DNA of 64,000 nt, from NCBI GenBank assembly GCA_040753015.1, contig JBFMHM010000007.1, positions 2,076 to 66,075 of the forward strand. The letters run 5' to 3'. The DNA is from Candidatus Omnitrophota bacterium. GTDB taxonomy: Bacteria; Omnitrophota; Gorgyraeia; Gygaellales; JBFMHM01. The notes beneath the pieces are model-generated. The model was not told the origin of the DNA. It was given only the letters and a program-made list of their open reading frames with translations, and made no database searches. Positions 1 through 64,000 of the stretch are shown here, one piece after another; positions within the stretch are counted from its first letter, which is position 1; every line of letters begins with the position of its first letter. Made by a program: the position numbers and the translations under genes.

Positions 1-473
1 AATAAGAACGATACACCATAAACACCTGTGATATCTGCAATTTGAATTATCGGTAAATTATTATATTGAGAATACCCTAAAATTGCCCAACCAAAACCTG
101 TTAGAATATAATTACGAATATATTCTAAGATAACCCAGCATGAAGAAACTAGAAGCATGTTTTTTATTTCTGGCCTATAAATATAGGAAAAAACTACACC
201 AAAAATTGCAAAATATAGCCCTAGATATAGGACTAAAATTATCAGTCCGGAAACCGTTACATGTGCTAGCCAATAGATTGCGCCTAAAAAGAATAATACC
301 CCCGTAAAATATGAAAGTAAAAATACCTGCCATTTATTTCTCTCCTGAATAGCAAAGAATAGCGGAACAAAACCAACCCAGGCAAGACCCCAGATGAACG
401 GTTTTAATGAAGTAAAAATTAAAAATATTGCGGATAAAATACTTAATAAGAAAGATAATATTTTTCTGTTCAT
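1..473 (-). CDS. lnt: Apolipoprotein N-acyltransferase (Lnt), N-terminal membrane domain; 3' end lies beyond the window start
   Basis: Manual minus-strand translation from ATG at 473: MNRKILSFLLSILSAIFLIF...GWAILGYSQYNNLPIIQIADITGVYGVSFL. It is multi-TM and shows the Lnt motifs 'LLEYIR..LTGFGW..LGYSQ' and 'GVYGVSFL'. No in-frame stop down to position 1. Confidence 0.6.
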   Translation of the reverse strand, partial: MNRKILSFLLSILSAIFLIFTSLKPFIWGLAWVGFVPLFFAIQERNKWQVFLLSYFTGVLFFLGAIYWLAHVTVSGLIILVLYLGLYFAIFGVVFSYIYRPEIKNMLLVSSCWVILEYIRNYILTGFGWAILGYSQYNNLPIIQIADITGVYGVSFL

Positions 474-532
474 AATGCCCTAATTTTATTATATTACGCG
501 TAATCTATCTTGGAAGGGAGAATTGGCAAATC

Positions 533-3439
533 TTACCTGCCACAGCATTTTTTGTACTTCCTACCGCTTTTGCATGGACAAGGCTCATTACGGCCAACTT
601 CTTTAGTTTTAACAACCGGTTTTGAAGGAGTTTCTTGAGGCATACCCGGCTCTACATGAGGCTCTTTAAAGGTCTCTTTTTCCGGATGAATATAACTTTG
701 AGGCACAGAATCGAATACGCCTTTGACCTGACGCGGCATCGATAATTTAACTTTAAATAAAGCTTGTACTGACTCAAGCTTTATGCTTTCAATCATACCA
801 CTAAACATATTGAATGCTTCGCGCTGGTATTCTATTAAAGGATCTCTTTGGCCATATGCTCTTAGACTAATTCCTTCTCTCAATGTATCCATTGCGTACA
901 AATGCTCTTTCCATTTAGTATCTATTACCTGAAGGCAAATGAACCTCTCTAAAAATTTGAGCTGCTCGGCATTAGTTATCTCTTTTTGATGGTAAACTTC
1001 TTTTATTTTTTCAAAAATATAATCCTTTAACTCTTCTTCCGCCAAAGGCGGATCCGCCTCAGGCGGAAAATTTTCTACTACTATACCAAAAGTATCTTTT
1101 AACGATCTATCTAAACCATCATAATCTCTTTCTTCTCCAGATAGGAATTGTTGGATATAAATATCTAAAATTTCATCAGCTATTATAAATATATCTTCTT
1201 TTATATCTTGTCCTTCTAAGACTTGTTTTCTTCTGCCATAGATAACTTCTCTTTGTTTATTCATAACATTATCATATTCAAGCAGCTGTTTTCTGATTTC
1301 AAAATTATGCTGCTCAACTCTTCTTTGTGCTGTTTCAATTGATTTTGATACCCAAGGATGCTCAATTGCCTGTCCAGCTTGCCAAGAAAACTTATCTAAT
1401 AGTCCGATCAAGCGATCGGAACCAAAAATACGCATTAGATCATCTTCTAACGATACATAAAATCTCGACGAACCAGGATCTCCCTGACGGCCAGACCTAC
1501 CGCGTAACTGGTTATCAATTCTACGCGCCTCATGGCGCTCTGTACCAATAACATGAAGCCCGCCGGTTTCAATTACTTTATTATGCTCATCACTAGCCTG
1601 CTTTCTAAATTTTTCAATATATAATTTAAATTTATCGTTATAATCTTTATTCTCTTGAGCTATTTTTTCCTCTCTAAGCAAAGTTTTTGTTAAAAAGTCA
1701 GGATTACCGCCTAAAAGAATATCGGTGCCGCGGCCTGCCATGTTTGTAGCAATAGTTATTGCCTTAAAGCGGCCGGCTTGAGCAATAATTTGCGCTTCCA
1801 TTTCATGGTATTTTGCATTTAAAACATTATGGGGAATACCTCTTTCTTGTAACAAATTTGAGATAATTTCGGAATTTTCAATTGAGATTGTTCCAACTAA
1901 AACAGGTTGCCCATTCTTATAGCATTCAACTATTTCCAAAATAATCGCATCAAATTTCTCTTTTTCTGTTTTATAAATTATATCGGGATAATTTTTACGG
2001 ATTAAAACACGGTTAGTCGGAATAGGAATTACATCTAATTTATAAATTTGTTTAAATTCCTGTGCCTCTGTAAAAGCAGTACCTGTCATGCCCGCTAGTT
2101 TTTCATACATCCTGAAGTAATTCTGAAATGTAATCGTAGCAAGGGTCTGATTCTCACGTTCAATCTTTAGATTTTCTTTTGCCTCTATTGCCTGGTGAAG
2201 ACCATCAGACCAACGACGCCCCGGCATAATCCTGCCAGTGAATTCATCAACAATAACAACTTTACCATCTTTAATAATGTACTGAACATCCTTGCGATAC
2301 ATTGGGCTATGCGCCATAAGCGCCTGAATTATATGATGGCGCCACTCAATAGTCTCTATTTCATGCAAGCTGGGTATTCCCAAAGACTTGCTTACCTTAA
2401 CCTCACCTTCCTCTGTCAGATGCACGGCATGGGCTTTTTCATCGATCAAATAATCATAACCTTGAGATATATCAATACCCTTATATTTTGCATCTATCTG
2501 CTCTTTCTCTGAAACAACCTTTCCTTTTAATTTAGAGATAACTTTATCTGCAATATAATATTTTTCGGTAGATTCTTCTGCTGGGCCAGAAATAATTAAA
2601 GGCGTACGCGCCTCATCAACTAATATTGAATCTACTTCATCGACAATTGCATAATGAAACGGCCGTTGAACCATTTCACTCTTATCAATAACCATATTGT
2701 CGCGCAGATAATCAAAACCAAATTCATTATTTGTTCCATAGGTAACATCTTTAGAATATTCATAGCGGCGGGCATCTGGATCTAAATCATGCTGGATTAC
2801 TCCTACGGAAAGCCCTAAAAATTCATAAATTGGGCCCATCCATTCACGGTCACGGCGCGCTAAATAATCATTGACTGTTACAATATGGACGCCTCGACCC
2901 AAAAGCGCATTTAAATAAGCTGGCAGTGTTGCAACTAATGTTTTTCCTTCACCTGTAGCCATCTCAGCAATTTTGCCTTGATGAAGAATTATACCGCCAA
3001 GCAGCTGCGAGTCAAAATGCCGCATATTACAAACTCGCCTTGCAGCCTCACGCACAACGCTAAAAGCCTCACATAAGATATTGTCAAAAACTTTATTATG
3101 TAAATTTTTTAAACTTAAATGTAGCTTATCTTTCTCTTCGGGAATAACTGCTGTATTAAAACGTTCCTTTAGTTCTATAATTTGACTTTCCAATTCTTTT
3201 TCTTTTTTAAAAACATGCTCTTTAAACTCTTCGGTTTTATCCCGAAGCCCTTGATCAGATAAAGCTTTTACTTTTTCCTCTAAACTATTTATCTGGCTAA
3301 CATATTTGGCAAGACTGCTAATTTCAGCGATTGCCGAAGTAGGAAGCTCTAATCCAAGTTTAATATTAACACTGGGTTTAAGCCGGTCAATTTTTCTTTG
3401 ATGATTTTTTAAAGTTGTTTTTTTAATAAAACTTAACAT
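533..3439 (-). CDS. secA: Preprotein translocase ATPase SecA (968 aa)
   Basis: DEAD-like motor ('MATGEGKTLVATL', 'LVDEARTPLIISG') and a C-terminal zinc-finger tail 'CPCKSGRKYKKCCG'. Confidence 0.95.
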   Translation of the reverse strand: MLSFIKKTTLKNHQRKIDRLKPSVNIKLGLELPTSAIAEISSLAKYVSQINSLEEKVKALSDQGLRDKTEEFKEHVFKKEKELESQIIELKERFNTAVIPEEKDKLHLSLKNLHNKVFDNILCEAFSVVREAARRVCNMRHFDSQLLGGIILHQGKIAEMATGEGKTLVATLPAYLNALLGRGVHIVTVNDYLARRDREWMGPIYEFLGLSVGVIQHDLDPDARRYEYSKDVTYGTNNEFGFDYLRDNMVIDKSEMVQRPFHYAIVDEVDSILVDEARTPLIISGPAEESTEKYYIADKVISKLKGKVVSEKEQIDAKYKGIDISQGYDYLIDEKAHAVHLTEEGEVKVSKSLGIPSLHEIETIEWRHHIIQALMAHSPMYRKDVQYIIKDGKVVIVDEFTGRIMPGRRWSDGLHQAIEAKENLKIERENQTLATITFQNYFRMYEKLAGMTGTAFTEAQEFKQIYKLDVIPIPTNRVLIRKNYPDIIYKTEKEKFDAIILEIVECYKNGQPVLVGTISIENSEIISNLLQERGIPHNVLNAKYHEMEAQIIAQAGRFKAITIATNMAGRGTDILLGGNPDFLTKTLLREEKIAQENKDYNDKFKLYIEKFRKQASDEHNKVIETGGLHVIGTERHEARRIDNQLRGRSGRQGDPGSSRFYVSLEDDLMRIFGSDRLIGLLDKFSWQAGQAIEHPWVSKSIETAQRRVEQHNFEIRKQLLEYDNVMNKQREVIYGRRKQVLEGQDIKEDIFIIADEILDIYIQQFLSGEERDYDGLDRSLKDTFGIVVENFPPEADPPLAEEELKDYIFEKIKEVYHQKEITNAEQLKFLERFICLQVIDTKWKEHLYAMDTLREGISLRAYGQRDPLIEYQREAFNMFSGMIESIKLESVQALFKVKLSMPRQVKGVFDSVPQSYIHPEKETFKEPHVEPGMPQETPSKPVVKTKEVGRNEPCPCKSGRKYKKCCGR

Positions 3440-4537
3440 TGCTTGCTTTTTTGAATTTTCAAATATGCTTCTATAAAATCGTCTAATTTCCCATCCATAA
3501 CCGCACTAACATTGCCGGTTTCAAAATCTGTTCGGTGATCTTTTACCATATTATAAGGATGCATCACATAACTTCTAATCTGACTGCCCCATTCAATTTT
3601 TTGCTTTAAGCCCGACTCTTTTTGTAAAACCTGTTTTTGTTCTTCTGCCCGTTTTTCGAAGAGACGCGCCTTCAAAATCTTTAAAGCTGTTTGTTTGTTT
3701 TGATATTGCGAACGTTCATTCTGACAAGAAACAACAATACCTGTAGGTAAATGAGTAATACGCACAGCAGAGTCTGTCGTATTCACACCTTGCCCTCCCG
3801 GGCCGCTTGCTCGATAAACATCAATACGCAAGTCTTCTTCTTTTACATTAACATCTCCCGCCTCTTCTACCTCTGGGATCACATCAACAGAGGCAAACGA
3901 CGTATGCCTTCTTTTATTAGAATCAAAAGGAGAAATTCTTACCAAGCGGTGCACACCGCGTTCTGCCTTTAAATATCCATAAGCATAGAATCCATCGATA
4001 AGAATAGTGGCATTCTTAATTCCTGCTTCTTCCCCAGCTAGATAATCAATTACTTTAGTTTTAAATCCTCGCAATTCTGCAAAACGTAAATACATTCGAA
4101 AAAGCATACTTGCCCAGTCACAGGATTCTGTACCCCCGGCACCTGCATTGATAGAGAGGATTGCATTACTTTTATCGAATTCTCCTGATAAAAGAGTCTG
4201 AAATTCTAAAATGTCTGCTTTTCTGATAATCTCTTCTAATTCTTTATCGAAAGAAATAAAAAAATCATCCGGCTCTTTTAGAGAAATTTCAAATAATTCT
4301 TTCAATTCCTTAAACTTAACGAAGGAAGTCTGAAAATTATCAATGGTATCTTTTAATTGTTTCAACTCAACTACAATTTTATTTGCCTCTTCTTGATTAT
4401 TCCAGAATGAAGCATTTGTCATTAAATCATTGATTTCTTTAATTCGCTTAAGCTTATTATCAACGTCAAAGATAACCTCTTAGTTGACTAAACTTATCTT
4501 CTAAATCCTGAATTTTTTTAACGATTACATCGTGCAT
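3433..4537 (-). CDS. prfB: Peptide chain release factor 2, with programmed +1 ribosomal frameshift
   Basis: The ORF 3433..4422 carries 'SGPGGQ' (GGQ motif) and SPF-like tripeptide context. Frame 0 starts at ATG 4537 (MHDVIVKKIQDLEDKFSQLRGYL) and ends at the in-frame TGA at 4468-4466. That stop lies in the sequence AGA GGU UAU CUU UGA C, nearly identical to the E. coli prfB shift site. The +1 frame (GAC = D) continues ...VDNKLKRIKEINDL into the main ORF. Confidence 0.9.
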
Positions 4538-5610
4538 TATTGCCTCTTTATTCCTTTCAAAGCTAAACTTAAATCATCTTTATTATCGGAAAAATCCATG
4601 GCTACTTCCGGGCTAATCTTTTTTTCTTTAATTAACTTCATTAAACACTGATTAAAACTTTGCATACCAAATAACTCCCCTTCTTCTATATAACGCGGAA
4701 TTTCATATTCTTTTGCCTCCCGTATAAGACGGCCGATAGTCGGCGTAAGTATCATTGTTTCATAAGCGGGAATTCTCGCCTTAACATCAATTCTTGGAAT
4801 AAGACGAAGAGAAATTACGCCTTTGAGTAACATTGATAGTTGAAGCCGAATTTGATTATGCTGGTGCGGCGGGAAAAAATTAATAATTCGCTCTATCGTC
4901 TGATAAGCATTAATTGTGTGCAATGTACTCAAAACCAAAACTCCGGTCTCTGCGGCTGTTAGAGCTGCTTTCATTGTTTCTTCGTCGCGAATATTACCAA
5001 TTAAAATAACATCGGGGCTCTGCAAAGTAAATGCCTTTAGAGCAGTAGGATAACAAGAAACATCTATCCCTAAATCCCTTTGATTAACAATTGACTTTTT
5101 ATCTGAAAAAGTGTATTCGATAGGTTCTTCGACGGTTAAGACATGCCTCTTTAAATTCTGATTTATGTATTCAATTATGCTAGCAAGCGTTGTAGATTTA
5201 CCGCTTCCCATAGATCCGGTCAACAAAACTAACCCTCTCCGCTCACAAGAGAGCCGCTTTAAAACCTCCGCGGGCAAATTCAGTTCTTCAAAGCTATCTA
5301 TTTTATTCGGGATATGCCTTACGACAAGCGAAGGTGTATTGCGCTGCTGAAATATACTAACGCGAAACCGCGTAGATAATTCTTCTGAATAATAAGCAAA
5401 ATCAATATCAAGGCATTTTTTATATTTCTCAATCTGTTCCTTAGTAGCGAGTTCCTCGATAAATTTTTGCATATCTTCGGCTGAAAGGATTTTATCATCA
5501 AATGATTCTACCTCACCATTAATCCTTAGGTGAATATTTGCAGCGCTGCGGCAAAATAAATCTGATGCCTTTTTTTCTATCATTAATTTGAATATTTCTT
5601 CTATATGCAT
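4537..5610 (-). CDS. pilT: Type IV pilus retraction ATPase PilT/PilU family (357 aa)
   Basis: Walker A 'LLTGSMGSGKSTTLA', Walker B 'ILIGNIRDEET' and PilT-like size. Its stop overlaps the prfB start (TAATG). Confidence 0.8.
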   Translation of the reverse strand: MHIEEIFKLMIEKKASDLFCRSAANIHLRINGEVESFDDKILSAEDMQKFIEELATKEQIEKYKKCLDIDFAYYSEELSTRFRVSIFQQRNTPSLVVRHIPNKIDSFEELNLPAEVLKRLSCERRGLVLLTGSMGSGKSTTLASIIEYINQNLKRHVLTVEEPIEYTFSDKKSIVNQRDLGIDVSCYPTALKAFTLQSPDVILIGNIRDEETMKAALTAAETGVLVLSTLHTINAYQTIERIINFFPPHQHNQIRLQLSMLLKGVISLRLIPRIDVKARIPAYETMILTPTIGRLIREAKEYEIPRYIEEGELFGMQSFNQCLMKLIKEKKISPEVAMDFSDNKDDLSLALKGIKRQ

Positions 5611-5668
5611 AATTACCTCTTTGTTTTATATGATTACTAGTATATCTTTTGTACTCAAGATAGCAAGA

Positions 5669-5779
5669 GTTTTATATATAATCCTTTTCTATTTTAAGTA
5701 ATCTTTTCTTCAAACTTAAACCATTAGAATATCCTCCAAGCGAGCCGTCTGAATTTATTATCCGATGGCAAGGTTTCAT
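5669..5779 (-). pseudogene. ogt: 3'-terminal remnant (36 codons) of methylated-DNA-protein-cysteine methyltransferase (Ogt/MGMT) active-site region
   Basis: Manual translation: MKPCHRIINSDGSLGGYSNGLSLKKRLLKIEKGLYI*. It holds the MGMT signature 'PCHR(V/I)I.S.GSLGGY..G...K..LL' but no N-terminal domain. Its ATG overlaps the uvrC stop (ATGA). Confidence 0.6.
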
Positions 5780-7026
5780 TTAATTAAATATTTTTTTCTT
5801 AATAATAAATTATACGAATGTGCGAAACGATGGGCTTCGTCGCGTATACGTTGAACTAATTTTAATGCTGCTGAATCTCTGGGTAGATTTACTCCAGAAG
5901 GTTTTTTAGTGCTAAATATAATTTCATTCTCCTTAGCAATACTAATTACAGGGATATCTATCCTTAATCTTTTTAAGACTTCCAGCCCAACTGATAAATG
6001 CCCTTTACCTCCATCAATTAAAATCAAATCCGGTAAAGATGCTTTTTCTCTAATCAATTTAGAATAGCGTCGGTTGAGCACTTCTTCTAAACAACTGTAA
6101 TCGTCTCTACCTGTAACAGTTTTTATTTTAAATCGTCTATACCCCGACTTATCAGCTACGCCTTTACAAAAAGATACCAACGATCCTGCTTTAAAACTTT
6201 CACCTATAGAAGAAATATCAAATGCCTCAATCCTTAAGGGTATTTTATTCAAATCTAATGTTTTTTTTAGAGACTCCAAATCGTTCTGAGCTCTATCTTC
6301 TATATTAAATAAACTTCCTAATGCATTAATTTCATCGCGTAACTCTTTTGCCTCCTCAAAATGTTTACGCTTTGCTGCTTCAAACATTTTTTTTGTTAAG
6401 CTATTAATTAATTCTTCATATCTGCCTTCTAAAAATAAAGACACGTTATTAATAATCTGGCGATATTTTAATTTAGTTTTTCTATCAGCGCATGGCGCAA
6501 AACAAAGATTAAGTTTTGAATAAAGGCAGGCCTTCCTGGCGGCAGGCAGAGATTCTTTAGGCAAGTTTTTACAAGTCCTAAACTTAAAAATTCTTCGTAA
6601 TATTTTAAAAGCCTCCCTTAGGAGCGCTGCATCAGGATAAGGGCCATAATATTTGAAGTCGCCAGTTTGTTTATAGGGCCTGCCGATAAAAACACGCGGA
6701 AATTCTTCATTTGTGATTATTATCGCCGGATAACTTTTATCATCTTTTAAAGAAATATTGTATTTTGGCTGATATTTCTTAATTAAAGCATTTTCTAAAA
6801 GTAATGCGGAAGCCTCATTAGTAGTTTTTATATATTCAACCGAAGCAATGTTATTAACTAAAGTAAAGGTTTTTAAAACCTGTTTTTGCCCCGAGGAAAA
6901 ATAGGTTGAAATCCGTTTTTTTAAATTACGCGCCTTACCAATATAAATAATGTTCTTTCTAACATCTCTCATTAAGTAAACGCCGCAAGTATTTGGAGCA
7001 TTCACTATTAGTTCTTTAAAGTCCAT
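5776..7026 (-). CDS. uvrC: Excinuclease ABC subunit C, short form (416 aa) ending after the RNase H-like endonuclease domain
   Basis: GIY-YIG N-terminus ('GVYLMRD...IIYIGKARNLKKR'), a central UvrBC-interaction region, and a C-terminal 'IDGGKGHL...EAHRFA' endonuclease domain. The C-terminal HhH region is absent. Confidence 0.85.
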   Translation of the reverse strand: MDFKELIVNAPNTCGVYLMRDVRKNIIYIGKARNLKKRISTYFSSGQKQVLKTFTLVNNIASVEYIKTTNEASALLLENALIKKYQPKYNISLKDDKSYPAIIITNEEFPRVFIGRPYKQTGDFKYYGPYPDAALLREAFKILRRIFKFRTCKNLPKESLPAARKACLYSKLNLCFAPCADRKTKLKYRQIINNVSLFLEGRYEELINSLTKKMFEAAKRKHFEEAKELRDEINALGSLFNIEDRAQNDLESLKKTLDLNKIPLRIEAFDISSIGESFKAGSLVSFCKGVADKSGYRRFKIKTVTGRDDYSCLEEVLNRRYSKLIREKASLPDLILIDGGKGHLSVGLEVLKRLRIDIPVISIAKENEIIFSTKKPSGVNLPRDSAALKLVQRIRDEAHRFAHSYNLLLRKKYLIK

Positions 7027-8564
7027 TTTATAATTTGATTAATTTTTTTAATTCCGAGTAAATTAGTGATCAACATATAAACCGCTGTACCAATAATAAT
7101 CACAAAAATAAGCTTAACAATAATATCAAATCTCACAAACCTCCAAAATACATATAAAAATAACCCCATAACCAAACTTGCATAGCAAACCTTAAGAATA
7201 AATTGCTGTAAATTTTTCGTGAATAAAGTAGTATCTGTCTTCTTATATGCTGCGTGCAGCATTAAAAAATTAAAAGCCGATGATATAGCGCTAGCTAAAG
7301 CAAGGCCACCTACTTTTAAGGGCCAGATTAATATTAAGTTTAAACATAAATTCAGCAACAATGACAAAAAAGCAATTTTTACGGGAGTAGCTGTATCTTG
7401 TCTTGAATAAAAATTTGAAGCCATAATCCTTGCGCTTGCATAAAACGGCAGGCCCAGCGAAAAAAACATTAAAGCAAAACTTGTGATATTAGTAGAATAG
7501 CTGGTGAATTTACCCCTTTGAAATAAAACCTGTATTACCGGATGAGCTAGAATAAATAGAGCCACTAAACAAGGAATCATAATAAAAAAAATTGCTTTCA
7601 AAGAAAAAATAAGAGTGTTCCTATGTTCTTCGGCTTGGCCTTGAGCAATTTTTTTTGATAATGATGGTAAAATAGCAGTCATCATCGCTGTACTAAAAAT
7701 ACCCAAAGGAAATTGAATTAAATGATTTGCATAATAAACTGCTGAAACCGCACCTTCTCCCACAATCCAAGATAAAGAAGCTAAAATAGTATCCATAAAA
7801 ACATTTAATTGATAAACAATGGTCCCAAATATTCTGGGAATAATCAACTTAAATATTTTATTTACAGCCGGATGGAAAATATCTATCTTAATCATTTTAA
7901 AATCGGCACCCTTGGATAAATCGTAGAATTTTTTAGCACTCGAAATGATATGCATTACAAACTGTAATAATCCTCCAGCTAAAACTCCTAAAGCAAGGCT
8001 AAAAATAGGTTGGTGCAATCTATTAAAAGTTAAAAATATTGCAAAAATCATAGCAATATTTAAAAAACAAGGGCTTAGTGCAGAAATAGAAAAAACTCCT
8101 TCTGTATTTAAAAATGCCATCAATAGCGCAACTAGGCCGATAAAGAATACATAAGGAAAATTTATCTTTAAAATCTCTATTGTTAGGTTCAATTTATCCG
8201 GGCTTGAAATAAAACCCGGTGCAATAACCCTTACAACGAATGGAGCCAGTAAAACACCTAAAATTACTATTATCACTAAAATAATAGATAATAGTATAAA
8301 AATACTTAAAATTAGGCTCAGGTAAGATTCTTTTTTATGTTTAACCGAATATTCTGAGAATACTGGTACTAACGCGCTGGAAGCCGCACCTTCACCTATA
8401 ATATCGCGAAAAAGATTCGGTATACGAAAAGCAACAAAAAAAGCATCTAGGCTTGAAGAAGTACCAAAGAATCCTGCAATCACGATATCACGGGCAAAAC
8501 CCAAAATACGTGAACAGAGCGTAAAAAAACTAACCCGAGAAAAAGACTTGACTATTGACTTCAT
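7008..8564 (-). CDS. murJ: Lipid II flippase MurJ/MviN (518 aa)
   Basis: Polytopic membrane protein with the MurJ N-terminus 'RILGFARDIVIAGFFG...DAFFVAFRIPNLFRDI'. Confidence 0.85.
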   Translation of the reverse strand: MKSIVKSFSRVSFFTLCSRILGFARDIVIAGFFGTSSSLDAFFVAFRIPNLFRDIIGEGAASSALVPVFSEYSVKHKKESYLSLILSIFILLSIILVIIVILGVLLAPFVVRVIAPGFISSPDKLNLTIEILKINFPYVFFIGLVALLMAFLNTEGVFSISALSPCFLNIAMIFAIFLTFNRLHQPIFSLALGVLAGGLLQFVMHIISSAKKFYDLSKGADFKMIKIDIFHPAVNKIFKLIIPRIFGTIVYQLNVFMDTILASLSWIVGEGAVSAVYYANHLIQFPLGIFSTAMMTAILPSLSKKIAQGQAEEHRNTLIFSLKAIFFIMIPCLVALFILAHPVIQVLFQRGKFTSYSTNITSFALMFFSLGLPFYASARIMASNFYSRQDTATPVKIAFLSLLLNLCLNLILIWPLKVGGLALASAISSAFNFLMLHAAYKKTDTTLFTKNLQQFILKVCYASLVMGLFLYVFWRFVRFDIIVKLIFVIIIGTAVYMLITNLLGIKKINQIIKWTLKN

Positions 8565-8610
8565 CTGTGTTATAAATTAACCCTTAACAAATTTTAAAAG
8601 GAGAAAATTA

Positions 8611-8871
8611 ATGCCTCAACGTAAGTGTGCCTTAAAAGCAATGCGCTCAAGTAAAAAAAAGCGTGTTAATAATTTAAAGATTAAAAACAATATCAAAAAA
8701 CTAATAAAAAATTTTATCAAACTGATTTCTACAAAAAAACTTGAAGAAGCTAAAAAACTACTCCCGAGTATCGCGTCTAGCCTTGACAAAGCAGCAAAAA
8801 AGAAAATTATCCATATAAATAGCGCTAAGAGGAAAATTTCCCGCCTAGCTTTAAAGCTAAAAAGTACATAA
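8611..8871 (+). CDS. rpsT: 30S ribosomal protein S20
   Basis: Lys/Arg-rich 86-aa protein of S20-like composition. There is a GGAG Shine-Dalgarno 7 nt upstream. It is the only convincing plus-strand gene in the first 36 kb. Confidence 0.8.
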   Translation: MPQRKCALKAMRSSKKKRVNNLKIKNNIKKLIKNFIKLISTKKLEEAKKLLPSIASSLDKAAKKKIIHINSAKRKISRLALKLKST

Positions 8872-9498
8872 TTTAATTAAAAACACTTCCAAAGCAACTG
8901 TTTCTGTAAGACGTCCTGTTTTTATAGCTAGATCTGTTTCTAATAACAAATTAAACCTTCTCAACCTATCTTGCAAATTTAAATTTTCTTTCTCCCATTG
9001 ATACCTAAGAGCACCAATTATCTTCTGCGCTTGAGTTCTCTGCAACATTAACTCATTTAATAGACATAAAGCTTCTTGTGTTTTTTTTTGGTCTATCAGG
9101 CGGCCTAAACTAAAAACGCTTGGATAAAAGCCGCGTTTAAAAGTAAAAACTTTTATCTGGCTGCAATTAACAAGTTTATTAATAAAGTCATCTTTTATAT
9201 CAAAGTTGTATATATCTAGAATTAATAATATATGCGCGGATGGATTTTTTATATATTCAAGCAGGAATTTCTTGGAATCTTGTGATAGATGCTCGACTTC
9301 TTTTATAACAAAAATTATTTTCTTGTCTTTGAAAGGATACTTGTGAAGGTATTCCTGTAATTCGACACAGGTCAGTTCTTTAGCAAAAACGGTTTGAAAA
9401 TTTAATTTATCCAAGCTGGTATCTAGATTTTCTTTTTTTATTAACTCAAGTTTCTTCCTCTTGGATAATTCATCTTCTCCTATAAATAAATAAGTCAC
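8857..9498 (-). CDS. holA: DNA polymerase III delta subunit (HolA)-like, short (213 aa)
   Basis: Weak delta-subunit N-terminal similarity. It sits in the holA-lptE synteny known from proteobacteria. Confidence 0.45.
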   Translation of the reverse strand: MTYLFIGEDELSKRKKLELIKKENLDTSLDKLNFQTVFAKELTCVELQEYLHKYPFKDKKIIFVIKEVEHLSQDSKKFLLEYIKNPSAHILLILDIYNFDIKDDFINKLVNCSQIKVFTFKRGFYPSVFSLGRLIDQKKTQEALCLLNELMLQRTQAQKIIGALRYQWEKENLNLQDRLRRFNLLLETDLAIKTGRLTETVALEVFLIKLCTF

Positions 9499-9504
9499 GT
9501 CTTA

Positions 9505-10059
9505 TCACCATGCTTCAACGGTTTTTTCGACAATCCTACGCACCAAATCAAAACTTGCCTCTCTGACAATCGTATCATCACTTTTCTCAAGATTGCCTTC
9601 TACAAATGTACTTGTATCGCCGCCATAATTATTTAATTCCCAAAGCATTTTATTATTACGGCTATCATAAAGCCTTACATCTACAAGAATATTTACACGA
9701 TATTCCTCAACCTCATTATCAGCATTATAACGCACTGGGTCTTTACGATAATCAATAAGTTCTCCTGATAAGATCAGATCAGCATTTTTACTAGACACCA
9801 CCCTAAGGCTTCCATCAATAATAAACCTATCAACTAAAGAATTAGTTAACGTTGTTTCAACCCCGGCAGTATATGTCTTATAAATACTGCGGCTACCTTC
9901 CGATGTAAAATTAATCTTATTCTTAAACGGATCTATATGTATTGTTTTTAAATCTGGCGCGAGGGCTGTTTTTGTTGTGTAACCACATCCGGCTAAAATT
10001 GAAACTAAGAAACAAATCTGCACAATCGGTATTATCAATCTACCTAATTTGGAATTCAT
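9505..10059 (-). CDS. lptE: LPS-assembly lipoprotein LptE-like (184 aa)
   Basis: Lipobox 'LAGCG' after a signal peptide, about 180 aa, immediately upstream of holA as in the E. coli leuS-lptE-holA arrangement. Confidence 0.45.
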   Translation of the reverse strand: MNSKLGRLIIPIVQICFLVSILAGCGYTTKTALAPDLKTIHIDPFKNKINFTSEGSRSIYKTYTAGVETTLTNSLVDRFIIDGSLRVVSSKNADLILSGELIDYRKDPVRYNADNEVEEYRVNILVDVRLYDSRNNKMLWELNNYGGDTSTFVEGNLEKSDDTIVREASFDLVRRIVEKTVEAW

Positions 10060-11033
10060 TTTTTCTTTTCCTTCATTTTTTGTGAATGCTCGAGAATTTC
10101 TATAGCCTTTAATTGCCCGCGGGATTTTTCTGCAAAATCAGTATCAGGATAATAATCAATAACTATCTGATAATAAATTTTAGCGGCACCGTAAGCTTTA
10201 TTTTTAAAATAAAATTGGGCAATATCAAAATTATTCCTGGCTTCTTTATTTTTAAGTGAACCGATGTGTTCTTGGGCTTTTTGTGTAAGTTCAGCGTCGG
10301 GATGTTTACTGACAAATTCTTCAAATTTCTCACGTGCTTCTTTAGAATATTCCTGGTCATATCCAACTTTTGGCGATACTCTTTCTAGAGATGCGGCAAT
10401 CTGGAATTTCGCAGGTTCCACCCATTCACTATTCGGATAGTTTGCAATTACTTTTTCAAATTCATCTTGCGCATCAAGATAATAACCTAAATTTTTTAAA
10501 ACAAGCCCGAGTTTATATTGCGCTTTTGCTGCAAGTTTGCCATAGGGAGCATTCTCAACAACTTTTCTTAATATTTCAATAGAAGGGTTTTCTACAGGTA
10601 AGGGTATTTTACCTATTTTCCGTGTCTCACCCTCCATAAACCTTTCAGCGATTGCATATTCTCTCTCTATAACCTCATTCACGCGGCCTGAAAAAGGGTA
10701 TTTATCAATTACCTTCTGGTAAGCAAGATACGCATCATATGAATTCCCTCTATTCTCATAAGACATCCCAATATAATATTGTGATTCCGCGGCTTCAAAA
10801 CACCCGGGAAAATATTTAATAAGTTTTTGAAATTCTTCTATCGCCTTGTCATAATCCTTAGCCTGATAATAATCCATAGCCACTAAAAATTGGTCTTTAG
10901 GATTTTTTCTAACTGTGTATTTTGGATTTACAAATTTTCCGGTTTTTGGCGTCCAAATCCAGTAGGCATAGGAAATTTTAGGCAAAAATAAGCCTAAAAT
11001 TAAAATAAGAATAGTTAGAATTCGTTTGTTCAT
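10056..11033 (-). CDS. bamD: TPR-repeat outer-membrane assembly factor, BamD/YfiO-like (325 aa)
   Basis: Signal peptide plus repeated TPR-like 'YY.A...Y..A...F..L...YP.S' units typical of BamD. Confidence 0.5.
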   Translation of the reverse strand: MNKRILTILILILGLFLPKISYAYWIWTPKTGKFVNPKYTVRKNPKDQFLVAMDYYQAKDYDKAIEEFQKLIKYFPGCFEAAESQYYIGMSYENRGNSYDAYLAYQKVIDKYPFSGRVNEVIEREYAIAERFMEGETRKIGKIPLPVENPSIEILRKVVENAPYGKLAAKAQYKLGLVLKNLGYYLDAQDEFEKVIANYPNSEWVEPAKFQIAASLERVSPKVGYDQEYSKEAREKFEEFVSKHPDAELTQKAQEHIGSLKNKEARNNFDIAQFYFKNKAYGAAKIYYQIVIDYYPDTDFAEKSRGQLKAIEILEHSQKMKEKKK

Positions 11034-11096
11034 AGTTTTAATAATTTACCATAGAGGGATGAGTGTGTAAAGCGTAATTTATATCACTATTACGCT

Positions 11097-11240
11097 ATCG
11101 CCTCGATTTGAATTAGGCTTAAGTCAATACCCCCTGGATCTGGTTGGATTTCTGTAGGGGCAGATCCATGTATCTGCCCAGATAAAATAGGCATTGCCTC
11201 GCCAGCTTGAGCTATATAAGCAACTGCTCGGTCTATGATT
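11097..11240 (-). pseudogene. 48-codon remnant homologous to the C-terminal tail of the downstream giant protein
   Basis: Manual translation: IDRAVAYIAQAGEAMPILSGQIHGSAPTEIQPDPGGIDLSLIQIEAIA*. The giant ORF C-terminus is ...VERAEAYVATVAGDRVSIEQAQGVPTEIQPDPGGIDLSLIQIQPLIS*. The nucleotide match is about 60 nt ('gaattaggcttaagtcaataccccctgg.tctggttggattt', 11110-11160 vs 12638-12690). Confidence 0.65.
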
Positions 11241-11266
11241 AAATTTTGTTTAATCCTTTCGCATCT

Positions 11267-12517
11267 TCATTCCTTTAATAAATATTTCCACGCAGGAATA
11301 ACTTCTATCATTTGGCCTGCTTCCTTCAGCATCCTCTCATTATCCTTAGAAATAACAGATATTTTTTTGTTTTTCGGAAATCTTTTTAAAAAAAGCCTTA
11401 AGCCATCAAATTTTTTGTCTTTCAGGTTAATTTCGGATTGATATTTAACTTCTACCGCACCTAGAACATGAAAATTACTAAATACAAAATCAATCTCCTT
11501 TTCACTTTCTGCAAAATAACCTATTCTGGGCTGTTTTTTAAAAAGACATAGAAATACCGCATTTTCCACTTTTACACCTAAATCACCTTTTCCTGTTAAA
11601 ACGGTTTTTATTCCACTATCAAAAAGGTAATTCTTTTTTTGTGAATATACCCGTTCATTATAAGATGTTGCCCATTTTTCAAGCGGCTTAATTAAAAAAG
11701 ATGCTTCCAAATACCCAATATATTCCTTAACTGTATCAACTGCGATTCCTAATATATTGCCAAGTTTATTAAAACTTGTCCGCGAACCAACAGAGCTAGC
11801 TATAAGCATCAAAAGATCTTTTAAAACAGATATACGTTTTATACTATGTAACCTAACAATATCTCGCACTAGAATATCATCTATCAAATTATTCAAATAA
11901 TCATCTGAAGGATGAAGCGCATTTTCAGGATATCCTCCCCGCATAAGATACTCCTCAAATAGAGCTTCAAATTTATAATCCTCAGACTTTGAAGGTAATT
12001 CTTTTTTAAAAGAAAGATATTCTTTAAAATTTAACGGATATATCACTGTAACGATTTGCCGGCCCGCAAGCCTTCCCTCTTGCCTTTTAATTAAAGAAGA
12101 TGTAGAACCGCTGCAAATTATTTTAACATTTTCTAAATCATACATCGATTTTAGCTCTATCTCCCAACCAGGAGTTTCCTGTATTTCATCCAAAAAAAGA
12201 TAAAGTTTTTTTGAACGCGAATGCATAAAAATTTTTCTAAATAATTTAAGGTGTTCCGTAATGGTAGTTTTAGATAAACGTGGATTATCAAGGCTTAAAT
12301 AAATAATATCTTTTGCCGGAATATTTTTGTGTAAGCACCATTTTATTAGCTGTTTTATAATTGTAGTTTTACCAACCCGCCTTGACCCAATAATTATATC
12401 TATTTGCTTACGGCTAAAAATTTTTTCTATTTTACCTAAATAATCTGTTCTTTGTATGCCACATTCAAATTTTTTATTCTCCCACCAAGGGTTAAAAGCA
12501 TAATACAAATCCTCCAT
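11267..12517 (-). CDS. AAA-family ATPase with DUF4143-like C-terminus (416 aa)
   Basis: Walker A 'IIIGSRRVGKTTIIKQL' and Walker B 'LFLDEIQ'. The architecture matches the widespread AAA_14/DUF4143 'ATP-binding protein' family. Confidence 0.8.
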   Translation of the reverse strand: MEDLYYAFNPWWENKKFECGIQRTDYLGKIEKIFSRKQIDIIIGSRRVGKTTIIKQLIKWCLHKNIPAKDIIYLSLDNPRLSKTTITEHLKLFRKIFMHSRSKKLYLFLDEIQETPGWEIELKSMYDLENVKIICSGSTSSLIKRQEGRLAGRQIVTVIYPLNFKEYLSFKKELPSKSEDYKFEALFEEYLMRGGYPENALHPSDDYLNNLIDDILVRDIVRLHSIKRISVLKDLLMLIASSVGSRTSFNKLGNILGIAVDTVKEYIGYLEASFLIKPLEKWATSYNERVYSQKKNYLFDSGIKTVLTGKGDLGVKVENAVFLCLFKKQPRIGYFAESEKEIDFVFSNFHVLGAVEVKYQSEINLKDKKFDGLRLFLKRFPKNKKISVISKDNERMLKEAGQMIEVIPAWKYLLKE

Positions 12518-12612
12518 AATAACCTCGCTTTCTTATTTAATATAATATATATGAAATCGAAACTTTTGTCAAATAATTTCTATTACAATCGAAACTTTTG
12601 TATTAGAAAAAT

Positions 12613-15600
12613 TCAACTAATTAAAGGTTGGATCTGAATTAGGCTTAAGTCAATACCCCCTGGGTCTGGTTGGATTTCCGTAGGAACACCCTGTGCCTGT
12701 TCAATAGACACTCTATCGCCAGCCACTGTTGCAACATATGCCTCTGCGCGCTCAACTAACGTAGGTTCAGCTTGACCAGTGCGTTCGGTAATTTCTGTTG
12801 GCGATGCACCAACTTGCCTAAGTAGCTGCTCTATTGGATTGCCTGATCTACCACCTTGAACCAATGTTAATCTTGACGGTGGATTTTTAGAATCCGAACT
12901 ACCTGGTTCGTTTCCTGATTCTAGATTAGGATCTAGTGCTTCGGACGCTAACACGCCTAACCTAATTAATTGTGGAATACATTCTGCATCGCCATGATAT
13001 CCTTGCCATTGGCCTTCGTAAAGCGAAAGATGCATCTGTCTATTAATATCTAGAGCAACAATAAAACTTATATTTTTATACTTACCCCAAAGAAATTCAG
13101 CTCTAGAATTATCTTCGTCGCTTGGCTTAACATTATGACCTTCTTCGGGATGATAATGTCCCTGGACATCCTCTATCTGCGATAAAACTCCATTGTAATG
13201 ATGATAATCACCTAGGATTTCATTAACTGAATCAAAATTTCCTGATACACATAATAATATAGTTTCTTTACCTCTTCTTATAACTCTAAAACCCTTTTCT
13301 ATAGCCATTGCGGTAGACAAGATATCTCTAAATTGCGCAACTGTTAAGCTCTTAAGAACAACTATTCTATGTTCAATTCCACTAGGCATTACCAATGATT
13401 TTCGATCTAAGGATTGTTCTATCTTACCCAATAAATCTATCAGCATATCAACTCCTTTAACTCTTTTTCTAGCCTCCTCTATTATTAATTCGCCTATTAT
13501 ATTTGAAAAAATTTCCTTATCTTCATCGATAAATATGCCGTTTTTCCCATAAACATCATTTTGAAATCTTTCAATTATTCTCGCTATCAAAATTTTTAAA
13601 TCTCTCTCATATCTTTTAGTTTTAGTACTAGGATTATCGAGATTTAATCGAATAGCCAATAATAACTCATTTCTGAATATCTCAATAACGCGCTGCATTG
13701 CTTGTTCCCTCTCTCTTTTTGGTATATCACTAGAATGGGTATTATCCAGCAGAGGCCACATTAATTCATCGCTATATTCAATATCACTACAGTCAACACT
13801 TACATCAGTGCCATCATCGAATTTAATCTCTATCATTTTACTACCAAATAAATCTATCCAATTAATTACTCCCTCTTTTCCATTAAATAAAACGCGATCT
13901 CTCTTATGATATAAAATACCCTTAATCGTTAAAGAATCTGCCAGCCCTACACCTGCCGCGGGATTTATTTCCGTATCTGCCACTTCCACACTTGGTGCTT
14001 CTTCACTTGTAGCACAGCTATATTTTGTAAGTAATGGCTCAACATTGTAAGATCGATTTGCTTGTGCATGCAGGCGATTATTTTGTGCATGAGTGATGTG
14101 ATTGCGACGATCAGCGCCGGTGTAATACTGTAATTCAGCATCCCATCCTTGTGCTTCTGTTATTTCATGGCCAAGGACTGTTTGATATTCTGGATTGCTT
14201 TCTCCTAAATTAAATATCTCTTCGTCCATATACACTACAATTTGCCCATAGCTTGCGCCTAAACCAATGTGGCCAAGCTGGCCAGCTGATGAGCCGTCGG
14301 GATGTTTTAGTTCTTTTAAGCCTTTTACTGGGATAATATAAATACCGTTTACTTCTCGAACTAAGCCCTGTTTTTCTGCTGCTTTTAAAGCGGCTAACCG
14401 TCTCGCCCAAAGCCTTGCATCGCCTTCGCCAGGGTTTCTTTCAATATACACTGCCTCTGGAATATTCCTTATACCTTTATCATCTTTACCTCTAATATGC
14501 TCACTTAGCTTTGAGTTAGGCAGCAACGCACCAGAGCCAGCTGCGGGGTTAGTGTCGTCTTTACTGAATCGCACTAAGAGTCTCTTTACCAAATCTGAAA
14601 TCCTCGTTAATATTGATTGTCTATGTCCATACCACAGTTTTAAGTTTGTAATTGAATACTTTGAATCTGCTGGAAAGTTCTCTTGAATTTTTTGTGTAAT
14701 ATTAGCTTTTTTACTAGTGAGTTTTACCATTGCTACATTGATATTAACACGATTAGAGCCTGTGCTATCGCTTACAGCTACTAACACTTGTTCATAGCCG
14801 TTTTTTTGTGCTATTTCTTGGGTTAATTTATTAAGTAACTGTTCTACGAAAGCCTCTGCATTAAGCCTATTTGCAAGAGGAGTCCTTGGCTCAATACCAA
14901 CTATAACTAAAGACTTTTTGCCATTTATAATTAGAGTAAGCGTATATATTGAACCAACAATTCTGCCGTTTTCAATTATTCTGATTGGAGTAAAATTAGG
15001 ATTAAGTAGTTCTTGCGGATAATCTTTTGTACAGTCTTCTCCAAGGTAACCAAAGAAGTAATCTAGTGATGTTTTTGCCGGAATAAATTCAAGATCTATA
15101 ACTTCTGTTCCTTGTTCGGTTGTTATTCTTTGTTTAACAATGCCGGCTACGCGGGTTAGGCCGCTTACCTCGTCAATTACTTGCCTTGTTTCAATATTTG
15201 CTTCTGGTTTTATTTCAGTGAGAATTTCTTTTAAGGTGTATAAGTTTTGCGCGGTTAAAGGATTATCTAGGCTAATTGCATCTAGGGTTTGTTTTAAATG
15301 TGGATTAACAATTAAAACTAATGTTAGCATAAGATCTAAAGAACCTTGAACTTGTTTAATAGTTGGAGTGCCTGAAGCATGTTGTGTATTTAAGGTGATA
15401 ATTTCTTTTATTATCGCGGGATAATCTATTGTTGCGGCATTGGCAGTTAGATATGTTTGGATTTCTTGTTCTATTAGAGAATAATTTCTTTCTTTAGGGG
15501 CTTTTGCTAGTTCTTCTTGTATAGCTGATTGAGTTTGTAAACTAACAACTAAGGCTCGTAAGTTTTCAGGTAATTCATCTAATCTTTGTAATTTAATAAA

Positions 15601-18600
15601 TCTCTCAGTAATTAATTTTGCTAACACCTCTGGTGGAGCTCTTTGAGATAACTGCTTAAGATGGGTAAGCTTTTCTCGGACAAAGGCCTCTTCTTCAGTA
15701 GTTATTCCTTGAAGAACCAATATTCCTGAATATGCCTGCATTGTAAAAGAAGTTGTAAAGTTTGGTTGTGGTATTACTTCATTTTTATATCGTTCTCTTG
15801 TAGAACGATAGGTTTCAAGAGGAAGATTAGTTGAGCCGACAATAGACAGATGCGTTTCTTCTATCAGCTCGTCATCAATAAGGCCTTGTTCTGGTTCGGT
15901 ACCTTCAATAAATGAATCATAATAGAGCTTATAGTTAACTATAAGCCTAGCCCGTTCTTGGCCTTGTAATTGCTTAAACCTAGCGTATAGCTTAGATAGA
16001 TATAAGGATATTTCAAATTGGCTAAAATACCTGCTTATTAAATTTAATTCTTTCTGGATATTCTCTGGAGTAAGTGTTCTTAAGAATGCGTTGTTATTCT
16101 CTAAATTTGCCCCTGATTGCCTGAAGAATCTAATTAATAAATTATAGGTGTTTTCTTCTTTTAACTGCTCTAAGGTAAAGCCATTATTAAGAAGAATTAA
16201 TAATGCCCTTGCTACTGGTGCTTCTTTAAGATTAGTTTCTCTGCAAACTTTGGTTAAAAATTTATCCATCTCATTACTTACTTCATTAACTAATGTTTTA
16301 TCTGCCGTGGTAAGCGTCTCTGCCACAGCTTGAGCAATAGAAGCGAAAGTTTTGGCTTGCAAGTAAGGATCATTAGGGAGTTTTTCTGCTGCGGCAATAG
16401 CTTTAGCAAAAACAACAGCTGCTTCTTGTTCTGGCCTACCTGCTTGTGCCACAGCTTGAGCAATAGAAGCGAAAGTTTGGGCTTGCAAGTAAGGATCATT
16501 AGGGAGTTTTTCTGCTGCTAAGGCAAGGGCTTGTTCAAACCTACCTGCTTGTGCCATAGCTTGAGCAATAGAAGCAAAAATTTGGGCTTGCAAGGAAGGA
16601 TTATTAGTGAGTTTTTCTGCTGCTAAGGCAAGGGCTTGTTCAAACCTACCTGCTTGTGCCACAGCTTGAGCAATAGAAGCGAAAGTTTTGGCTTGCAAGT
16701 AAGGATCATTAGTGAGTTTTTCTGCTGCTAAGGCAAGGGCTAAACGCAAAATTAAATTCTGTTTATGAGCTAATTTTTTAACGATTACTTGTTCATCATC
16801 TGCAACTGTAGCTACTCCTGCCGCGGGATTTGTTTCATTATCTACCACTTCCACACTTGGTGCTTCTTCACTTGTAGCACAGCCGTATTTTGCAAGTAAT
16901 GGCTCGACATTGTGAGTTTGATTTGCATTAGTGTGCAGGCGAGTATTTTGTGCGTGAGTGATGTGATTACGACGATCTGCTCCTATGTAAAATTGTAATT
17001 CAGTATCCCAACCTTGTGCTTCTGTTATTTCATGGCCAAGGACTGTTTGATATTCTGGATTGCTTTCTCCTAAATTAAATATCTCTTCGTCCACATACAC
17101 TACAATTTGCCCATAGCTTGCACCTAAACCTATGTGCCCAAGCTGGCCTGCTTTTGTACCGTCAGGATGTTTAAGATCTTTTAAACCTTTTACGGGAATG
17201 ATGTAAATACCGTTTACTTCTCGAACTAAGCCTTGTTTTTCAGCTGCTTTTAAAGCGGCTAACCGTCTCGCCCAAAGCCTTGCATCGCCTTCGCCAGGGT
17301 TTCTTTCAACATAGACTGCCTCTGGAATATTTCCGCGTTTAGCAATATGTTTACTTAACTCTGAATTAGGCAGCAACGCACCAGAGCCTGCGGCGGGGTT
17401 GATGGAAGATTTAAATGCTGTAACTTCATGATCAAGTCGTACAAGAAAGCTATCTTTCTCTAATAAATCTGTAAGAAAAATGCCTTTTGGGCTGTTTAAA
17501 ATCTCTCCTAAAAGATTAGAATCATGTATTAAAAGCCATCTTACAAAAGCAGCCGAGACAAAAATTTTTCCCTGATCCACAAAACTTATAGCAACCCCCG
17601 TTTCTGCGTCTTCAAAAATAAAATCTACATCTTTTAATAATACAACCTCTGAAGCTCTGTCTCCTAATGATTGAATAACATCCCTAAAGCCAGCGATCAT
17701 ATTATCATTAAAACCAAAATCACACCTTAATCTATTTTGGGAATCTCTAGGTTCTAAGGGCCTGAAAGTCGTTCTTTCAGGAAGAGGGTCTAGATAATCT
17801 ATAAAAGGCTCATATAAAACGATATTTCCTTCTCTAACAACAGCTCCACATGCTCTATTACGCCTTAAAGAATCGGCGATTTTTCGTTGAGCATGATTGC
17901 TGAGTGCCCTTACCTGGCGAGACCAAAGAAATTCACAAATAAATGAACCGAGCAGATCGGATAAGCGATGTCGTAAAATAGAATCGTCCAACTTAGCCCT
18001 CTCTAAATCTACCAACCTCTCTAAATCTGCCGGGCTTCTCCTTAAGATCCAAATCAAAAATTCTTCACTAATCCAAAATCTATTATCCCTAAAATGACTC
18101 ACGATAGCACTGCGTTTTTCTGAATCGTAATAAATAAATGGTCTAGATCGCAAAATAGCTAAAGATATCCCTCGGCTACGTAAATATGTTAAGAATAACT
18201 CAACTCGTCTTTTATCTAAATCGCCAAATTGAATCCCTTCTCCTTCTGGAATAATCCTTCTCACCCTAAAGCCTACTCGGCTAACCCTTGGGATAGATGT
18301 TTGAACAAGCTGATTATCGCTTCCTAAGCTCAATTCAAGAGCTTTTTCTACACCGTTTTCAACAGCACTAGCTAAAATAGAAGATATTTCTGCTTCGTAT
18401 TGCACAGTATCTTCATGAGCTACTTCGTCTTGCGGCCCTTGAACATTTTCTCTTTCTAAACCTAAGCCTTCTTCAACACTGTCTTCCTCTGCTAAGACAA
18501 TCGAAGCTAAGTCGGCTAGTTCGCTATCAGATAAATTTAATGAAAAATTCACTTTTAACTGGCGTAGTAAAATTATTAGTATTTCGTTAGGCAAAGAACC

Positions 18601-20016
18601 AGTCTTATCCCCCTGTAAACATGAAAGTTGATCTCTGTAAATTTCTAGACTCCTCTTATCAAGAGGCACTCGGCCTGGACTACTTTTATTAGACATAAGT
18701 ATAAGAATTACCTTTCCTATCATTTGTTTTTTGATTGTTCTAAGAGCAGCAAAAAACTTTAAATTATTCAATTTAACCTCGGGATACGAAAGTAATCGGG
18801 TAATCGCTACTCCTGCTGCCTCTTTAATAATACCAGCTTGTTTTCCATGTATTTTACCTAGAAATAACAAAGAGTCTCTAATGTTTGAGCTACCTCTAAA
18901 CATAATGCGAATCATAAGAACTACACCGGCTAACTTATTAAGTTCATCTAGTATTTCTTGGAAGTTCAATTTAGTATATATATGCCACATCTGGTCATAA
19001 GACATATTCAAACTTCCCGCTTGAAGGCGAACATAAACCTCTGGTAATGCTTTCTCTATTTGAAATGTTGTAATTGATTTTGCACCCGGAGAAGCTAAAT
19101 CTGAATCTTCAAAATAAGTACTCAGCATCATTTCTATTAAAAACTTTTTAGCAATACTTCTTTCAGTAGGACTAAGTTCCGACATAAAACTAATATCTAA
19201 TCTATCTGCTACACTCTGAATAACCTGACTTTTACTTAATAAACAACGTTGAAGATATCTTGAAAGTTTTTCTCGTGCTTCTGATGACCTATCTTCTAGC
19301 ATATGCAGTGGAACACGAATAATTCCATCTTCCGAAATAGCAAATTCGGTTAATTCAATATCAACTAGCAGAATTACTAAGCCTGAGCATTCATTTTCTA
19401 ACCAAGGATATAATTTAATGGCTTTCTTCAATACATCCTCAAAATAATCTAATTTTTCTTTCACAATAAGAATAGTGGCTGTGGAATCACGCGTGCCCTC
19501 TCGCTTTAATTTATTTGCGCTCATTCGATATTGAGCAAAATTTACATTAGATTGTTGTTGTCTTAATAATTCAGCTCTTACTCTTAAAGCTGTAAGGGCA
19601 TTTTCTTGCCCTGCACCAGCACGCATAGCTTGATATCCAAAATAGAACAAACGGATATACTCCCATGGATTAATGTAAGAATTATCTTGCTGGCCAACCG
19701 AAGCCGTTTGGACTTGTATTTCTTTGGTAATTTCACTAATACCAAAGATAAAAGTTAAGTAATCTTTTTCTTTTTGACTGCGCTCTTTATCAGGCGCATA
19801 ATTTGCTAAATTTCTTTGCTCATCAGACAACGGAACCCCCCAACCTAATTCTTTATTTGCCCAAAGAGCCGTATCCATCTGTTCTCTGCTTGACTTAAGC
19901 GAAACAGCCTGACAATTTGATTCAATCATTTGGATAAAACTAATTTCTGGATTAATAATAAAAACTGTTCCATTATCTAAAACCACCTCAAATGCAACTG
20001 TTTCCTTGCCGCGCAA
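12613..20016 (-). CDS. Giant protein (2467 aa), function unknown. It has an internal ~200-aa duplicated module, four 35-aa TPR-like tandem repeats, and two copies of a 'GHEITEAQ' module. No N-terminal signal peptide.
   Basis: Single uninterrupted ORF in the track. The repeats are visible at both protein and nucleotide level. One region is shared with the neighbouring 1319-aa protein ('AAFVRWLLIHDSNLLGEIL' vs 'EAFLKYLLNHDSKLLEDIF'). Confidence 0.85.
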   Translation of the reverse strand: MRGKETVAFEVVLDNGTVFIINPEISFIQMIESNCQAVSLKSSREQMDTALWANKELGWGVPLSDEQRNLANYAPDKERSQKEKDYLTFIFGISEITKEIQVQTASVGQQDNSYINPWEYIRLFYFGYQAMRAGAGQENALTALRVRAELLRQQQSNVNFAQYRMSANKLKREGTRDSTATILIVKEKLDYFEDVLKKAIKLYPWLENECSGLVILLVDIELTEFAISEDGIIRVPLHMLEDRSSEAREKLSRYLQRCLLSKSQVIQSVADRLDISFMSELSPTERSIAKKFLIEMMLSTYFEDSDLASPGAKSITTFQIEKALPEVYVRLQAGSLNMSYDQMWHIYTKLNFQEILDELNKLAGVVLMIRIMFRGSSNIRDSLLFLGKIHGKQAGIIKEAAGVAITRLLSYPEVKLNNLKFFAALRTIKKQMIGKVILILMSNKSSPGRVPLDKRSLEIYRDQLSCLQGDKTGSLPNEILIILLRQLKVNFSLNLSDSELADLASIVLAEEDSVEEGLGLERENVQGPQDEVAHEDTVQYEAEISSILASAVENGVEKALELSLGSDNQLVQTSIPRVSRVGFRVRRIIPEGEGIQFGDLDKRRVELFLTYLRSRGISLAILRSRPFIYYDSEKRSAIVSHFRDNRFWISEEFLIWILRRSPADLERLVDLERAKLDDSILRHRLSDLLGSFICEFLWSRQVRALSNHAQRKIADSLRRNRACGAVVREGNIVLYEPFIDYLDPLPERTTFRPLEPRDSQNRLRCDFGFNDNMIAGFRDVIQSLGDRASEVVLLKDVDFIFEDAETGVAISFVDQGKIFVSAAFVRWLLIHDSNLLGEILNSPKGIFLTDLLEKDSFLVRLDHEVTAFKSSINPAAGSGALLPNSELSKHIAKRGNIPEAVYVERNPGEGDARLWARRLAALKAAEKQGLVREVNGIYIIPVKGLKDLKHPDGTKAGQLGHIGLGASYGQIVVYVDEEIFNLGESNPEYQTVLGHEITEAQGWDTELQFYIGADRRNHITHAQNTRLHTNANQTHNVEPLLAKYGCATSEEAPSVEVVDNETNPAAGVATVADDEQVIVKKLAHKQNLILRLALALAAEKLTNDPYLQAKTFASIAQAVAQAGRFEQALALAAEKLTNNPSLQAQIFASIAQAMAQAGRFEQALALAAEKLPNDPYLQAQTFASIAQAVAQAGRPEQEAAVVFAKAIAAAEKLPNDPYLQAKTFASIAQAVAETLTTADKTLVNEVSNEMDKFLTKVCRETNLKEAPVARALLILLNNGFTLEQLKEENTYNLLIRFFRQSGANLENNNAFLRTLTPENIQKELNLISRYFSQFEISLYLSKLYARFKQLQGQERARLIVNYKLYYDSFIEGTEPEQGLIDDELIEETHLSIVGSTNLPLETYRSTRERYKNEVIPQPNFTTSFTMQAYSGILVLQGITTEEEAFVREKLTHLKQLSQRAPPEVLAKLITERFIKLQRLDELPENLRALVVSLQTQSAIQEELAKAPKERNYSLIEQEIQTYLTANAATIDYPAIIKEIITLNTQHASGTPTIKQVQGSLDLMLTLVLIVNPHLKQTLDAISLDNPLTAQNLYTLKEILTEIKPEANIETRQVIDEVSGLTRVAGIVKQRITTEQGTEVIDLEFIPAKTSLDYFFGYLGEDCTKDYPQELLNPNFTPIRIIENGRIVGSIYTLTLIINGKKSLVIVGIEPRTPLANRLNAEAFVEQLLNKLTQEIAQKNGYEQVLVAVSDSTGSNRVNINVAMVKLTSKKANITQKIQENFPADSKYSITNLKLWYGHRQSILTRISDLVKRLLVRFSKDDTNPAAGSGALLPNSKLSEHIRGKDDKGIRNIPEAVYIERNPGEGDARLWARRLAALKAAEKQGLVREVNGIYIIPVKGLKELKHPDGSSAGQLGHIGLGASYGQIVVYMDEEIFNLGESNPEYQTVLGHEITEAQGWDAELQYYTGADRRNHITHAQNNRLHAQANRSYNVEPLLTKYSCATSEEAPSVEVADTEINPAAGVGLADSLTIKGILYHKRDRVLFNGKEGVINWIDLFGSKMIEIKFDDGTDVSVDCSDIEYSDELMWPLLDNTHSSDIPKREREQAMQRVIEIFRNELLLAIRLNLDNPSTKTKRYERDLKILIARIIERFQNDVYGKNGIFIDEDKEIFSNIIGELIIEEARKRVKGVDMLIDLLGKIEQSLDRKSLVMPSGIEHRIVVLKSLTVAQFRDILSTAMAIEKGFRVIRRGKETILLCVSGNFDSVNEILGDYHHYNGVLSQIEDVQGHYHPEEGHNVKPSDEDNSRAEFLWGKYKNISFIVALDINRQMHLSLYEGQWQGYHGDAECIPQLIRLGVLASEALDPNLESGNEPGSSDSKNPPSRLTLVQGGRSGNPIEQLLRQVGASPTEITERTGQAEPTLVERAEAYVATVAGDRVSIEQAQGVPTEIQPDPGGIDLSLIQIQPLIS
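13940..14555 (-). repeat. Intragenic segmental duplication, copy 2 (~610 nt, ~90% identical to 16800-17405)
   Basis: Both copies encode 'NPAAGSGALLPNS..LWARRLAALKAAEKQGLVREVNGIYIIPVKGLK.LKHPDG..AGQLGHIGLGASYGQIVVY.DEEIFNLGESNPEYQTVLGHEITEAQGWD.ELQ.Y.GADRRNHITHAQN'. Confidence 0.85.
16310..16745 (-). repeat. Four tandem ~105-nt repeats encoding 35-aa TPR/HEAT-like units
   Basis: Unit 'gcttgtgccacagcttgagcaatagaagcgaaagttttggcttgcaagtaaggatcattag.gagtttttctgctgc...' at about 16315, 16443, 16551 and 16650. Encoded unit: 'EQALALAAEKL(T/P)NDPYLQAQ(T/I)FASIAQA(V/M)AQAGRF'. The antisense ORFs 16290..16499 and 16330..16521 are artefacts of the repeats. Confidence 0.85.
16800..17405 (-). repeat. Intragenic segmental duplication, copy 1
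   Basis: Long near-identical nucleotide runs, for example 'ccacttccacacttggtgcttcttcacttgtagcacagc' in both copies. Confidence 0.85.
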
Positions 20017-20177
20017 TAATCTGCGTAATGTAGCGTGATGAGCACCTTGAGCAACAGCTAATTCTTCGATATTTGTAATTCCTTGAAGTTGGTATTTTTT
20101 AGGAAGGGCTTTATGTGTTAAGTCGGGATAACTAATATTCCAATGATGTTCATTGGCAAGCTCACTAATCGCATTGG

Positions 20178-23100
20178 TTAATTCGGGTGATCGATCTTGG
20201 GGGTTATTTTTTTTGCCTCTAATTCATCGCAGAGTGTTTTGCCTGGCATACTTGTTGAAGAAATTGTAGCAAGATCTTGTAATACTAAAAGGCGTTCTTT
20301 GACTTCATGATAAAGAACTTCTTTTAATTTTGGTGGGGCTCTAAGATGGTTAACATTAAGATAAATCTGCCTGCGGCCTAAAGCATAGTGATCATCTCCA
20401 TTATAAAAAATAATGTCTGTATCTTTAAGTGCCTGCCCTAACCCTAGCTCATCGATTGTATCTTGTAGAAGTTTTAACTGCTCTTGTGATAATTGTATAT
20501 CTTGTTCTCTTATACTAATTACCTCACCTTGCTTGCGTGTTTTTCCGTCTGATTCAATAGTTGCATCTAATTTAAAATCAACTTGGCAAGTTTTGCCACT
20601 TTGCGCATCATACCTTGCCGCTGCAATTTCATTTTCTACGATTGCCTTTTGTATACCAGGTGTATAATCCACGTTCCTGCCATGCCTAAATCCTCGGTGA
20701 TCAGACATTGAGCTACCAGGATTCATAGCTAAAAGCTGTTGAGCAGTTGTGACAACATCTATATTATCACTTCTTATTTTCACCAACTTTGCACTTCTTG
20801 GGTCATCGGTAAAAACAATTCGCCCATCATAAAAATACAACTCACCAGTTAATGGACACACTAAAATCCCTACACCAGTTGGGAAGTGACTATTGGATAG
20901 TCCAACATCCAAACCAGAATATTTTCCTACCCAATAATTACTTAGTGTCTTAGGATGAATATGCCACCACCCAATGGTAATTAATTGAGGTAAAGAATGA
21001 CCGCGCTGATCATTTAACTTATTTCGAAAAGAAGTTGCAGTCGATAAATAATCCATACTAAAAACAAGGCTTCCCGGGCCACGCGTTAATCCTTCATCGA
21101 CTGAATAAATATTTGTAATTACTAAAATATCACCATCACGATAGCCAAACAACAAGCCACCATATTCATTAACATCATTATTATGCGGGTCATTTAGAAG
21201 TTCCTGGCGAAGCCTATTATCAAATCGAACAGTCCGAATACCATCTAACCCTGACAAAGGATTAGTAAGTTCAAAATCTAATAATTCTCCATCATCACTT
21301 GAAGGTGGAAGCAAAAAATCCCCGCGGGGAGATTGATGGGCTGGCTGTGTAGGGTGAACTGCTGATAATTCTGCAGTAGGTGCAGGCATTGCTGGCGGAG
21401 GCAAAGGTTGAGATGCTGGGGGTTGTGCAACTGGCTTGGTCATAATTGCATCAGTTAATTTAGCTACAAGGCTTGTATGATCACTAAAAATATCCGCGGG
21501 TGTAATTTTTCCGCTTATTGATGCATCCTTTAAGATATCCTTTACAAAACCTCTAACCATTAAATATGTAAAAATCCTTTGGTCAAGCGGATAAAACCCC
21601 GGCCAAACAAAATTAAAAAATAAATGTCTCTCAGAAGTATACCGACGACCACCAACATGTCTAGTGCCTCCCTCATAAGCCGATTTTGTTTCTACACAAA
21701 CATCGTTTAGAATAAGCTGCGGTACAATTTTTGGCTGAGCCGCCAATACAGATTGTAATCGCGATAATAAATCCTTTAGCTCTACGTCAATTGTTTCTGC
21801 ATTTAAGCCGCGTACCCTCGCGATAACTTCTTCTGCAAAAGAAAGCGCTTCTTTGTAATCTAACTGGTGTAAGTACCGCATATCGGTAGTAACACCTAAA
21901 ATATCTGTAACAAGCTCTCTAGAAACATCAACGCCTGCGCCAACGAAAAACGCAGTCATTATCGAGCCTTGTTTTACAAGTACTTCGTTTGCAATTTTTG
22001 TTCCTAATCTCCAAATTAAATTAGAAGAATCATCGGAATCTATTTCAATTACAGAACCTAATTCTTCTGGCCCTACAACAATAGAAACTCTTCTTATCCC
22101 ATTTAACATTATTTTAAGACTTGCTATTTTATCTTCTATTCTTCTAGCCCAATCACTCCAATCACTAGTATCAGTACTCATGACTAACCCAGGTCGTAGT
22201 TGAGCAACCGCTGTCCTAAGCCGTTGGCTTTCAGCCTGTTTTCTTTTAGCGCGTTCTTCAGGTGTTATAGATAATTTTTCTATAATATCATCTAACATAC
22301 GCTTTACTGGCCTATTCTGACTAGCATCAAATGATCCTGGAAGTATTACAGTAATTCCCGTCATTTTTCTAATTGCTGCTTCAACCCTCTGTAAAAGTTC
22401 ATTGTAGTCGGAATCCGTATCATGAGAATAATCTGGTTCATTCAAATGACGAAGGTCGTGGCGGAAGATGTCTTCTAGAAGTTTTGAATCATGATTTAAA
22501 AGATATTTTAGGAATGCTTCTGTAAGCCAAATTCTTCTGCGTTCTTGGCTAAAGATACCGCCAGCTACTGTTGCACCTGCATGGGTATAGGCAAAAGATG
22601 CACTATCTTGAGGTTGATAAAGCACAGGGCCCCTGCGATCAAGGCCAATACGAAAACCATTAATTTCTCCCTGAGGCAGGCTAGCCCATATTCTAACAAG
22701 TTCTCTTTGCTCTCCCTCTGTAAGATTTACTGCTTCTTGCCTAGTTAATTCACGAAGATTATCAACTGCATTATTTGGCATATTCCTTTGCACAATTCGT
22801 CCATCCTCAAAGCTCAACTCTACTACCGCGCTTGGGCCAACTGCAATTGCTGCTCTAAGATGCGGATTCACCTCTCTATTATTATCCGCATTGCCGATGT
22901 TAACAATATCACTTCTCGGCAATCGCCCCACCTCACTAACTGTTGCAGTCCGCTGGACAGAAAGCTCTCCAGTTTGCGCAAAAAGCATACCACCACTTGT
23001 GTAAGTTCTTTTAATTTTACGATTTAATTCTTTTTGATCTTGGGTATCTATAAGTTTATATTCGCCTTTTGTTGAGTTTAGGTAAGATTTATAAATTTGC

Positions 23101-24137
23101 TCTGGTTTAAATTTAAGATTATTGGTTTTTTGATAAGAATTTATTAATTGTTTTAACTTTTCGTTTTTCTCTTTACTCTTTACGCTTTTTTTGTACCACT
23201 GGGCGAGAATGAGTGCTTGATAAATTTGTCTAAGTGGTTCATAGGCTTTGTCTTGGTTTACTCGTTGAGTTAGTTCTGGGAGTATCAGTTGTTTTAGTTG
23301 AGATTCACAATATTCCTGTAGTTCTTCAGTTCGTTTGTCATTAGAAATTGGGATTTGGGATTTCTCAAGGTATTCGCTTTCTAGAAGCACCTTGAGCGTT
23401 GCTTTAACTATTGTAATTGAATCTTTAGTTTCGTAGACTTTAGCTTCATCAGGAACTATCCAGACGCGGAAGGTGGTAGGAATAGATACAGTTCGACTGT
23501 TCGTCAGTTCTTCGGTTCTTAGGTTTTGATTTTCATTTTGATTTTTGGTTTGTATATTTGATATTTGATATTTGATTTTTGATTTTTCTAAAGCTTTAGC
23601 CTTAGAAAACACTCTTTCCCAATAGGTTTTAGCATTTTTACCATAACCGGGTAATAATTCAAAGGCTGTGTCTTTCTTTAGTTTTAGGTCTAATACTAAA
23701 AGCGCTTTACCTAGGTCAGTGTCAGCAATTGAGTTACCGATGATTCTGCTTGGATCGTTTGGATTTAGGTTAACCCAAAGGTCTTTGTAGTCTATAGATA
23801 GGCTAGTAAAGAAATAATCTAGAAGCTCTTTACTTTTAAGCTTCTTCTGTTGTTCTGATATGTTGCGAGGAAGAAAGTTGAAATTAAAATTAAACCCAGA
23901 ATTTAGAGAAAGCGAAACGAATGTTGCATTTGGTTCGGGGACTTTAAGGCTAACAGCTTGGCCAAAGCTAATACTCTGGCAAAGAAATGTAAATGCCAAA
24001 AATAGACAAAAAATCCTTCTTGTAAGACTTATTTTATTCATTATAAATTTTTTGAAAAAGTGGACAAAAAATAACCCCTCACATATGCTTGGGGGTCGCC
24101 AGACTTCGTCGAACTCTGACGAGATATGTTTATTCAT
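20178..24137 (-). CDS. Giant secreted protein, function unknown, with a JAB/MPN (JAMM-like) domain near the C-terminus and a C-terminal 'YHEV' module. Annotated as 1319 aa from the track's first Met; the probable true start at the internal Met (24041) gives about 1287 aa with a signal peptide.
   Basis: An internal Met at about 24041 begins a classic signal peptide, 'MNKISLTRRIFCLFLAFTFLCQSISFGQA'. An MPN core 'EYGGLLFGYRDGDILV...GWWHIHP...YSGLD' lies at about 20880-21180. There is a low-complexity NQNENQN stretch at about 23530-23600. Confidence 0.85.
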   Translation of the reverse strand: MNKHISSEFDEVWRPPSICEGLFFVHFFKKFIMNKISLTRRIFCLFLAFTFLCQSISFGQAVSLKVPEPNATFVSLSLNSGFNFNFNFLPRNISEQQKKLKSKELLDYFFTSLSIDYKDLWVNLNPNDPSRIIGNSIADTDLGKALLVLDLKLKKDTAFELLPGYGKNAKTYWERVFSKAKALEKSKIKYQISNIQTKNQNENQNLRTEELTNSRTVSIPTTFRVWIVPDEAKVYETKDSITIVKATLKVLLESEYLEKSQIPISNDKRTEELQEYCESQLKQLILPELTQRVNQDKAYEPLRQIYQALILAQWYKKSVKSKEKNEKLKQLINSYQKTNNLKFKPEQIYKSYLNSTKGEYKLIDTQDQKELNRKIKRTYTSGGMLFAQTGELSVQRTATVSEVGRLPRSDIVNIGNADNNREVNPHLRAAIAVGPSAVVELSFEDGRIVQRNMPNNAVDNLRELTRQEAVNLTEGEQRELVRIWASLPQGEINGFRIGLDRRGPVLYQPQDSASFAYTHAGATVAGGIFSQERRRIWLTEAFLKYLLNHDSKLLEDIFRHDLRHLNEPDYSHDTDSDYNELLQRVEAAIRKMTGITVILPGSFDASQNRPVKRMLDDIIEKLSITPEERAKRKQAESQRLRTAVAQLRPGLVMSTDTSDWSDWARRIEDKIASLKIMLNGIRRVSIVVGPEELGSVIEIDSDDSSNLIWRLGTKIANEVLVKQGSIMTAFFVGAGVDVSRELVTDILGVTTDMRYLHQLDYKEALSFAEEVIARVRGLNAETIDVELKDLLSRLQSVLAAQPKIVPQLILNDVCVETKSAYEGGTRHVGGRRYTSERHLFFNFVWPGFYPLDQRIFTYLMVRGFVKDILKDASISGKITPADIFSDHTSLVAKLTDAIMTKPVAQPPASQPLPPPAMPAPTAELSAVHPTQPAHQSPRGDFLLPPSSDDGELLDFELTNPLSGLDGIRTVRFDNRLRQELLNDPHNNDVNEYGGLLFGYRDGDILVITNIYSVDEGLTRGPGSLVFSMDYLSTATSFRNKLNDQRGHSLPQLITIGWWHIHPKTLSNYWVGKYSGLDVGLSNSHFPTGVGILVCPLTGELYFYDGRIVFTDDPRSAKLVKIRSDNIDVVTTAQQLLAMNPGSSMSDHRGFRHGRNVDYTPGIQKAIVENEIAAARYDAQSGKTCQVDFKLDATIESDGKTRKQGEVISIREQDIQLSQEQLKLLQDTIDELGLGQALKDTDIIFYNGDDHYALGRRQIYLNVNHLRAPPKLKEVLYHEVKERLLVLQDLATISSTSMPGKTLCDELEAKKITPKIDHPN

Positions 24138-24294
24138 ATCTTATTATATGTTAATTATACCTTATAAATAGCCTAAAAACAAGGCTCTGGAGGCTTTTTT
24201 TGAAAGCGGTTACAACCAATTAGTATTTACATCATAACTTATTATATATCAGGTAGTTAAGCAATCATTAACTACTAATATAAAACTAATAGAA

Positions 24295-25524
24295 TTAAAA
24301 TTGATAATTCGGCTTATATACAAACTGACGGCCGTGTTTAGATTTAACAAGAATTCCCTTTACGACCAAATCCTCAAGATCATGACGTGCAGTTTCATAA
24401 ACAACCTTAAACCAACCTTCATAGGCCTTAATAATTATCATCCTTTTATCACTTACGAGAAATTTTTTAAGAAATTTATCCTGGCGCTCATTAAGCAGAA
24501 TCCCTTTTTCTCTTAGCTTAACAAAAACAAACTCACGTTGATAATGTTGAGCGATTCGCTCACTAACAAGCCGCATAGACTCTAAAATTGTATCCGATAG
24601 ATACAGTAAGAAATAAGTCAAATCAGCATTGCAATCTTCTACATCTTTAATGGCCCTGTAATACTGTATTTTTGTCTTCTGAACAACCGCTGATATAGAA
24701 AAATATTTAAAAAATTCATATCCGTGTTTAATCATAAAATAATAGAACAACGCCCGTGCAGTCCGGCCATTACCATCGAAAAATGGATGAATATAAACAA
24801 AATAAAAATGGATAAAAGACGCTCTAATTATAGGATGAATAAAACGCTCATCATCTTTACTATTAACCCACTCAACTAGTTTTCTCATTGCTGGTTCAAT
24901 CTGCTCTGCCTTAGGCGGCGTATAAATTATAATATCGCGCCGCTTGTCTTTAATATAAACCATATCATCACGGAAGCGCCCAGCATAAGCTTCATCTTCA
25001 AAAAGAGTTTCTTTAGTCACAATTTTATGCAATTGCAAAATAAAATCTAAAGATAATTCTCTATGCTTCTCTTGCAAGATAAATTGCATAGCCTTATAAT
25101 TATTTAAAACCATTTGATCATTAATATCTATAGGCGATTTTTTTTCTTCTACTAATTCACGTAAACGCTTCATAGTTGAGAAAGCCCCTTCAATAACACT
25201 TGAATAAAGCGCTTCTTCTATTAACGAATCTTTCACGAGTTCATTTTCAATTTCTTTCTTAACAACCCGATATAAAGAATCTTTACCACTCGAATCTATT
25301 TCGTAAATTCTTTTCTGTAATATTGGCGTTAAAAAATACCAAAAATTTTGATTATTTTGATCTATAAACGGCAAGCCCTCTGATTTCTGTTTTCTAAACT
25401 TAATTGCCTCTTGCCAAAACTCCTCTAAAGATAATTCGTTCGGAAGCCTATAACCAATTTCTTCTTTAGATAGATAACCTTGAACAGAAAATTTATTTAT
25501 AAATTCATTTATATTAGTATTCAT
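24295..25524 (-). CDS. fic: Fic-family protein (AMPylase-type), 409 aa
   Basis: Canonical Fic motif 'HPFFDGNGRTARALF'. It sits immediately upstream, on the same strand, of the giant secreted protein. Confidence 0.85.
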   Translation of the reverse strand: MNTNINEFINKFSVQGYLSKEEIGYRLPNELSLEEFWQEAIKFRKQKSEGLPFIDQNNQNFWYFLTPILQKRIYEIDSSGKDSLYRVVKKEIENELVKDSLIEEALYSSVIEGAFSTMKRLRELVEEKKSPIDINDQMVLNNYKAMQFILQEKHRELSLDFILQLHKIVTKETLFEDEAYAGRFRDDMVYIKDKRRDIIIYTPPKAEQIEPAMRKLVEWVNSKDDERFIHPIIRASFIHFYFVYIHPFFDGNGRTARALFYYFMIKHGYEFFKYFSISAVVQKTKIQYYRAIKDVEDCNADLTYFLLYLSDTILESMRLVSERIAQHYQREFVFVKLREKGILLNERQDKFLKKFLVSDKRMIIIKAYEGWFKVVYETARHDLEDLVVKGILVKSKHGRQFVYKPNYQF

Positions 25525-25629
25525 TATATATCTCTTTTATTTACAACATGTTAATAAATTTTATATACCATTAAACTACTAATTATCTACTAATTTAATA
25601 CTAAATTATAATTATGTCAAGCTTTTTTA

Positions 25630-27012
25630 TTAAATCCTAAAATACGCACCTGGTAACTTAGAAAACCAATAAGTTGAAATAACCATTATTTGGATTAAAA
25701 ATTCACAACTCCTTGCAAATATTGAAGTTGAAAATGGCAAGATTGAGCTAATAATTAAGAAAGCGAATCCTGCGGCTGTAATCAGACTTGAAAGTGGAAC
25801 AATTATCAGATTTGCCAAAATAGTGACCGGTGAAATCATATGAAAATTATAAATAGTTATAGGCAAAATGCTAATCCAAGCTGCAAAAGATACAGAAATG
25901 CTTTGGATAAGAAATTTTGGCTTCTCTAACTTTATCTTTGCAAAAAAATCTATAATCTTTGGGCTTAAATATACAATTGCTAAAACGCAAATAAAAGAAA
26001 GCTCAAAACCAACATCAAATAGCTGGCTAGGATTTATAAAAAGAATAATCAACGCGCTTAATCCAAGAGAATTATAAATATTTAATTCTCTTTCCAATAA
26101 CAACCCGGCCAGGAAAACACAACCCATAATTGTTGCCCTTACAACTGACGGACTTGACCCAGTTAAAATACAATAAAATATAAACAATAACATTGCAATT
26201 AAATAACGTGCTTTACGTTTTATACGCAAGATTTTCAAAACGGCTAAAAATATAAATAAAATGATGCCCACATTTAACCCGCTAATTGCCAAGATATGAA
26301 CTGTACCTGTTTGAACAAAAATATCTTGTAAATCTCGTGGTAAATTTTGTCTTTTGCCTAAAATTATTGCGCTTAATAACAAATTATTCGGATAAGAGAT
26401 ATTTTGTGTAATTAAAGTATCGAGATTTTCCCGAAGTTTAAAAATTGATTTTATTATTTTATTGCCATATGATAAATGTTGTATCTGCGATGATTGCTTA
26501 ACATTAAAAGTATAATAAATATTCTGCTGGTATAGGTATTTTCTATAATCAAACTTGCCATAATTAAATACTGGTGAAAGCTTGCCTTCTAAAATTAAAT
26601 TCTCTTGGTATAAAAAATCTTCCTTATTAAAACACTTCACTAAAACTTTCCCGCTAACTTTTAGCTTAGTTTGATTAAAAATTAAATATTTTGTATCGAA
26701 GATAAATGAACTTGTCTGATTAACCTTGGGGTCAGAAATAACTTTACCCTCTGACCTAATTGCCGTTGTCTTTATGTTTAACTTGGTAAGATGATGAGCT
26801 GGTAACTTTTCGTAATTTCTTAAAAAAACTGCGCCCAAAATGAAAAACGAAATTAGCAAAAAATATGTGGATGATTTATTATTTAAGTTTTTTAGCGATA
26901 AACTAAATAGAATAATTGCTAGAAGTAATAAAAAAATAAGTGGGATACTGATAAAACTTTCAATCAATACCCCTAAACAAAAACTACATGCAAGCCAAAA
27001 CAGAAAATACAT
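25630..27012 (-). CDS. comEC: ComEC/Rec2-family DNA-uptake channel protein; competence domain only, no metallo-beta-lactamase domain (460 aa)
   Basis: Polytopic membrane protein with ComEC-like 'HILAISGLNVGII' and conserved Asp/His. It is adjacent to comEA. Confidence 0.75.
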   Translation of the reverse strand: MYFLFWLACSFCLGVLIESFISIPLIFLLLLAIILFSLSLKNLNNKSSTYFLLISFFILGAVFLRNYEKLPAHHLTKLNIKTTAIRSEGKVISDPKVNQTSSFIFDTKYLIFNQTKLKVSGKVLVKCFNKEDFLYQENLILEGKLSPVFNYGKFDYRKYLYQQNIYYTFNVKQSSQIQHLSYGNKIIKSIFKLRENLDTLITQNISYPNNLLLSAIILGKRQNLPRDLQDIFVQTGTVHILAISGLNVGIILFIFLAVLKILRIKRKARYLIAMLLFIFYCILTGSSPSVVRATIMGCVFLAGLLLERELNIYNSLGLSALIILFINPSQLFDVGFELSFICVLAIVYLSPKIIDFFAKIKLEKPKFLIQSISVSFAAWISILPITIYNFHMISPVTILANLIIVPLSSLITAAGFAFLIISSILPFSTSIFARSCEFLIQIMVISTYWFSKLPGAYFRI

Positions 27013-27359
27013 TATTCGGCGATAAGGTAGGCTTTTATTTTCTCAAATTTATTTTCGCTGATGCCCTTAATATTCTTTATCTCTTCTATACTCGTAAAAT
27101 TACCGTTAGTTTCTCTGTATTCAATAATTGCTTGAGCAGTCTTTTCGCCAATTCCAGAAATTTTAATTAAGTCGTCTTTGGTTGCTTGATTGATATTTAA
27201 TAGTTGGCCTTTTCTAATAATATGTTTTTCGATAAATTGATTAAGTTTTTCTGTTTTTTGCGGTTGGCGTTTGTAATAATAATCTAAAGTCGCACCGCAT
27301 AAGGCAATCAAACCAACAAAGATTATGATAAGTTTTTCTTGAGGGGTAAGGTTCAACAT
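27012..27359 (-). CDS. comEA: ComEA-like helix-hairpin-helix DNA-binding protein (115 aa)
   Basis: N-terminal TM anchor and a C-terminal HhH motif 'INQATKDDLIKISGIGEKTAQAII'. Confidence 0.8.
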   Translation of the reverse strand: MLNLTPQEKLIIIFVGLIALCGATLDYYYKRQPQKTEKLNQFIEKHIIRKGQLLNINQATKDDLIKISGIGEKTAQAIIEYRETNGNFTSIEEIKNIKGISENKFEKIKAYLIAE

Positions 27360-29830
27360 TAAATAACAATGTTTACTAATTTATTTGGAACAAAAATAAA
27401 TTTTTTAAGTTGTGCGTCCTTTATGCACTCTTTAACTTTCAAATCAGAAAGGGCTATCTCTCTTACTTCTGTCTCGCTTGCATCAGCTGGCACATCAATA
27501 TTTGCCCGAAGTTTACCGTTAATTTGCACAGCAATATTTACTGTTGAGGTTTTTATTTTTGCTTCATCAAACTCTGGCCAAGTTTCTAAAAATATACTTT
27601 TTGAATGCCCCAGCATCTGCCACATCTCTTCGCACACGTGCGAGGCAAACGGACTAAGTAAAAGTACAAGCTTTTCTACTGCATCTTTTACAGTCTTATT
27701 TTTACGCTGAACTTCAGGAATTTGATAAATTTGATTAACCAATTCCATCGTTGCAGAAATTGCCGTATTAAATTTATAATCCTTTTCAAACGCACTGGTT
27801 ACTTCTTTAATTGTAAGATGTAATTTCCTGGTTAATTCATGAATCTGTCCAGTCTCTGACGGTTGGACAGATTCATCTCGAGCTCTATCGAGAGATCTCT
27901 GTTCATCAATTAACCGCCAAACGCGATTTAGAAATCTTACAATACCTTCCATGCCCTTGTCTGACCAATCAAGCTCCATTTCCGGAGGCGCAGCAAAAAG
28001 AATAAATACGCGTAAAACATCAGCACCATATTGTTTAATTATTCCGTCGGGGTCAACAATATTTCCACGTGACTTTGACATTACTTCACCTTCTTTTAAA
28101 ACCATACCTTGTGTTAAAAGGCGGTTAAACGGTTCAGCAAAAGAAACCATTCCTAAATCTTGAAAAAATTTTGTAAAGAATCTTGAATACAGAAGATGTA
28201 AAACCGCATGTTCAATGCCGCCAATATATTGGTCAACCGTCATCCAATATTTTGCCTCTTCTTTATCAAAAGGGTCATTTATATAATTCGGCGAACAGAA
28301 TCGCAAAAAATACCATGATGAATCAAAAAATGTTGCCATAGTGTCAGTTTCACGGGTTGCTGCTTGTTTACATTTCGGACAATCAACATTGACAAAATCC
28401 TTTGCTTGGTTTAACGGACTTCCACCTGTACCTGTAAATTTAACATTTTCCGGCAAAACAACTGGCAGGTTATCATAGGCAACAGGTACTGTGCCGCATT
28501 TTTTGCAATTAATAATTGGAATAGGCGTGCCCCAATAGCGCTGACGGGAAATCAACCAATCACGTAAGCGCCAATGTGTTGTAATTTTGCCCATACTATT
28601 ATTCTGAATCCATTCAGCAATTTTTGTTTTTGCCTCTTGGTTAGGTATGCCATCAAACTGCCCTGAATTCACCTGCACACCACCGCCCTCATACGCTTGA
28701 ATCATATTTTTTGGATTTTGGATTTGGTCATTGGGATTTCTGATAACGATCCTCATCGGCAAATTATGTTCTTTAGCAAATAAAAAGTCCCTCTGATCAT
28801 GCGTTGGTACAGCCATAATTGCACCAGTCCCGTATTCCATTAGAACATAATCAGCAATCCAAATTGGCACTGCTTCATTATTAACCGGATTAATTGCGTA
28901 TGCCCCAATAAATTTCCCTTCTTTTTTAACATCGCTTGCCTGACGAACAATTTTTGATTCTTTTTCAACTTTTGCAATAAATTCTAAAATCTCTTTTTCT
29001 TCTGGCGCATTCTTAATAAGTTTTTTTACTAAAGGATGTTCGCAAGCTAACACAACATAAGTTGCGCCAAAAATTGTGTCTGGCCGAGTTGTAAAAACAT
29101 TTATAATTTCACTACTATCCTTAACTTTAAAATAAATTTCACAGCCTTGGCTTTTGCCAATCCAATTTTCCTGCATTGTTAGAACCTGGGTTGGCCAATT
29201 TTTGAGCTCCTTTAAATCATCCAGCAACTTTTCTTTATACTCCGTGATCTTGATAAACCATTGCTCAAGCTCTTTTTGCTCGACAATCTCTTTACATCGC
29301 CAGCAGCCGCCATTTATAACCTCTTCATTAGCAAGGGTTGTTTCGCATTTTGGACACCAGTTTACTAAAGATTTCTTCTTATAAACAAGTCCTTTTTCCA
29401 TCATTTTTAAAAATATCCACTGGTTCCATTTATAATAATCTGGATCACAGGTTGAAAGCTCTCTTTGCCAGTCATAAGAAAAACCCATTTTCTTAAGCTC
29501 TTCTTTCATCCAATCAATACACTGGTTCGTCCAAATTTTCGGATCAGATTGGTTTTTTATTGCGGCATTTTCTGCTGGTTGACCAAAGGCATCAAACCCC
29601 ATAGGATGTAGCACATTAAAACCACACATTTTTTTATACCGGGCAATTACATCGCCAATAGAATAATTACGCACATGCCCCATGTGGATTTTACCGGATG
29701 GATAGGGAAACATCTCTAAAAGGTAGTATTTAGATTTATCTTTGTCAGGAACAGCCCTAAAAATACCCTCTTTTTCCCAAAATTCCTGCCACTTTTTATC
29801 TATTTCGTTAAAATTATATGCTACTGCCAT
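27359..29830 (-). CDS. leuS: Leucyl-tRNA synthetase
   Basis: Class I HIGH ('PYPSGKIHMGHVRNY') and KMSKS ('VMSKSRGN') motifs. The track ORF extends to 29896 only by reading through the upstream tRNA-Ala gene; the real start is the Met of 'MAVAYNFNEIDKKWQEFW'. Confidence 0.95.
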   Translation of the reverse strand: MAVAYNFNEIDKKWQEFWEKEGIFRAVPDKDKSKYYLLEMFPYPSGKIHMGHVRNYSIGDVIARYKKMCGFNVLHPMGFDAFGQPAENAAIKNQSDPKIWTNQCIDWMKEELKKMGFSYDWQRELSTCDPDYYKWNQWIFLKMMEKGLVYKKKSLVNWCPKCETTLANEEVINGGCWRCKEIVEQKELEQWFIKITEYKEKLLDDLKELKNWPTQVLTMQENWIGKSQGCEIYFKVKDSSEIINVFTTRPDTIFGATYVVLACEHPLVKKLIKNAPEEKEILEFIAKVEKESKIVRQASDVKKEGKFIGAYAINPVNNEAVPIWIADYVLMEYGTGAIMAVPTHDQRDFLFAKEHNLPMRIVIRNPNDQIQNPKNMIQAYEGGGVQVNSGQFDGIPNQEAKTKIAEWIQNNSMGKITTHWRLRDWLISRQRYWGTPIPIINCKKCGTVPVAYDNLPVVLPENVKFTGTGGSPLNQAKDFVNVDCPKCKQAATRETDTMATFFDSSWYFLRFCSPNYINDPFDKEEAKYWMTVDQYIGGIEHAVLHLLYSRFFTKFFQDLGMVSFAEPFNRLLTQGMVLKEGEVMSKSRGNIVDPDGIIKQYGADVLRVFILFAAPPEMELDWSDKGMEGIVRFLNRVWRLIDEQRSLDRARDESVQPSETGQIHELTRKLHLTIKEVTSAFEKDYKFNTAISATMELVNQIYQIPEVQRKNKTVKDAVEKLVLLLSPFASHVCEEMWQMLGHSKSIFLETWPEFDEAKIKTSTVNIAVQINGKLRANIDVPADASETEVREIALSDLKVKECIKDAQLKKFIFVPNKLVNIVI

Positions 29831-29850
29831 TGAATACCTTCTAAGAATAG

Positions 29851-29924
29851 TGGAGCTGAGGGGGATTGAACCCCTGACCCCTTGCATGCCATGCAAGTGC
29901 TCTCCCAGCTGAGCTACAGCCCCA
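29851..29924 (-). tRNA. tRNA-Ala (anticodon GGC), 74 nt, no encoded CCA
   Basis: Hand-folded cloverleaf: acceptor GGGGCUG/CAGCUCC with a G3:U70 Ala identity pair; D stem GCUC/GAGC; anticodon stem CUUGC/GCAAG with loop AUGGCAU; T stem AGGGG/CCCCU with loop UUCAAUC. Confidence 0.9.
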
Positions 29925-29993
29925 TTAATTAATTTTATTAGTTGATTTTTGTTATTTTAGAATATAAAATAGCTTGCGTCAATAAAATATATT

Positions 29994-30076
29994 GCCGAAG
30001 TGGTGGAATGGCATACACGTCCGCCTCAAAAGCGGATAGGCTTGCGCCTGTGAGGGTTCGACTCCCTCCTTCGGCA
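29994..30076 (+). tRNA. tRNA-Leu (anticodon CAA), 83 nt, long variable arm
   Basis: Hand-folded: acceptor GCCGAAG/CUUCGGC with discriminator A; D stem GUG/CAC; anticodon stem UCCGC/GCGGA with loop CUCAAAA; variable stem GGC-uugc-GCC; T stem GAGGG/CCCUC with loop UUCGACU. It is followed by a T7 run. Confidence 0.9.
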
Positions 30077-30081
30077 TTTTT

Positions 30082-30702
30082 TTACTTATGATTACCCTTC
30101 AAATATGGTTTTATCGCCTTTAGTACGCGCTGGCTCATTAACCTATAGCCCTCAGCGTTAGGATGGACGTAATCGGATTTTAATTTGGGTTGCGTAAAGA
30201 TACCATCTAGGATATTCGGAACTAAAATTGTATTATATTTTCTCGAAAGCCTTCGGTAGATTGATGAGTATTCCCCCATTACAAGCCCAGCTCTAGTTTC
30301 AACTAAAGCAATAATCGCTCCACTTGACTTGATTTGCTTAATCATTTCCTCTAAATTCTTATAAGTATCTTCCAGCGACATCTTCTCTAGGTAGTCATTA
30401 CCTCCAAATTCAATAATAACTAGATATGGGTTTTTCTCTAAGACATCGGTTTTTATACGCTTTAGTCCTTCAGTTGTACTCTCACCACTCATCCCTGCAT
30501 TAATTACCGGATAATTTACTTCTTTAGCTAACAAACTCGGGTAAGAAAATTTTGGCTCGACCCCTTCGCCTGCGGTTAAACTGTCTCCATAACAAATTAT
30601 ATTTTTCCCTTTTGAATTAAGATTAGATATTTTTGACTCACACGCAGTTAAATTGATAACGTAAAAACACAATAAACTTATAATTAATATTTTATTTTTC
30701 AT
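30082..30702 (-). CDS. GDSL/SGNH-family lipase/esterase lipoprotein (TesA-like)
   Basis: Lipobox 'LTACES' and GDSL block 'ICYGDSLTAGEG'. Confidence 0.75.
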   Translation of the reverse strand: MKNKILIISLLCFYVINLTACESKISNLNSKGKNIICYGDSLTAGEGVEPKFSYPSLLAKEVNYPVINAGMSGESTTEGLKRIKTDVLEKNPYLVIIEFGGNDYLEKMSLEDTYKNLEEMIKQIKSSGAIIALVETRAGLVMGEYSSIYRRLSRKYNTILVPNILDGIFTQPKLKSDYVHPNAEGYRLMSQRVLKAIKPYLKGNHK

Positions 30703-31711
30703 ATATTAATTTTAACTGGCCGCAAGCGGCTTCAATATCTTGCCCGCGCGGCCTTCTTACGGTTACATTAACCCCCCGATTTTTCAGCTGGTTAAAAAAA
30801 CTAGAAATTTCTTTCTTATCCGGAGGAATCAACCCAAACCCCGGAATCATATTATACACTATTAAATTAATTTTTGCGTCAAATCCTTTTAGGATTTTAG
30901 CTAAATTTTTTGCATCTTGCAAGGAAGAATTTATGTCTTTAATTAAAACATATTCAAAAGTAATTTGGCGGTTAGTGTTCTTGTAGTAATCTTTACATGC
31001 TGCAATTAATTTTTCTAAAGGATAGATTTTATTCACTGGCATTAATTTTTCTCTAATTTTATCGGAAGCAGCATGCAAAGAAACTGATAACTCAACTTGT
31101 AATTTTTCATTTGCTAGTTTATTAATTTGCGGTATTAAACCACAGGTTGAAATTGTAATTTTACGCGCGCCAATATTTAAGCCATTCTTATCGTTAATAA
31201 TCCTGATTGCTAAAAGTAGATTATCGTAGTTATCAAGCGGCTCACCAATCCCCATAAAAACAATATTACCAAGATCTTTTCTATAATCTTTTAAATATAA
31301 GATTTGGCTGACTATTTCACCGCTGGTTAAATTTCTTATAAACCCTGATTTTCCGCTTGCACAAAACAAACATTTATATTTACATCCAACCTGAGTGGAA
31401 ATACAGAAAGTTATTCTTTTATCAACTGGGATAATCACGGATTCAATTGAATTATTATCTTCTAACCTAAAAAGAAATTTTTCTGTCTTATCTTCTGATC
31501 TAAACTTATCTATTAATTCTATCTTGCTAAAATATAGATTAGCTCTAAGCAACTCTTTAAGAGCCTGTGAAAGATTCGTCATCAAAGCAAAATCTTCATT
31601 ACGTTTTTGATATATCCAAGAAAATATTTGCCTAGCGCGAAAAGCTGAATGCCCCTTTTCAATAAGAAATCTCTCTAAGTTTATTAATGTTAAATTTTTA
31701 ATGTCTTGCAT
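30692..31711 (-). CDS. rlmN: 23S rRNA/tRNA A-C2 methyltransferase RlmN (radical SAM)
   Basis: 'CISTQVGCKYKCLFCASG' CxxxCxxC cluster in an RlmN-typical layout. Confidence 0.85.
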   Translation of the reverse strand: MQDIKNLTLINLERFLIEKGHSAFRARQIFSWIYQKRNEDFALMTNLSQALKELLRANLYFSKIELIDKFRSEDKTEKFLFRLEDNNSIESVIIPVDKRITFCISTQVGCKYKCLFCASGKSGFIRNLTSGEIVSQILYLKDYRKDLGNIVFMGIGEPLDNYDNLLLAIRIINDKNGLNIGARKITISTCGLIPQINKLANEKLQVELSVSLHAASDKIREKLMPVNKIYPLEKLIAACKDYYKNTNRQITFEYVLIKDINSSLQDAKNLAKILKGFDAKINLIVYNMIPGFGLIPPDKKEISSFFNQLKNRGVNVTVRRPRGQDIEAACGQLKLIYEK

Positions 31712-32177
31712 TATTATTTATAAGCTCTATTCCGTGGATCAATACCGGTAAAATCAACGGCATAATTTGTTCTATCGCCTTTGGATTACCGGGTAAATTA
31801 ATAATTATACTTTTTTTTCTAATGCCTGATACTAAACAAGAAAGCATCGCATTTCGATTATACTTTAAACTTTTAAAACGTATGAATTCACTGATGCCGG
31901 GCAGCTCTTTGTCAATTATTTTCCTTGTTGCTTTGGCTGTTACATCTCTTAACCCTATACCTGTTCCACCAGTTGTAAGAACAATATTTATATTTAGCTC
32001 GTCTGTCATATGTTTGATTCGTTGAATAATTTTTTTTTCTTCATCAGCAATAACTTCATATTTTTTTATAGATAATTTTCCGCCTTCTAAAATTTTTCTA
32101 ATTTTTGGACCGCTTAAATCTTTATAGATACCAGAGGAAGCCCTGTCGCTTATCGTAATAATCCCAGCGCTAATCAT
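31698..32177 (-). CDS. mogA: Molybdopterin adenylyltransferase-type protein (MogA/MoaB family)
   Basis: 'LTTGGTGIGLRDVT' GGTG motif, about 160 aa. Confidence 0.7.
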   Translation of the reverse strand: MISAGIITISDRASSGIYKDLSGPKIRKILEGGKLSIKKYEVIADEEKKIIQRIKHMTDELNINIVLTTGGTGIGLRDVTAKATRKIIDKELPGISEFIRFKSLKYNRNAMLSCLVSGIRKKSIIINLPGNPKAIEQIMPLILPVLIHGIELINNNARH

Positions 32178-32596
32178 ATTATAACCCTATCGCCTATTCT
32201 TATAAGGCCGCCTTTTAAAACTTTTGTAAAAACGCCTTTTTTTGGCATAATACACTCGCCTAATTTTTTCTTAACCTCACACTGGTTATGACAAGTTTTT
32301 CCAATTTGAGTAACTTCTAAAAGACTACCAGAAATTTTTATTTTATCGCCGATATTTAATTTTGATAAATCAATATTTTTTGTAGTAATATTTTCAGCAA
32401 AGTCTCCGGATTTTAATTTATAAGATTCTATTATCTCTATAGGCAACAAACTAACCTCTCGGTGCATAAAGCCTGCGTGGGCATCACCAACTATCCCAAA
32501 ATCTTCCTTTAATTCCGCACATTTTATCGGGGTTTTGGACGTGCCTTTTTCTTTACTTATATTGATTGAGAATACTGTTGCCTGATTTTTATTCAT
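32174..32596 (-). CDS. MOSC-domain protein
   Basis: About 140 aa beta-barrel-like protein with a conserved Cys near the C-terminus, sitting in the Moco operon. Confidence 0.55.
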   Translation of the reverse strand: MNKNQATVFSINISKEKGTSKTPIKCAELKEDFGIVGDAHAGFMHREVSLLPIEIIESYKLKSGDFAENITTKNIDLSKLNIGDKIKISGSLLEVTQIGKTCHNQCEVKKKLGECIMPKKGVFTKVLKGGLIRIGDRVII

Positions 32597-33114
32597 TTAA
32601 GTATTGCACCTAATATACCAGTGGCAATTATAATAAATACAGGATCTATTTTTGTAAAAAGGAAAAGTAAAAACGCAGCCAGCACAATTAAAACATTAAT
32701 GGGGTTTAATAAACCTTTTATATTTATTACCTGGAACGCCGCAGCAATGATCATCGCAAACACAACCCATTGTATCATTGAAAATGCATTTTTAACTCTT
32801 TCTATATTTCTAAACTTCATATAAAAAGCTGAGGCGAAAACAATTAGGATAACCGGAGAAAGCATATTTGCAATATTGCTAATTACTGCCCCCCAAAACC
32901 CTCCAACTTTATTCCCCACATAAGTAGCGTATTTTATGGAAATTGCTCCGGGAAATATTTTAACAATCCCAGCAACATCCAAAAATTCTTGTTTAGTAAG
33001 CCAGTTATATTTAATAACTACCTCTTTTTCAATTAATGGTAAAAATGAATATGCCCCGCCAATTGCAAATAAACCAATTTTTAAAAAACTAAAGAATAGT
33101 TGTAAGTAAATCAT
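32593..33114 (-). CDS. ChrA-family (chromate-transporter-like) half-size membrane protein
   Basis: 173 aa with about five TM segments and a 'GGAYSFLPLIEKEVV' ChrA-like block. Confidence 0.55.
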   Translation of the reverse strand: MIYLQLFFSFLKIGLFAIGGAYSFLPLIEKEVVIKYNWLTKQEFLDVAGIVKIFPGAISIKYATYVGNKVGGFWGAVISNIANMLSPVILIVFASAFYMKFRNIERVKNAFSMIQWVVFAMIIAAAFQVINIKGLLNPINVLIVLAAFLLFLFTKIDPVFIIIATGILGAILK

Positions 33115-33541
33115 TATTTTTTAAACTAAAATCGCGCTTGCCGCCGCTTTTCTTAATTAATCTAATATCAGAAATTACCATCTTATTATCAATACTTTTT
33201 GCCATATCATATATAGTTAAAGCACAAATTGAAACCCCAGTCAATGCTTCCATTTCAAAACCAGTTTTATCACTGCCACGAACACAACAATATATCTGTA
33301 TTGAATCATTATTAAATTTATAATTTATACCGATAAAATTAGTTTTTACCGGATGGCACATTGGAATTAAATTCTGGGTTTTTTTAACCGCTAAAATTGC
33401 AGCGGTTTTCGCTGTAATAAGCGCATCCCCCTTGACTAAACGGCCTGTTTTAACTTTGGCTATCGTATTTTTTCCGGCATAAATAGCTGCACTAGCAATA
33501 GCTAATCTTTTCGTTTCTTTTTTATTGGTAATATCTATCAT
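33089..33541 (-). CDS. moaC: Cyclic pyranopterin monophosphate synthase accessory protein MoaC
   Basis: 'GFEMEALTGVSICALTIYDMAKS' MoaC signature. Confidence 0.85.
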   Translation of the reverse strand: MIDITNKKETKRLAIASAAIYAGKNTIAKVKTGRLVKGDALITAKTAAILAVKKTQNLIPMCHPVKTNFIGINYKFNNDSIQIYCCVRGSDKTGFEMEALTGVSICALTIYDMAKSIDNKMVISDIRLIKKSGGKRDFSLKNNDLLTTIL

Positions 33542-34498
33542 TTATCCTCCTACACAAGACATTTCCAGCCTACGGTCATAAACAGGCGGCTTTCTAACTT
33601 GAGATTTATTGGAAACAAAATCTTTAATTAAATATCCTAAATTTTCATCATTAATGCCCGAGCGAATTAAATTTTTCAAATCTAGATAATCCTTGGAATA
33701 AAGACATAATAAAAGCCGGCCATCGCAAGTCAAGCGAAGCCGGTTACATTGACTGCAAAAATCCTGGCTATAACCGCTAATAAAGCCAATATTGCCTGAG
33801 CTGCCTTTTATTTTATAATATCTCGCTGGGCCGTTAACTGGAATACTTTCATCAAAATAAATCATCCCGAATTTTTCTTTTAACCTTATCAATATTTCTT
33901 CACTTAAAATACCTAAATCATGAAAATCCGGCATATTATAATTCGTGGGAGAATATTCTATAAAACGTACATATATAGGCAAGTTAGAAGTTAATTTTAC
34001 TAAATCGAAAATGTCTTCTTCATTAATTTGTTTTAAAATAACCGAATTTATCTTAACAGGATTAAATCCTGACTTAAATGCATAATCTATGCCCAATAAA
34101 ACTTCATCTAATACATCTTGTCCAGATATCTTAAAAAACTTTTCTTTATCAAGCGAATTTAAACTTATATTTATACGCCTAATTCCTGCTTCTTTTAAAT
34201 ATGATGCATAATCTTTGAGCAAAATACCATTTGTCGTCAAAGATAGATCCTTAATTCCACTGGTCTTAGAAATATTTTTAACTAGGCCTATTAAATTATC
34301 TCTTAATAAAGGCTCTCCACCAGTAATACGAATACTATCAACACCTAAATTAACAAAAACTTTAATTAATCGAATAATTTCCTGATTACTTAATATACTA
34401 ATATCTCTGTAATTATTATCCTGTTTGGGCCGGCAATAAATACAATTTAAGTTACATTGATTAGTTACTGAAACCCTTAAATAATTAGGAAAACTCAT
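33542..34498 (-). CDS. moaA: GTP 3',8-cyclase MoaA (radical SAM)
   Basis: 'VTNQCNLNCIYCRP' cluster and a C-terminal second Cys cluster 'CSQCNRLRLTCDGRLLLCL'. Confidence 0.9.
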   Translation of the reverse strand: MSFPNYLRVSVTNQCNLNCIYCRPKQDNNYRDISILSNQEIIRLIKVFVNLGVDSIRITGGEPLLRDNLIGLVKNISKTSGIKDLSLTTNGILLKDYASYLKEAGIRRINISLNSLDKEKFFKISGQDVLDEVLLGIDYAFKSGFNPVKINSVILKQINEEDIFDLVKLTSNLPIYVRFIEYSPTNYNMPDFHDLGILSEEILIRLKEKFGMIYFDESIPVNGPARYYKIKGSSGNIGFISGYSQDFCSQCNRLRLTCDGRLLLCLYSKDYLDLKNLIRSGINDENLGYLIKDFVSNKSQVRKPPVYDRRLEMSCVGG

Positions 34499-35682
34499 AG
34501 AAAAATAAACTCTGCTATTGAGCCTTTCTTTAAAATATAACTACCAGGCCTAGATATAAAAAATCCGTTAGATTCGCAAATTGCCTTCATATCACCTGAA
34601 GTATTAAACTTAGTTGGTGACAACCTAAATCCTTGATTGATATAATTTATTTTACAAGGATTAAAAACCAACCTGTCCTCATCAACTTTGAACTCAAAAT
34701 TAATACTGCCTTTAAATATTTGAGGCTCAGCATATTGCCCCTGCATTTTGAAAATCACCGGTTTTATAAATAAACAAAACCCTATTAAGCTTGAGACACT
34801 ATTCCCTGGAAGGCCAAACACAAACGTATCTTTTTTTTTGCCAAACCAAATTGGCTTACCCGGCTTGATACTTACTTTATGAAAAATTTTTTTAACATTT
34901 AATTCGTTTAGAATTTGCGGCACATAATCATATTCGCCCATAGATACCCCGCCAGTAATTATAAGAATATCCGTATCTAAACTTTGCCTTAATTTATTTT
35001 TTAATATTTTTTTATTATCTTTTATAATTCCTAAATATTTAGGCTTAATATCTAAATCATTCAACAGCATTTTCAGCATGAGGCTAGTTGAATTTCTTAA
35101 AAATCCCGATTTTAATCTAACATTTGGCTCGGTAATTTCATTTCCAGTTGCAATAATCGCTACTTTTGGCTTTTTAAAAACCCTTAGATGTTTTACCCCT
35201 GCGGCGGCAAGTATACTTAATTCTTGAGCCCTAATCATCTGATTTCTATTTAGTAATAAAGATCCTTTTTTACAATCTTGGCCTTTATAGGCAATATTTT
35301 TACTAGAAGAATATTTAAAAATTCTGACTATATTTTTTTTAACTACTAAAGCTTCTTCTATCTTTACTACTCTGTCTGTGCCTCTTGGTAAAATACAACC
35401 AGTCATCACTCTGATTGCTTGATTTTTTTTGATTAGTTTACTGCTTATATTAGGGGCATTTATCGTATCAATAACTTCAAACTCTCTTGGCAAATTAATC
35501 AAATCTCTAGATCTTAAAGCATAACCGTCCATTGTAACCCGATTAAACGGAGGCATATCGATAGGACTATATACACTACAAGATGCAGCCTGTCTAAATG
35601 TATTTTCTAATTTTAGTATCTGGCTCTTAGAGCTCCTTGTATACTTTAGGACTAAATTCAAGGCTTTTTTGTATTCAATCAT
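34495..35682 (-). CDS. moeA: Molybdopterin molybdenumtransferase MoeA
   Basis: MoeA N-terminal fold and a MoCF-biosynthesis domain 'ILIITGGVSMGEYDY'. Confidence 0.8.
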   Translation of the reverse strand: MIEYKKALNLVLKYTRSSKSQILKLENTFRQAASCSVYSPIDMPPFNRVTMDGYALRSRDLINLPREFEVIDTINAPNISSKLIKKNQAIRVMTGCILPRGTDRVVKIEEALVVKKNIVRIFKYSSSKNIAYKGQDCKKGSLLLNRNQMIRAQELSILAAAGVKHLRVFKKPKVAIIATGNEITEPNVRLKSGFLRNSTSLMLKMLLNDLDIKPKYLGIIKDNKKILKNKLRQSLDTDILIITGGVSMGEYDYVPQILNELNVKKIFHKVSIKPGKPIWFGKKKDTFVFGLPGNSVSSLIGFCLFIKPVIFKMQGQYAEPQIFKGSINFEFKVDEDRLVFNPCKINYINQGFRLSPTKFNTSGDMKAICESNGFFISRPGSYILKKGSIAEFIFL

Positions 35683-35684
35683 AA

Positions 35685-36092
35685 TTATGCAACAGGCACT
35701 TCTGTATAATCTTGTTCGCCAACATGAATAAGAAGAATTTTCTCTGGCTTTAACTCAACCAATGTATAATTAGGATCGTCGGCTGTTGGAAAATAACTTC
35801 TAAGCATTGGAACTGCATTTGAAAGCCATTCTTTTTTCTTTATATCTGTGCTAATAGATGCCTTTCCGCGAATGCGCAACTGTGATAATTTTCTATCTAC
35901 AAAACAAATTTCGAAATTATTATTTTTCTCAAACTGCAATAATTTTGGCGAACCTTTTTGAGTAGCTGCAAGTATTGTTCCATCATTAAATAAAGCCGGC
36001 ATAAGCGGCCGAACACGTGGCTCATTTGCTTCTATTGTTGCAAGATATCCTAGGCCTGCATCTTTTATTATCTCTTTTATCTCATCAATCAT
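35685..36092 (-). CDS. Pyridoxamine 5'-phosphate oxidase-like FMN-binding split-barrel protein
   Basis: About 135 aa with a PNPOx-like pattern. Confidence 0.55.
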   Translation of the reverse strand: MIDEIKEIIKDAGLGYLATIEANEPRVRPLMPALFNDGTILAATQKGSPKLLQFEKNNNFEICFVDRKLSQLRIRGKASISTDIKKKEWLSNAVPMLRSYFPTADDPNYTLVELKPEKILLIHVGEQDYTEVPVA

Positions 36093-36853
36093 TTTTTCCT
36101 CCTATTTTTTATAGAAACTATTTCTGCTAATATACTAAGAGCGATTTCTTCTGGAGAATCCCCGCCAAGGTTTAGACCAATTGGAGCATAAATTTTTTTG
36201 ATTAAATTTTGGCTTATCCCAGTAACCCTCAATTTATTAAATATACTTTTTATTTTATTTTTACTACCAATCATTCCAATATAAACAACACTGCTTTTAA
36301 TAATATTCTTTAAAATAATATAATCATGCTCGTGGCCATGAGTTACAATAACGATATAACTATTTTTGTTTATATTTAATTCTTTTATTGCTTCCATGGG
36401 GCTTTTACAAATAATTTTTTTTGCATTTGGGAAAATATCTTTTTTTGCAAATTCTTTTCTCTGATCAATAATTATAATTTCAAAATCCAATACGCTAGCG
36501 AGTTTATATAATGCCTTGCCAATATGGCCTGCGCCAAAAATAATTATCTTTTCTTTCGGCTTAAACACCTCAATAAATACTGACATCTTTCCTCCGCATA
36601 AAAGCCCGCGTTCTTTATTTAAAGAATATTCTTTTAAACAAGATTGGCTGTGGCGAATAAGATACTGCGAATCCTTCTGAATATCATATTCAATCTTACC
36701 GCCGCCAATCGTACCTTCGATTGATCCATTAGAAAAAACGATCATTCTTGCGCCAATTTGACGAGGAGTTGAACCCTTAACATCAACTATCGTAACTAAA
36801 GCAAATTTCTTGCTGCTGGACAAATATTCTTCAATCTTGCTTAACAAATTCAT
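36089..36853 (-). CDS. xdhC: XdhC/CoxI-family molybdoenzyme maturation factor
   Basis: XdhC_CoxI N-domain plus a Rossmann-like 'IIIFGAGHIGKAL'. Confidence 0.7.
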   Translation of the reverse strand: MNLLSKIEEYLSSSKKFALVTIVDVKGSTPRQIGARMIVFSNGSIEGTIGGGKIEYDIQKDSQYLIRHSQSCLKEYSLNKERGLLCGGKMSVFIEVFKPKEKIIIFGAGHIGKALYKLASVLDFEIIIIDQRKEFAKKDIFPNAKKIICKSPMEAIKELNINKNSYIVIVTHGHEHDYIILKNIIKSSVVYIGMIGSKNKIKSIFNKLRVTGISQNLIKKIYAPIGLNLGGDSPEEIALSILAEIVSIKNRRKK

Positions 36854-36865
36854 CTTAGTTATAAT

Positions 36866-37447
36866 GTGTTTATGACTTCATCTATCATATTAGCTGCTGG
36901 TGCATCCAGCCGTTTTGGATCGCCAAAACAACTTGCTAAATTAAAAAATGGCCAAACTCTGATTATGCATATAATTTCTACCCTGCAAAGAACAAAAGTT
37001 GATGAAATTATCGTAGTCCTTGGCGCCTTTAAAGATCAAATTCAAAAAATCTTACCGAAAAATATAAAAATTTGTATAAATGAAAATTATCTAAAAGGCC
37101 AAACTTCATCTCTAAAGACCGGGCTAGAAAACATATCGATAAATACAGATTATTTTTTAGTTCAACCTGTAGATATACCAACGGTATCGGAAAAAACAAT
37201 TAACCAAATAATTGATAAATTTAAAATCTCAAATGCGCTAATTGGTATACCAGTTTATCAAAATAAACACGGACATCCGCCAATATATAATATAAAATTA
37301 AAAAATGAAATTTTAAGTCTTAGTGATAACCAACCGCTTTATTCAATAAATCATCGATTTTCAAATCAAACAATAAATATCGAAGTTAACGATCCGGCAA
37401 TTCTTGCCAATATCACTACCCCAAAAGACCTAGAAAAAATTAATTAA
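36866..37447 (+). CDS. Molybdenum cofactor nucleotidyltransferase (MobA/MocA family)
   Basis: 'IILAAGASSRFGSPKQL' NTP-transferase glycine-rich loop. Confidence 0.7.
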   Translation: MFMTSSIILAAGASSRFGSPKQLAKLKNGQTLIMHIISTLQRTKVDEIIVVLGAFKDQIQKILPKNIKICINENYLKGQTSSLKTGLENISINTDYFLVQPVDIPTVSEKTINQIIDKFKISNALIGIPVYQNKHGHPPIYNIKLKNEILSLSDNQPLYSINHRFSNQTINIEVNDPAILANITTPKDLEKIN

Positions 37448-39729
37448 ACTGGTTTATTTTTTAATGCCTGTAAAATTTTTTCTGGTGTTATTGGCAAACT
37501 AGTAATGCGCACTCCAACAGCATCATAGATTGCATTTGCTACTGCTGCAGATGTGGGCAAAAGTGCTGATTCGGCCATACCTTTCGCACCATACGGCCCT
37601 TCTTTATCATCAGTCTCAACAAATATAGAGTTAATTGGCGGCATATCGGTAGACCTGGGAACACGATAGCTAAAAAGTGTAGGGTTAATTCCGATGCCAT
37701 CTTTAAACTTTAAATCCTCCCAAAGCGTATAGCCAATACCTAAATAAAGGGATCCTTCAATTTGCCCTTCTACTGCTATTGGATTAATCGCCCGGCCTAT
37801 ATCATGCGCATCCGTAATATCTAAGATAGTGACCTTACCTGTTTCTTTATCTACATGCACACTAACAATCTGTGCCTCAAAACTGTAACCTGCCGAAACG
37901 TTTCCCTTACCTGTCCTTAAATCAACTGGCTTTGTTGGAGGATTATATACACCGCGCCCAATTATCATTTTTCCAAAATCAAATGAATAACACAGTTTGA
38001 CTGCATCTAAAAAACTCATTTGATTATATTCATTATCTCTATCAACAATTAATTCTTTTTTATGAACGATCCTCTCAATAGGTAAATTCCAATGTTTTGC
38101 CACAATTTCATCAATTTGTTTCCTGGCATCTTCTGCGGCGCGTTTTGTTGCATTGCCGCTAATAAAAGTAACGCGCGAAGCAAAACTTCCTGTATCGAAT
38201 GGCGTAGTTTCAGTATCCGCGGCGACGACGCGAATTCTTGATAAATCTATTCCTAAAACTTCTGCGGCGATAATCGCCATAGTTGTATTCGAACCTTGCC
38301 CAATATCTGCAGAGCCGGTAAAAATAATCACTGAACCATCTTCTTCTATTCTTATTACTGTTCCGGCGGACTCATGAGACTTGTACATTTTTGAACCCAT
38401 AACATCTGCGGCGATGGCTATACCAATTCCAAAACCTTCTTTATTCTTATCTTGTTTTAATTTTTTCCATTCAGTTTTTTCACAAGCAAGCTTAATACAA
38501 TCTTTTAGGCCATTCGAAGTAATTTCCATTCCATTAAAAGCTGTAAAATTTGGATCAGTTGCATTACGCATACGAAATTCCGCCCCGTCCATACCAATGC
38601 CACAAGCAAGCATATCCATTAAACTCTCAAAGGCAAAACCGGATTGCGCACCGCCAAAACCACGAATTGCACCTGAAATAGGATTATTTGTATAAACCCG
38701 GTAACCAAATATTTTAACGTTTTCTAGTTTATAAACCATACCGATACGCATAATAGCTGCAGCTACTACCGTAGGCCCATAACTACAATATGCCCCGCCA
38801 TCGGCGATAACTTCACCGCTTATTGCCTGGATTTTCCCATCGCGCGATGCCCCAGCTTTTAACTTAAAAATCATTGGATGTTTCCTGCGAGTATAAAGAA
38901 ACTCTTCTTCTCTAGATAGGCAAAATTTTACAGGCCGGCCGCTCTTTTTTGCAAGAAGGCAGGCGCAAAAATCAAGCGGAAGCATTTCTAGCTTTCCGCC
39001 AAAACCTCCCCCAACATGCGGCTTTATCACGCGGATATCTTTTTGATCCATCTTTAGAGTTTTTGCTAAATTCTCTCTTATACGAAATGGCGCCTGAGTT
39101 GAGGCCCAAAGAGTAATTTTTCCTTCTTCATATTTAGCTAATGCCACATGCGGCTCTAAGGACACATGCGCTTGGGATGGCAGCTTAAATTCTGCCTCAC
39201 AAATATAATCTGAATGAGCAAATCCTTTATCTACATCTCCTGCTAAAGCTGGAATCATTACAGCGACATTATTGCGTGAAGATTGAATTTTAGGTGCATC
39301 TGGTTTCATTGCTAGAATTGGATCAAATACTGCTGGCAATATTTCATATTCAACTTCAATCAGCTTGATTGCTTCCTCTGCAATTTCTTCGGTTTCAGCA
39401 CAAACTGCAGCTACCTCTTCTCCAATATAACGCACTTTGTCTGTGGCAAGGGGATACTGATCGTCGGTAAATGGAAAAAAATAAGAATTAGAGCCATATT
39501 TTATTTTATGAGTATCGTCTCTTGTGATAATTGCGTGTACGCCTTTTAGTTTAAGGGCTTTGGCTGTATTAATATTCTTTATAATTGCATGCGCATGCGC
39601 AGAACGTAAAAATTTACCAACAAGCATTCCAGGCAATTTCATATCAAAAGTATAAATTGCCTGTCCCCTTGATTTATCTTTTGCGTCTATATATGGAACA
39701 CTTTTACCTACTGACAAAAATTCATTCAT
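37444..39729 (-). CDS. Molybdopterin-binding catalytic subunit of a xanthine dehydrogenase/aldehyde oxidase/CO-dehydrogenase-family enzyme (761 aa)
   Basis: Ald_Xan_dh_C/C2 architecture: 'GGGFGGK' and 'QGSNTTMAIIAAEVLGI'. Confidence 0.85.
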   Translation of the reverse strand: MNEFLSVGKSVPYIDAKDKSRGQAIYTFDMKLPGMLVGKFLRSAHAHAIIKNINTAKALKLKGVHAIITRDDTHKIKYGSNSYFFPFTDDQYPLATDKVRYIGEEVAAVCAETEEIAEEAIKLIEVEYEILPAVFDPILAMKPDAPKIQSSRNNVAVMIPALAGDVDKGFAHSDYICEAEFKLPSQAHVSLEPHVALAKYEEGKITLWASTQAPFRIRENLAKTLKMDQKDIRVIKPHVGGGFGGKLEMLPLDFCACLLAKKSGRPVKFCLSREEEFLYTRRKHPMIFKLKAGASRDGKIQAISGEVIADGGAYCSYGPTVVAAAIMRIGMVYKLENVKIFGYRVYTNNPISGAIRGFGGAQSGFAFESLMDMLACGIGMDGAEFRMRNATDPNFTAFNGMEITSNGLKDCIKLACEKTEWKKLKQDKNKEGFGIGIAIAADVMGSKMYKSHESAGTVIRIEEDGSVIIFTGSADIGQGSNTTMAIIAAEVLGIDLSRIRVVAADTETTPFDTGSFASRVTFISGNATKRAAEDARKQIDEIVAKHWNLPIERIVHKKELIVDRDNEYNQMSFLDAVKLCYSFDFGKMIIGRGVYNPPTKPVDLRTGKGNVSAGYSFEAQIVSVHVDKETGKVTILDITDAHDIGRAINPIAVEGQIEGSLYLGIGYTLWEDLKFKDGIGINPTLFSYRVPRSTDMPPINSIFVETDDKEGPYGAKGMAESALLPTSAAVANAIYDAVGVRITSLPITPEKILQALKNKPV

Positions 39730-40198
39730 TTAAAATTCTTAGTTTTTCTGCTGCATCTTTTACGGCTTCAATAATTTTTACATACCCGGTACAGCGACAA
39801 ATATTTCCGGTTAAGCCTTGTTTTATTTCTTCCTCTGTTGGATTTGGGTTTGTATCTAGTAAATATTTTGTCGAAAGGATCATCCCCGGGGTACAAAATC
39901 CGCATTGGATTGCACCTTTATTTACAAATGCCTCCTGTATTGGATGTAAAGAATTATCTGATTCGGCTAAACCTTCGATAGTCAAAATTTCTGCGCCATC
40001 ACAATCACAAGCTAGAGTTAAACAAGAAAGTATAGACTTACCATTCATGATTACTGTACAACTACCACATTCGCCAGAATTACAGGCATTTTTAGTGCCG
40101 GTTAATAGAAGCCTATCCCGTAATAATTCAACAAGAAGTAGATTTGGCTCAACCTCTAATTCATAATTTTTAGAATTAACTTTTATTTTTATATTCAT
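39722..40198 (-). CDS. [2Fe-2S] small subunit of the molybdoenzyme
   Basis: Two Cys clusters: 'CNSGECGSCTV' and 'CGFCTPG...CRCTGY'. Confidence 0.85.
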   Translation of the reverse strand: MNIKIKVNSKNYELEVEPNLLLVELLRDRLLLTGTKNACNSGECGSCTVIMNGKSILSCLTLACDCDGAEILTIEGLAESDNSLHPIQEAFVNKGAIQCGFCTPGMILSTKYLLDTNPNPTEEEIKQGLTGNICRCTGYVKIIEAVKDAAEKLRILNE

Positions 40199-40967
40199 TT
40201 AATAAGCGCCTAAAATTTACTGAAATAATCCTACGCCTCAATTCGTCTTTCTGTAAAAGATTAAGTTCGTCATTAAATACTACTTCTATATTGCTCTCAC
40301 CATCCTGTAATGCTTTTTCAGTCTTAGGGAATCTCTGTGGGAGAGCGTTACCTAAATTACAACTAACCCTATAATCTTTATCAGCCTTAATAATACACAC
40401 CGAGGCCAATGGAATATCAGTGCTATTTGAACGAGGAATCCTTATAAAAAAGTATTTTGTTATATTTATTCTAGGAATGTTAATATATTTAAGCAAAAAC
40501 TGGGTAAAATCTTTTCTCTGTAATAAATAATCTTTTATAGAAATATTTTTTTCTGTGAATCGTAACTCTGCATCTAACGCAAGCAATAAAAATACCAAAT
40601 CCGCCCAAGGGAGACCACAGGTTATATTGCCCCCAATACTTGCCATATTACGAATTTGCGGCGTAGCTATTTCGGGAATAAATTTATTTAATACTGGGAT
40701 ATAGTTTTTAATTAAATTACTGCGCTTAATATCGTCTAAAGTTGCTGTTGAGCCTATTGAAATAAAATCATCTGTTTTTTCTATATTTTTTAGGCTTGTA
40801 ATATTCTTTAGGCCGATAATGTTTTTAGGAAAGATTTCTTGATTTTTTAAGAATGGCAAAATAAAAGTTCCGCCAGAAATAATGCGGCAATTTTCTTTTG
40901 AAGATAATAACCTTTGCGCCTCTTCTATAGTTTCCGGGCGATAATAATTAAAATTTTTAAAAATCAT
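40176..40967 (-). CDS. FAD-binding medium subunit of the molybdoenzyme
   Basis: FAD_binding_5 / CO-dehydrogenase flavoprotein layout: 'ISGGTFILP' and 'ASIGGNI'. Confidence 0.8.
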   Translation of the reverse strand: MIFKNFNYYRPETIEEAQRLLSSKENCRIISGGTFILPFLKNQEIFPKNIIGLKNITSLKNIEKTDDFISIGSTATLDDIKRSNLIKNYIPVLNKFIPEIATPQIRNMASIGGNITCGLPWADLVFLLLALDAELRFTEKNISIKDYLLQRKDFTQFLLKYINIPRINITKYFFIRIPRSNSTDIPLASVCIIKADKDYRVSCNLGNALPQRFPKTEKALQDGESNIEVVFNDELNLLQKDELRRRIISVNFRRLLNEYKNKS

Positions 40968-41255
40968 TAATGAAAAAAATGTCTTTCATGTTCGCCTAAA
41001 ATCTCCCTTACGGCTAACACTTTTTGTATTAACTAGTATTTCTTTTCTATTAAACATCGGCAACATAAAGGATTTGATTGCTAGCACTATATCGTAATTT
41101 ATTAGTATCGCAAATTCAATTTTAATTTTCCCACACAACACATACTTCTCCTTGACAACTTCTACCATATAATGTATACTTTATATGGTAAGTAAATCCT
41201 CGTTCGTGGGGTTCCGCAGGGTTCCTCGTAAATAGCGAATGAGGTTTTACCATTT
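40968..41255 (-). promoter_or_regulatory. 288-nt 5' leader of the molybdoenzyme operon with strong hairpins; possible cis-regulatory RNA
   Basis: A perfect 9-bp hairpin ACCAUAUAA-aguauaca-UUAUAUGGU and an 8/9 stem CCUCAUUCG...CGAACGAGG on the transcribed (minus) strand. Confidence 0.3.
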
Positions 41256-41891
41256 TTAGGGGAATAAAGGGTTCTCCTCTATTAATTTATGTTTAATCAT
41301 GTTGTAATAACTATCATCCCCATATTCCAACTTACGAAATATTGCCCAACTAACAAAATCAACCGCTTGTAAGCTTTTCTCTTCTGCTGGATTTTTTATC
41401 TCTATATTCAATTTTAATTTGTGAGTATTACCAATTTGATTTTTTAAATAAGAACTAAAATTTTCATTTAAGAATTTATTAGTTTCACGTTTAGATGCAA
41501 TTAAATGAATTGTTTCATTAAGTGGTATCAATTTTTTTGTAATTATTCTATCTAAAAGAATATTTGTTACATAATTATAGAGAACAGATTTTTCGTTTTG
41601 TAATTTTATATAAACTCGTTTCTTATTTAAATAAATTGTCATTAAATCACAATCTTTTGATGCGATTTTCTTTAATAATCGCTGTCGCGTAATAGGTTCT
41701 TCTTCTGTAGCATGTAAAACACTATTAACATTCTTATGCTTATTTCTTAAAATACGATGTGCCAATCTGACACACTTTTCTATCTGACGCTTATTTCTTG
41801 TAAATAAAAAAGTAATTACGAAGAATTTTGTAGTTTTTTTCTTAGAAAAATCAAAACCTAAATCGCCTGATTCATCTAAATAAATATACAT
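41256..41891 (-). CDS. DUF3800-like protein (211 aa)
   Basis: N-terminal 'MYIYLDESGDLGF' DUF3800 signature. Confidence 0.5.
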   Translation of the reverse strand: MYIYLDESGDLGFDFSKKKTTKFFVITFLFTRNKRQIEKCVRLAHRILRNKHKNVNSVLHATEEEPITRQRLLKKIASKDCDLMTIYLNKKRVYIKLQNEKSVLYNYVTNILLDRIITKKLIPLNETIHLIASKRETNKFLNENFSSYLKNQIGNTHKLKLNIEIKNPAEEKSLQAVDFVSWAIFRKLEYGDDSYYNMIKHKLIEENPLFP

Positions 41892-43336
41892 TAAATAAAA
41901 GGTATACCTTTAGTAAAACACTCTTCCACTTTAGGCACAACTTCCATATAACTTCTGCAGCAGGCGCCAACAAGAGGGCTTGTATAACCATAAAGCATAC
42001 GATGCACTCGTTCTGGCTTTGAATAAAATTCTCTATTCATCCATCCGGCAAACCGGTTTAGGTCATCTCTGGATAGATATTTTGTGGGCATAACTGCATG
42101 GGCCATATCATAAAACCTGAAATCTTTTATTTCTCTACGTGGACTATTTTTCATTTCTTCCCAAAATTCTGTACCCGGATACGGAACTAAAATCTGCACG
42201 GTCATAAGATCAGGGTCTAACCAATCAAGAGTTTCAGCACGTTTTTTTATTGTTGTTTCATCGTCTTCCCAAAAACCAATCATTACGGTGCCACAGGTAG
42301 AAATATCATTTTCACGAAGCTTAGTAATTGCCTCTTTTATTTGAGCAAGAGTTATATTTTTGCCCATCGCCTTAAGTTTTTCGTCGGTTTCTGCCTCAAT
42401 GCCGATTAAGGTAAGAATACAGCCCGACTGCCTCATTTTTTTATAAAGATGGGTTTGTTCAACAAATTTATCAGCACGCCCCAAAAACATCCAAGAAAAT
42501 TCGAGCTTTCTTTTCAAAATTTCATCACAAAATTCTTCGATACGCTCGGTTTGGCTGTTAAAATCATCGTCTTGAATCTCAAACATCTGAGTACCATATT
42601 TCTTTACTAAAAGCTCTGCCTGATCTGCAATGCGTTTACCGGATAAGCCGCGCCAACGGCCAACATTTTCTTTACGACGGCCGTCATACTGATTCCATTG
42701 AAAACAAAAATAACATCTACCAGCACAACCACGGCTAGTTACAATTCTTACCGCCTTCGGCCAATAAGTATATGAATAATATTTATCTAACGGAAATAAA
42801 TGATATGCCGGTAAGGGCAGGCTGTCTAAATCATCAATAATCGCCCTTGGCCCATTCAATATAACGTTATCTTTTTCTCTAAAACAAAGCCCGTCGATAA
42901 CTCGAAAATTAGCGTTGGGCTTTGCAAGTTCTTGAGTTAATTCTAAAAGAGTATTCTCTCCTTCGCCAATTACTGCAAAATCAATCTCTGGACATTCTCC
43001 TAGGGACTCCTTGCTTAAGGCGTTAAAATGCATTCCACCGCAGACAATTTTTACATTTGGCATAGCTTTCTTGATTTTTCTTGCCGCATCATATATACAA
43101 TGCACCCAAGTTGTTCCGCAACCCATGCCGATTAAATCAGGATTTCTTTTTTTAAGCTCTTCAATCATTTGATCATGGTTTAAATCAAATGCCGGACAAT
43201 CTAATACATCAACTTCGACATCCGTGGTTTTCTCTAACAAGTATGCGGCTAATTGTGCAAAACCCGGATAAATAGATCTCATTTTACCAAAATATACCCA
43301 CATGCCCATCGGCGGAGTTAAAAATGTAATTTTCAT
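41891..43336 (-). CDS. B12-binding radical SAM enzyme no. 1 (481 aa)
   Basis: N-terminal cobalamin-binding-like domain, 'VTSRGCAGRCYFCFQW' CxxxCxxC. It is paralogous to 52049..53515. Confidence 0.8.
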   Translation of the reverse strand: MKITFLTPPMGMWVYFGKMRSIYPGFAQLAAYLLEKTTDVEVDVLDCPAFDLNHDQMIEELKKRNPDLIGMGCGTTWVHCIYDAARKIKKAMPNVKIVCGGMHFNALSKESLGECPEIDFAVIGEGENTLLELTQELAKPNANFRVIDGLCFREKDNVILNGPRAIIDDLDSLPLPAYHLFPLDKYYSYTYWPKAVRIVTSRGCAGRCYFCFQWNQYDGRRKENVGRWRGLSGKRIADQAELLVKKYGTQMFEIQDDDFNSQTERIEEFCDEILKRKLEFSWMFLGRADKFVEQTHLYKKMRQSGCILTLIGIEAETDEKLKAMGKNITLAQIKEAITKLRENDISTCGTVMIGFWEDDETTIKKRAETLDWLDPDLMTVQILVPYPGTEFWEEMKNSPRREIKDFRFYDMAHAVMPTKYLSRDDLNRFAGWMNREFYSKPERVHRMLYGYTSPLVGACCRSYMEVVPKVEECFTKGIPFI

Positions 43337-44232
43337 TAATTAATTATCCTCTTAAAATTATCTCTCAATATAGAATCGCTAAAATTAAGATTTTTAACTA
43401 AGCTTATCGATTCAATAGCATCTTTATTGGCTGGCCAATCACTTCCCCAAAGAATATTATCTTTACTGAATACTTCAATTGCACAATTTATTACATTTAT
43501 AGAAGAAACTCCACTTGTATCAACATAAAATTTCTTTAAGATACTCGTTGGTACTTGCCCTAAATCTTTTACTACATTTATTCCTCTTAACATTGAATAT
43601 GTTGTATCAAAACGTTTTGCCAAAAATGGGATAACACCTGCAAAATGGGCAAAAACAAATTTTAAATTCGGAAATTTATTGCCAATACCCGCCATAATTA
43701 ATTTTCCCATGCACGCACTCAAATCAAAAAGATATTGCATGACAGGAGTCAACAATGGATCAAAGAATCTTTCGCTACCCAGCGGCATCTGTGTCTGCGA
43801 ATGCACAAAAATAGGGATATTATTCTGGCTTAAAAATTCATACAACTCAAAATAAAATTCATCATCTAGATACCTACTTTTATAGCTGGAAGATATTGAT
43901 AATACCTTTAGCCCTAATTCGTGAACTGCACGTTTTGTTTCTTCCAATAGAGAATGCCTGCTTGTCTGTGGAAGAATAAAAGCAGGAACCAGCTTATCCT
44001 TATATTTTTCTAAATCACAACTAAGCTCATCATTATAAATTTTTGCTTCGTTAACATCGCCTAATTTTTTGGCCGCATCTGTAGTAGGATACAAAATTAA
44101 ACTTTTTTTAATTTCATTCTTATCCATAAAATCAATTAATTTACCTAGATCTGACCAAACCGGCGGATAGAATGAAACATTTTCTCTAAATTTTACAGGC
44201 AGATAATGGCTATGTGAATCAAAAATTTGCAT
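43336..44232 (-). CDS. Amidohydrolase-2 (ACMSD-like metal-dependent hydrolase/decarboxylase) family protein
   Basis: 'MQIFDSHSHY' HxH metal ligands at the N-terminus, about 300 aa TIM-barrel pattern. Confidence 0.6.
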   Translation of the reverse strand: MQIFDSHSHYLPVKFRENVSFYPPVWSDLGKLIDFMDKNEIKKSLILYPTTDAAKKLGDVNEAKIYNDELSCDLEKYKDKLVPAFILPQTSRHSLLEETKRAVHELGLKVLSISSSYKSRYLDDEFYFELYEFLSQNNIPIFVHSQTQMPLGSERFFDPLLTPVMQYLFDLSACMGKLIMAGIGNKFPNLKFVFAHFAGVIPFLAKRFDTTYSMLRGINVVKDLGQVPTSILKKFYVDTSGVSSINVINCAIEVFSKDNILWGSDWPANKDAIESISLVKNLNFSDSILRDNFKRIIN

Positions 44233-44427
44233 TTATTTCTTAAATTTATCCCAAATATATAAAATAAATTTTCCTAAAAGCCATATTGCAAATATTATAA
44301 AAATAAAACCGATAATAAATTGCAGAAAAAAACTACCGATTAATAAGAATGGATATAGGACGATTCCGATTCCCAATAAAATTAATACAGCAAATAAGAA
44401 TAATAAACCTACTAAAAATGCTTTCAT
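44233..44427 (-). CDS. Small two-TM membrane protein (64 aa)
   Basis: Two hydrophobic helices, tightly packed between flanking genes. Confidence 0.35.
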   Translation of the reverse strand: MKAFLVGLLFLFAVLILLGIGIVLYPFLLIGSFFLQFIIGFIFIIFAIWLLGKFILYIWDKFKK

Positions 44428-44444
44428 ATCCCTCCTAATTATTG

Positions 44445-44900
44445 TTAAACTTTAATTTTTTGTGCCTGGGCCTCTTTTTCAATAATACCTTTTATTATCT
44501 TTAGATTATCCTGGGAATGCTTATTTATAAAGCCTTCCACGGTTTTATCATCAAACTTAGTTTTTTCATCCATTTCAAAATGCTGAATCCAGGTCATTTC
44601 TACTCCGTCAACTCTTTGCGTATAAAGCCAAATAATCTTCATAAATTTAAAAGGGAATTTTGGTTCTTGCCGTTCTGCATAAGTAAAGAATTTATCCTTA
44701 AATAATAATCTCCATGATTGCCAGCTTTTACTTTCATCATCAGTAAGACGAAATATAATTTTATTATCTTCCCTTTTAAGAATTTCTGCTTTTTTATATT
44801 CTCCACCAAAAAGCTCAGTCCAACGCGGAATATCATTTGTAATATCAAATACCATCTCATACGATGCATTGATTATAATTGAGTTACTTGTGTGTCCCAT
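44445..44900 (-). CDS. SRPBCC (polyketide cyclase/dehydrase-like, Bet v1 fold) protein
   Basis: About 150 aa with the start pattern of the Polyketide_cyc2 family. It sits in the KS/ACP cluster. Confidence 0.5.
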   Translation of the reverse strand: MGHTSNSIIINASYEMVFDITNDIPRWTELFGGEYKKAEILKREDNKIIFRLTDDESKSWQSWRLLFKDKFFTYAERQEPKFPFKFMKIIWLYTQRVDGVEMTWIQHFEMDEKTKFDDKTVEGFINKHSQDNLKIIKGIIEKEAQAQKIKV

Positions 44901-44971
44901 AATCTATCTCCTTTATATGATATCAACTGCCTAAATTCAACTTACCTCTATATTTTTCATTCTATAGAACT

Positions 44972-45334
44972 TTACTCACAAGTGAAACACACCGTTGTTT
45001 CAAAATCTTTTGAAGTTCTTGACGAACCAATAGCGCGCGCTGCATCATGTTGATCTAATGACCATGCGGCCTTACGTGCAGTATTGATAATTTTACTAGT
45101 ATCCTCATTACCAATACCTTTATATTCTGTAATTTCATTCACAACAACAACTTCCTTATTTATTTTCGCACAATGCACGTTTGCTTTCTTTAAGGCCGCC
45201 TCGCGTGAAAAAACTTTATCGCTACTATAACCTACTACCTTATATTCTCCGCTAGTTGTTTTAACTATTGAAGATGTGGAGGCACACCCTGCCAAAAAAC
45301 TAATTAAGAGTAGCAGTAAAATAATCCTCTCCAT
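44972..45334 (-). CDS. Small lipoprotein (120 aa)
   Basis: Signal peptide plus lipobox 'LAGCAS'. Confidence 0.5.
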   Translation of the reverse strand: MERIILLLLLISFLAGCASTSSIVKTTSGEYKVVGYSSDKVFSREAALKKANVHCAKINKEVVVVNEITEYKGIGNEDTSKIINTARKAAWSLDQHDAARAIGSSRTSKDFETTVCFTCE

Positions 45335-45347
45335 GTCTTTCTCCTTT

Positions 45348-46670
45348 TTAATTTATCACCCAATACCCGCCCTTATCTGGGCCAATACGTTTAATAATTC
45401 CCTCTTTCTTCATCTTCGCAATATGCCATTCTATTCCCTTAAGTGTAAGACAAGAACTTTTTGCAAGAACAGATATTGTTATTGCCGAATTTTCTTTAAT
45501 TAGGCGCAATATTTTCTCCCTAGTTTTCTCCCTAGTTTTCTCCCTAGTTTTATCTAAACCTTCTACAGTCTTTGCTTTTAAAAAACATACGCACAAGCCA
45601 CCTGTTATTTCTGAGAATTCAGGTTCAGGAAGTTTTGCTTGTCGGCATTTTTCTACAATCTTTATTGTACCCCTACCCCATGATTCGATAAATCCAGCTT
45701 TAAAAAATACATCGGCTAAAAGCTCATTACGCGGGCAAGATAAGTGAGGCTTTTTTAACTTATCACAAGTAATTTCGCGAGGAAGTTTACCAATATTCCA
45801 TAACCATAATTTATTATCATAGACTCGTATTTGCGTATGAGGACCTGTATAATCACGGTGTATAACTGCATTAATTATTGCCTCGCGTAAAGCATCTTCA
45901 GGATAGATAAGATCTTCTTTTCGATATATGCCTTCATAATAAAATCTATTTTCTAAATATTTTACTTTTAGAATCTCTAGCGTCTTTTCAACTTGTTCAA
46001 AAATATTTCCTTCGATGATATCAGTACTAATAACTTCGCTTTCCGATGCAAATCGTCCAATTTGAATAAATGCTGAAGTAAAGTATTTTTTAGGATTTTT
46101 ACCAAAAAGAAGAATAGCTGCGCGTTTTAATTTTCCTTTTTCCATAAGATTTAGTTTTTCTAAAATAAGTTTAACGTTTTTTTCACGATATATAAACGGA
46201 AATCTTGTTTTAGCTAATTGCTGAAAATACCTGATAGCTTTAATACTAATATCTTTGGATGAAGCCCTTGGCTCAATTATATTATCCCAAGATGTACCAG
46301 CACAAGAAAGAATAAAATGAGATAATTCTATTCCTTTCAATTCAGAAGTTGTGCTGCCAGAACGAATATAAAAGTTACCTTTATAAGAAATTGCGGCTTT
46401 GTATTTTTTAACAATTATTTTTATAATCGGACCATGTGTTTTTTTAATATCTTTTATATCGACAACAATGCCTAAAATATCTCTTATTTTATTTGGAATA
46501 TACTCTAAAAGTTTGTTTACATCTCTTAAGCCAACAACTCTACCTTCGTCATTAATACCTATATACAATATGCCACCACTTGTATTTGCAAATGCGCATA
46601 TTGTTTTAAGCGCTTCATCACTCCACTGTTCTTTAAATTCTATATTTTGATTTTCGTTTTTATAAATCAT
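45348..46670 (-). CDS. AlbA_2 (Schlafen-like) DNA-binding / HATPase-like / C-terminal HTH regulator ('RecG C-terminal-like ATP-dependent DNA helicase' family)
   Basis: N-terminal 'NIEFKEQWSDEALKTICAFANTSGGILYIGI' AlbA_2 signature. Contains an in-frame (KTRE)x3 repeat. Confidence 0.7.
   Translation of the reverse strand: MIYKNENQNIEFKEQWSDEALKTICAFANTSGGILYIGINDEGRVVGLRDVNKLLEYIPNKIRDILGIVVDIKDIKKTHGPIIKIIVKKYKAAISYKGNFYIRSGSTTSELKGIELSHFILSCAGTSWDNIIEPRASSKDISIKAIRYFQQLAKTRFPFIYREKNVKLILEKLNLMEKGKLKRAAILLFGKNPKKYFTSAFIQIGRFASESEVISTDIIEGNIFEQVEKTLEILKVKYLENRFYYEGIYRKEDLIYPEDALREAIINAVIHRDYTGPHTQIRVYDNKLWLWNIGKLPREITCDKLKKPHLSCPRNELLADVFFKAGFIESWGRGTIKIVEKCRQAKLPEPEFSEITGGLCVCFLKAKTVEGLDKTREKTREKTREKILRLIKENSAITISVLAKSSCLTLKGIEWHIAKMKKEGIIKRIGPDKGGYWVIN
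45512..45547 (-). repeat. Perfect 12-bp x3 tandem repeat (ttttctccctag), in frame, encoding TREKTREKTREK
   Basis: Seen directly in the sequence; a partial fourth unit follows. Confidence 0.9.
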
Positions 46671-47461
46671 ACAATTCCTACCGCCCTAATCCAACTTGCA
46701 CCAACATCCTTAATCTTTATCGGAAAGCAAATAAATTTAAAGCCGCTTGCTGGCAATTTATCTAAATTAGCCAAACGTTCGATATGTGCATACTCACGCT
46801 TGCGGCCATAAAAATGCGCTGGCCAAAGATATTTACTATCACGTGTACGCATAAAATCCGCCATCATAAATTTATAAGGCCGGTCAAAGCCTAGCGTGTC
46901 AATACCAATAATATTTACGCCAAAATTTAAAATATATTCAATTGCATCTACGCTAACACCGGGATAATTTGTTAAATAATCACGGGTTCCAAAAAATTTA
47001 TCTGCACCAGTGCGTAATAAAACAACATCGTTTTTCTTAATCTGATAATTTATTTTTTTTAAAGCATTTTCTATATCCGCTTTTAAAATAAGCTCCCCGG
47101 GTAATTTGCTAGTTAAATCTAAAACAACCCCGTCTGAAAAACACCATTCTAAAGGAATAGCTTCAGCAGTTTTTGAAGCGCGATTTTCTGACTTTGTTCC
47201 ATAGTGAAAAGAAAAATCAATATGTGTGCCAATATGTACCGGGCAATGCACAGTTTCGAGTGATAAAAACTCCTCATCTGGCAAATCCGTAGGTTTAATA
47301 ATGCGTTTACCCAGAAAAAAATCTATTTTCCCTTTTAATGTGCCCTTCATCATTACCCAATTTAAATGCTGGACACCTTCTTTATGTCCAAGCCTCTCTA
47401 TACTAAAAGGATGGACCTCTGGCGCTCTCTCGTCTATAGGTAAACTTAAATCGATTATCAT
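46667..47461 (-). CDS. Cyclase-family protein (kynurenine-formamidase-like fold)
   Basis: 'HIGTHIDFSFH' metal-binding His cluster typical of PF04199. Confidence 0.65.
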   Translation of the reverse strand: MIIDLSLPIDERAPEVHPFSIERLGHKEGVQHLNWVMMKGTLKGKIDFFLGKRIIKPTDLPDEEFLSLETVHCPVHIGTHIDFSFHYGTKSENRASKTAEAIPLEWCFSDGVVLDLTSKLPGELILKADIENALKKINYQIKKNDVVLLRTGADKFFGTRDYLTNYPGVSVDAIEYILNFGVNIIGIDTLGFDRPYKFMMADFMRTRDSKYLWPAHFYGRKREYAHIERLANLDKLPASGFKFICFPIKIKDVGASWIRAVGIV

Positions 47462-47694
47462 ACAATTTTTTTAGAATCTATTATTTTTGCTAAATCACTG
47501 ACTGTTGCAGAACGGGGAATTTCGCGTGCAGTTAATTTTACATTAAATTTTTTCTCTAGAGCAATCGCAAGCTCAACCATTTCTGTTGAGTCCATAGAAA
47601 CATCTTCGTAAAGACGCGAATCTAAATTAATTTCATTTGGTTTTAGCTTTAATAAGTTTATTATAATTCCTCTAATTTCTTCAGCTACTGACAT
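47458..47694 (-). CDS. acpP: Acyl carrier protein
   Basis: 78 aa; phosphopantetheine-attachment site 'DVSMDSTEMVELA'. Confidence 0.8.
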   Translation of the reverse strand: MSVAEEIRGIIINLLKLKPNEINLDSRLYEDVSMDSTEMVELAIALEKKFNVKLTAREIPRSATVSDLAKIIDSKKIV

Positions 47695-47708
47695 ATTGCT
47701 CCTTTCTT

Positions 47709-48941
47709 TTAAACTTTTCCTAGCACTAATACTGCATTTATGCCGCCCCGGCCGCGCGAAATTATAAGTGCTTTATCTATCTTTGTTTCACGCGCCTGGT
47801 TAGGTACATAATCTAAATCACACTCTGGATCAGGCGTTTGATAATTTATTGTTGCAGGGGCTAAGTTATTTTGCATTGCTAATATTGTACTAATTGTATC
47901 GACTGCTCCTGACGCACCAAGCAGATTTCCAAACATTGCCTTTGGAGCACTCACGGGGATTTTTTTAGCTCTATCTTTAAATACTTTCTTAATTGCTCGT
48001 GTTTCAGAAATATCTGCTTCATAAGTTGCAGCACCATCTGCGCAAATATAGTCAATTTCATCTGGAGTTACATTTGCATCTTTTAAAGCAAGCTCAATTG
48101 CAGCAGCAAGGCCAGCACCATTAATATCTGGCTTAATCCTATCTACTCCATCACAATTAGTTGCAAAACCTAAAATTTTTGCATAAATTTGCGCGTTTCT
48201 CTTTTTGGCGCGTTCCAAACTCTCTAAGATTAATACGCCAGAACCTTCTCCAATTGCAAAACCGTTCCTATCTTTGTCAAATGGTTTATAGGCAGTTTGC
48301 GGGCTATCATTACCATCTGACAACACTCCTGAAGTATTACAGCATAAAAGAGCATAAGGAGTAACTGGCGCCTCCATACCGCCAGCCAAAATTAAATCAA
48401 GTTTATTTTGTTTCAAAACTTTTCTAGCATAACCTATTGCCTGTAGAGAACTTGCGCGATCGCTAACAACTGTTTTACTATAACCTTTAATTTCATAATA
48501 TATTGAGATTTGCCCTTGCGGCGCAGCAGGAAACCAAGCGCTTGCCATATAGGGGCTTACACCTTCACGGCCCTCTAGATAAAGATCTCGCAATTCAGTT
48601 TCTGCATAAAGCCATCCGCCGATAGCATTACCCATAAAAATTCCGGTCCTATCTTTATTCTCATTTTGCATATCAATATTTGCATCGGTTAAAGCAGCCT
48701 CCGAAGCAACTAAAGCCATATGAGAAAATAAATCAATTTTTTTAAGCAGGCGCTCGGATAAATGGGTATAAGTATCCATGCCTTTAACTACGCCGGCAAT
48801 ATGCGATCTATAAAGCGAAGCATCAAACCGTTCAATTTTTGATATGAAAGACCTGCCGAATTTTATATTTGCCCAAAATTGGCGCTTACCCACACCTGAT
48901 GGGCTTACTACACCTAAACCTGTAATAACAACTTCATTCAT
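47709..48941 (-). CDS. Ketosynthase-like protein lacking the catalytic Cys/His/His (chain-length-factor / KS-beta-like)
   Basis: Thiolase-fold KS homologue. At the active-site position it has 'VVSDRASSLQAIGYA' where the partner has 'ISTGCTAGSDSVGFS'. Its His positions read 'ICADGAATYEAD' and 'MFGNLLGASG' where the partner has 'NAHGSSTRQND' and 'MIGHPLAAAN'. Confidence 0.75.
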   Translation of the reverse strand: MNEVVITGLGVVSPSGVGKRQFWANIKFGRSFISKIERFDASLYRSHIAGVVKGMDTYTHLSERLLKKIDLFSHMALVASEAALTDANIDMQNENKDRTGIFMGNAIGGWLYAETELRDLYLEGREGVSPYMASAWFPAAPQGQISIYYEIKGYSKTVVSDRASSLQAIGYARKVLKQNKLDLILAGGMEAPVTPYALLCCNTSGVLSDGNDSPQTAYKPFDKDRNGFAIGEGSGVLILESLERAKKRNAQIYAKILGFATNCDGVDRIKPDINGAGLAAAIELALKDANVTPDEIDYICADGAATYEADISETRAIKKVFKDRAKKIPVSAPKAMFGNLLGASGAVDTISTILAMQNNLAPATINYQTPDPECDLDYVPNQARETKIDKALIISRGRGGINAVLVLGKV

Positions 48942-50197
48942 TCATATCTCCTTAAAACAAGCGATGAGTGGATCCCAGAAAACCCGCTGCTTGTTTTTAA
49001 AATTGTATTAACTTTTTTGGATATCGCAACATTCGGTATATAATTTAAATCGCATAGCGGATCCTTTACCTCTTGATTAATCGTCGGAGGGAGTATATTT
49101 CTTTCAAAAATTAAACAACAAATAACTAATTCGACTGCATTTGCTGCAGCAAGCGGATGGCCAATCATCGATTTAAAAGAACTTATTGGAAGTTTATAAG
49201 CATAGCTGCCCAAAACTGATTTATAAGCACTTGTTTCAAAAATATCATTTTGTCTGGTTGATGAGCCATGGGCATTAAGATAATCTATTTCTTCTGGTTT
49301 CACTTTAGCATCTTCCAAAGCAAGTTTCATACAATTTTCCATCGGCTTACCATCTTGTGGTAAATCAGTCATATGATATGCATTGCAAGTTGTACCAAAA
49401 CCTAAAATTTCAGCATATATATGTGCGCCGCGCGCTTTAGCGTGATTTAATTCTTCTAAAACCAAAATTCCACAACCTTCACTTAAAACAAAGCCGTCTC
49501 TTTCTCCGTCAAACGGACGAGATGCTTTTTTGGGAGCACTATTTCTAACTGATAAAACGCTGATTACATCAAACGCGCCAAATGTAATCGGGGTGATGGG
49601 CGCTTCACTTGCCCCAGCAATCATAATATCTGCTTCATTATTTTGAATTGTCTCAAAAGAGAACCCTACGGAATCGCTTCCAGCAGTACATCCTGTTGAA
49701 ATCGTAGTACAAATTCCTTTTAGGCCATACCTACCCGAAATTTCCGAAGACGGCGTGTTAAACATTGCTGCGTCATATAAATCAGGCCTTGCCTTAGATG
49801 GATCAATTGCATCAACGCCATTATTTGTAACACGTAAAAATTCTTCTTCCATATACTTTGTACCACAGATAGCATTAGCTAAAGCAACACCTATTCTTGT
49901 TTTATCTATCTTATTAAAATCAATTTTAGAATCAATTAACGCTTCTTTTGCACTAACAACAGCAAACTGAACATATCTATCCATACGGTTAATCTCATCA
50001 TTGGTCAATCCTAATTCCTTTGGATTAAAATCGAACGCTTGAGCTGCAATCTTTGTGTTAAATTTAGATACATCAAAATTTGTTACTAGATCTACTGCTG
50101 AAACTCCTCCTGACATTCCCTTCCAAGCGTTTTCGCGGCCAATACCGTTTGGTGAAACTACACCTATGCCCGTAATAACAACACGACGTTTAGACAT
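48938..50197 (-). CDS. Beta-ketoacyl-ACP synthase (KS-alpha type, catalytic)
   Basis: Active-site Cys 'STGCTAGSD' and His motifs 'AHGSST' / 'GHPLAAA'. It overlaps the downstream CLF-like gene by 4 nt. Confidence 0.85.
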   Translation of the reverse strand: MSKRRVVITGIGVVSPNGIGRENAWKGMSGGVSAVDLVTNFDVSKFNTKIAAQAFDFNPKELGLTNDEINRMDRYVQFAVVSAKEALIDSKIDFNKIDKTRIGVALANAICGTKYMEEEFLRVTNNGVDAIDPSKARPDLYDAAMFNTPSSEISGRYGLKGICTTISTGCTAGSDSVGFSFETIQNNEADIMIAGASEAPITPITFGAFDVISVLSVRNSAPKKASRPFDGERDGFVLSEGCGILVLEELNHAKARGAHIYAEILGFGTTCNAYHMTDLPQDGKPMENCMKLALEDAKVKPEEIDYLNAHGSSTRQNDIFETSAYKSVLGSYAYKLPISSFKSMIGHPLAAANAVELVICCLIFERNILPPTINQEVKDPLCDLNYIPNVAISKKVNTILKTSSGFSGIHSSLVLRRYE

Positions 50198-50214
50198 TTA
50201 TAAAAAACCTCCAA

Positions 50215-50784
50215 TTATTCTTTTCTCTTTACTCTAAATACAATATTGCCACCATCCGGGCAAGTTACCGTATCGACGCTATTTGGGCTAGACATAAAAT
50301 GAAATTCCGCTCCAAAGTTAAGCGCAAACATTGCCGGAAATGCGGTGTGAAATGCTGCACCACAAAATCCAGGGATACATTTTAGGCCTTTAGTTTCCCA
50401 TTTATCACCCATCTTGTAACCAAACACACATTTACCTTCTTTAACAACCTCAATAATCATATCCTTTGGATTTGGAGCGTGATATTCTGAATCTTTAGGA
50501 ATAATCTCGACATTCCCATTATCATCTAAAACCTCGATTTTAAATTCGAGTTTTCCTCCATCAGGGCAGGTTGTTAAAATTGAGCGTTGATTATCCCGAA
50601 ATGGAAATTTTGCACCAAAAGTCAAAGCATAAGCACAAGGAAATATTGAATGCATTGCCCCAAGGCAGAAGTGCTTTGGCGCATGTGTAAAATCTTCTAG
50701 AATAAACTCATCGCCGACTTCATAATTATGATAGCAATATTCATTCTTCTTATTTACAGTTAATTTAAGTTTAGGAAATTTCAT
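50215..50784 (-). CDS. Tandem-duplicated small Cys/His-rich protein (two ~90-aa halves), TIGR04076-like
   Basis: First half: 'APKHFCLGAMHSIFPCAYALTFGAKFPF...TCPDGGKLEFKIE'. Second half: 'GLKCIPGFCGAAFHTAFPAMFALNFGAEFHF...TCPDGGNIVFRVK'. Confidence 0.5.
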   Translation of the reverse strand: MKFPKLKLTVNKKNEYCYHNYEVGDEFILEDFTHAPKHFCLGAMHSIFPCAYALTFGAKFPFRDNQRSILTTCPDGGKLEFKIEVLDDNGNVEIIPKDSEYHAPNPKDMIIEVVKEGKCVFGYKMGDKWETKGLKCIPGFCGAAFHTAFPAMFALNFGAEFHFMSSPNSVDTVTCPDGGNIVFRVKRKE

Positions 50785-51787
50785 CCTGTTCCTCTTTAAA
50801 TATTTCTTTTAAGTCTTTTTCATTAAAGAATTTTCCGGAATTCTCAACATTATGAACAAGTTTAACTATTTTTTTATTTAAAGGTGCGTTGAGATTTAAG
50901 CCATCAGCCAAACTAACTATCTCACCATTAATATAATCAATTTCTGACGGGCGGCGGCGCTTTATACTCTGTAGAATTGAACCGTATACGGGTTCTTTAC
51001 TTAAATTTACCATCATACTAGAGAAAATTTTAGCAGCTTCATCTTCACTAACAGTAATCAACCTTAAAAATCTTTCTTTAGGAAATTTAGGTAAAGATAC
51101 GAGCATTGCTCCACTTGCCTCTATGATATCAATACCTTCTCGAATTAAATTAATCGCAATCTTACATATATCTAGATCGCTGAATACTTCCTGCATACTC
51201 TTACCTAGAATTGCCGGAATGCAATTATTGAAATTTATAAAAAGTTTAGTCCATTTCATCCCGATTATTTCTTGAGTAATATATAGTTCGAAAGCTCCTT
51301 CTGCCGCCTGCCTTATTTTTTCTAAATTCTCAATTTTGCCTTCTTTAAACGGCAGGCCAATAATCCATTCCCCTTCAAAATTATGAATAACGCGGCCTTC
51401 TTCAATACAAGTTGAGCCAAACATAACAATACTTGAAACTATATTCTTTTTATCCACAAACAAAGAAGTAATTACATCAGACGATACACCATTTTGTATG
51501 GTTAAAATTACTGTGTCCTTTAAAAAATCTGCATTTGTTATAAGTGCTTCTTTTAAATCTTGCGTTTTAGTAGCAAGGACTATCAAATCTTTCTTTTCAT
51601 TTAGTTTGATATCGGCATCAAGAAAAATATTTTTTCGTCCGCGCACACCCTCAATAATTAAACCGTTATTTTTTATTGCCTGAATATTTTTGGGGCGGCC
51701 AACCAAAGATACATCATGACCTTTTTCTTTTAAATAACCACCGACTAAAGCCCCAATTGCGCCTGCACCGATTACACCAATTTTCAT
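50771..51787 (-). CDS. 2-dehydropantoate 2-reductase (PanE/ApbA) family NAD(P)-dependent oxidoreductase
   Basis: N-terminal Rossmann 'MKIGVIGAGAIGALVGGYL' and an ApbA_C domain. Confidence 0.7.
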   Translation of the reverse strand: MKIGVIGAGAIGALVGGYLKEKGHDVSLVGRPKNIQAIKNNGLIIEGVRGRKNIFLDADIKLNEKKDLIVLATKTQDLKEALITNADFLKDTVILTIQNGVSSDVITSLFVDKKNIVSSIVMFGSTCIEEGRVIHNFEGEWIIGLPFKEGKIENLEKIRQAAEGAFELYITQEIIGMKWTKLFINFNNCIPAILGKSMQEVFSDLDICKIAINLIREGIDIIEASGAMLVSLPKFPKERFLRLITVSEDEAAKIFSSMMVNLSKEPVYGSILQSIKRRRPSEIDYINGEIVSLADGLNLNAPLNKKIVKLVHNVENSGKFFNEKDLKEIFKEEQDEIS

Positions 51788-52086
51788 TTACTTATTCCAA
51801 ACCCATATTTTTTATAATCGAATCCTGCTTCTTCCATCACTTTTATCATCATTGCCTCAAACGGCTTTGGCACATCATTAAAAAAGGCCTTTACAACATC
51901 TTGTTCTTCTACTATGGAAGAATTTCTCTCTTGCGCAAGCTTAATCGCCTTCCCAGAAACAAGGCTTTCGGCAACCTTACGATGAAACAGAGGCATCTTA
52001 CTAATCATTAAATCAAATTTTCTCTTTGTAACTTCATCCCAGGTAATATCAGACATATAATTCTCCTTTTGTTGCAGATGCCTCAA
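51784..52086 (-). CDS. Small hypothetical protein (100 aa), possibly a PCP_red-like domain as found at the C-terminus of B12-rSAM BchE-type enzymes
   Basis: The ORF overlaps both neighbours (translational coupling). The family assignment is tentative. Confidence 0.35.
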   Translation of the reverse strand: MRHLQQKENYMSDITWDEVTKRKFDLMISKMPLFHRKVAESLVSGKAIKLAQERNSSIVEEQDVVKAFFNDVPKPFEAMMIKVMEEAGFDYKKYGFGISK

Positions 52087-53515
52087 ACTTAGAGATATTA
52101 TTCATAAAATCTTTAACGCAAAGTTTTACAAGATCAGAATAATTACTCTCCATAATTCTATGTATCCTAGAGGCTTTAGAGAAAAATTCTCTCATACACC
52201 AAGCACCTAACCTGCCAAGCTCTTCAACAGACAAATGATTTGTTGGAATTACCGGATGTAAGAAATCCCAAGTTTTTAAATCAATTTTTTGGGGATCAAA
52301 TAATTTTTGTTTTAACGCCTTCTTCCAAACAGGTGATCCGGGAACAGGTGTTACAAAATCAATTGCTAAAATATCCGGGTCAGCTTCTTCAGCAAAATTA
52401 AACCTATCTTTAATGCGCGCCTCGCTATCATCTTCAAGACCAATTAATATTGTACCAACAGTTGCAATATCGTTTTTACGTAGCTCTTCGATTGTTTGTT
52501 TGATTTGATTAACTGTAATACCTTTGCCGATACGTTTAAGCTCGTCATCACTAGAAACCTCAATACCAACCAACCCCATAAAAAGCCCAGCTTTTTTCAT
52601 TAAACCAAATATATCAATTTGTTTTACCCAATCATCGGCACGGCCTAAAATTACCCATTTAATTGCCAGCCTACGGCGCAAAATTTCATTGCAAGTCTCA
52701 ATAACCATATTTTTATCGACGTTAAAAGCATCGTCCTGAAATACTACAACTTTTATACCAAATTCTTTTTCTAAATATTCCAACTCATCTACGATCTTAT
52801 TACCTTTTTTCGAACGCCAAGAAAGAAAATCGCGAGGAGATCTTGGGTCATACTGTGACCATTCGTAACAAAATGAGCACCCGCCAGGGCAACCCCTTGA
52901 CGTAGAAAGCTCTGCAAATGGCTTCCAATAAGTATGCCCCACATATTTATCCATAGGAAATAAATCATATGCTGGCATAGGTAAAATATTTATATCTCTA
53001 ATTAACTCTCTATGTTTTCCAGCTATAATTTGATTGCCCTTACGAGATGCTAAACCATTAATACCTGAAAAATCTGTCTTTTTATCTTCTAATGCCTTAA
53101 CTAATTCTTCTAATGTAAGTTCTGCCTCTCCAATCATAACAAAATCTATATAAGAATGGCCTTCTAAAGTTTCTTTATAAATAGATGAATACCATAGGCC
53201 ACCAACAGCAATTTTAATATTCGGCATCATCCCTTTTATTGCCTTTGCAATTTCATTAAAATGCCAAATAACCGCAAGCCCGCCAGTCGAATGCAAAATC
53301 TCACCCAGCACAACTAAATCTGGATTATAATTTTTTACTTTTTCTAAAATTTGATCTTTACTAAGATTATCTGCCCGGCCGTCAATAACGCTAACCTCGC
53401 TAATTTTTTTCTCTCTTAAATATGCTGCAAGCTGTGCATAATATTGATTAGGTGCGCGATGTTCACCATGAGTTGCCCAAGCCCCAATGTTTGGCATAAC
53501 AAATAAAACTTTCAT
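52049..53515 (-). CDS. B12-binding radical SAM enzyme no. 2 (488 aa)
   Basis: 'STSRGCPGGCSFCYEW' CxxxCxxC and an N-terminal B12-binding-like domain. It is paralogous to 41891..43336. Confidence 0.8.
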   Translation of the reverse strand: MKVLFVMPNIGAWATHGEHRAPNQYYAQLAAYLREKKISEVSVIDGRADNLSKDQILEKVKNYNPDLVVLGEILHSTGGLAVIWHFNEIAKAIKGMMPNIKIAVGGLWYSSIYKETLEGHSYIDFVMIGEAELTLEELVKALEDKKTDFSGINGLASRKGNQIIAGKHRELIRDINILPMPAYDLFPMDKYVGHTYWKPFAELSTSRGCPGGCSFCYEWSQYDPRSPRDFLSWRSKKGNKIVDELEYLEKEFGIKVVVFQDDAFNVDKNMVIETCNEILRRRLAIKWVILGRADDWVKQIDIFGLMKKAGLFMGLVGIEVSSDDELKRIGKGITVNQIKQTIEELRKNDIATVGTILIGLEDDSEARIKDRFNFAEEADPDILAIDFVTPVPGSPVWKKALKQKLFDPQKIDLKTWDFLHPVIPTNHLSVEELGRLGAWCMREFFSKASRIHRIMESNYSDLVKLCVKDFMNNISKFEASATKGELYV

Positions 53516-53519
53516 TCTA

Positions 53520-54992
53520 TTATCCTCCGAACCAGCTTGACACTAATGATTTTCCACCACTAGTTAGATCAATATTAATATGTTTAGTTTGTGTATATTC
53601 CAACAAACCATCTCTACCTAATTCACGGCCAATACCACTTTGTTTATAACCACCAAAAGGCGTTTGATTAAAAAACATTCCATAGGTATTAACCCAAACC
53701 GTGCCACTACGTAATTTCTTGCTCACAATATTTGCACGCAATAAATCTTTTGTCCAAATCATTGCTGCAAGGCCATAGATAGTGTCGTTAGCGATTTCAA
53801 TTGCCTCATCTTCCGAAGAAAACTTAATTATTGATAACACGGGCCCAAAAATTTCCTCACGGGCAATGCGCATATTATTTTTTACATTATCAAAAATTGT
53901 CGGGGCTAAAAAATAACCCTTATTAAAATCTTTTGGAATATTTCCGCCGCACAAAAGCCGCGCTTCTTTCTTGCCTATCTCTATATAATCTAAAACTCTC
54001 TGCCTCTGCTGTTTTGAAACTAGCGGGCCAATATCGCTAGAGTAATCTAAAGCTGGGCCAAGTTTTAATTTCTTGGTTTTTTCAATAAGTAATTCAATAA
54101 ATTTATCGTAAATTGTATCTTGTAATAAAAGCCGCGAGCCAGCAACACACATTTGCCCCTGATTCATAAAAATTGCTGACATTGTTCCACCTACAGCTGC
54201 CTCTAAATCGCAATCATCAAATACAATGTTGGGAGATTTTCCACCTAATTCTAAAAATACTTTTTTTACATTGTTTGAAGCAAGGCTCATTACTTCTTTA
54301 CCTACCTCAGTTGAACCAGTAAAAGCAACCATATCAACGCTAGTATTCTGCGCTAATTCTTTTCCGATTTCTGCGCCGCTACCAGTTACAATATTAAACA
54401 CGCCTTTTGGTAAACCGGCTTTATCAATTATTTTTGCAAGTTCAAGACTGGTTAGACTTGCCAATTGTGACGGTTTAAAAACAATCGTATTTCCACAAGC
54501 AAGCGCTGGAGCAATTTTCCAAGCTGCCATAATTAAAGGATAATTCCACGGTGTAATTGAAGCAATAACTCCAAGCGGTTCTCTGACAACTGTACTCTGC
54601 CCACCAAATGGGACAGAAACTTGCTCGCCTTTTAACTCCGATTCAACTTTAGAAAAATAATCAAAACATTCTGCAGCCGTTGGCACATCGATAAATGTAG
54701 TTTGTTTAATTGTTTTTCCGGTATCGCGCGCCTCAAGCTCAGCTAACTTTTGTGCATTTTCTAAAATTCCTTCAGAAATCTTTTTTAAATATTCGGCGCG
54801 CTCGCTAAATGCTAAATTCGACCAATCACCTTTATCAAAAGTAGTCCTTGCAAAAGAAATCGCCTGCTTAACTAAATTATTGTCGGCCTTTGGAATTTCG
54901 GCAATAACTTCTTCAGTGGATGGATCGATCGAAGAAATCACTTCTTTCGTATCTAACCAATTACCATTAATATATAGTTGATATTTTTTCAT
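53520..54992 (-). CDS. NAD(P)-dependent aldehyde dehydrogenase
   Basis: 'FTGSTEVGK', 'ELGGKSP' and catalytic Cys 'GQMCVAGSR'. Confidence 0.9.
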   Translation of the reverse strand: MKKYQLYINGNWLDTKEVISSIDPSTEEVIAEIPKADNNLVKQAISFARTTFDKGDWSNLAFSERAEYLKKISEGILENAQKLAELEARDTGKTIKQTTFIDVPTAAECFDYFSKVESELKGEQVSVPFGGQSTVVREPLGVIASITPWNYPLIMAAWKIAPALACGNTIVFKPSQLASLTSLELAKIIDKAGLPKGVFNIVTGSGAEIGKELAQNTSVDMVAFTGSTEVGKEVMSLASNNVKKVFLELGGKSPNIVFDDCDLEAAVGGTMSAIFMNQGQMCVAGSRLLLQDTIYDKFIELLIEKTKKLKLGPALDYSSDIGPLVSKQQRQRVLDYIEIGKKEARLLCGGNIPKDFNKGYFLAPTIFDNVKNNMRIAREEIFGPVLSIIKFSSEDEAIEIANDTIYGLAAMIWTKDLLRANIVSKKLRSGTVWVNTYGMFFNQTPFGGYKQSGIGRELGRDGLLEYTQTKHINIDLTSGGKSLVSSWFGG

Positions 54993-55059
54993 ATATAATT
55001 ATCTATAACAAGCAAACAATATTTTGAACTATTTATGATTTTAGTAAAAAATTATCGTT

Positions 55060-55095
55060 AAAAAAATCGCTGACTCCGAAGGCTAGGAAGCGGTT
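55060..55095 (-). terminator. Rho-independent-terminator-like hairpin plus T-run downstream of the aldolase gene
   Basis: Minus strand reads CGCUuccuagccuucggagucAGCG followed by UUUUUUU. Confidence 0.4.
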
Positions 55096-55171
55096 TTTAG
55101 ATAATTTTTTATGTTCCCGTAAGGGAAAAATCATACTATAGTGAAAAATATTGGTTTGCTTGGCTATCATT

Positions 55172-56146
55172 TTATTCTACCGGTACATTTTGCCACAACT
55201 CAAAAAGCCTGGCAAACTGAGCATACCAACGCGATATCTTGGCAAAGTCACCTTGTAATTTTAATTTTTTCTGGGTAGTTGCAACAAACGGGTCAAGCTC
55301 TCTGTTAAAAATCATCTTCCAGTAGCTCTTTGGCCCAGAAATTAAAAATTCTACTTTTTCATCATCGCCGACATTTATAATTTTTCCCTCTCTAAACTCA
55401 AAACTATAAACTTTATTATCTTCGTCTAATTTTACAGCTAAATTTAAAGTTAAATTTGTGCGCTTGCCTTCAGACTGAAATTTATCATCGGTATTTACCA
55501 AACGGACAATTTCATCAATCTGCTCTTTCGAAAAAAGTTCATATCTTTTCGTTGAGATATTTTTTTGCACAGTTTCTTTTGCTTGTCCTTGATTAGAATA
55601 TAATTTTTTAATTATATCCATTTCAACCATTTCATCTAAAATTTGGATTAGATAAAAAGCATCTTTTAAAGTTTTACCGATTGCCACAACTCCATGATTT
55701 TTTAAAACAACAATATTGCTTTTTTTAAGCGCCTCGATTACTGGATTAATATCGCTAACTGTTGGCGTAAGCTGTTCAATTACCGGAACATCGCCAACAT
55801 AAAGTTTTGTTTCAAAAGTAAGTGGGGTAATTTTGTCATTTACGCTAAAATACGCCACAACTTTTGGCGAATGCGAATGCACAACGCAATTTGTATCAAT
55901 ATTTTTATAAATACCTAAATGCAGCGACAATTCTGATGTAGGATTTTTTTTACCATCGAGCAATTCTCCGGAGAGATTAATTTTTGCAATATCATTATCG
56001 AATAACTCACCCAAAGAACTATCGTGCGTAGTAATAAATACACTATCATTATCTTTAGCGCTGATATTTCCCGAGCGACCACAGACAAGATTCTTGCCCC
56101 ACAATAAGCTACCGATTCGTATTATATTTTGCTTGATATCGTCCAT
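55172..56146 (-). CDS. Class II (FucA/MtnB-type) aldolase fused to a C-terminal SCP2-like domain
   Basis: N-terminal domain has 'GNISAKD' and 'VVHSHSP' Zn-ligand histidines. The last ~110 aa look SCP2-like ('LAVKLDEDNKVYSFEFREGKI...KLKLQGDFAKI'). Confidence 0.7.
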   Translation of the reverse strand: MDDIKQNIIRIGSLLWGKNLVCGRSGNISAKDNDSVFITTHDSSLGELFDNDIAKINLSGELLDGKKNPTSELSLHLGIYKNIDTNCVVHSHSPKVVAYFSVNDKITPLTFETKLYVGDVPVIEQLTPTVSDINPVIEALKKSNIVVLKNHGVVAIGKTLKDAFYLIQILDEMVEMDIIKKLYSNQGQAKETVQKNISTKRYELFSKEQIDEIVRLVNTDDKFQSEGKRTNLTLNLAVKLDEDNKVYSFEFREGKIINVGDDEKVEFLISGPKSYWKMIFNRELDPFVATTQKKLKLQGDFAKISRWYAQFARLFELWQNVPVE

Positions 56147-56149
56147 ATA

Positions 56150-56268
56150 GTTTTAAATCCCAATTATCCAATGCCCAATGACAAATTAATTCCCAATTCA
56201 CCAATTACCAATTGAATAATTGGACATTGGTCATTTATTTGACATTGGGATTTGGTCATTGGTCATTT
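56150..56268. repeat. CCAAT/ATTGG-rich imperfect palindrome (~120 bp)
   Basis: Left arm 'cccaattatccaatgcccaatgacaaat...ccaattcaccaattaccaattg'. Right arm 'caattggacattggtcatttatttgacattgggatttggtcattggtcatt'. Confidence 0.6.
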
Positions 56269-56271
56269 TGT

Positions 56272-57195
56272 TTATATCAATACTGCCTTTGTTACTAATT
56301 CCCTTGGCGTTACGTCAAATCCCGGATAATACGCCTTAATTCCCTTTGGTGCAATGCGAATATTTTTTATTTTTGTAATCTCTTCGCCACTTCTAATTTC
56401 AATTGGAATATCCTTGCCTGTTTTTATATTAGGGCTTGGATGTTGTGTTAATACATAAAAAGGAATATTAAAATATTTTGCTAAAATTGCAATTTGAAAT
56501 GTTCCAATTTTATTTGCAAAATCACCGTTCATTGCCGAGCGGTCAGAGCCAACCACAACCATATTTACTAAACCCTTTTCCATAACATGCGCCACGGCAT
56601 TATCCGTAATTAAAGTTACATCAAAACCAGCACGCGCCAGTTCCCACGCAGTTAAACGTGCACCTTGAAAATATGGCCGGGTTTCTGTTGCGATAAACTT
56701 AACTTTTTTACCCGCTTTTTTGCAAAAATTTGCCGCCTCAACTAATTCACCGCTAACATTACAATGTGTTAATACAGTTGCTCCATCGGGAATAAAAGAA
56801 GCAAGCGTATTTGCACGTGTTAAACGTTTATTTTTTATATCAATAAGCATTCCCTCAATACTTCTTGTCAAATCTTTACCTTCAGCGTGCCACTTTAAAA
56901 ATAGAGATGTAATGTCACTAAAAGGAAATGTTGGCCGCGATTTATTTAAAGCTACAGCAACTTTTTTTAAATGTTCTGTGCTACTATCTTTTTTAAATTC
57001 AAGTAAAAATGTATATAACACGCACAAATATTGGCCAAAGGCGCGCGTCTTCATTGTCTTAATTGCACGCACAACATCCAAATAATTCTTTGCCTTAATA
57101 TATTTAACTTTATTTGGAATTAAAGTTTCATCGAGAATATAGAGTGCATTCCCTTTTAAACTAACCGGCCAAAAAAGCGGTGAGTGTTTTGTCAT
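56272..57195 (-). CDS. mtnA: MtnA/eIF-2B-family sugar-1-phosphate isomerase (5-methylthio- or 5-deoxy-ribose-1-phosphate isomerase)
   Basis: 'LTHCNVSGEL', 'TETRPYFQGARLTAWEL', 'VVGSDRSAMNGDFANKIGT' and 'IPFYV'. Confidence 0.8.
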   Translation of the reverse strand: MTKHSPLFWPVSLKGNALYILDETLIPNKVKYIKAKNYLDVVRAIKTMKTRAFGQYLCVLYTFLLEFKKDSSTEHLKKVAVALNKSRPTFPFSDITSLFLKWHAEGKDLTRSIEGMLIDIKNKRLTRANTLASFIPDGATVLTHCNVSGELVEAANFCKKAGKKVKFIATETRPYFQGARLTAWELARAGFDVTLITDNAVAHVMEKGLVNMVVVGSDRSAMNGDFANKIGTFQIAILAKYFNIPFYVLTQHPSPNIKTGKDIPIEIRSGEEITKIKNIRIAPKGIKAYYPGFDVTPRELVTKAVLI

Positions 57196-57941
57196 TTTCC
57201 TGCTAATGTTTTTACTGCTGCCAGCGATACTTTCACTATAGAGCTCTCAGCATCATAATATTTTGGGTTAATGAAACCAAGCTCGCCAGTAATTAAGTTA
57301 TCACTTACAGCTAAGATGCATCCTGCCCTAACCTGGTTTAACTTTGCAATTGTAAGCATTGTACTTGAAACCATATCTACCGCAATTGCCCCTTTTACAC
57401 GTTTCTCTTCAACAAGTTCTCTTGTTTCGCGAAGCAATGCATCAGTCACCCACACAGTGCCTAAATGATATTTTACACCTAAACTTTCACAAGCTTTAAC
57501 TAAAGCGCCTGTCACATTTTTATCTGCTTCTGATTTAAAATCTTCCTTAACATAATAAGGAGTTACTCCATCCCCCCTAATTACATCTTTTACAATTACT
57601 ACATCGCCAACCTGTATTTTTTCATCCATTGCACCGCAAGAACCGGCCCTTATAATATTTTTAGTACCTGCAGCACAAAGAATTTCTGCACAAATTGCCG
57701 AATCAGCAGAATACCTGCCGCCGTTTCCCGTAGTAATTTTTATTCCCTCATATTCACCGTTATACATTGTGTAATCAAAAAATGAAAACTTTTTTACTGT
57801 ATTAGTTAGATTTTTTAATACTGCTTGTGAACGCTCTACAGTGCCAGGAATAATTGCATATTCTGCTAAATCTCCCGGGCGTAAATTTAACATATAAAGC
57901 ATTTCTTTTGCTGACATATGAACATCTTTCTGCATCTGCAT
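57192..57941 (-). CDS. Family-1 nucleoside phosphorylase (PNP/UDP/MTA phosphorylase fold)
   Basis: PNP_UDP_1-like 'IIPGTVERSQ...KITTGNGG' pattern, 249 aa. Confidence 0.7.
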   Translation of the reverse strand: MQMQKDVHMSAKEMLYMLNLRPGDLAEYAIIPGTVERSQAVLKNLTNTVKKFSFFDYTMYNGEYEGIKITTGNGGRYSADSAICAEILCAAGTKNIIRAGSCGAMDEKIQVGDVVIVKDVIRGDGVTPYYVKEDFKSEADKNVTGALVKACESLGVKYHLGTVWVTDALLRETRELVEEKRVKGAIAVDMVSSTMLTIAKLNQVRAGCILAVSDNLITGELGFINPKYYDAESSIVKVSLAAVKTLAGK

Positions 57942-57956
57942 ATCTTTTCTCCTTTT

Positions 57957-58677
57957 CTATTTCAATTCTTCCTGTATTGGTAATTTTAATGCACTTGCAT
58001 CAGGAATTTTCCCAGATAAGTACTTAGGTAATTTTTTAGTAAGATAATATTCAGCGATACCTACTGGTTTTTTAACACTACGCAATGCGTACTCTACAAC
58101 GATATCATCTTTATCTGCACATAAAATAATACCTATTGACGGATTCTCATCTTTTAACTTTATTTGCTCATCTAAAAGTTGCAAATAAAAATCCATTTTA
58201 GCAGCATATTCTGGTTCAAATTTACCCGTTTTAAGTTCAATCGCCACAAGAGACTTTAATTCACGATTAAAAAATAAAAGGTCTATGAGAATATTTAATA
58301 TAGAATTCACGCTCTCTATCATTAGCTATTTTTTCCATAATTAAGAGATTATGCCCCCATGGTATTTCTGCAACAAGTTGTTGCAGAAATGGTTTATTTT
58401 TATATTCTTCGTAGAATCTCCGCATATTCCAAACATTTCTTTCCGAAAACCCATAAGTTTGTGGAAATACCTTTTTCAAATCGCGGGCAAGCAATACAAT
58501 AACATTATCACCCCATTTATATTTTTGCTGACGTTCGAAAATACTTTTACCAATATCCCAATAAAGTTTTATAAGCTCTTTATTAACCGTCTTTATTGCC
58601 CGAATGCGTGAAGCAACAATACGCGATTTAATCTCACTCAAAAATTTAATATATTCTTTATTAACAATACTACTCAT
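57957..58677 (-). pseudogene. Frameshifted DUF1016/YhcG-family PDDEXK nuclease, split into two overlapping ORFs
   Basis: ORF 58267..58677 is the N-terminal part ('...EREFYIKYSHRP'). ORF 57957..58322 carries the nuclease core ('LVAIELKTGKFEPEYAAKMDFYLQLLDE...IGIILCADKDDIVVEYAL'). They are in different frames and overlap by 56 nt. Confidence 0.65.
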
Positions 58678-58689
58678 ATTACAGCTTTT

Positions 58690-60189
58690 TTATCCCTTTA
58701 ATGCTTTTTTATCTATCTTATCTGTTCTTGTTTTGGGTAACCTATCACGAATTTCTATATAATGCGGTACTTTAAAATTTGCTAAATGTGAACGGCAAAA
58801 ATGCCTGATATCATCTTCGGATAGTTTTACGCCTTCCTTAAAACTTACAACCGCTTTAACTACCTCGCCTCGTAACTTATCCTCTACGCCAATTACTGCC
58901 ACCTCATTAATCTCGGGAATTTTGTGGATTACATTCTCAACTTCTGTAGCATAAACAATCTCCCCTCCTACCTTAATCATTTCTTTAATTCGGCCCATAA
59001 TATAGAGGTAGCCATCTTCATCAATTTTACCTAAGTCTCCGGTATGAAACCAACCGTTACGCATTACACGTGCAGTTTCTTCCTCGTCTTTGTAGTAGCC
59101 AACCATCACCGCCCAGCTTCTCATTGTAATTTCGCCAACTTCACCACACGACAATTCCTTATCATCTTCATCAACAATTTTTAATTCCACCCAAGGAGCA
59201 GGTAAACCAACAGAGCGAACTTTCGGGCTGCCCATTGGTATTACTGTGTTTGGCGGTGAGGTTTCGGTCATTCCCCAACCATGTAATAATTTTGCCTTTG
59301 GGCAATATTGCATAAACCTCTGTAAAACTTCTGGAGAGCTAGGAGCACCAAAAACATTTACCCAGCGAATACTAGATAAATCATATTTTTCGAATTCTTT
59401 CAACTGTAAAAGTGCAATATACATCGAGGGAACAAGATGAAAGCAGGTAACTTTGTAAGTTTCGATATTGCGTAAAAATTCAATTGGGCTAAAACGGTCC
59501 ATTACAATTAAAGTAATGCCATAATAAATGCAATTTTGCAAATAAACCAAACCGCCAAAATGTGTCAACGGCAATGCGCAAAGCTTAACATCTTTGTCAG
59601 ATAAATCTACAAAATAATCCATTGCTTGAGGCGAACCATCAAGATGCCTATAATTTAAAAGCACACCTTTGGGCCGTCCGGTTGTGCCAGAAGTATAGAA
59701 AATTAAAGCATTATCTGTTTCTTCTACTTTAACATTCGGTTCTTTAATCTCACCACGGCTTAAAAAATCTGAGAATAAATAAAATCCATTATGTTTTTCT
59801 TCATAAGAAACAATTACGTCTTTAAGGGTAGGAATTCTCTCCTTAAGGCTCAACACCGTTACACCGTCTTTTGGCCGAATAATTAAAAGTTTTGCCTCGG
59901 AGTGCGTAATACAAGAAACTAATTCTTCTTCTTTGAGCATATAATCAAGAGGAACAACTACCGCACCTAAACAAAAAAGGGCTAAGTAACTATAAATACA
60001 CTCTAGAGAATTAGGCATAAATAAAGCGACTTTGTCGCCTTTCTGAATACCAATTTCTTGCAGACTATGGCAAAATTTGTAAACTTGCTCTAAAAGTTCG
60101 CCAAAAGTAACGGTTTTTTCTTTAAATACTAACGCGGGTTTGTTTGGATACTTTTTTGCTTTATCCTTAAGTATTTCTTTAACTTGCAT
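58690..60189 (-). CDS. AMP-dependent acyl-CoA synthetase/ligase
   Basis: 'IFYTSGTTGRPKGV' AMP-binding motif, 'GWGMTE' and 'HTGDLG'. Confidence 0.85.
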   Translation of the reverse strand: MQVKEILKDKAKKYPNKPALVFKEKTVTFGELLEQVYKFCHSLQEIGIQKGDKVALFMPNSLECIYSYLALFCLGAVVVPLDYMLKEEELVSCITHSEAKLLIIRPKDGVTVLSLKERIPTLKDVIVSYEEKHNGFYLFSDFLSRGEIKEPNVKVEETDNALIFYTSGTTGRPKGVLLNYRHLDGSPQAMDYFVDLSDKDVKLCALPLTHFGGLVYLQNCIYYGITLIVMDRFSPIEFLRNIETYKVTCFHLVPSMYIALLQLKEFEKYDLSSIRWVNVFGAPSSPEVLQRFMQYCPKAKLLHGWGMTETSPPNTVIPMGSPKVRSVGLPAPWVELKIVDEDDKELSCGEVGEITMRSWAVMVGYYKDEEETARVMRNGWFHTGDLGKIDEDGYLYIMGRIKEMIKVGGEIVYATEVENVIHKIPEINEVAVIGVEDKLRGEVVKAVVSFKEGVKLSEDDIRHFCRSHLANFKVPHYIEIRDRLPKTRTDKIDKKALKG

Positions 60190-60305
60190 AAATTCGCCTC
60201 CAAATATAGTAAAATTTTACTAATCTAATTTTTATATATTGTATATTATCCAGGAATTATGTCAAGAAAAATTTAGAAGATCTAAGAAAAGTGTTTTTTA
60301 TTTAG

Positions 60306-60722
60306 CTAAATATCAATAATATTTTTTTTAATAAATTTCTCAATTGCTTTTACGGTTTCATCTTTTAATTGTGGTGGGCTTTGAGCAATCCAAACAGTAA
60401 AGTTATATAGTCCTTGAACATCTACTTCTATCCATTTTTTATTTCTATATAAGAGAACTAATAAACTAGTCAAAGCAATCCTTTTATTGCCGTTCCGGAA
60501 AGGATGATTCTTAATCATCAGATAAAAGAATATACTTGCCTTGGAGATCAAGCTAGGATACAGAGATTTACCACCAAAACTTTGGAAAGGTACGGCTAAA
60601 CAGCTCTCTAGGATATTTACAAAACGTGTAGAAAAATCCGGAATTGGTTCGTTGAAAGAAAGCATGTCTTGCGCCATCTCAAAAGCAATGAATTCTATTT
60701 CTTTAACATTAATTTGCTTCAT
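60306..60722 (-). CDS. doc: Doc-family (Fic-fold) toxin
   Basis: 'HPFRNGNKRIALTS' Doc motif; 138 aa. Confidence 0.8.
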   Translation of the reverse strand: MKQINVKEIEFIAFEMAQDMLSFNEPIPDFSTRFVNILESCLAVPFQSFGGKSLYPSLISKASIFFYLMIKNHPFRNGNKRIALTSLLVLLYRNKKWIEVDVQGLYNFTVWIAQSPPQLKDETVKAIEKFIKKNIIDI

Positions 60723-60979
60723 TCTTTTCCTAAAAGCCTAAGAACTTCACCATAATCTTTGATTACCTTCTTAACCGCGTTCTCAATTTCTGTTTTGTCT
60801 TCTTCTTTTAACTCTTGGCTAAATATAGCCGTAAGCTCCTTTTTAGAAACAGCATAGTTTCTACCAATTCTTATTGCTTTTATTTTTCCAGCCTTAACTT
60901 TTTTAAAAACAGCTACTCTTGTAATTCCCAAAATTTTTGCAAGCATCGGTAATGTTATATACTCATTTTTCTCTTCCAT
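60719..60979 (-). CDS. HTH (excisionase/MerR-like) DNA-binding protein; putative antitoxin for Doc
   Basis: 'ITLPMLAKILGITRVAVFKKVKAGKIKAIRIG' HTH. It overlaps the doc start by 4 nt. Confidence 0.6.
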   Translation of the reverse strand: MEEKNEYITLPMLAKILGITRVAVFKKVKAGKIKAIRIGRNYAVSKKELTAIFSQELKEEDKTEIENAVKKVIKDYGEVLRLLGKE

Positions 60980-61087
60980 ATATTTTCCTCTGTTAACTAA
61001 TATTAATACGATTAACCTACGTTAACTTATATATCAAAGATTAACATAATCTTGCCAAAAAATCAAGTTTATTTATATTATAGCGTA

Positions 61088-64000
61088 TTAGAAGGAAAGT
61101 GTCGTAAGGTCTATACCGCCGTTTTCGGCAACTTCTCTGGCTACTTCAGAATTTACGGCTATTAATTGTCCATGATAAACAACGGTGGATATCTTCTTAC
61201 CTAAACCTGTTTGATCTAAAGCAAGGTTTAAGTTTGCCTGCGTTGCTTCATTTGAAACAATTACGCTTCGTAAGCCAACATTTTCATCTAGCTCGCCATT
61301 TAAAGCTGCAACTATCTCTTGCTCATTAGCGCCATCAAATAATGGTATCTCTTTGCCTTGAAATATAAATTCTCTTACAACCCTAAATTCTCTACCAGCC
61401 ATTTCAAACCCAGGTAATGTCGAAACGGCTAATCTTTCTAGCGGAATAACTAATTCGATAGTTGTGCCCCTTGTTAATCTATTGCCTAACAAAATATCTA
61501 TATTACTATTTCTTTCTCCAACTTTTTCTAATTTATTCGACGGAGAACCATCAATACAACTACTGTCTATAATAATCGCACCGTTATAATCACGTAAAAC
61601 CTTCGTCTGTATAAAGAATAAAAAACCAAGTCCGCGCCTTCCCATAAGGCCATCATCAAGACGCCCTCTTTTACCATGGCCTAACCAGCCTAATCTATGC
61701 ATCTCTGCAATATTATCTAGATTTTCTGCAAGTAGAAACAAATCGTCTAACTCTATACCACATCCATCATCACTAACTTCAATAATAAGATCTTTGCCTC
61801 TTATGTACAATTTAACTTTAATTATACTGGATGTTTTCTTTTTTAGCTTAAGATTTACTTCTCTGCTAGCATCGTATGCATTTGCAATAAGCTCTCTAAC
61901 AATTTTCTCAATATCATTTCTCTGATTATTACTAAACATTGTTAACTTTTCTTTTAAAACATTTATTTTAAAATATTTATCTATAAAATTTTCTCCAACA
62001 CTATCGCCGTCAAAAGTTACGATCTCACCTTCATCACCAAATATATAATCTTTATATACATCTCCACCTATATATAATCTTTGATCACTATCAAATCTTA
62101 CTTCAACAACATCTTCAAATATTAGTATTTCTTCTTTAGGAATTTCTTTTCTGGTGATTCGCATATTCCCCTCAGCATGTGCAATAATAGAGCCGGGAAT
62201 CCTCTCAAGCCGAGCTTGCTGTAATTTACGTCTATATTCAATAGCTAATCTAATAACTACCCCTAAAACTTCCCTATAATCACCAGCCATATGTAGACCA
62301 TCTAAATCAGTGCGTGAGCCTGCACCAATTTCATTTAATGCGGCGATAAGTTGATCGAAAGATTCACTATAATGTTCATCGGCGGTGAGGATTCCAACCA
62401 CTGCCTTTGCGCGGTCTTGCGCTGAAGTATTTGCTAATCCTGGGCTATTAAGCCTATCTATAATTTTTTGCTTTAACCCAGCTGTAAATTCTGGCGCAGA
62501 CATTTGATGCTCAAGAAACAAACTATTATCTTCTATCCTAAAATGTTCTTCGGCAAGGCTAGGCTCATCAGCAATACCATAGGTTTTAAACCATTCCTCT
62601 TCTTTATCTCGATAAAGTTTTTTTATTGCTGCTGAATCATCCGCTTCAAGCTCAGCACGTAAATTTGCAAGTGCCTCGTTTAATTCTATATGGTTTATTA
62701 TTAATGGTAATTTACCCCTCTTCTCTAAAATGCGCCTTCTTACTTCATGCTCGACCTCATGATAAATTACAAATTTTTTACGCGCCACTCCCTCAGTGGT
62801 ATTATCATAATATCCGTCATCAAAAACAATCACATCATCGTTATAATGATAAGAAATTCCTGCGAGTTTTTTTATACCATTTGGGGCCGCTTCTCGATTA
62901 ACTATATCTACAGAATAAACTTCTACTGTGCCTTGGCTAGTACCTACATCTAATACAGAATTAATTTTACAGATTATTATCTTTGACGTTTCTTTATCTG
63001 GCAGAACTATATAATTATGTTTTTTTAGGATAGAATTAAGAGCATCCAGCGTGCGAGGGAATCTTCCAACGAAAACAATATTATCAGCACTAAATTCTTT
63101 TTCAAAATTATCTAACAGCCGCTTTAATTCATTAAGTTTTTTATCATGGGTAATTGAAAGAGTAAAAACTCTATCGATTTCCCTGCACAGTAAACGCACT
63201 GTCCTTCTAAGGATTAATTCTGAAATATAGATTGTAAAATTAAGCAAATATTGTTCTAATAGAAGAATGGGCCCTGTCAATGAAGGCATAATACTTGCTT
63301 GGGCTAACTGGCTTAGGCGCTCACTTTCCATACCTATAGCATGATTTATTTCGTGTGAGTAGAGTTCTTTGCGGTCAGATAAACTTAGTTGGCTTAATGC
63401 CGAAAGATTTGCATGTAATGTGTTGCCTTGAACAAACATTATGTTATTAGCGTATTGTGTGTCTTCAACTGTAATATGCGTAATACCGTGCTGCGCTAAG
63501 TATGCCTCAATTTCGGCTTTAATTCCAGGCCCTTTTTGATCCCTAACTTGCCCTACATAAATAAACTTTTGATCCGGAGGATCAACATATATTAAAGCAT
63601 GTATTTCATCTATAAGGCTTTGGTCTGTAATTGGCCCGTCCACCAATAGATCAAAATGTTTTTTCATTAAGTGAGGAATAACCTTAAAATTTTTTCTTTC
63701 ATGCTCTTCTAATGCAACAGCAACTACCCTCATTCCAGAACAATGCTTCTCTAGCTCTAAAACAAGTTTACCGAAAGCCTCTGAAGAAATACCCTGGCTT
63801 TCTAAAAAATTGGTACTCTGCCTTTGACCTATAGACCCAAGATCTAACTGAACCAACCTCTGAGATGAAAATATTTTAAATTTTAAAATAAACTGAAACT
63901 CATTAAGCCTTACATTTCCAGTTACCACTGAAAGAAAGCGTTCTGTATTTTTTAGATGAGCTACTTTATCTACAATAACTGTATAGACATCGCGACCATT
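61088..64000 (-). CDS. Large GHKL-ATPase-containing protein (>970 aa; 5' end beyond the window)
   Basis: C-terminal HATPase_c: N-box 'IVRELIANAYDAS', G1 'VSDDGCGIE', G2 'GRRGLGF'. Two HExxH motifs ('YSHEINHAIG' and 'VIYHEVEHEV'). The frame stays open from 63928 to 64000 (NGRDVYTVIVDKVAHLKNTERFLSVVTGNV...), so the true start is upstream of the window. Confidence 0.75.
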   Translation of the reverse strand, partial: NGRDVYTVIVDKVAHLKNTERFLSVVTGNVRLNEFQFILKFKIFSSQRLVQLDLGSIGQRQSTNFLESQGISSEAFGKLVLELEKHCSGMRVVAVALEEHERKNFKVIPHLMKKHFDLLVDGPITDQSLIDEIHALIYVDPPDQKFIYVGQVRDQKGPGIKAEIEAYLAQHGITHITVEDTQYANNIMFVQGNTLHANLSALSQLSLSDRKELYSHEINHAIGMESERLSQLAQASIMPSLTGPILLLEQYLLNFTIYISELILRRTVRLLCREIDRVFTLSITHDKKLNELKRLLDNFEKEFSADNIVFVGRFPRTLDALNSILKKHNYIVLPDKETSKIIICKINSVLDVGTSQGTVEVYSVDIVNREAAPNGIKKLAGISYHYNDDVIVFDDGYYDNTTEGVARKKFVIYHEVEHEVRRRILEKRGKLPLIINHIELNEALANLRAELEADDSAAIKKLYRDKEEEWFKTYGIADEPSLAEEHFRIEDNSLFLEHQMSAPEFTAGLKQKIIDRLNSPGLANTSAQDRAKAVVGILTADEHYSESFDQLIAALNEIGAGSRTDLDGLHMAGDYREVLGVVIRLAIEYRRKLQQARLERIPGSIIAHAEGNMRITRKEIPKEEILIFEDVVEVRFDSDQRLYIGGDVYKDYIFGDEGEIVTFDGDSVGENFIDKYFKINVLKEKLTMFSNNQRNDIEKIVRELIANAYDASREVNLKLKKKTSSIIKVKLYIRGKDLIIEVSDDGCGIELDDLFLLAENLDNIAEMHRLGWLGHGKRGRLDDGLMGRRGLGFLFFIQTKVLRDYNGAIIIDSSCIDGSPSNKLEKVGERNSNIDILLGNRLTRGTTIELVIPLERLAVSTLPGFEMAGREFRVVREFIFQGKEIPLFDGANEQEIVAALNGELDENVGLRSVIVSNEATQANLNLALDQTGLGKKISTVVYHGQLIAVNSEVAREVAENGGIDLTTLSF

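Follow-up and report, generated by a model that had tools for sequence, protein, structure and literature searches.

Three large orphan proteins encoded in a 64,000-nucleotide stretch of Candidatus Omnitrophota chromosome (the window) each contain short strand-loop-helix signatures in which the helix carries HExxH or HExxE, a combination typical of the active sites of zinc metalloproteases. In zincins (clan MA), HExxH lies on a helix and supplies two histidine zinc ligands and the catalytic glutamate, and the third ligand (Glu, His or Asp) lies on a following helix. We suggest, with a probability of about 0.45, that the five sites are active-site signatures of small, extremely divergent zincin-like modules (gluzincin/minigluzincin style) scattered in large Omnitrophota proteins.

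The blocks that an earlier note on this DNA had quoted from the three proteins are all present in the translations at the positions it gave (Table 1), including HEITE in each copy of the duplicated G2467 module and both HEVEH and HEINH in the GHKL protein. Because the two G2467 copies represent one duplicated module, these five sites amount to four independent instances. The block described as standing at the very C-terminus of JAB1319 is 38 aa away from the stop codon. Similar blocks do exist in the three proteins, but their proposed F/Y-x-D-G element is loose, and in JAB1319 it is the strand RRQIYLNVNHL, and not IIFYNGDD, that lines up with those of the other blocks. HExxH is present in the GHKL protein and absent in G2467 and JAB1319, which have HExxE.

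Table 1. Window coordinates of the proteins, the modules and their motifs (nt, window position; aa, residue of the protein or ORF).
Feature	Window	Strand	Residues	Elements	Motif
JAB1319	20178-24137	-			
JAB1319 C-terminal module	20259-20501	-	1213-1293	helix IQLSQEQLKLLQDTIDEL, strand DIIFYNG, strand RRQIYLNVNHL, helix KLKEVLYHEVKERLLVLQDL	HEVKE, aa 1277-1281, nt 20295-20309
JAB1319 additional similar-style module (outside the original five)	22443-22658	-	494-565	RRRIWLTEAFLKYLLNHDSKLLEDIFRHDLRH	HDLRH
G2467	12613-20016	-			
G2467 module copy 1	16804-17400	-	873-1071	NPAAG linkers at borders	HEITE, aa 995-999, nt 17020-17034
G2467 module copy 2	13939-14550	-	1823-2026	NPAAG linkers at borders	HEITE, aa 1950-1954, nt 14155-14169
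G2467 paralogue of the JAB1319 aa 494-565 module	17413-17625	-	798-868	GKIFVSAAFVRWLLIHDSNLLGEIL ... RLDHEVTAF	
G2467 weaker third copy of that type	17989-18141	-	626-676	NRFWISEEFLIWILRRSPADLERLV	
GHKL ORF	61088-63928	-			
GHKL module 2	62648-62860	-	357-427	strand DVIVFDDGYY, helix FVIYHEVEHEV	HEVEH, aa 390-394, nt 62747-62761
GHKL module 1	63281-63523	-	136-216	helix IKAEIEAYLAQHG, strands THITVED and NIMFVQGNTLHANL, helix KELYSHEINHAIG	HEINH, aa 192-196, nt 63341-63355

HExx[H/E] occurs five times in the three proteins, where about 0.65 occurrences are expected, and HExx[HE] is found in none of the window's 39 other large ORFs (14,174 aa). HExxH was seen twice in the three proteins against 0.14 expected, so these sites are clearly non-random. 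HExxE was seen three times (two independent) against 0.51 expected, and by themselves the HExxE sites exceed chance only marginally.

A full-length search with JAB1319 retrieved 88 relatives, and the common part is the N-terminal domain only. These related giant proteins contain 17 HExxH motifs against 1.95 expected, a nine-fold enrichment that was reached in 0 of 300 shuffles, and the permuted control motifs HxxEH, EHxxH and HDxxH are at expectation. When a profile of the 17 modules was compared with the PDB, 12 of the 13 matches were zincin peptidases, and the alignment extends past the five-residue motif. The best match is selecase (E = 0.003), covering the strand, the loop and the helix, and it is followed by Ste24, CapP and aminopeptidase N. 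When the window modules were added to this profile, the selecase score dropped from 20.9 to 15.6 bits (E = 0.16 for the combined profile). In at least 7 of the 17 modules the motif is followed, at a distance of 19-44 aa, by a helix of the form E-x-x-A-[DNEH]. Weak family matches of the relatives' modules are to SprT-like (4 of 24 modules, best 4e-4), M78, M48, DUF5700, Zn_peptidase and ATLF. The relatives also include a conserved HExxE-x(11-13)-(E)AH subgroup, and one relative, P0019, has the same HEITEA as G2467. An HMM of this subgroup does not detect G2467.

The flanks of the window sites were scored with the independent profile of the relatives against 500 flank-shuffled decoys, a test calibrated on 171 control sites. 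For the four independent sites, the number of decoys out of 500 was 15 (GHKL module 2), 37 (GHKL module 1), 29 (JAB1319 C-terminal module) and 30, with p = 0.03-0.07 each. All four score above the decoys in combination (Fisher p ~0.003), and the two HExxE sites are each above ~94% of the decoys (Fisher for the pair ~0.02). Of the minimal zincin-like fold that had been proposed for the blocks, the generic active-site signature stands, given the enrichment, the selecase match of the relatives' profile and the flank test, but the two AlphaFold2 models of the G2467 module gave no fold match. A generic zincin-like reading of these signatures keeps some support.

The earlier note went further and took the five blocks as one DUF4157-like minimal zincin family, which would be degenerate in the giants but catalytic in the GHKL protein and would link the two loci. 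The common strand-loop-helix layout with its similar spacing and the combined flank test are consistent with this idea, and so is the sole in-register profile alignment, which joins the JAB1319 C-terminal module with the G2467 module. However, BLAST, phmmer and hhalign returned no significant pair. Between named instances of different proteins, phmmer gives E > 1 and hhalign a probability of 0.1-0.9%, values that come from comparisons of low power because each profile holds only one or two sequences. The note had itself named a loss of significance in profile-profile comparison as refuting the idea, and with profiles this shallow the idea fails on that count. Outside a core of ~35 aa the regions are not alignable. 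The suggested HMM of the five instances was built and gave no significant PDB match: the top one is a sigma factor (0.085), the best zincin is 3e11 (E = 0.3 over 25 residues), and selecase is absent from its PDB matches. DUF4157 was also absent when nine long or trimmed segments were searched with hmmscan at E <= 10. Across the 88 relatives, HExxH modules sit in many architectures that are unrelated to one another, and they are common in this protein class, so sharing one says little of a link between the loci, and a specific tie of the 12-24 kb island to the GHKL protein is not supported. We therefore regard a single family as quite improbable. The window modules are probably separate orphans rather than copies from a single recent family. 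In searches of Pfam, NCBIfam, PHROGs and PADLOC with whole proteins, 130-210-aa segments and 50-73-aa cores, they gave only sub-threshold matches to M48 and SprT, and sequence searches of the PDB, made with individual modules and with two-sequence profiles, gave nothing relevant.

The duplicated module of G2467 is the best characterized among them. The two copies, of ~200 aa each, are 74% identical overall and ~90% identical in the core. Over 36 codons that take in the strand and the HEITE helix only 1 of 108 nucleotides differs, compared with 9.5-15% in the flanks, which makes this stretch the most conserved portion of the duplicate; at aa 896-965, upstream of the motif, pN/pS is 0.11. The module is under purifying selection and is a real, selected domain. 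It matches Peptidase_M48 (PF01435) with 13.0-17.4 bits (E = 0.004-0.09; the Pfam gathering cutoff is 20.3) over 27 residues, profile positions 48-74, with the strand and the helix in the correct register. Copy 1 gives 15.5 bits (E = 0.015), and the values for the in-register strand and helix are E = 0.015-0.024. AlphaFold2 models of copy 1 show a helix, four strands, the HEITE helix and a further helix, at low confidence (pLDDT 48.7 and 53.5), and the second run used an input alignment built on the zincin hypothesis itself. The structure check proposed earlier thus gave a zincin-like order of elements in both models but, beside the low pLDDT, no Foldseek match at E < 0.1 in the PDB and BFVD. 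A candidate segment for a third ligand downstream is NHITHAQN. No homologue of the module was found among 5.8 billion proteins, and genome and metagenome contigs, scanned four times with this module and the JAB1319 C-terminus, gave no match. Three other leads on G2467 were rejected. A suspected relationship to Zincin_1/DUF1025 with an insertion gave no PDB or Pfam match with an insertion-deleted construct, a possible JAMM motif in the C-terminus is without Pfam support, and an hhalign probability of 81% between the repeat and aa 740-880 arises artificially from overlap between the query segments.

The weakest candidate is the HEVKE block at the C-terminal end of JAB1319, which probably lacks catalytic activity. 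Its module has a sole homologue, aa 1101-1208 of P0026 (phmmer E = 1e-6), which has HDALE in place of HEVKE and lacks the flank signal (300/500). No match to the module was found in Pfam, the PDB or PHROGs, and CDELEAKK is the only downstream candidate segment for a third ligand. At nt 19800-20600 the opposite strand is empty, and no regulatory signal rises above chance. JAB1319 also contains the HDLRH module, and a region overlapping it (aa 526-588) matches the NCBIfam SprT model PRK04351 at E = 0.021 (14.4 bits, where the cutoff is 113). This module has a paralogue at G2467 aa 798-868 (hhalign probability 55%, P = 1.2e-4; BLAST E = 0.025; phmmer E = 0.018). The copy at G2467 aa 626-676 is less similar, with hhalign probabilities of 12.5% to the G2467 paralogue and 7.9% to the JAB1319 module.

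The GHKL ORF is the C-terminal 946 aa of P0090, whose gene extends past the window edge; the full protein of 1656 aa has three GHKL domains and transmembrane segments. In module 2, a NEALANLRAEL helix (aa 418) lies 24 aa past the second histidine, like the E-x-x-A-[DN] helices of the relatives, and its glutamate is a candidate third zinc ligand. By eye, aa 364-396 (DVIVFDDGYYDNTTEG..HEVEHEV) resemble the DUF4157 (PF13699) signature, I-x-F-x-x-G-x-Y ... HELxHV. An exhaustive phmmer search of 1.84 billion representatives with the N-terminal part of the ORF found no homologues of modules 1 and 2; it returned the protein itself and six proteins that share aa 4-130 only. This part had no match among 5.8 billion proteins, and the two modules had none in Pfam or the PDB.

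It may also be that zincin-like sites are limited to the two HExxH motifs of the GHKL protein and that the HExxE sites of JAB1319 and G2467 are unrelated amphipathic helices with a chance H-E, picked by eye from ~3,800 aa of orphan sequence. We consider this doubtful, yet it deserves more weight than the other alternatives. It is favored by the weak excess of HExxE over expectation, by the comparison of the JAB1319 C-terminal region with the G2467 module (hhalign P = 0.065, probability 0.9%), by the HDALE of P0026 with its missing flank signal, by the empty Foldseek result for the G2467 models, and by the weaker selecase score once the window modules join the profile. Yet both HExxE sites outscore most decoys with a profile trained elsewhere, the M48 match of G2467 runs in register over its 27 residues, HEITEA recurs in P0019, the relatives have a conserved HExxE subgroup, and the two G2467 copies differ least around the motif. 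Another possibility is that these are no peptidases at all: the helices would be structural or metal-independent, and the enrichment of HExxH would come from another conserved function or from composition. Such a view fits modules that are all orphans, that reach no family threshold and that lack structure matches, but it does not account for the permuted motifs staying at expectation, for the predominance of zincin peptidases among the PDB matches of the relatives' profile, or for the downstream glutamate helix in many relatives, and we find it improbable. A bolder proposal, which we hold to be very improbable, is that the HEITE of G2467 and the HExxE-x(11-13)-(E)AH of the relatives define a new zincin variant, in which glutamate replaces the second histidine and a downstream histidine completes the metal site, and that this variant is a self-excising cassette cutting giant polyproteins at its own NPAAG borders.

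Under our preferred reading, zincin-like modules would be scattered through large, fast-evolving multidomain proteins of Omnitrophota, and catalysis would be plausible only in the GHKL protein. Both of its HExxH sites may be catalytic; judging from the motif, the two histidines and a downstream glutamate would hold zinc and the glutamate of the motif would activate water. The change from the second histidine to glutamate in the HEITE module of G2467 may mean an altered set of metal ligands or a loss of catalysis. By analogy with the metallopeptidases of polyvalent proteins and toxins, active copies would be likely to cut the giant polypeptide in cis or to cleave a target protein. The Omnitrophota, which are uncultured and probably depend on hosts, are nanobacteria noted for very large multidomain proteins without a known function. 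Should the small HExxH modules be active peptidases, these giants may be polyproteins from which separate enzymes are released by cleavage, as has been proposed for phage and plasmid polyvalent proteins, and the reading of their domain content would change. The motif can usefully mark candidate processing sites; it neither ties the two loci together nor yet defines a family.

Among known peptidases, the minigluzincin selecase MJ1213 (PDB 4qhf) and Peptidase_M48 have strand-loop-helix stretches ('RRQIYLNVNHLRAPPKLKEVLYHEVKE' and 'GQIVVYVDEEIFNLGESNPEYQTVLGHEITE') similar to 'NKTIYINKNILPYLSDEEIRFILAHELLH'. Unlike them, G2467 and JAB1319 have a glutamate at the place of the second zinc ligand, and the window modules are longer, have other flanking elements and by themselves stay below significance. 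The likeness to SprT-like/Spartan/Wss1 proteins is more distant: the matches are sub-threshold, the third-ligand histidine of SprT is absent, the JAB1319 match concerns the HDLRH module and not HEVKE, and the SprT-like models (PF10263 / PRK04351) match none of the five named instances. The zincin-like MPTases of polyvalent proteins and polymorphic toxins have a core of an N-terminal helix, a three-stranded sheet, the HExxH helix and a helix with glutamate, and 12 clades, as well as autoproteolytic processing, have been described for those of polyvalent proteins (Iyer, Burroughs, Anand, de Souza, Aravind 2017, PMC5512222). Their hosts are phages or conjugative elements, whereas the window genes are chromosomal in Omnitrophota, and two of the three window proteins have HExxE in place of HExxH. 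The likeness is one of architectural analogy only. Within that analogy, the low-confidence topology of the G2467 models resembles the MPTase core, and both groups are very divergent and fall outside the curated zincin families. In both, very large proteins carry small HExxH modules, single or repeated, amid otherwise unrelated domains.

All blocks quoted in the earlier note lie at the coordinates claimed for them: HEVKE in JAB1319 and two HEITE in G2467, the two giant orphan proteins, and HEVEH and HEINH in the GHKL ORF, the part of protein P0090 within the window. These three proteins contain two HExxH motifs (0.14 expected) and three HExxE motifs, two of them independent (0.51 expected), and no HExx[HE] occurs in the remaining 39 ORFs of the window. 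The JAB1319 block, described as being at the very C-terminus, is instead 38 aa short of the stop, and it is RRQIYLNVNHL, rather than IIFYNGDD, that forms the strand aligning with the other instances. The instances are not five separate ones either, as both G2467 blocks belong to one duplicated module (~200 aa, 74% identity).

Positions of the genes, motif sites and modules (nt, window; aa, proteins of relatives)
Feature	Position	Strand	Remark
JAB1319	20178-24137		
G2467	12613-20016		directly downstream of JAB1319
GHKL ORF	61088-63928	-	
PDC-S01-type AAA_14/DUF4143 ATPase	11267-12517	-	PADLOC E = 6e-87
SoFic-type Fic protein	24295-25524	-	PADLOC E = 2e-50
HEVKE, JAB1319	20295-20309		
HEITE, G2467	17020-17034; 14155-14169		
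HEVEH, GHKL ORF	62747-62761		aa 390
HEINH, GHKL ORF	63341-63355		aa 192
Second shared module, JAB1319	22443-22658	-	aa 494-565
Second shared module, G2467	17413-17625; 17989-18141	-	aa 798-868; 626-676
NPAAG[SV]G linkers, G2467	17386-17400; 16816-16830; 14536-14550; 13951-13965	-	
HExxE-x(11-13)-(E)AH, relatives of JAB1319	P0002 aa 513; P0023 aa 557, 1467; P0018 aa 468; P0067 aa 874, about 390		

The window is part of the chromosome of a Candidatus Omnitrophota MAG. JAB1319 is 100% identical to the NCBI entry 'MAG: hypothetical protein AB1755_05820 [Candidatus Omnitrophota bacterium]', and the genes around it, all encoded on the minus strand, have housekeeping functions (SecA, RF2, UvrC, MurJ, LptE, LeuRS and ComEC). 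Both giant genes are bracketed by the ATPase and Fic genes, candidate anti-phage defence genes in PADLOC. A Schlafen/AlbA_2 + HATPase_c_4 + wHTH protein is encoded at 45348-46670 (-), with PADLOC matches to pAgo-associated and SIR2-PNTD models. P0090 (1656 aa) carries three GHKL ATPase domains, with transmembrane segments lying between them; the window edge cuts its ORF (61088-64000 (-)), the remainder being outside. Residues 4-130 of the GHKL ORF form a domain common to six other large proteins (P0091-P0096).

Indirect evidence from 88 relatives of JAB1319 suggests that the sites are probably zincin-like, at least generically. These relatives have in common only the N-terminal domain of JAB1319 (aa 40-400), and their other architecture is unrelated. 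They contain 17 HExxH motifs against 1.95 expected (0/300 shuffles), and HxxEH, EHxxH and HDxxH, the permuted control motifs, occur about as often as expected. The modules follow the same layout of a hydrophobic strand (e.g. NKIYVNLGWI, GKVIYVNKQSV), 6-20 residues and hhhHExxH, and an E-x-x-A-[DNEH] helix like that of gluzincins follows, 19-44 aa downstream, in at least 7 of the 17. Several match SprT-like, M78, M48, DUF5700, Zn_peptidase or ATLF weakly. When a profile of the 17 modules was compared with the PDB (E <= 10), 12 of the 13 matches were zincin peptidases, the best being the minigluzincin selecase (E = 0.003, over strand, loop and helix).

The common N-terminal domain (22938-24020 (-)) is signal-peptide-led, matches no Pfam model, and is found in proteins of 740-2280 aa that come mostly from Omnitrophota, a few of them being archaeal. 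Their C-terminal parts are wholly different (HD, PEP-utilising, glucose-6-phosphate isomerase, TIM, NMP kinase, receiver, DnaJ, RHS and others). A conserved subgroup of the relatives' modules carries HExxE-x(11-13)-(E)AH (e.g. HEQREIYYRKQGLNWIQAHN); its HMM detected one further copy (E = 3e-5), and G2467 was not detected.

The window sites were scored with an HMM trained only on the 17 relatives' modules, against 500 decoys per site in which the five-residue motif was retained and the flanks were shuffled. Decoys equalled or exceeded the real flanks in 15/500 (GHKL aa 390), 37/500 (GHKL aa 192), 29/500 (JAB1319) and 30/500 (G2467) cases, and Fisher's combination of these four independent sites is about 0.003. 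The test is calibrated, as p <= 0.06 was reached by 5.3% of 171 control His sites in housekeeping ORFs with planted HEIAH. P0026, the sole homologue of the JAB1319 C-terminus (E = 1e-6), gave no flank signal (300/500). We consider it rather unlikely that only the GHKL sites are real.

By sequence statistics, the named instances are not a single family. BLAST and phmmer gave no cross-protein pair with E < 1, and hhalign probabilities were 0.1-0.9%; the best pair, the JAB1319 C-terminus and the G2467 module, aligned in the expected register with P = 0.065. A profile of all five instances, as the earlier note had proposed, found nothing significant in the PDB (a sigma factor first, E = 0.085; best zincin 3e11, E = 0.3). 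We note that each module is an orphan, so the profiles hold just one or two sequences and the one-family test has low power. A word-indexed search of 5.8 billion proteins gave no relative of either the G2467 module or the N-terminal part of the GHKL protein; exhaustive phmmer against 1.84 billion representatives gave none of the latter, and genome and metagenome contigs contained none of the former. As far as these profiles allow, the alignments fall below significance, the outcome that the earlier note had named as refuting its single family, and one common family seems improbable. Neither whole proteins nor segments nor trimmed cores reached any Pfam, NCBIfam, PHROGs or PADLOC family, the sole recurrent match being Peptidase_M48 to the G2467 strand and helix (13-17 bits, cutoff 20.3). 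That no site is a peptidase would fit these searches; we regard it as improbable. DUF4157, the suggested relative, was absent from every search, even at E <= 10.

A different module is better supported by sequence comparison as common to both giants. JAB1319 aa 494-565 (RRRIWLTEAFLKYLLNHDSKLLEDIFRHDLRH, HDLRH) and G2467 aa 798-868 (GKIFVSAAFVRWLLIHDSNLLGEIL) align with an hhalign probability of 55% (P = 1.2e-4), with a weaker third copy at G2467 aa 626-676. It has the strand-then-helix style of the five instances and a weak NCBIfam SprT match. Separately, GHYHPEEGHNVKPSDED at G2467 aa 2286-2302 (13111-13161 (-)) resembles the JAMM HxH...SxxD motif, so JAB-type domains might be present in both giants; Pfam gives no support for this likeness.

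The duplicated G2467 module is a real, constrained domain. pN/pS between the copies is 0.11 (aa 896-965) and 0.56 (aa 1002-1062). Only 1 of 108 nt differs across the 36 codons of the strand and HEITE helix (17014-17121 and 14149-14256 (-)), against 9.5-15% in the flanks, where many changes are synonymous; gene conversion confined to this stretch, or exceptionally strong constraint, could equally explain this. NPAAG[SV]G linkers, found at both edges of both copies and nowhere else in 91 proteins examined, may mark a boundary of processing or recombination. AlphaFold2 models of the module had pLDDT 48.7 with a two-row alignment and 53.5 when a 30-row alignment that presupposed the zincin hypothesis was used (strand and HEITE helix 72-79), both with the order N-terminal helix, strands, long HEITE helix and further helix. 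Between the two copies, just downstream of copy 1, lies a HEAT/TPR-like repeat run (aa 1088-1239, 16300-16755 (-); consensus LALAAEKL.N.P.LQA.TFASIAQAVAQAGRFEQA).

The interpretation in the earlier note is partly supported. Its zincin-like flavour is plausible; the single family, DUF4157 and the tie of the GHKL gene to the 12-24 kb island are unsupported. On the last point, such modules occur 17 times in 88 unrelated architectures, so sharing one is no specific tie between loci. Our best-supported, though tentative, reading (probability about 0.45) is that the sites represent distinct and highly divergent zincin-like modules, a type common among the large proteins of Omnitrophota. Judging from the motifs, the GHKL sites are plausibly catalytic, with the full HExxH and a candidate third-ligand helix (NEALANLRAEL) at aa 390; the G2467 module would be variant or inactive, and the JAB1319 module is doubtful, P0026 having HDALE in place of HEVKE. 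From the motif and by analogy with the zincin-like metallopeptidase (MPTase) domains of polyvalent proteins (PMC5512222), two His and a Glu would bind zinc, the motif Glu would activate water, and the role may be cis-processing of the giant polypeptide or target cleavage. At most, the modules would be new and highly divergent additions to a known superfamily.

Follow-up and report, generated by a model that had tools for sequence, protein, structure and literature searches.

A gene cluster conserved across Omnitrophota that joins a predicted non-canonical type II polyketide synthase to a radical-SAM enzyme and a putative DHAP-shunt-like module

INTRODUCTION

The Omnitrophota are mostly uncultured, anaerobic bacteria. 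Radical-SAM enzymes release 5'-deoxyadenosine, which is inhibitory, with each turnover. In aromatic type II polyketide synthases (PKS), such as that of actinorhodin, an active ketosynthase (KS) is accompanied by a CLF that has Gln at the active-site position. DrdA is a proven 5-deoxyribulose-1-phosphate aldolase (PMC6079011). The cluster analysed in this work occupies positions 41256-60189, on the minus strand, of a 64 kb stretch of a Candidatus Omnitrophota MAG (hereafter, the window).

RESULTS

Organization and conservation of the locus

Domain assignment with Pfam and NCBIfam profiles recovered all the genes named in a preliminary description of this region, on the minus strand and with the domains ascribed to them, and added several that it had omitted, namely the phosphorylase, isomerase and aldolase genes at 55172-57941, a DUF2621-like ORF, a split YhcG/DUF1016 gene, a lipoprotein gene and a DUF3800 gene (Table 1). 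The genes are tightly packed: neighbours overlap by 1-14 nt or lie at most 212 nt apart. Upstream of the first one, a promoter-like site (TTGACA-16-TACAAT) agrees with the consensus at 11 of 12 positions; since the scan overall was at chance level, it is regarded as a candidate.

Table 1. Features of the cluster and its insertions, in the direction of transcription. The last column gives presence among the 22 full-flank loci (10 kb available on both sides).
Position	Strand	Feature	Evidence or remark	Full-flank loci
60238..60265	-	Promoter-like site	~50 nt upstream of CoA-ligase start
58690-60189	-	Acyl-CoA (or acyl-ACP) ligase, FadD/MenE-like, 499 aa	AMP-binding + AMP-binding_C; first cluster gene	7/22
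57957-58677	-	Split YhcG/DUF1016 PDDEXK nuclease	Overlapping ORFs 58267-58677 and 57957-58322
57192-57941	-	Nucleoside phosphorylase, hexameric NP-I family (PNP_UDP_1)	PF01048	20/22
56272-57195	-	MtnA/DrdI-like ribose-1-phosphate -> ribulose-1-phosphate isomerase	IF-2B 183 bits	20/22
55172-56146	-	Class II (metal-dependent) aldolase with C-terminal SCP2 lipid-binding domain	Aldolase_II + SCP2	18/22
53520-54992	-	NAD(P)-dependent non-acylating ALDH	Aldedh 596 bits	16/22
52049-53515	-	rSAM1, BchE/HpnJ-like class B	B12-binding + Radical_SAM	21/22
51784-52086	-	Small DUF2621-like ORF, 90-100 aa	PF11084 32.6 bits	22/22
50771-51787	-	ApbA/PanE-family NAD(P)H oxidoreductase	ApbA + ApbA_C	22/22
50215-50784	-	Tandem-duplicated TIGR04076 protein	100.9 bits, 2 stretches
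48938-50197	-	KS-alpha, active ketosynthase	Cys170/His310/His347	22/22
47709-48941	-	KS-beta, catalytically dead ketosynthase paralogue	Arg/Asp/Asn at Cys/His/His positions	22/22
47458-47694	-	ACP	PP-binding 43 bits, Ser in MDSTEM	22/22
46667-47461	-	PF04199 'putative cyclase' metal hydrolase/cyclase	Cyclase 106.5 bits	22/22
45348-46670	-	AlbA_2/Schlafen + HATPase_c_4 + wHTH protein	Window-only insertion, non-member
44972-45334	-	Lipoprotein, 120 aa	Window-only insertion, non-member
44445-44900	-	SRPBCC (Polyketide_cyc/START-like) protein	PF03364 28.0, cutoff 23.4	21/22
43336-44232	-	Amidohydro_2 enzyme	PF04909 79 bits	20/22
41891-43336	-	rSAM2, lineage-specific add-on	B12-binding + Radical_SAM; cluster end
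41256-41891	-	DUF3800 protein	PF12686 52 bits; window-only

The KS-alpha is 100% identical to a protein of a Candidatus Omnitrophota MAG at NCBI, and all 120 matches listed for it share 71-76% identity, the named ones being all from Omnitrophota. Among the species-representative genomes scanned, 234 encode a protein related to the dead KS, and the loci of the best 80 were fetched; the cluster is syntenic in 80/80, all from other species, and recurrence of the gene set on this scale far exceeds what chance could explain. An SDR ketoreductase is encoded in 21 of the 22 full-flank loci. The putative shunt module is on the upstream side in 14 loci and on the downstream side in 6, and rSAM1 is found at two positions, which indicates that linkage to the PKS genes has outlived rearrangement; the module, made up of the phosphorylase, isomerase and aldolase genes together with those of the ALDH and CoA ligase, keeps this linkage across three gene orders. 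In one full-flank locus (L002), the PKS genes are present and shunt genes were not found within 10 kb. The locus in the window is a single instance of this conserved, uncharacterised Omnitrophota biosynthetic cluster.

The polyketide synthase core

KS-alpha carries the motifs 'TISTGCTAGSDS', 'NAHGSST' and 'IGHPL', and is presumed to form a heterodimer with KS-beta, to which it is 36% identical and whose gene overlaps its own by 4 nt. In the alignment, the catalytic columns read C/H/H in 72/72 KS-alpha sequences and R/D/N in 83/83 partners. The best PDB matches of KS-alpha are the actinorhodin KS (390 bits) and AntD (389), ahead of the best FabF (349); profile scores follow the same order (445, 439 and 406, respectively). 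In a neighbor-joining tree whose references were two type II and two FabF sequences, with no CLF, it clusters with the type II KS-alpha (actinorhodin KS, AntD) at 99% of 200 bootstraps, and it scores 456 against the FabF equivalog TIGR03150, under the cutoff of 494. Its identification as FabF was rejected on these grounds. KS-beta, as the preliminary description had noted, lacks the Cys/His/His residues, but it is not a canonical CLF: Arg stands where the latter has Gln, and the protein lies on the FabF side, both by PDB match (FabF, 312 bits; actinorhodin CLF, 239) and by profile (359 and 272). For that reason, the rules established for actinomycete type II PKS may not carry over. The ACP is under the housekeeping AcpP cutoffs (48 vs 70). 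Taken from sequence, the core is predicted to be a non-canonical type II polyketide synthase composed of KS-alpha, an obligate dead KS and a dedicated ACP.

The radical-SAM enzymes

rSAM1 and rSAM2 are 40% identical, with CPGGCSFC and CAGRCYFC as their respective CxxxCxxC motifs. rSAM1 is under the NCBIfam cutoff of every characterised family (BchE, 221/481; HpnJ, 159/578; TIGR04072, 93/360), the last of these scores giving no match to the ladderane-type family, and its PDB neighbours are remote (TokK, AprD4 and OxsB). Its orthologues are 54-64% identical and occur in both gene orders. Both radical-SAM partners of the preliminary description are present, yet rSAM1 is the sole conserved radical-SAM member of the cluster: no rSAM2 orthologue was found in the 80 scanned loci. 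A few Omnitrophota have orthologues of rSAM2 (71-76% identity); in L090 the gene likewise closes the cluster, directly behind Amidohydro_2, and Ca. Velamenicoccus archaeovorus, whose genome is closed, has it elsewhere, adjoining MarR/DUF2889/RND genes.

The original proposal of a biosynthetic cluster that centres on an active and a dead KS with an ACP, and that includes a B12-radical-SAM enzyme, is thus borne out. Two outcomes had been named as speaking against it, grouping of the KS with housekeeping FabF and lack of KS/radical-SAM synteny; KS-alpha groups instead with aromatic type II PKS KS-alpha, and radical-SAM synteny is kept in 21 of the 22 full-flank loci.

Tailoring and accessory genes

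The ApbA/PanE protein exceeds the TIGR00745 subfamily cutoff (172 vs 141) and is a candidate keto-reductase. Always directly upstream of its gene is that of the DUF2621-like protein, which probably starts at the ATG at 52056 and would then be 90 aa long. The TIGR04076 protein, with three invariant Cys in each repeat, had been listed as an operon partner; it is indeed present in the window but in only about half of the related loci, and is an accessory member. The PF04199 protein shows the HxGTHxDxPxH-type motif as HIGTHIDFSFH, and its remote PDB matches are isatin hydrolase and kynurenine formamidase. The SRPBCC protein is a weak match to its family (PF10604 at 23.4, under cutoff) with orthologues 54-80% identical, and is either an aromatase/cyclase or a lipid-binding chaperone. 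The Amidohydro_2 enzyme, with an N-terminal HSH and a GSDWP motif, has as best PDB matches the 5-carboxyvanillate decarboxylases LigW/LigW2, ACMSD and gamma-resorcylate decarboxylase; it is probably a non-oxidative decarboxylase of a hydroxy-aromatic acid, which is compatible with the 'resorcinol-type' product suggested earlier.

The putative shunt module

The phosphorylase is under every equivalog cutoff (Udp, 124/280; DeoD, 89/230; HpnG, 47/187), and at the position where uridine phosphorylase has His8, which binds the 5'-OH, it has Met17, invariant in 37/37 orthologues; we propose 5'-deoxyadenosine-type nucleosides as its substrates. The isomerase scores 199 against TIGR00524 (eIF-2B_rel; cutoff 186) and 255 against PRK05720 (cutoff 271), and its translation contains THCN and GSDR...NGDFANKIGT as catalytic motifs. 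The aldolase keeps the FucA-type ligands (HSH, NHG, the Glu of PTSE and the phosphate loop GNIS), its metal, phosphate and Glu residues being invariant in 25 fusion proteins, and the closest folds to its AF2 model (pLDDT 92.9, pTM 0.87) are FucA (4c24) and DrdA (6btd). All 40 complete orthologues carry the SCP2 fusion at full length, and this architecture appears in only ~30 clusters of 1.84 billion representatives.

The ALDH, which comes after the aldolase in 16 of the 22 full-flank loci, is under all equivalog cutoffs (best BADH, 580 vs 669). The CoA ligase scores 478 against NF004837 (long-chain-fatty-acid-CoA ligase; cutoff 476) and 271 against acetate-CoA ligase (cutoff 729), and its orthologues (46-61% identity) head the cluster in 13 fetched loci, including the full-flank ones in Table 1. 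Given the phosphorylase, isomerase and aldolase, the ALDH and CoA ligase are recast as predicted parts of 5'-deoxyadenosine processing, and the five enzymes would constitute a "DHAP-shunt"-like module.

Insertions and losses in the window's copy

The AlbA_2 protein, previously taken as a regulator belonging to the operon, is part of an insertion that, with the lipoprotein, is absent from 82/82 related loci; in these, the cyclase and SRPBCC genes are direct neighbours. Weak pAgo/Aga-associated PADLOC matches were obtained for the insertion. The YhcG/DUF1016 gene, with DUF1016_N and YhcG_C on separate ORFs (PADLOC assignment PDC-S02), is a frameshifted pseudogene outside the cluster, also inserted only in the window; the related loci all lack it and have the CoA-ligase and phosphorylase genes next to each other. 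The DUF3800 gene is likewise absent from related loci and probably has no part in the pathway. Almost all relatives of the cluster have an SDR ketoreductase and an MFS transporter gene, but neither was found anywhere in the 64 kb window. Loss of these two genes, gain of a second radical-SAM gene and invasion by three unrelated genes set the window copy apart.

DISCUSSION

From the gene content, catalytic motifs, family affinities and multi-species linkage observed, we infer the substrates, the order of steps and the product of the pathway, and hold with moderate confidence that the cluster encodes an anaerobic route to a polyketide that is cyclised or phenolic, and that the by-product of the radical-SAM reaction is disposed of or re-used on the spot. 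The KS pair would build a short poly-beta-keto chain on the ACP. The PF04199 cyclase, the SRPBCC protein, a reductase (ApbA/PanE in the window copy, with the SDR ketoreductase additionally in relatives) and the LigW-like decarboxylase would fold this chain and convert it to a cyclised, probably phenolic compound, on which rSAM1 would then perform an oxygen-independent radical step that methylates a carbon, oxidizes the compound or forms a C-C bond. The 5'-deoxyadenosine released may be converted by the phosphorylase to 5-deoxyribose-1-phosphate, by the MtnA-like isomerase to 5-deoxyribulose-1-phosphate and by the class II aldolase to DHAP and an aldehyde, which the ALDH would oxidize to an acid. 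The CoA ligase would load an acid as PKS primer, possibly the one derived from the ALDH.

Without the SDR ketoreductase and the MFS gene and with its three insertions, the window copy itself might yield another product or be in decay. As for the module, plain 5'-deoxyadenosine salvage leaves unexplained both the constant fusion of the aldolase to a lipid-binding SCP2 domain and the neighbouring CoA ligase, which resembles a medium/long-chain or aryl-acid ligase, not an acetate ligase.

Relatives of these genes also occur in other arrangements. An AMP-binding gene lies directly after distant aldolase-SCP2 genes in L087 and L083, ApbA is paired with another such gene in L084, and a related aldolase is fused to a radical-SAM/SPASM enzyme (P0163).

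Gene content and conservation of the cluster

The main argument that the genes at 41256-60189 work together is that their linkage has outlasted rearrangement. In the window they form an unbroken series of minus-strand ORFs, whose domains were assigned by Pfam and NCBIfam scans (see table), and, since the minus strand carries almost all genes of the 64 kb, this shared orientation alone means little. When each GTDB species, represented by a single genome, was scanned with a sequence alignment of KS-beta, the dead ketosynthase, 234 genomes proved to encode a relative of that protein. The best 80 of these 234 loci, at 65-71% identity, are labelled Omnitrophota or, in some cases, 'Planctomycetales' or 'bacterium' with the same cluster, and tblastn of every window protein on them recovered the same gene set throughout, so that approximately 15 genes remain linked in 80 species despite rearrangements. 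Among the best 120 of 7,977 homologues of the active ketosynthase, KS-alpha, identity is 71-76% and all of the named ones belong to Omnitrophota.

The 22 relatives with 10 kb on both sides of the cluster allowed the gene content to be counted. KS-alpha, KS-beta, the ACP, the cyclase, ApbA and the DUF2621-like gene are present in all 22; the B12-radical-SAM gene rSAM1, the SRPBCC gene and an SDR ketoreductase gene in 21; the phosphorylase, isomerase and Amidohydro_2 genes in 20; the gene for the aldolase fused to SCP2 in 18; those for ALDH and an MFS transporter in 16 each; and TIGR04076 in 12. The phosphorylase, isomerase and aldolase genes stand upstream of the polyketide synthase (PKS) genes in 14 loci and downstream in six, and rSAM1 occupies one of two positions, preceding the DUF2621-like gene in some loci and separating KS-beta from the ACP in others. 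By the tblastn map and these 22 loci, the cluster of PKS and radical-SAM genes that the preliminary description had proposed is real and conserved across species. All the motifs quoted there were found in the cluster ORFs and the genes that it named are present, while the phosphorylase, isomerase and aldolase-SCP2 trio and the small or inserted genes had gone unreported.

Features of the cluster and of the adjoining xanthine-dehydrogenase-family genes, those of the cluster in order of transcription
Feature	Coordinates	Strand	Assignment and remarks
FadD/MenE-like CoA ligase	58690-60189	minus	Pfam/NCBIfam; first in transcription order
YhcG/DUF1016 nuclease, frameshifted, split into two ORFs	57957-58677	minus	Pfam/NCBIfam
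PNP_UDP_1 nucleoside phosphorylase	57192-57941	minus	Pfam/NCBIfam
IF-2B/MtnA-like isomerase	56272-57195	minus	Pfam/NCBIfam
Class II aldolase fused to SCP2	55172-56146	minus	Pfam/NCBIfam
Aldehyde dehydrogenase (ALDH)	53520-54992	minus	Pfam/NCBIfam
rSAM1, B12-binding radical-SAM enzyme	52049-53515	minus	Pfam/NCBIfam
DUF2621-like protein, ~90 aa	51784-52086	minus	Pfam/NCBIfam
ApbA/PanE reductase	50771-51787	minus	Pfam/NCBIfam
Tandem TIGR04076 protein	50215-50784	minus	Pfam/NCBIfam
KS-alpha	48938-50197	minus	Pfam/NCBIfam
KS-beta	47709-48941	minus	Pfam/NCBIfam
ACP	47458-47694	minus	PP-binding, 43 bits; motif MDSTEM
PF04199 cyclase	46667-47461	minus	Pfam/NCBIfam; family metal motif present
AlbA_2/HATPase_c_4/wHTH protein	45348-46670	minus	Pfam/NCBIfam
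Lipoprotein	44972-45334	minus	
SRPBCC protein	44445-44900	minus	Weak Pfam match, 28 bits
Amidohydro_2 enzyme	43336-44232	minus	Pfam/NCBIfam
rSAM2, second B12 radical-SAM enzyme	41891-43336	minus	Pfam/NCBIfam
DUF3800	41256-41891	minus	Pfam
Xanthine-dehydrogenase family, FAD-binding subunit	40176-40967		
Xanthine-dehydrogenase family, 2Fe-2S subunit	39722-40198		
Xanthine-dehydrogenase family, MoCoBD subunit	37444-39729		

Three interruptions are specific to the window copy: the YhcG nuclease between ligase and phosphorylase, the AlbA_2-type protein with the lipoprotein between cyclase and SRPBCC, and DUF3800 at the cluster end. The nuclease matches the candidate defence family PDC-S02 of PADLOC, and the AlbA_2/Schlafen-HATPase_c_4-wHTH protein gives weak, pAgo/Aga-associated matches to candidate defence families; together with DUF3800, these insertions look like hitchhikers of the defence-island type. 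A Doc/Fic-like toxin gene with an 86-aa HTH partner lies directly upstream of the cluster (60306-60979), a pair also seen in another locus (L045), and in the closest relative bearing rSAM2 (L090) a ThiF/E1-like gene and a small ORF stand between KS-beta and the ACP (4846-5520 of that locus). SDR ketoreductase and MFS genes were found nowhere in the 64 kb window, and the remaining pathway genes are intact. The window copy may make a variant product, use ApbA as its reductase, or have begun to decay. At gathering thresholds, Rfam gave two tRNAs only for the window and no SAM or B12 riboswitch, and a promoter and terminator scan of the window stayed at chance level overall.

Ketosynthase pair and acyl carrier protein

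KS-alpha retains the triad C170/H310/H347 in 72/72 orthologues, and KS-beta has Arg/Asp/Asn in the same alignment columns in 83/83 sequences. Compared with all PDB sequences, KS-alpha scored 389.7 bits with the actinorhodin KS and 388.7 with Photorhabdus AntD against 349.3 with the best FabF, and a 20-sequence profile gave the corresponding values of 438.5, 444.8 and 406. The preliminary description had named a grouping of the KS with housekeeping FabF as evidence against its own reading. In a neighbour-joining tree built from ten KS-alpha and nine KS-beta sequences, with two type II ketosynthases and two FabF proteins as a small reference set that includes no canonical CLF, the active KS fell on the type II side, KS-alpha and the type II ketosynthases being separated from FabF and KS-beta in 99% of 200 bootstraps. 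Both proteins score below the cutoff of 494 for housekeeping FabF (TIGR03150), KS-alpha with 456 and KS-beta with 421 bits, and the ACP is likewise below the housekeeping AcpP cutoffs.

The partner had been described as a chain-length factor, a name that does not suit it: in the PDB comparison it scores 312 bits with the best FabF and 239 with the actinorhodin CLF (359 and 272 with a profile), and, whereas proteins of the canonical CLF clade carry Gln in place of the active-site Cys, Arg occupies that position in 83/83 sequences. Judged from its sequence, KS-beta is a dead FabF-like partner and no chain-length factor. In a catalogue of KS/CLF pairs from 2023, Candidatus Omnitrophica is one of the 14 phyla listed, and the window pair would probably fall into a class described there as 'type II KS - type II FAS' (PMC10132072).

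Proposed processing of 5'-deoxyadenosine within the cluster

In the DHAP shunt, a route of 5-deoxyribose disposal, the radical-SAM by-product 5'-deoxyadenosine is converted to DHAP and acetaldehyde (PMC6079011), and the enzyme trio of that route (phosphorylase, MtnA-like isomerase and class II aldolase) is encoded in full in the cluster and, as in the shunt, in one operon, the phosphorylase gene (PF01048) overlapping that of the isomerase by 4 nt. Compared with the known enzymes (MtnP or DrdK, MtnA/DrdI, Ald2/DrdA), the cluster phosphorylase differs in being of the DeoD/Udp-like hexameric family and not of the MTAP family (TIGR01694, 19 bits); it also matches HpnG and futalosine hydrolase weakly. 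In 37/37 orthologues it has Met at the position of the His that binds the 5'-hydroxyl in uridine phosphorylase, a residue that would fit a 5'-deoxy or 5'-substituted nucleoside as substrate. The isomerase scores 199 bits on TIGR00524 (eIF-2B_rel), above the cutoff of 186, and the motifs THCN and GSDR can be read in it, which we take, by eye, to hold the catalytic Cys and Asp of MtnA. The aldolase aligns with FucA-type aldolases, keeping the His triad, the Glu and the phosphate loop, with G26, N27, S29, E72, H90, H92 and H151 invariant across 25 fusion proteins; its metal and phosphate ligands are thus those of the shunt enzyme. The AF2 model of the fusion (pLDDT 92.9, pTM 0.87) has FucA (4c24, 1.4e-15) and DrdA (6btd, 2.6e-15) as its best Foldseek matches and superposes on both, DrdA being a proven 5-deoxyribulose-1-phosphate aldolase (6BTD; PMC6079011). 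On these residues and this model, all three enzymes look catalytically competent.

The module departs further from the DHAP shunt in what has been added to it. An SCP2 domain is fused to the C-terminus of the aldolase in 40/40 complete orthologues, an architecture that occurs at full length in only approximately 30 clusters among 1.84 billion representative proteins, and the trio is accompanied by ALDH and by a FadD-like CoA ligase that passes the cutoff for long-chain-fatty-acid-CoA ligases and is far from acetate-CoA ligase, all of it embedded in a PKS cluster. The preliminary description had reported the ALDH and the acyl-CoA ligase, which are indeed present, as partners of the PKS; they belong with the 5'-deoxyadenosine-processing module that it had overlooked. 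In two distant lineages, with no PKS in view, the ligase accompanies the aldolase, in the order phosphorylase-isomerase-aldolase-ligase in one (L087) and as an AMP-binding ligase directly after aldolase-SCP2 in the other (L083), and this adjacency places the ligase with the aldolase. At a further locus (L084) ApbA directly follows aldolase-SCP2, and the gene contexts of the distant fusions in two more (L085 and L086) were uninformative. The SCP2 fusion, ALDH and FadD-like ligase are beyond what plain 5'-deoxyadenosine salvage explains.

Among database representatives, a 551-aa protein (P0163) joins a class II aldolase to a radical-SAM/SPASM enzyme, a hint that this aldolase subfamily serves radical-SAM enzymes, and one of 694 aa (P0134) joins a B12-like radical-SAM N-terminal part to aldolase-SCP2; both domains of the latter are truncated at the junction, so it is possibly a chimera. 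The MtnA-like isomerase of L087 (8478-10004) is much longer, with 508 aa and two IF-2B stretches, and a second, weaker IF-2B match stands in tandem with the isomerase in L004, L007, L011, L020, L021 and L043.

A different account of these additions is that the module supplies a building block and does not dispose of waste. Starting from a 5'-substituted 5'-deoxyadenosine, the enzymes would remove adenine, isomerise the sugar phosphate and split it into DHAP and X-CH2-CHO, and the latter would be oxidised to X-CH2-COOH and activated with CoA to prime the KS pair with a unit other than acetate. Possible substrates are methylthioadenosine and a hydrophobic compound to which a radical-SAM enzyme has added the adenosyl group, comparable to adenosylhopane or aminofutalosine. 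This is the enzyme logic of Streptomyces cattleya fluoroacetate and of salinosporamide chloroethylmalonyl-CoA, in which phosphorylase, isomerase and aldolase lead from a 5'-substituted 5'-deoxyadenosine to a substituted acetaldehyde and ALDH leads on to the acid, the salinosporamide product also feeding a PKS; unlike those pathways, the window cluster yielded neither a SAM halogenase (DUF62) nor another candidate for adding the 5' substituent. The rare and invariable aldolase-SCP2 fusion, whose model pTM indicates a fixed two-domain arrangement, speaks for this account, although SCP2 might bind the hydrophobic polyketide instead of the aldolase substrate, and the radical-SAM/SPASM fusion of a related aldolase accords with mere clearance of the by-product. 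The ligase, FadD/MenE-like rather than of acetate type and directly behind aldolase-SCP2 in L087 and L083, is of the kind wanted, yet no ALDH stands between the two genes in either locus. CoA ligases of type II PKS clusters typically load non-acetate starters, as EncN and AuaEII do. HpnJ, the second-best family of rSAM1, acts on a ribosyl-derived side chain, and the weak phosphorylase matches to HpnG and futalosine hydrolase point the same way; however, the cluster holds no fluorinase/chlorinase-type or known adenosylating enzyme of the HpnH or MqnE type, and adenosylating radical-SAM enzymes are not known to have a B12 domain. A precedent for the aldehyde step is the fluoroacetaldehyde cited in PMC6079011. 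Because no enzyme installing the 5' substituent is evident, we consider this supply of a primer rather unlikely, and we are similarly doubtful that the cluster represents a novel priming of a PKS from the ribose of SAM, with a hydrophobic X possibly held by SCP2, the activated acid starting the Arg-type pair of KS and dead KS, and the radical-SAM waste or adduct going into a phenolic lipid or quinone-like metabolite made anaerobically and conserved throughout the phylum.

Radical-SAM enzymes

In rSAM1 and rSAM2 alike, a B12-binding domain at the N-terminus precedes the radical-SAM domain, which carries CxxxCxxC, and rSAM1 shares this order, including the motif, with BchE and HpnJ, its two best-scoring characterised families. 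The scores are 221 (rSAM1) and 211 bits (rSAM2) for BchE (TIGR02026), below the cutoff of 481, and 159 and 141 bits for HpnJ against a cutoff of 578, so that rSAM1 stays under half of either family cutoff; on the ladderane-associated TIGR04072 the two reach 93 and 92 bits against 360. Domain scans found no bch genes in the window, and, in contrast to BchE and HpnJ, rSAM1 has no bacteriochlorophyll or hopanoid genes near it and a PKS as genomic partner. The related solved structures (TokK, AprD4 and OxsB) are only remotely so. BchE and HpnJ are thought to form five-membered carbocycles without O2, and we infer only that a BchE-like radical-SAM enzyme could replace the oxygenases of actinomycete pathways by carrying out an oxidation, a methylation or a ring closure.

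Two radical-SAM enzymes had been placed in the pathway by the preliminary description. rSAM1, with orthologues 54-64% identical, belongs to the core (21/22 loci), but the same cannot be said of rSAM2: it shares 40% identity with rSAM1, and none of the 80 related loci carries an orthologue of it. Orthologues of rSAM2, 71-76% identical, were recovered by a database search from just a few Omnitrophota. In L090 the gene comes after Amidohydro_2, as in the window, and closes a cluster that is otherwise typical and retains the MFS and SDR genes; in Ca. Velamenicoccus archaeovorus, whose genome is closed, it adjoins MarR, DUF2889 and RND efflux genes. rSAM2 is thus a lineage-specific addition, only uncertainly tied to the pathway. 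A different small cluster, in a Zixibacteria MAG (L089, 10001-15714), begins with a radical-SAM gene of 39% identity to rSAM2 and also encodes an SDR, an FAD-linked oxidase, a haem-oxygenase-like/TENA protein and an O-methyltransferase, a context which suggests that the rSAM2-type subfamily acts on small aromatic metabolites elsewhere too.

Product class and comparison with known clusters

The tailoring genes bear on the nature of the product. Amidohydro_2 is nearest to non-oxidative aromatic-acid decarboxylases (LigW, ACMSD and gamma-resorcylate decarboxylase); the ketoreductase and cyclase set comprises PF04199, a weak SRPBCC match (28 bits) and an SDR that is absent from the window and present in 21/22 relatives; and among the cluster proteins there is no dehydratase (FabZ/FabA-type) or enoyl reductase domain. 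On sequence grounds, a small polyketide, cyclised and probably phenolic, accords better with these genes than a lipid that has been fully reduced; a phenolic lipid bearing an alkyl tail would likewise suit the lipid-binding domains and the fatty-type ligase.

The cluster has its closest counterparts in the aromatic type II PKS systems, represented by the actinorhodin KS/CLF (1TQY) and Photorhabdus AntD/AntE (6SMO). KS-alpha is 45% identical to these ketosynthases and shares Cys/His/His with them; a translationally coupled dead KS partner and a dedicated ACP are common to both, as are, on domain matches (weak for SRPBCC), candidate cyclase-type, SRPBCC and decarboxylase-type neighbours and, in the relatives, a ketoreductase, and the CoA ligase of the Ant cluster is matched in the window. 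In contrast, the window partner has Arg/Asp/Asn and is nearer to FabF, whereas the aromatic systems show the Gln-containing CLF signature; the host is an anaerobic candidate phylum; oxygenases are replaced in the gene inventory by a B12-radical-SAM enzyme and a 5'-deoxyadenosine-processing module; and a cluster type that is strain-specific there is conserved across a whole phylum here.

Three other known classes were considered and set aside. The window cluster and two of its relatives (L001 and L002) have no hot-dog dehydratases, two ACPs or LolA-like/MMPL export genes of an aryl-polyene cluster; the ladderane family falls away with 93 bits against 360 on TIGR04072; and the cispentacin family with 144-154 bits for AmcF against a cutoff of 325. 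Calls of 'ladderane'-type BGCs have been reported from Omnitrophota MAGs in a metagenome study (bioRxiv 10.1101/2022.12.20.521206), and these may be the window-type cluster as seen by an automated rule. That study and the KS/CLF catalogue (PMC10132072) resemble our results in recording KS/CLF-like pairs and KS with radical-SAM calls in Omnitrophota, but differ in offering no gene-by-gene description, conservation analysis, dead-KS signature, shunt or function. Broad genome studies of Omnitrophota make no mention of the cluster (PMC10066038; bioRxiv 10.64898/2026.06.07.730766), and a literature search on Omnitrophota polyketides and BGCs, TIGR04076, and B12 radical SAM with ketosynthase returned no functional description of it.

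The product could, alternatively, be an unusual membrane lipid with a methyl-branched, cyclised or radical-modified acyl chain and not an aromatic polyketide, in which case the KS pair would be a specialised fatty-acid elongase and rSAM1 would modify an unactivated carbon of the ACP-bound chain; the preliminary description had offered a lipid as one half of its proposal. The position of rSAM1 between KS-beta and ACP in one of the gene orders accords with this, as do the lipid-binding folds of SCP2 and SRPBCC and a ligase that reaches the long-chain-fatty-acid-CoA cutoff, but full reduction cycles are not encoded locally, dehydratase and enoyl reductase being absent. KS-beta is FabF-like, whereas KS-alpha groups with aromatic PKS ketosynthases; the ladderane-type calls in Omnitrophota (bioRxiv 10.1101/2022.12.20.521206) would favour a lipid, whereas rSAM1 itself is far below TIGR04072; and, while 65-76% identity kept phylum-wide suggests a core cellular role, the PF04199 cyclase, the decarboxylase-like Amidohydro_2 and the MFS exporter of the relatives fit a small cyclised metabolite better. 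We therefore judge a membrane lipid to be unlikely. Highly improbable is the absence of any dedicated pathway, with the KS pair and ACP as housekeeping FAS and the other genes as chance neighbours in a compact single-strand genome, for although almost all window genes share the minus strand and both ketosynthases have high FabF scores (456 and 421 bits), they stay below the equivalog cutoff, KS-beta is catalytically dead in 83/83 species, KS-alpha joins type II PKS with 99% bootstrap, the cluster has no FabD/H/G/Z/I set, and some 15 genes have stayed linked in 80 species through rearrangements.

Implications for Omnitrophota

Omnitrophota are abundant, uncultured, mostly anaerobic and ultra-small bacteria, some of them predatory or host-dependent. 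A pathway of approximately 15 genes kept together in hundreds of species is likely to make a product important to their biology, perhaps a phenolic compound with a membrane or redox function, perhaps a molecule directed at hosts. The invariant Arg of KS-beta, at the position of Gln in canonical CLFs, bears on the evolution of type II PKS from FabF, and a BchE/HpnJ-like B12-radical-SAM enzyme would here be joined to a carrier-protein pathway under anoxic conditions, where the classical type II oxygenases cannot work. The embedded shunt with its lipid-binding aldolase would be either the clearest genomic case of pathway-specific removal of a radical-SAM by-product or a novel way of bringing SAM-derived ribose into a polyketide. 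There is a moderately high chance that the cluster hides new enzymology.

Other genes of the window

Directly downstream of the cluster, at 33542-40967, lie genes for MoaA, MoeA, XdhC and a three-subunit xanthine-dehydrogenase-family enzyme; they were considered as members of the pathway for anaerobic hydroxylation and provisionally rejected, being absent from the flanks of all 80 loci. At the distant L083 locus, Fer2 and MoCoBD subunits come after the aldolase-SCP2 and ligase genes. Two large minus-strand ORFs have no Pfam domain at E <= 1e-4, one of 2467 aa with a TTG start (12613-20016) and one of 1319 aa (20178-24137); giant proteins are a reported trait of Omnitrophota. Elsewhere in the window are a SoFic-like Fic protein (24295-25524) and an AAA_14/DUF4143 ATPase (PDC-S01; 11267-12517), and a 946-aa ORF with a GTG start (61088-63928), without a PADLOC match, shows by eye a histidine-kinase-like ATPase motif near its C-terminus. 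The divergent tRNA-Ala(GGC) and tRNA-Leu(CAA) genes at 29850-30077 adjoin a leucyl-tRNA synthetase gene, whose ORF, read from a TTG start, overlaps tRNA-Ala, so that its true start is probably further downstream.

Follow-up and report, generated by a model that had tools for sequence, protein, structure and literature searches.

In the DHAP shunt a nucleoside is opened by phosphorolysis (or by hydrolysis plus a kinase), an MtnA-family enzyme isomerises the sugar phosphate and a class II aldolase splits it into DHAP and an aldehyde, with the genes clustered in one operon (PMC10986504, PMC6079011). Each turnover of a radical SAM enzyme yields 5'-deoxyadenosine (PMC6079011). Similarly, the 5'-fluorodeoxyadenosine route of Streptomyces cattleya, in the outline for which PMC6079011 cites it, runs through a phosphorylase, an isomerase and an aldolase before the aldehyde is oxidised. 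The haloarchaeal non-carboxylating pentose bisphosphate pathway likewise joins a phosphorylase, an IF-2B-family isomerase and a class II aldolase, and gives DHAP and a C2 aldehyde. It needs a ribose-1-phosphate kinase, a ribose-1,5-bisphosphate isomerase and a phosphatase, and passes via the 1,5-bisphosphate; in S. cattleya, 5'-fluoro-5'-deoxyadenosine becomes fluoroacetaldehyde and then, by the action of an aldehyde dehydrogenase, fluoroacetate. PNP_UDP_1-family enzymes also act on 5'-C-substituted adenosine in the hopanoid side chain (HpnG) and futalosine (MqnB) pathways, where part of the ribose carbon is kept. HpnH and MqnE add the 5'-deoxyadenosyl radical to unsaturated substrates, and both pathways provide precedents in which an adenosyl group is added, the base is then removed and C4'-C5' is retained. 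We know of no ribose dismantling by an isomerase and an aldolase in either of them.

Layout of the locus and conservation of the operon

The window, a 64,000-nt stretch from a Candidatus Omnitrophota metagenome-assembled genome (MAG), contains three co-directional minus-strand genes (a PNP_UDP_1 phosphorylase, an IF-2B/MtnA-family isomerase and a class II aldolase; hereafter the trio) within the following features.

60238..60265, minus: candidate operon promoter, best sigma-70-like match (TTGACA-16-TACAAT, 11/12), 49 nt 5' of the ligase start; a consensus match alone
58690..60189, minus: AMP-forming acyl-CoA ligase, first conserved biosynthetic gene (NF004837 long-chain-fatty-acid--CoA ligase, 478 bits, cutoff 476)
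57957..58677, minus: frameshifted DUF1016/YhcG PDDEXK nuclease gene in two overlapping ORFs (PF17761 DUF1016_N at 58267-58677, PF06250 YhcG_C at 57957-58322); window-specific insertion, outside the system
57192..57941, minus: DeoD-like hexameric-family purine nucleoside phosphorylase, 249 aa (PF01048 PNP_UDP_1, E 1.8e-32)
56272..57195, minus: MtnA-family pentose-1-phosphate aldose-ketose isomerase, divergent subfamily, 307 aa (PF01008 IF-2B, E 9.7e-54)
56147..56271, minus: isomerase-aldolase spacer with a long imperfect hairpin (minimum free energy -41.9 kcal/mol, z = -4.64)
55172..56146, minus: aldolase-SCP2 fusion protein, 324 aa (PF00596 and PF02036)
55592..56146, minus: its class II metal-dependent DHAP-type aldolase domain, aa 1-185 (PF00596 Aldolase_II, E 2.1e-36)
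55175..55537, minus: its SCP2 lipid-binding-type domain, aa 204-324 (PF02036, E 2.6e-8, 34.5 bits, cutoff 21.3)
53520..54992, minus: non-acylating NAD(P)+ aldehyde dehydrogenase, ALDH (PF00171, E 6.6e-179)
52049..53515, minus: B12-binding radical SAM enzyme (B12-rSAM), BchE/HpnJ-like (PF02310 and PF04055; BchE 221 bits, under cutoff)
47458..52086, minus: conserved downstream block, DUF2621 to ACP
51784-52086, minus: DUF2621
50771-51787, minus: ApbA/PanE-type reductase
50215-50784, minus: duplicated TIGR04076 protein
48938-50197, minus: FabF-like ketosynthase (KS1), catalytic Cys present (TGCTAG)
47709-48941, minus: CLF-like partner (KS2), Cys-less (SDRASS at the KS1 TGCTAG position)
47458-47694, minus: ACP
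41891..47461, minus: distal operon part, cyclase to second B12-rSAM
46667-47461, minus: PF04199 cyclase
45348-46670, minus: Schlafen/AlbA_2 gene, window-specific interruption of the distal operon
44445-44900, minus: SRPBCC polyketide-cyclase-like protein
43336-44232, minus: Amidohydro_2 protein
41891-43336, minus: second B12-binding radical SAM enzyme

The first-pass annotation had placed the trio exactly at these ends and in these families, and all three Pfam scores lie far above chance level; the downstream ALDH and the two B12-rSAM genes that it named are likewise real. The phosphorylase stop and the isomerase start overlap as ATGA, and a terminator-like site was present in none of the intergenic gaps. 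The best promoter match precedes the acyl-CoA ligase gene, in a region where the number of sigma-70-like sites equals the chance expectation. None of 200 shuffled sequences folded as well as the spacer hairpin, which lies where other genomes have a degenerate duplicate, 160 aa long, of the C-terminal half of the isomerase. The nuclease gene has a homologue in none of 84 related loci, and a homologue of the Schlafen/AlbA_2 gene is absent from related loci as well. RlmN and MoaA, also encoded in the window, are further sources of 5'-deoxyadenosine.

Synteny was compared across 80 species-level genomes (about 50% protein identity), with counts restricted to loci with enough flank. In all 80 genomes the trio was found in the same rigid operon, in the order (PadR)-acyl-CoA ligase-phosphorylase-isomerase-aldolase::SCP2-ALDH-(B12-rSAM)-DUF2621-ApbA-KS-CLF-ACP-cyclase-SRPBCC. 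The isomerase was present in 73/73 loci and the phosphorylase in 71/72; the ligase lay directly 5' of the phosphorylase in 66/66 and the ALDH adjoined the aldolase in 71/71. Further downstream, DUF2621 (62/62), ApbA (57/57), KS (49/49), CLF (45/47) and the PF04199 cyclase (39/43) were similarly retained, and SRPBCC occurred in many loci. The trio is an invariant part of the interior of an operon of roughly 13 genes that is conserved across Omnitrophota, never free-standing, rather than a module next to a radical-SAM operon as the first-pass annotation had described it. One or two B12-rSAM genes share the operon in just 59/65 loci, against 100% for ligase, ALDH and KS, and at least two complete operons (L008 and L069) are free of radical-SAM genes out to 10 kb, although such genes could lie beyond that distance. 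Linkage is thus tighter to the ligase, the ALDH and KS-CLF than to B12-rSAM, and the coupling to the two B12-rSAM genes that the first-pass annotation had stressed is not the conserved feature. Since every retrieved locus has the whole operon, co-occurrence cannot separate a cassette that feeds the KS from one that merely travels along with it. The upstream ligase, the downstream KS/CLF/ACP/cyclase genes and the C-terminal SCP2 domain of the aldolase had not figured in the first-pass annotation.

Sequence features of the trio and its neighbours

The phosphorylase is DeoD-like and scored below the cutoff of every equivalog model tried. An MtnP/MTAP identity was rejected (TIGR01694 gave just 19 bits); matches to the HpnG (46.9 bits, weak) and futalosine hydrolase (20 bits) models were far under cutoff. 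Across 70 orthologues the PGxxxR and IRxGSCG phosphate motifs and the purine-type S-D-N are kept, and the ribose-binding E-M-E is replaced by D-M-V in all 70. This Glu is present in all family members compared and missing here, so that even a nucleoside substrate is not certain. In the HMMER alignment, Met17 falls at His8 of E. coli uridine phosphorylase, which we take to be a ligand of the 5'-OH.

The isomerase scored 199 on TIGR00524 (cutoff 185.85) and 226.7 on the salvage_mtnA model, under its cutoff of 279. R15P isomerase was rejected as an identity (116, cutoff 314), and the Ser/Lys pair that binds the 5-phosphate in that enzyme is lacking. The catalytic Cys (HCNVS) and Asp (GSDR) are retained, as are the RPT Arg, the FQG Gln and the ANK Lys (residues mapped with PMC5789824). 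In all 70 orthologues VRGAPAIG has become TRAFGQF and 7 aa are deleted after the catalytic Cys, so that both elements facing the sugar 5-substituent are remodelled and the canonical RGAPAIG and CNAGxLAT..GTALG are gone.

In the aldolase, N27, S70/T71, E72, H90, H92 and H151 show little or no variation among 77 sequences. The first-pass annotation had taken this protein for an aldolase rather than the MtnB dehydratase, and this reading stands: FucA-type models score 122, the haloarchaeal ribulose-1-phosphate aldolase model NF053831 (NCBIfam) scores 80 bits, and an MtnB identity was rejected (TIGR03328, 52.6 bits, cutoff 137; a second MtnB model, 46, cutoff 226). The AF2 model has a mean pLDDT of 91.5, and Foldseek matched FucA, YgbL and DrdA (6btd) about equally. 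The PF02036 match spans aa 221-303 of a confidently folded alpha/beta domain that follows a disordered linker in the AF2 model. Column identity is higher in the SCP2 domain than in the catalytic domain (0.76 versus 0.67) and reaches 0.87 over the last 45 aa. No SCP2-class II aldolase fusion was found in the literature searched or among solved structures.

As to the neighbours, the best PDB match of the ligase is M. tuberculosis FadD5, and its family is generic, its substrate not readable from sequence. The ALDH, with BetB, KauB and ALDH2/ALDH1B1 as best PDB matches, shows the Glu of ELGGKSP and the Cys of QMCVAGS in its translation and is predicted to be of the free-acid-forming type. The rSAM genes yield HpnJ/HpnR-like matches.

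A proposed cassette and its alternatives

The chemical logic of the DHAP shunt, which the first-pass annotation had proposed, best fits the three families and their order, but none of the three proteins is canonical; 5'-deoxyadenosine as the substrate was its assumption, neither confirmed nor excluded by the sequences. We propose, with about even confidence, that the trio makes up the first steps of a five-enzyme nucleoside-to-acyl-thioester cassette integral to a phylum-wide Omnitrophota type II FAS/PKS-like operon. The phosphorylase would convert a purine (adenine-type) nucleoside and phosphate into the base and a pentose-1-phosphate, which the isomerase would turn into a pentulose-1-phosphate. 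The aldolase would then cut C3-C4 to give DHAP and X-CH2-CHO, in which C4' and C5' of the nucleoside carry the 5'-substituent X. The ALDH would oxidise this to X-CH2-COOH, making cleavage irreversible, and the ligase at the operon head would form a thioester that primes or otherwise feeds KS/CLF/ACP/cyclase. Aldol cleavage alone is thermodynamically unfavourable (PMC6079011), which would give the invariant adjoining ALDH a clear role. Because atypical enzymes are built into a conserved ketosynthase operon, the trio probably feeds the KS pathway and does not merely detoxify waste. Gene content, order, conservation and the retention of catalytic and phosphate-binding residues are direct observations; we infer which way the flux runs, that the ALDH product passes through the ligase to the KS, and what X is. 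Only two physiological candidates for X are established, H (5'-deoxyadenosine) and SCH3 (MTA). X may be a different group, perhaps a bulky or hydrophobic one, since the parts facing the 5'-substituent are non-canonical in all three enzymes and the SCP2 domain is conserved. If X were H, the product would be acetate/acetyl-CoA, which is abundant in cells, and a dedicated supply route would seem needless; a small aldehyde would also leave the SCP2 domain without an explanation. Both points count against our proposal.

A self-contained DHAP shunt that clears or salvages 5'-deoxyadenosine (perhaps MTA) from the B12-rSAM enzymes, with the ALDH disposing of acetaldehyde and no biosynthetic role, is unlikely yet has an appreciable chance of holding. 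Indeed, the trio and its order fit the phosphorylase variant of the shunt and 5-deoxyribose disposal (PMC10986504, PMC6079011), B12-rSAM genes share most of the operons, RlmN and MoaA would supply more 5'-deoxyadenosine, and methionine-salvage genes are absent from the window. However, L008 and L069 keep the trio although 10 kb around it holds no radical-SAM gene, the trio is never parted from ligase, ALDH or KS, and a housekeeping detoxifier would be unexpected within a PadR-headed specialised operon. Nor is the phosphorylase of the MtnP type; in the isomerase the canonical loops facing the 5-substituent are gone, even though canonical MtnA-type enzymes can already act on 5-deoxy as well as 5-methylthio sugars (PMC6079011), and an SCP2 domain more conserved than the catalytic domain is needless for taking a 5-carbon sugar to acetaldehyde. 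That last domain would again be unexplained under nucleoside catabolism, in which adenosine, inosine or guanosine would pass through ribose-1-phosphate and ribulose-1-phosphate to DHAP and glycolaldehyde, the ALDH forming glycolate and the ligase a glycolyl-thioester. DeoD-like enzymes are the general purine nucleoside phosphorylase type, polar residues in the isomerase loops (the Gln of TRAFGQF, the Ser and Glu of CNVSGEL) could bind a 5-OH, and the haloarchaeal aldolase model matches. This account nevertheless seems improbable: we know of no MtnA-family enzyme that isomerises ribose-1-phosphate directly, and Met17 at the His8 position speaks against a 5'-OH. In its favour, Omnitrophota are thought to feed on host biomass (PMC10066038).

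The SCP2 domain, as the most conserved part of the aldolase, would suit the trimming of an adenosylated hydrophobic intermediate, in which a radical SAM enzyme adds 5'-deoxyadenosyl to an unsaturated lipid or polyketide, the phosphorylase takes off adenine, the isomerase and the SCP2-bearing aldolase remove C1-C3 as DHAP, and the chain, two carbons longer, is left as an aldehyde to be oxidised and re-activated by the ligase. The remodelled or opened isomerase elements with their 7-aa deletion, the phosphorylase Met in place of His8, the fit of the ligase to a long-chain-fatty-acid-CoA ligase model, the HpnJ/HpnR-like rSAM matches and the weak HpnG match all agree with it. We nonetheless consider it quite improbable: the operon holds no HpnH/MqnE-type adenosylating enzyme, the B12-dependent radical SAM enzymes known to us are methylases or rearrangement enzymes rather than adenosylating ones, rSAM-free operons still hold the cassette, and the HpnG and futalosine-hydrolase models score far under cutoff. 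SCP2 folds can, moreover, be purely structural, as is reported for Eis (PMC5799202). Very unlikely is the synthetic direction, in which DHAP and an (SCP2-bound) aldehyde would be condensed, converted to an aldose-1-phosphate and coupled to a purine, giving a C5'-extended nucleoside or a long-chain ketose phosphate. Purine nucleoside synthesis is thermodynamically favoured, which counts for this direction. So do the favoured aldol condensation and the aldehyde promiscuity of DHAP-dependent class II aldolases (PMC6079011), but the invariant ALDH neighbour would destroy the aldehyde substrate, and the operon contains no conserved thioester reductase to make it. Classical methionine salvage, with the aldolase acting as MtnB and the remaining pathway elsewhere in the genome, is already disfavoured and extremely unlikely. 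An MtnA-family isomerase does adjoin a protein of the class II aldolase fold, which together with its metal ligands is shared by MtnB (PMC3532061); yet the MtnB models score far below the FucA-type ones, a dehydratase route would have no use for the neighbouring ALDH and ligase, and mtnC/D/W/X occur in neither the window nor any of the 84 related loci. The first-pass annotation had likewise reported no mtnB/C/D/W/X here, and none has a homologue among window ORFs of at least 100 aa other than the two giant ORFs at 12613-24137.

Comparison with described systems

The DHAP shunts of R. rubrum (MtnP-MtnA-Ald2), B. thuringiensis (DrdK-DrdI-DrdA) and ExPEC E. coli (MtnK-MtnA-Ald2) share all three reaction types with our system, in matching order. 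In contrast to them, the Omnitrophota phosphorylase is DeoD-like and lacks the ribose-binding Glu, the isomerase lacks both canonical loops, the aldolase is about 24% identical to DrdA and fused to SCP2, and the module stands neither alone nor beside sugar transporters but is locked between ligase and ALDH in a KS/CLF operon. The haloarchaeal pathway differs in its isomerase, whose R15P model and 5-phosphate-binding Ser/Lys pair the Omnitrophota enzyme does not match. HpnG and MqnB resemble our system in placing a PNP_UDP_1-family enzyme inside a lipid or quinone pathway, but the Omnitrophota phosphorylase falls far below their models and no adenosylating radical SAM enzyme was identified in the operon. 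In UbiJ/UbiT (ubiquinone) and in the tails of SCPx thiolase and MFE-2, an SCP2 fold that is joined to an enzyme or works alongside one holds a hydrophobic substrate (PMC9499169, PMC4762939, 10.1101/587956). Here an SCP2 module is similarly attached to an enzyme, in this case a class II aldolase, with putative lipid binding. The fluoroacetate branch of S. cattleya has the same four-step logic, biosynthetic rather than salvage, with an ALDH that yields X-CH2-COOH. Unlike that branch, the Omnitrophota operon has no conserved fluorinase/chlorinase-type SAM-cleaving enzyme, and the proposed pathway continues through an acyl-CoA ligase and KS/CLF/ACP, which the fluoroacetate route lacks; in our best reading, DHAP-shunt and fluoroacetate-pathway logic would thus have been put to biosynthetic use.

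The trio as a block of a ketosynthase operon

The first-pass annotation placed a complete DHAP shunt for 5'-deoxyadenosine (5'-dAdo) next to a radical-SAM operon. Translation and Pfam searches bore out its gene calls: the three open reading frames are present, all on the minus strand, with an ATGA overlap between the phosphorylase and isomerase genes, and an aldehyde dehydrogenase (ALDH) gene and a B12-binding radical SAM (B12-rSAM) gene lie directly downstream, a second B12-rSAM gene following 10 kb farther on. It missed a C-terminal SCP2 domain on the aldolase (PF02036, E 2.6e-8), an acyl-CoA ligase upstream of the trio and, downstream, a FabF-like ketosynthase (KS), its Cys-less CLF-like partner, an ACP, a PF04199 cyclase and an SRPBCC protein.

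Principal operon genes in the window
60189-58690: acyl-CoA ligase
57941-57192, minus strand: phosphorylase, 249 aa, PNP_UDP_1 (E 1.8e-32)
57195-56272, minus strand: isomerase, 307 aa, IF-2B/MtnA family (E 9.7e-54)
56146-55172, minus strand: aldolase::SCP2 fusion, 324 aa, class II aldolase domain (E 2.1e-36)
54992-53520: ALDH
47709-50197, minus strand: KS1 and KS2, each with ketoacyl-synt N and C domains
47458-47694: discrete ACP, matching PF00550

KS1 carries the catalytic Cys in the motif TGCTAG and KS2 reads SDRASS at the same place. Judged by sequence, this combination of a Cys-bearing KS, a Cys-less partner and an ACP is that of a putative type II PKS/FAS-like KS-CLF system.

Homologues of the aldolase::SCP2 protein number more than 1,000 at about 50% identity, the named ones all from Omnitrophota, and a survey with one genome per species turned up relatives in at least 254 genomes. 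The full operon was confirmed in 80 examined loci, whose labels read Omnitrophota or 'uncultured Planctomycetales', the latter on MAGs that had been named automatically. Synteny was mapped by tblastn of the window proteins onto related loci, the relatives compared being the best 80-120 matches per search (Omnitrophota orthologues), and neighbour counts take in only loci with enough flanking DNA. The order is rigid: (PadR), acyl-CoA ligase, phosphorylase, isomerase, aldolase::SCP2, ALDH, B12-rSAM, then DUF2621, ApbA-type reductase, (TIGR04076), KS, CLF, ACP, cyclase, (second rSAM) and SRPBCC. The isomerase is present in 73/73 loci, the phosphorylase in 71/72, the ligase in 66/66, ALDH in 71/71, DUF2621 in 62/62, ApbA in 57/57, KS in 49/49 and CLF in 45/47. 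The trio always sits between the ligase and ALDH, within a KS/CLF operon of at least 13 genes.

The B12-rSAM gene was found in 59 of 65 loci. Two operons, L008 and L069, are complete and have no radical-SAM gene across full 10-kb flanks; in its stead L008 has a Band-7 gene, at the rSAM position, and L069 has SnoaL-like, SDR and Amidohydro_2 genes. Though frequent, the radical SAM enzyme is thus a dispensable member of the operon. Because these operons persist without it, the trio is an invariant block of the ketosynthase operon rather than a neighbour of a radical-SAM operon, and coupling to the B12-rSAM genes is not what is conserved. Since every retrieved relative has the whole operon, co-occurrence cannot dissect it further.

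At Rfam gathering thresholds, neither the window nor the four related loci searched yielded a SAM, SAH or cobalamin riboswitch; a c-di-GMP-I-GGC riboswitch was seen in the related locus L003 (639-732), upstream of a peptidase gene. Internal terminators or promoters splitting the trio from its neighbours were considered and rejected: such sites are as many as chance predicts, and none of them lies between genes. Just upstream of the ligase is the best promoter-like site, in a total of such sites that matches chance expectation. Some loci hold additional reading frames. L008 (7851-8543) and L007, at the same position, have a 230-aa ORF between phosphorylase and isomerase, whose N-terminus has a hydrophobic stretch, possibly a signal peptide, and which weakly matches a Cys-rich CGP-CTERM family; both loci lack B12-rSAM and have a Band-7/SPFH gene in that place. 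Family searches with the extra in-operon ORFs (230 aa in L008; 241, 154 and 105 aa) were uninformative.

The window's operon is intact and all its biosynthetic ORFs are whole, yet it is peppered with foreign genes, having collected several defence/mobile-type insertions (YhcG, Fic, Schlafen and DUF3800 genes).

Insertions and related genes in the window
60306-60979, minus strand: Fic/DOC and HTH_17 pair, toxin-antitoxin-like, directly upstream of the ligase at the relatives' PadR site
57957-58677, minus strand: frameshifted DUF1016/YhcG PDDEXK nuclease in two overlapping ORFs, between ligase and phosphorylase; no counterpart in 84 related loci
45348-46670, minus strand: Schlafen/AlbA_2-HATPase_c_4-wHTH gene interrupting the distal operon; absent from related loci
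41256-41891, minus strand: DUF3800 gene interrupting the distal operon; absent from related loci
24295-25524: second Fic protein

The 125-nt spacer between isomerase and aldolase (56147-56271, minus strand) consists of inverted CCAATGNCCAA-like repeats and folds as one long hairpin (-41.9 kcal/mol, z -4.6, with 0/200 shuffles as stable). It occupies the site of a small IF-2B-like ORF in other genomes; it may be what is left of a palindromic mobile element, or may act in mRNA processing or stability.

Just past the operon (31698-40967, minus strand) are the genes of a xanthine-dehydrogenase/aldehyde-oxidase-family molybdenum hydroxylase in three subunits (MoCoBD, Fer2, FAD_binding_5), XdhC and the molybdenum-cofactor genes MoaA, MoaC, MoeA and MogA-like; this set is not conserved beside the operon in other genomes. 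Farther out, tRNA genes (29851-29923, minus strand; 29994-30076, plus strand) flank the leuS region, and 12613-24137 (minus strand) holds two very large ORFs of 2467 aa (TTG start) and 1319 aa, giant genes being a reported Omnitrophota trait.

Sequence features of the three enzymes

The phosphorylase falls under every NCBIfam equivalog cutoff (TIGR01718, 124 bits against 280; NF004489, 89 against 230; TIGR00107, 79 against 232) and is assigned only to the superfamily PF01048. Its score with the MTAP model TIGR01694 is just 19.3 bits (cutoff 274.85), and it is therefore not MtnP; it is DeoD-like, yet under the DeoD equivalog cutoffs as well. The operon contains no kinase of the MtnK/DrdK alternative. 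Across 70 orthologues, checked on PDB sequences, the phosphate motifs PGxxxR and IRxGSCG are conserved. So is an S-D-N motif that aligns with Ser203-Asp204 of E. coli DeoD, in an alignment with E. coli DeoD and Udp whose key motif was re-checked on PDB sequences; its Asp is the predicted purine-type catalytic residue, and T. thermophilus PNP has S-N at this position. Uridine phosphorylase, the best NCBIfam match, was rejected because the base-side motif is purine-type and the equivalog scores lie far under cutoff. The sugar side differs. In uridine and purine nucleoside phosphorylases the second Glu of E-M-E binds the ribose 2'/3'-hydroxyls; here E-M-E is D-M-V in 70/70 orthologues. Met17 stands in the HMMER alignment where uridine phosphorylase has His8, which we take to be the 5'-OH ligand of the E. 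coli enzyme. The hexameric family does include an MTA-accepting member, S. solfataricus MTAP (1jds, 75.5 bits to our protein). We conclude from these motifs that the enzyme is probably a purine nucleoside phosphorylase of DeoD-like type whose sugar site is unusual.

The closest matches of the isomerase are Thermotoga MtnA (196 bits) and Bacillus MtnA (158 bits). It passes the broad model TIGR00524 (199 against 185.85) and falls under the salvage_mtnA (226.7 against 279) and NF004326 (255 against 271) cutoffs. Both catalytic residues, a Cys and an Asp (Cys160 and Asp240 in B. subtilis), are invariant in 70 orthologues, and the residues binding the 1-phosphate and sugar are kept (first-motif Arg, RPT Arg, xQG Gln and ANKIG Asn-Lys, mapped via PMC5789824). 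In the PH0208 structure, the 5-substituent contacts the backbone just past the first Arg and the three residues that follow the catalytic Cys (PMC5789824). In all 70 orthologues each of these elements differs: VRGAPAIG has become TRAFGQF, and CNAG(A/S)LAT..YGTALG has become CNVS followed by a 7-residue deletion. A ribose-1,5-bisphosphate isomerase in a RuBisCO-type AMP pathway was rejected on its low score (TIGR00511, 116 against 314) and missing 5-phosphate ligands, which in that enzyme are Ser137 and Lys138 after the catalytic Cys, and Lys240 (PMC5789824); its C-x-S-K-A reads C-N-V-S-G here. Neither RuBisCO nor AMP phosphorylase was found in the window. With both 5-substituent elements altered and the 5-phosphate Ser/Lys absent, the protein is probably not a canonical MtnA/DrdI, and is not a ribose-1,5-bisphosphate isomerase; its chemistry appears conserved and its specificity pocket does not. 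Roughly one in four related loci (L009, L012, L017 and L021 among them) has between isomerase and aldolase a 160-aa ORF, absent from the window. In L003 (9514-9996) this ORF degenerately duplicates the C-terminal half of the isomerase, at 27% identity; it lacks the catalytic Asp and may be a pseudo-enzyme subunit.

In the aldolase, H90, H92, H151, E72 and N27 are invariant among 77 sequences, S70 is nearly so, and position 71 is Ser/Thr (PTSE in the window, STE in the consensus). H90, H92 and H151 would bind the metal, E72 would be the catalytic Glu, and N27 with S70/T71 would form the site for the DHAP phosphate. The assignment as FucA-type rather than MtnB was upheld: FucA-type models score best, and the MtnB dehydratase was rejected on low scores (TIGR03328, 52.6 against 137; NF006672, 46 against 226) and on context. 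No mtnC/D/W/X gene was found in the window or the related loci, the DNA to which the search extended. Foldseek against the PDB retrieved FucA, YgbL and DrdA about equally, and so does not discriminate among FucA, DrdA, YgbL and epimerase; it returned no solved structure spanning both the aldolase and SCP2 domains. Both domains are confident in the AF2 model (mean pLDDT 91.5), joined by a disordered linker (aa 186-200). The SCP2 domain (PF02036, 34.5 bits against a gathering threshold of 21.3) is modelled at aa 204-324 as a confident five-strand, multi-helix alpha/beta domain. It surpasses the aldolase domain in column identity (0.76 against 0.67), and the last 45 residues reach 0.87; as the most conserved part of the protein, SCP2 is likely to be functionally important. 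SCP2 folds are not always lipid binders, as Eis illustrates (PMC5799202).

A candidate route from nucleoside to thioester

The gene content, order, conservation and residue retention observed for ligase, trio and ALDH are most economically read as those of a single cassette of five invariantly linked genes. In such a cassette the phosphorylase would convert a purine nucleoside to pentose-1-P, the isomerase would convert this to pentulose-1-P, and the aldolase would cleave it to DHAP and X-CH2-CHO, where X is the nucleoside's 5'-substituent. ALDH would oxidise the aldehyde to X-CH2-COOH, and the ligase would form X-CH2-CO-thioester, passed to the KS/CLF/ACP machinery. ALDH is of the non-acylating BetB/KauB/ALDH2 type, with catalytic Glu and Cys present, and its product should thus be the free acid. 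Aldol cleavage by itself is unfavourable (PMC6079011), which would explain why ALDH is obligatory, and the need of a free acid for ATP-dependent activation would account for the ligase, which scores above the cutoff of NF004837 (long-chain-fatty-acid--CoA ligase) and lies nearest to FadD5.

Flux in this direction, delivery of the thioester to the KS and the nature of X are inferred. Two candidates for X are known: H, supplied by 5'-dAdo, and SCH3, supplied by MTA. Canonical MtnA/DrdI take both 5-deoxy and 5-methylthio sugars (PMC6079011); that the pocket is nonetheless rebuilt, that the phosphorylase sugar site is altered and that the aldolase has acquired SCP2 together hint at a different X, possibly bulkier or hydrophobic.

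Pure detoxification of a radical-SAM by-product, as first annotated, is possible but rather doubtful: the trio persists in operons without radical SAM, none of its enzymes is canonical, and SCP2 is left unexplained. Ordinary ribonucleoside catabolism to glycolate is unlikely, and slightly more so is HpnG/MqnB-like trimming of an adenosylated lipid intermediate, for which no adenosylating enzyme was found in the operon and which also has to contend with the rSAM-less operons. It is very improbable that the trio runs in the reverse, synthetic direction, as the invariant ALDH would destroy its aldehyde substrate. Methionine salvage, with score and context against it, has almost nothing to commend it.

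The cassette might also use adenosine as a two-carbon donor, by a route not previously described; we consider this a long shot, on a par with lipid trimming. Here the phosphorylase would de-purinate a hydrophobic intermediate to which an adenosyl group is attached through 5'-C or 5'-S, and the isomerase and then the SCP2-equipped aldolase would cut the ribose to leave only C4'-C5' on the chain as an aldehyde; oxidation and re-activation would then ready it for extension by KS/CLF. Rather than an antibiotic, the product would be a lipid or quinone-like polyketide at the core of Omnitrophota biology, in keeping with the operon's wide conservation in the phylum.

Relation to known systems

The DHAP-shunt modules known so far serve salvage, detoxification or the use of a carbon source. 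Here, by contrast, DHAP-shunt chemistry would be a fixed component of a ketosynthase operon. Our literature search found no description of this operon, of DUF2621/TIGR04076, of the aldolase::SCP2 fusion or of Omnitrophota polyketide/fatty-acid genes, and to our knowledge the lipids and metabolites of this uncultured phylum are without description. Three uncharacterised enzyme subfamilies appear to be represented here: the aldolase::SCP2 fusion, the DeoD-like phosphorylase that lacks the Glu, and the MtnA relative with its loop deletion. If the cassette supplies a starter acid, it would be the first case, halogenated metabolites aside, of a nucleoside-derived C2 unit entering a polyketide/fatty-acid-like pathway, and would blur the border between by-product salvage and biosynthesis.

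The closest precedents for the cassette are the DHAP shunt (PMC10986504, PMC6079011) and, for biosynthetic use, fluoroacetate formation in S. cattleya. The cassette shares with the shunt a class II aldolase, by its residues and by a fold matching FucA and DrdA; its isomerase has the catalytic Cys and Asp of MtnA/DrdI together with altered 5-substituent loops. The shunt acts on sugars derived from 5'-dAdo or MTA, yielding DHAP and either acetaldehyde or methylthioacetaldehyde. It uses an MtnP-type phosphorylase, or a nucleosidase with an MtnK/DrdK kinase, whereas the cassette has a DeoD-like PNP_UDP_1 protein; and the typical shunt forms a small dedicated gene cluster of three genes, in some cases joined by transporters (PMC6079011), whereas the trio is embedded in a KS/CLF operon. 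The KS/CLF-type pair itself resembles the FabF2/FabF-mut heterodimer of the anammox ladderane cluster (bioRxiv 10.64898/2026.05.19.726425). The S. cattleya fluoroacetaldehyde/fluoroacetate route is biosynthetic and, like the cassette, includes an ALDH step (PMC6079011).
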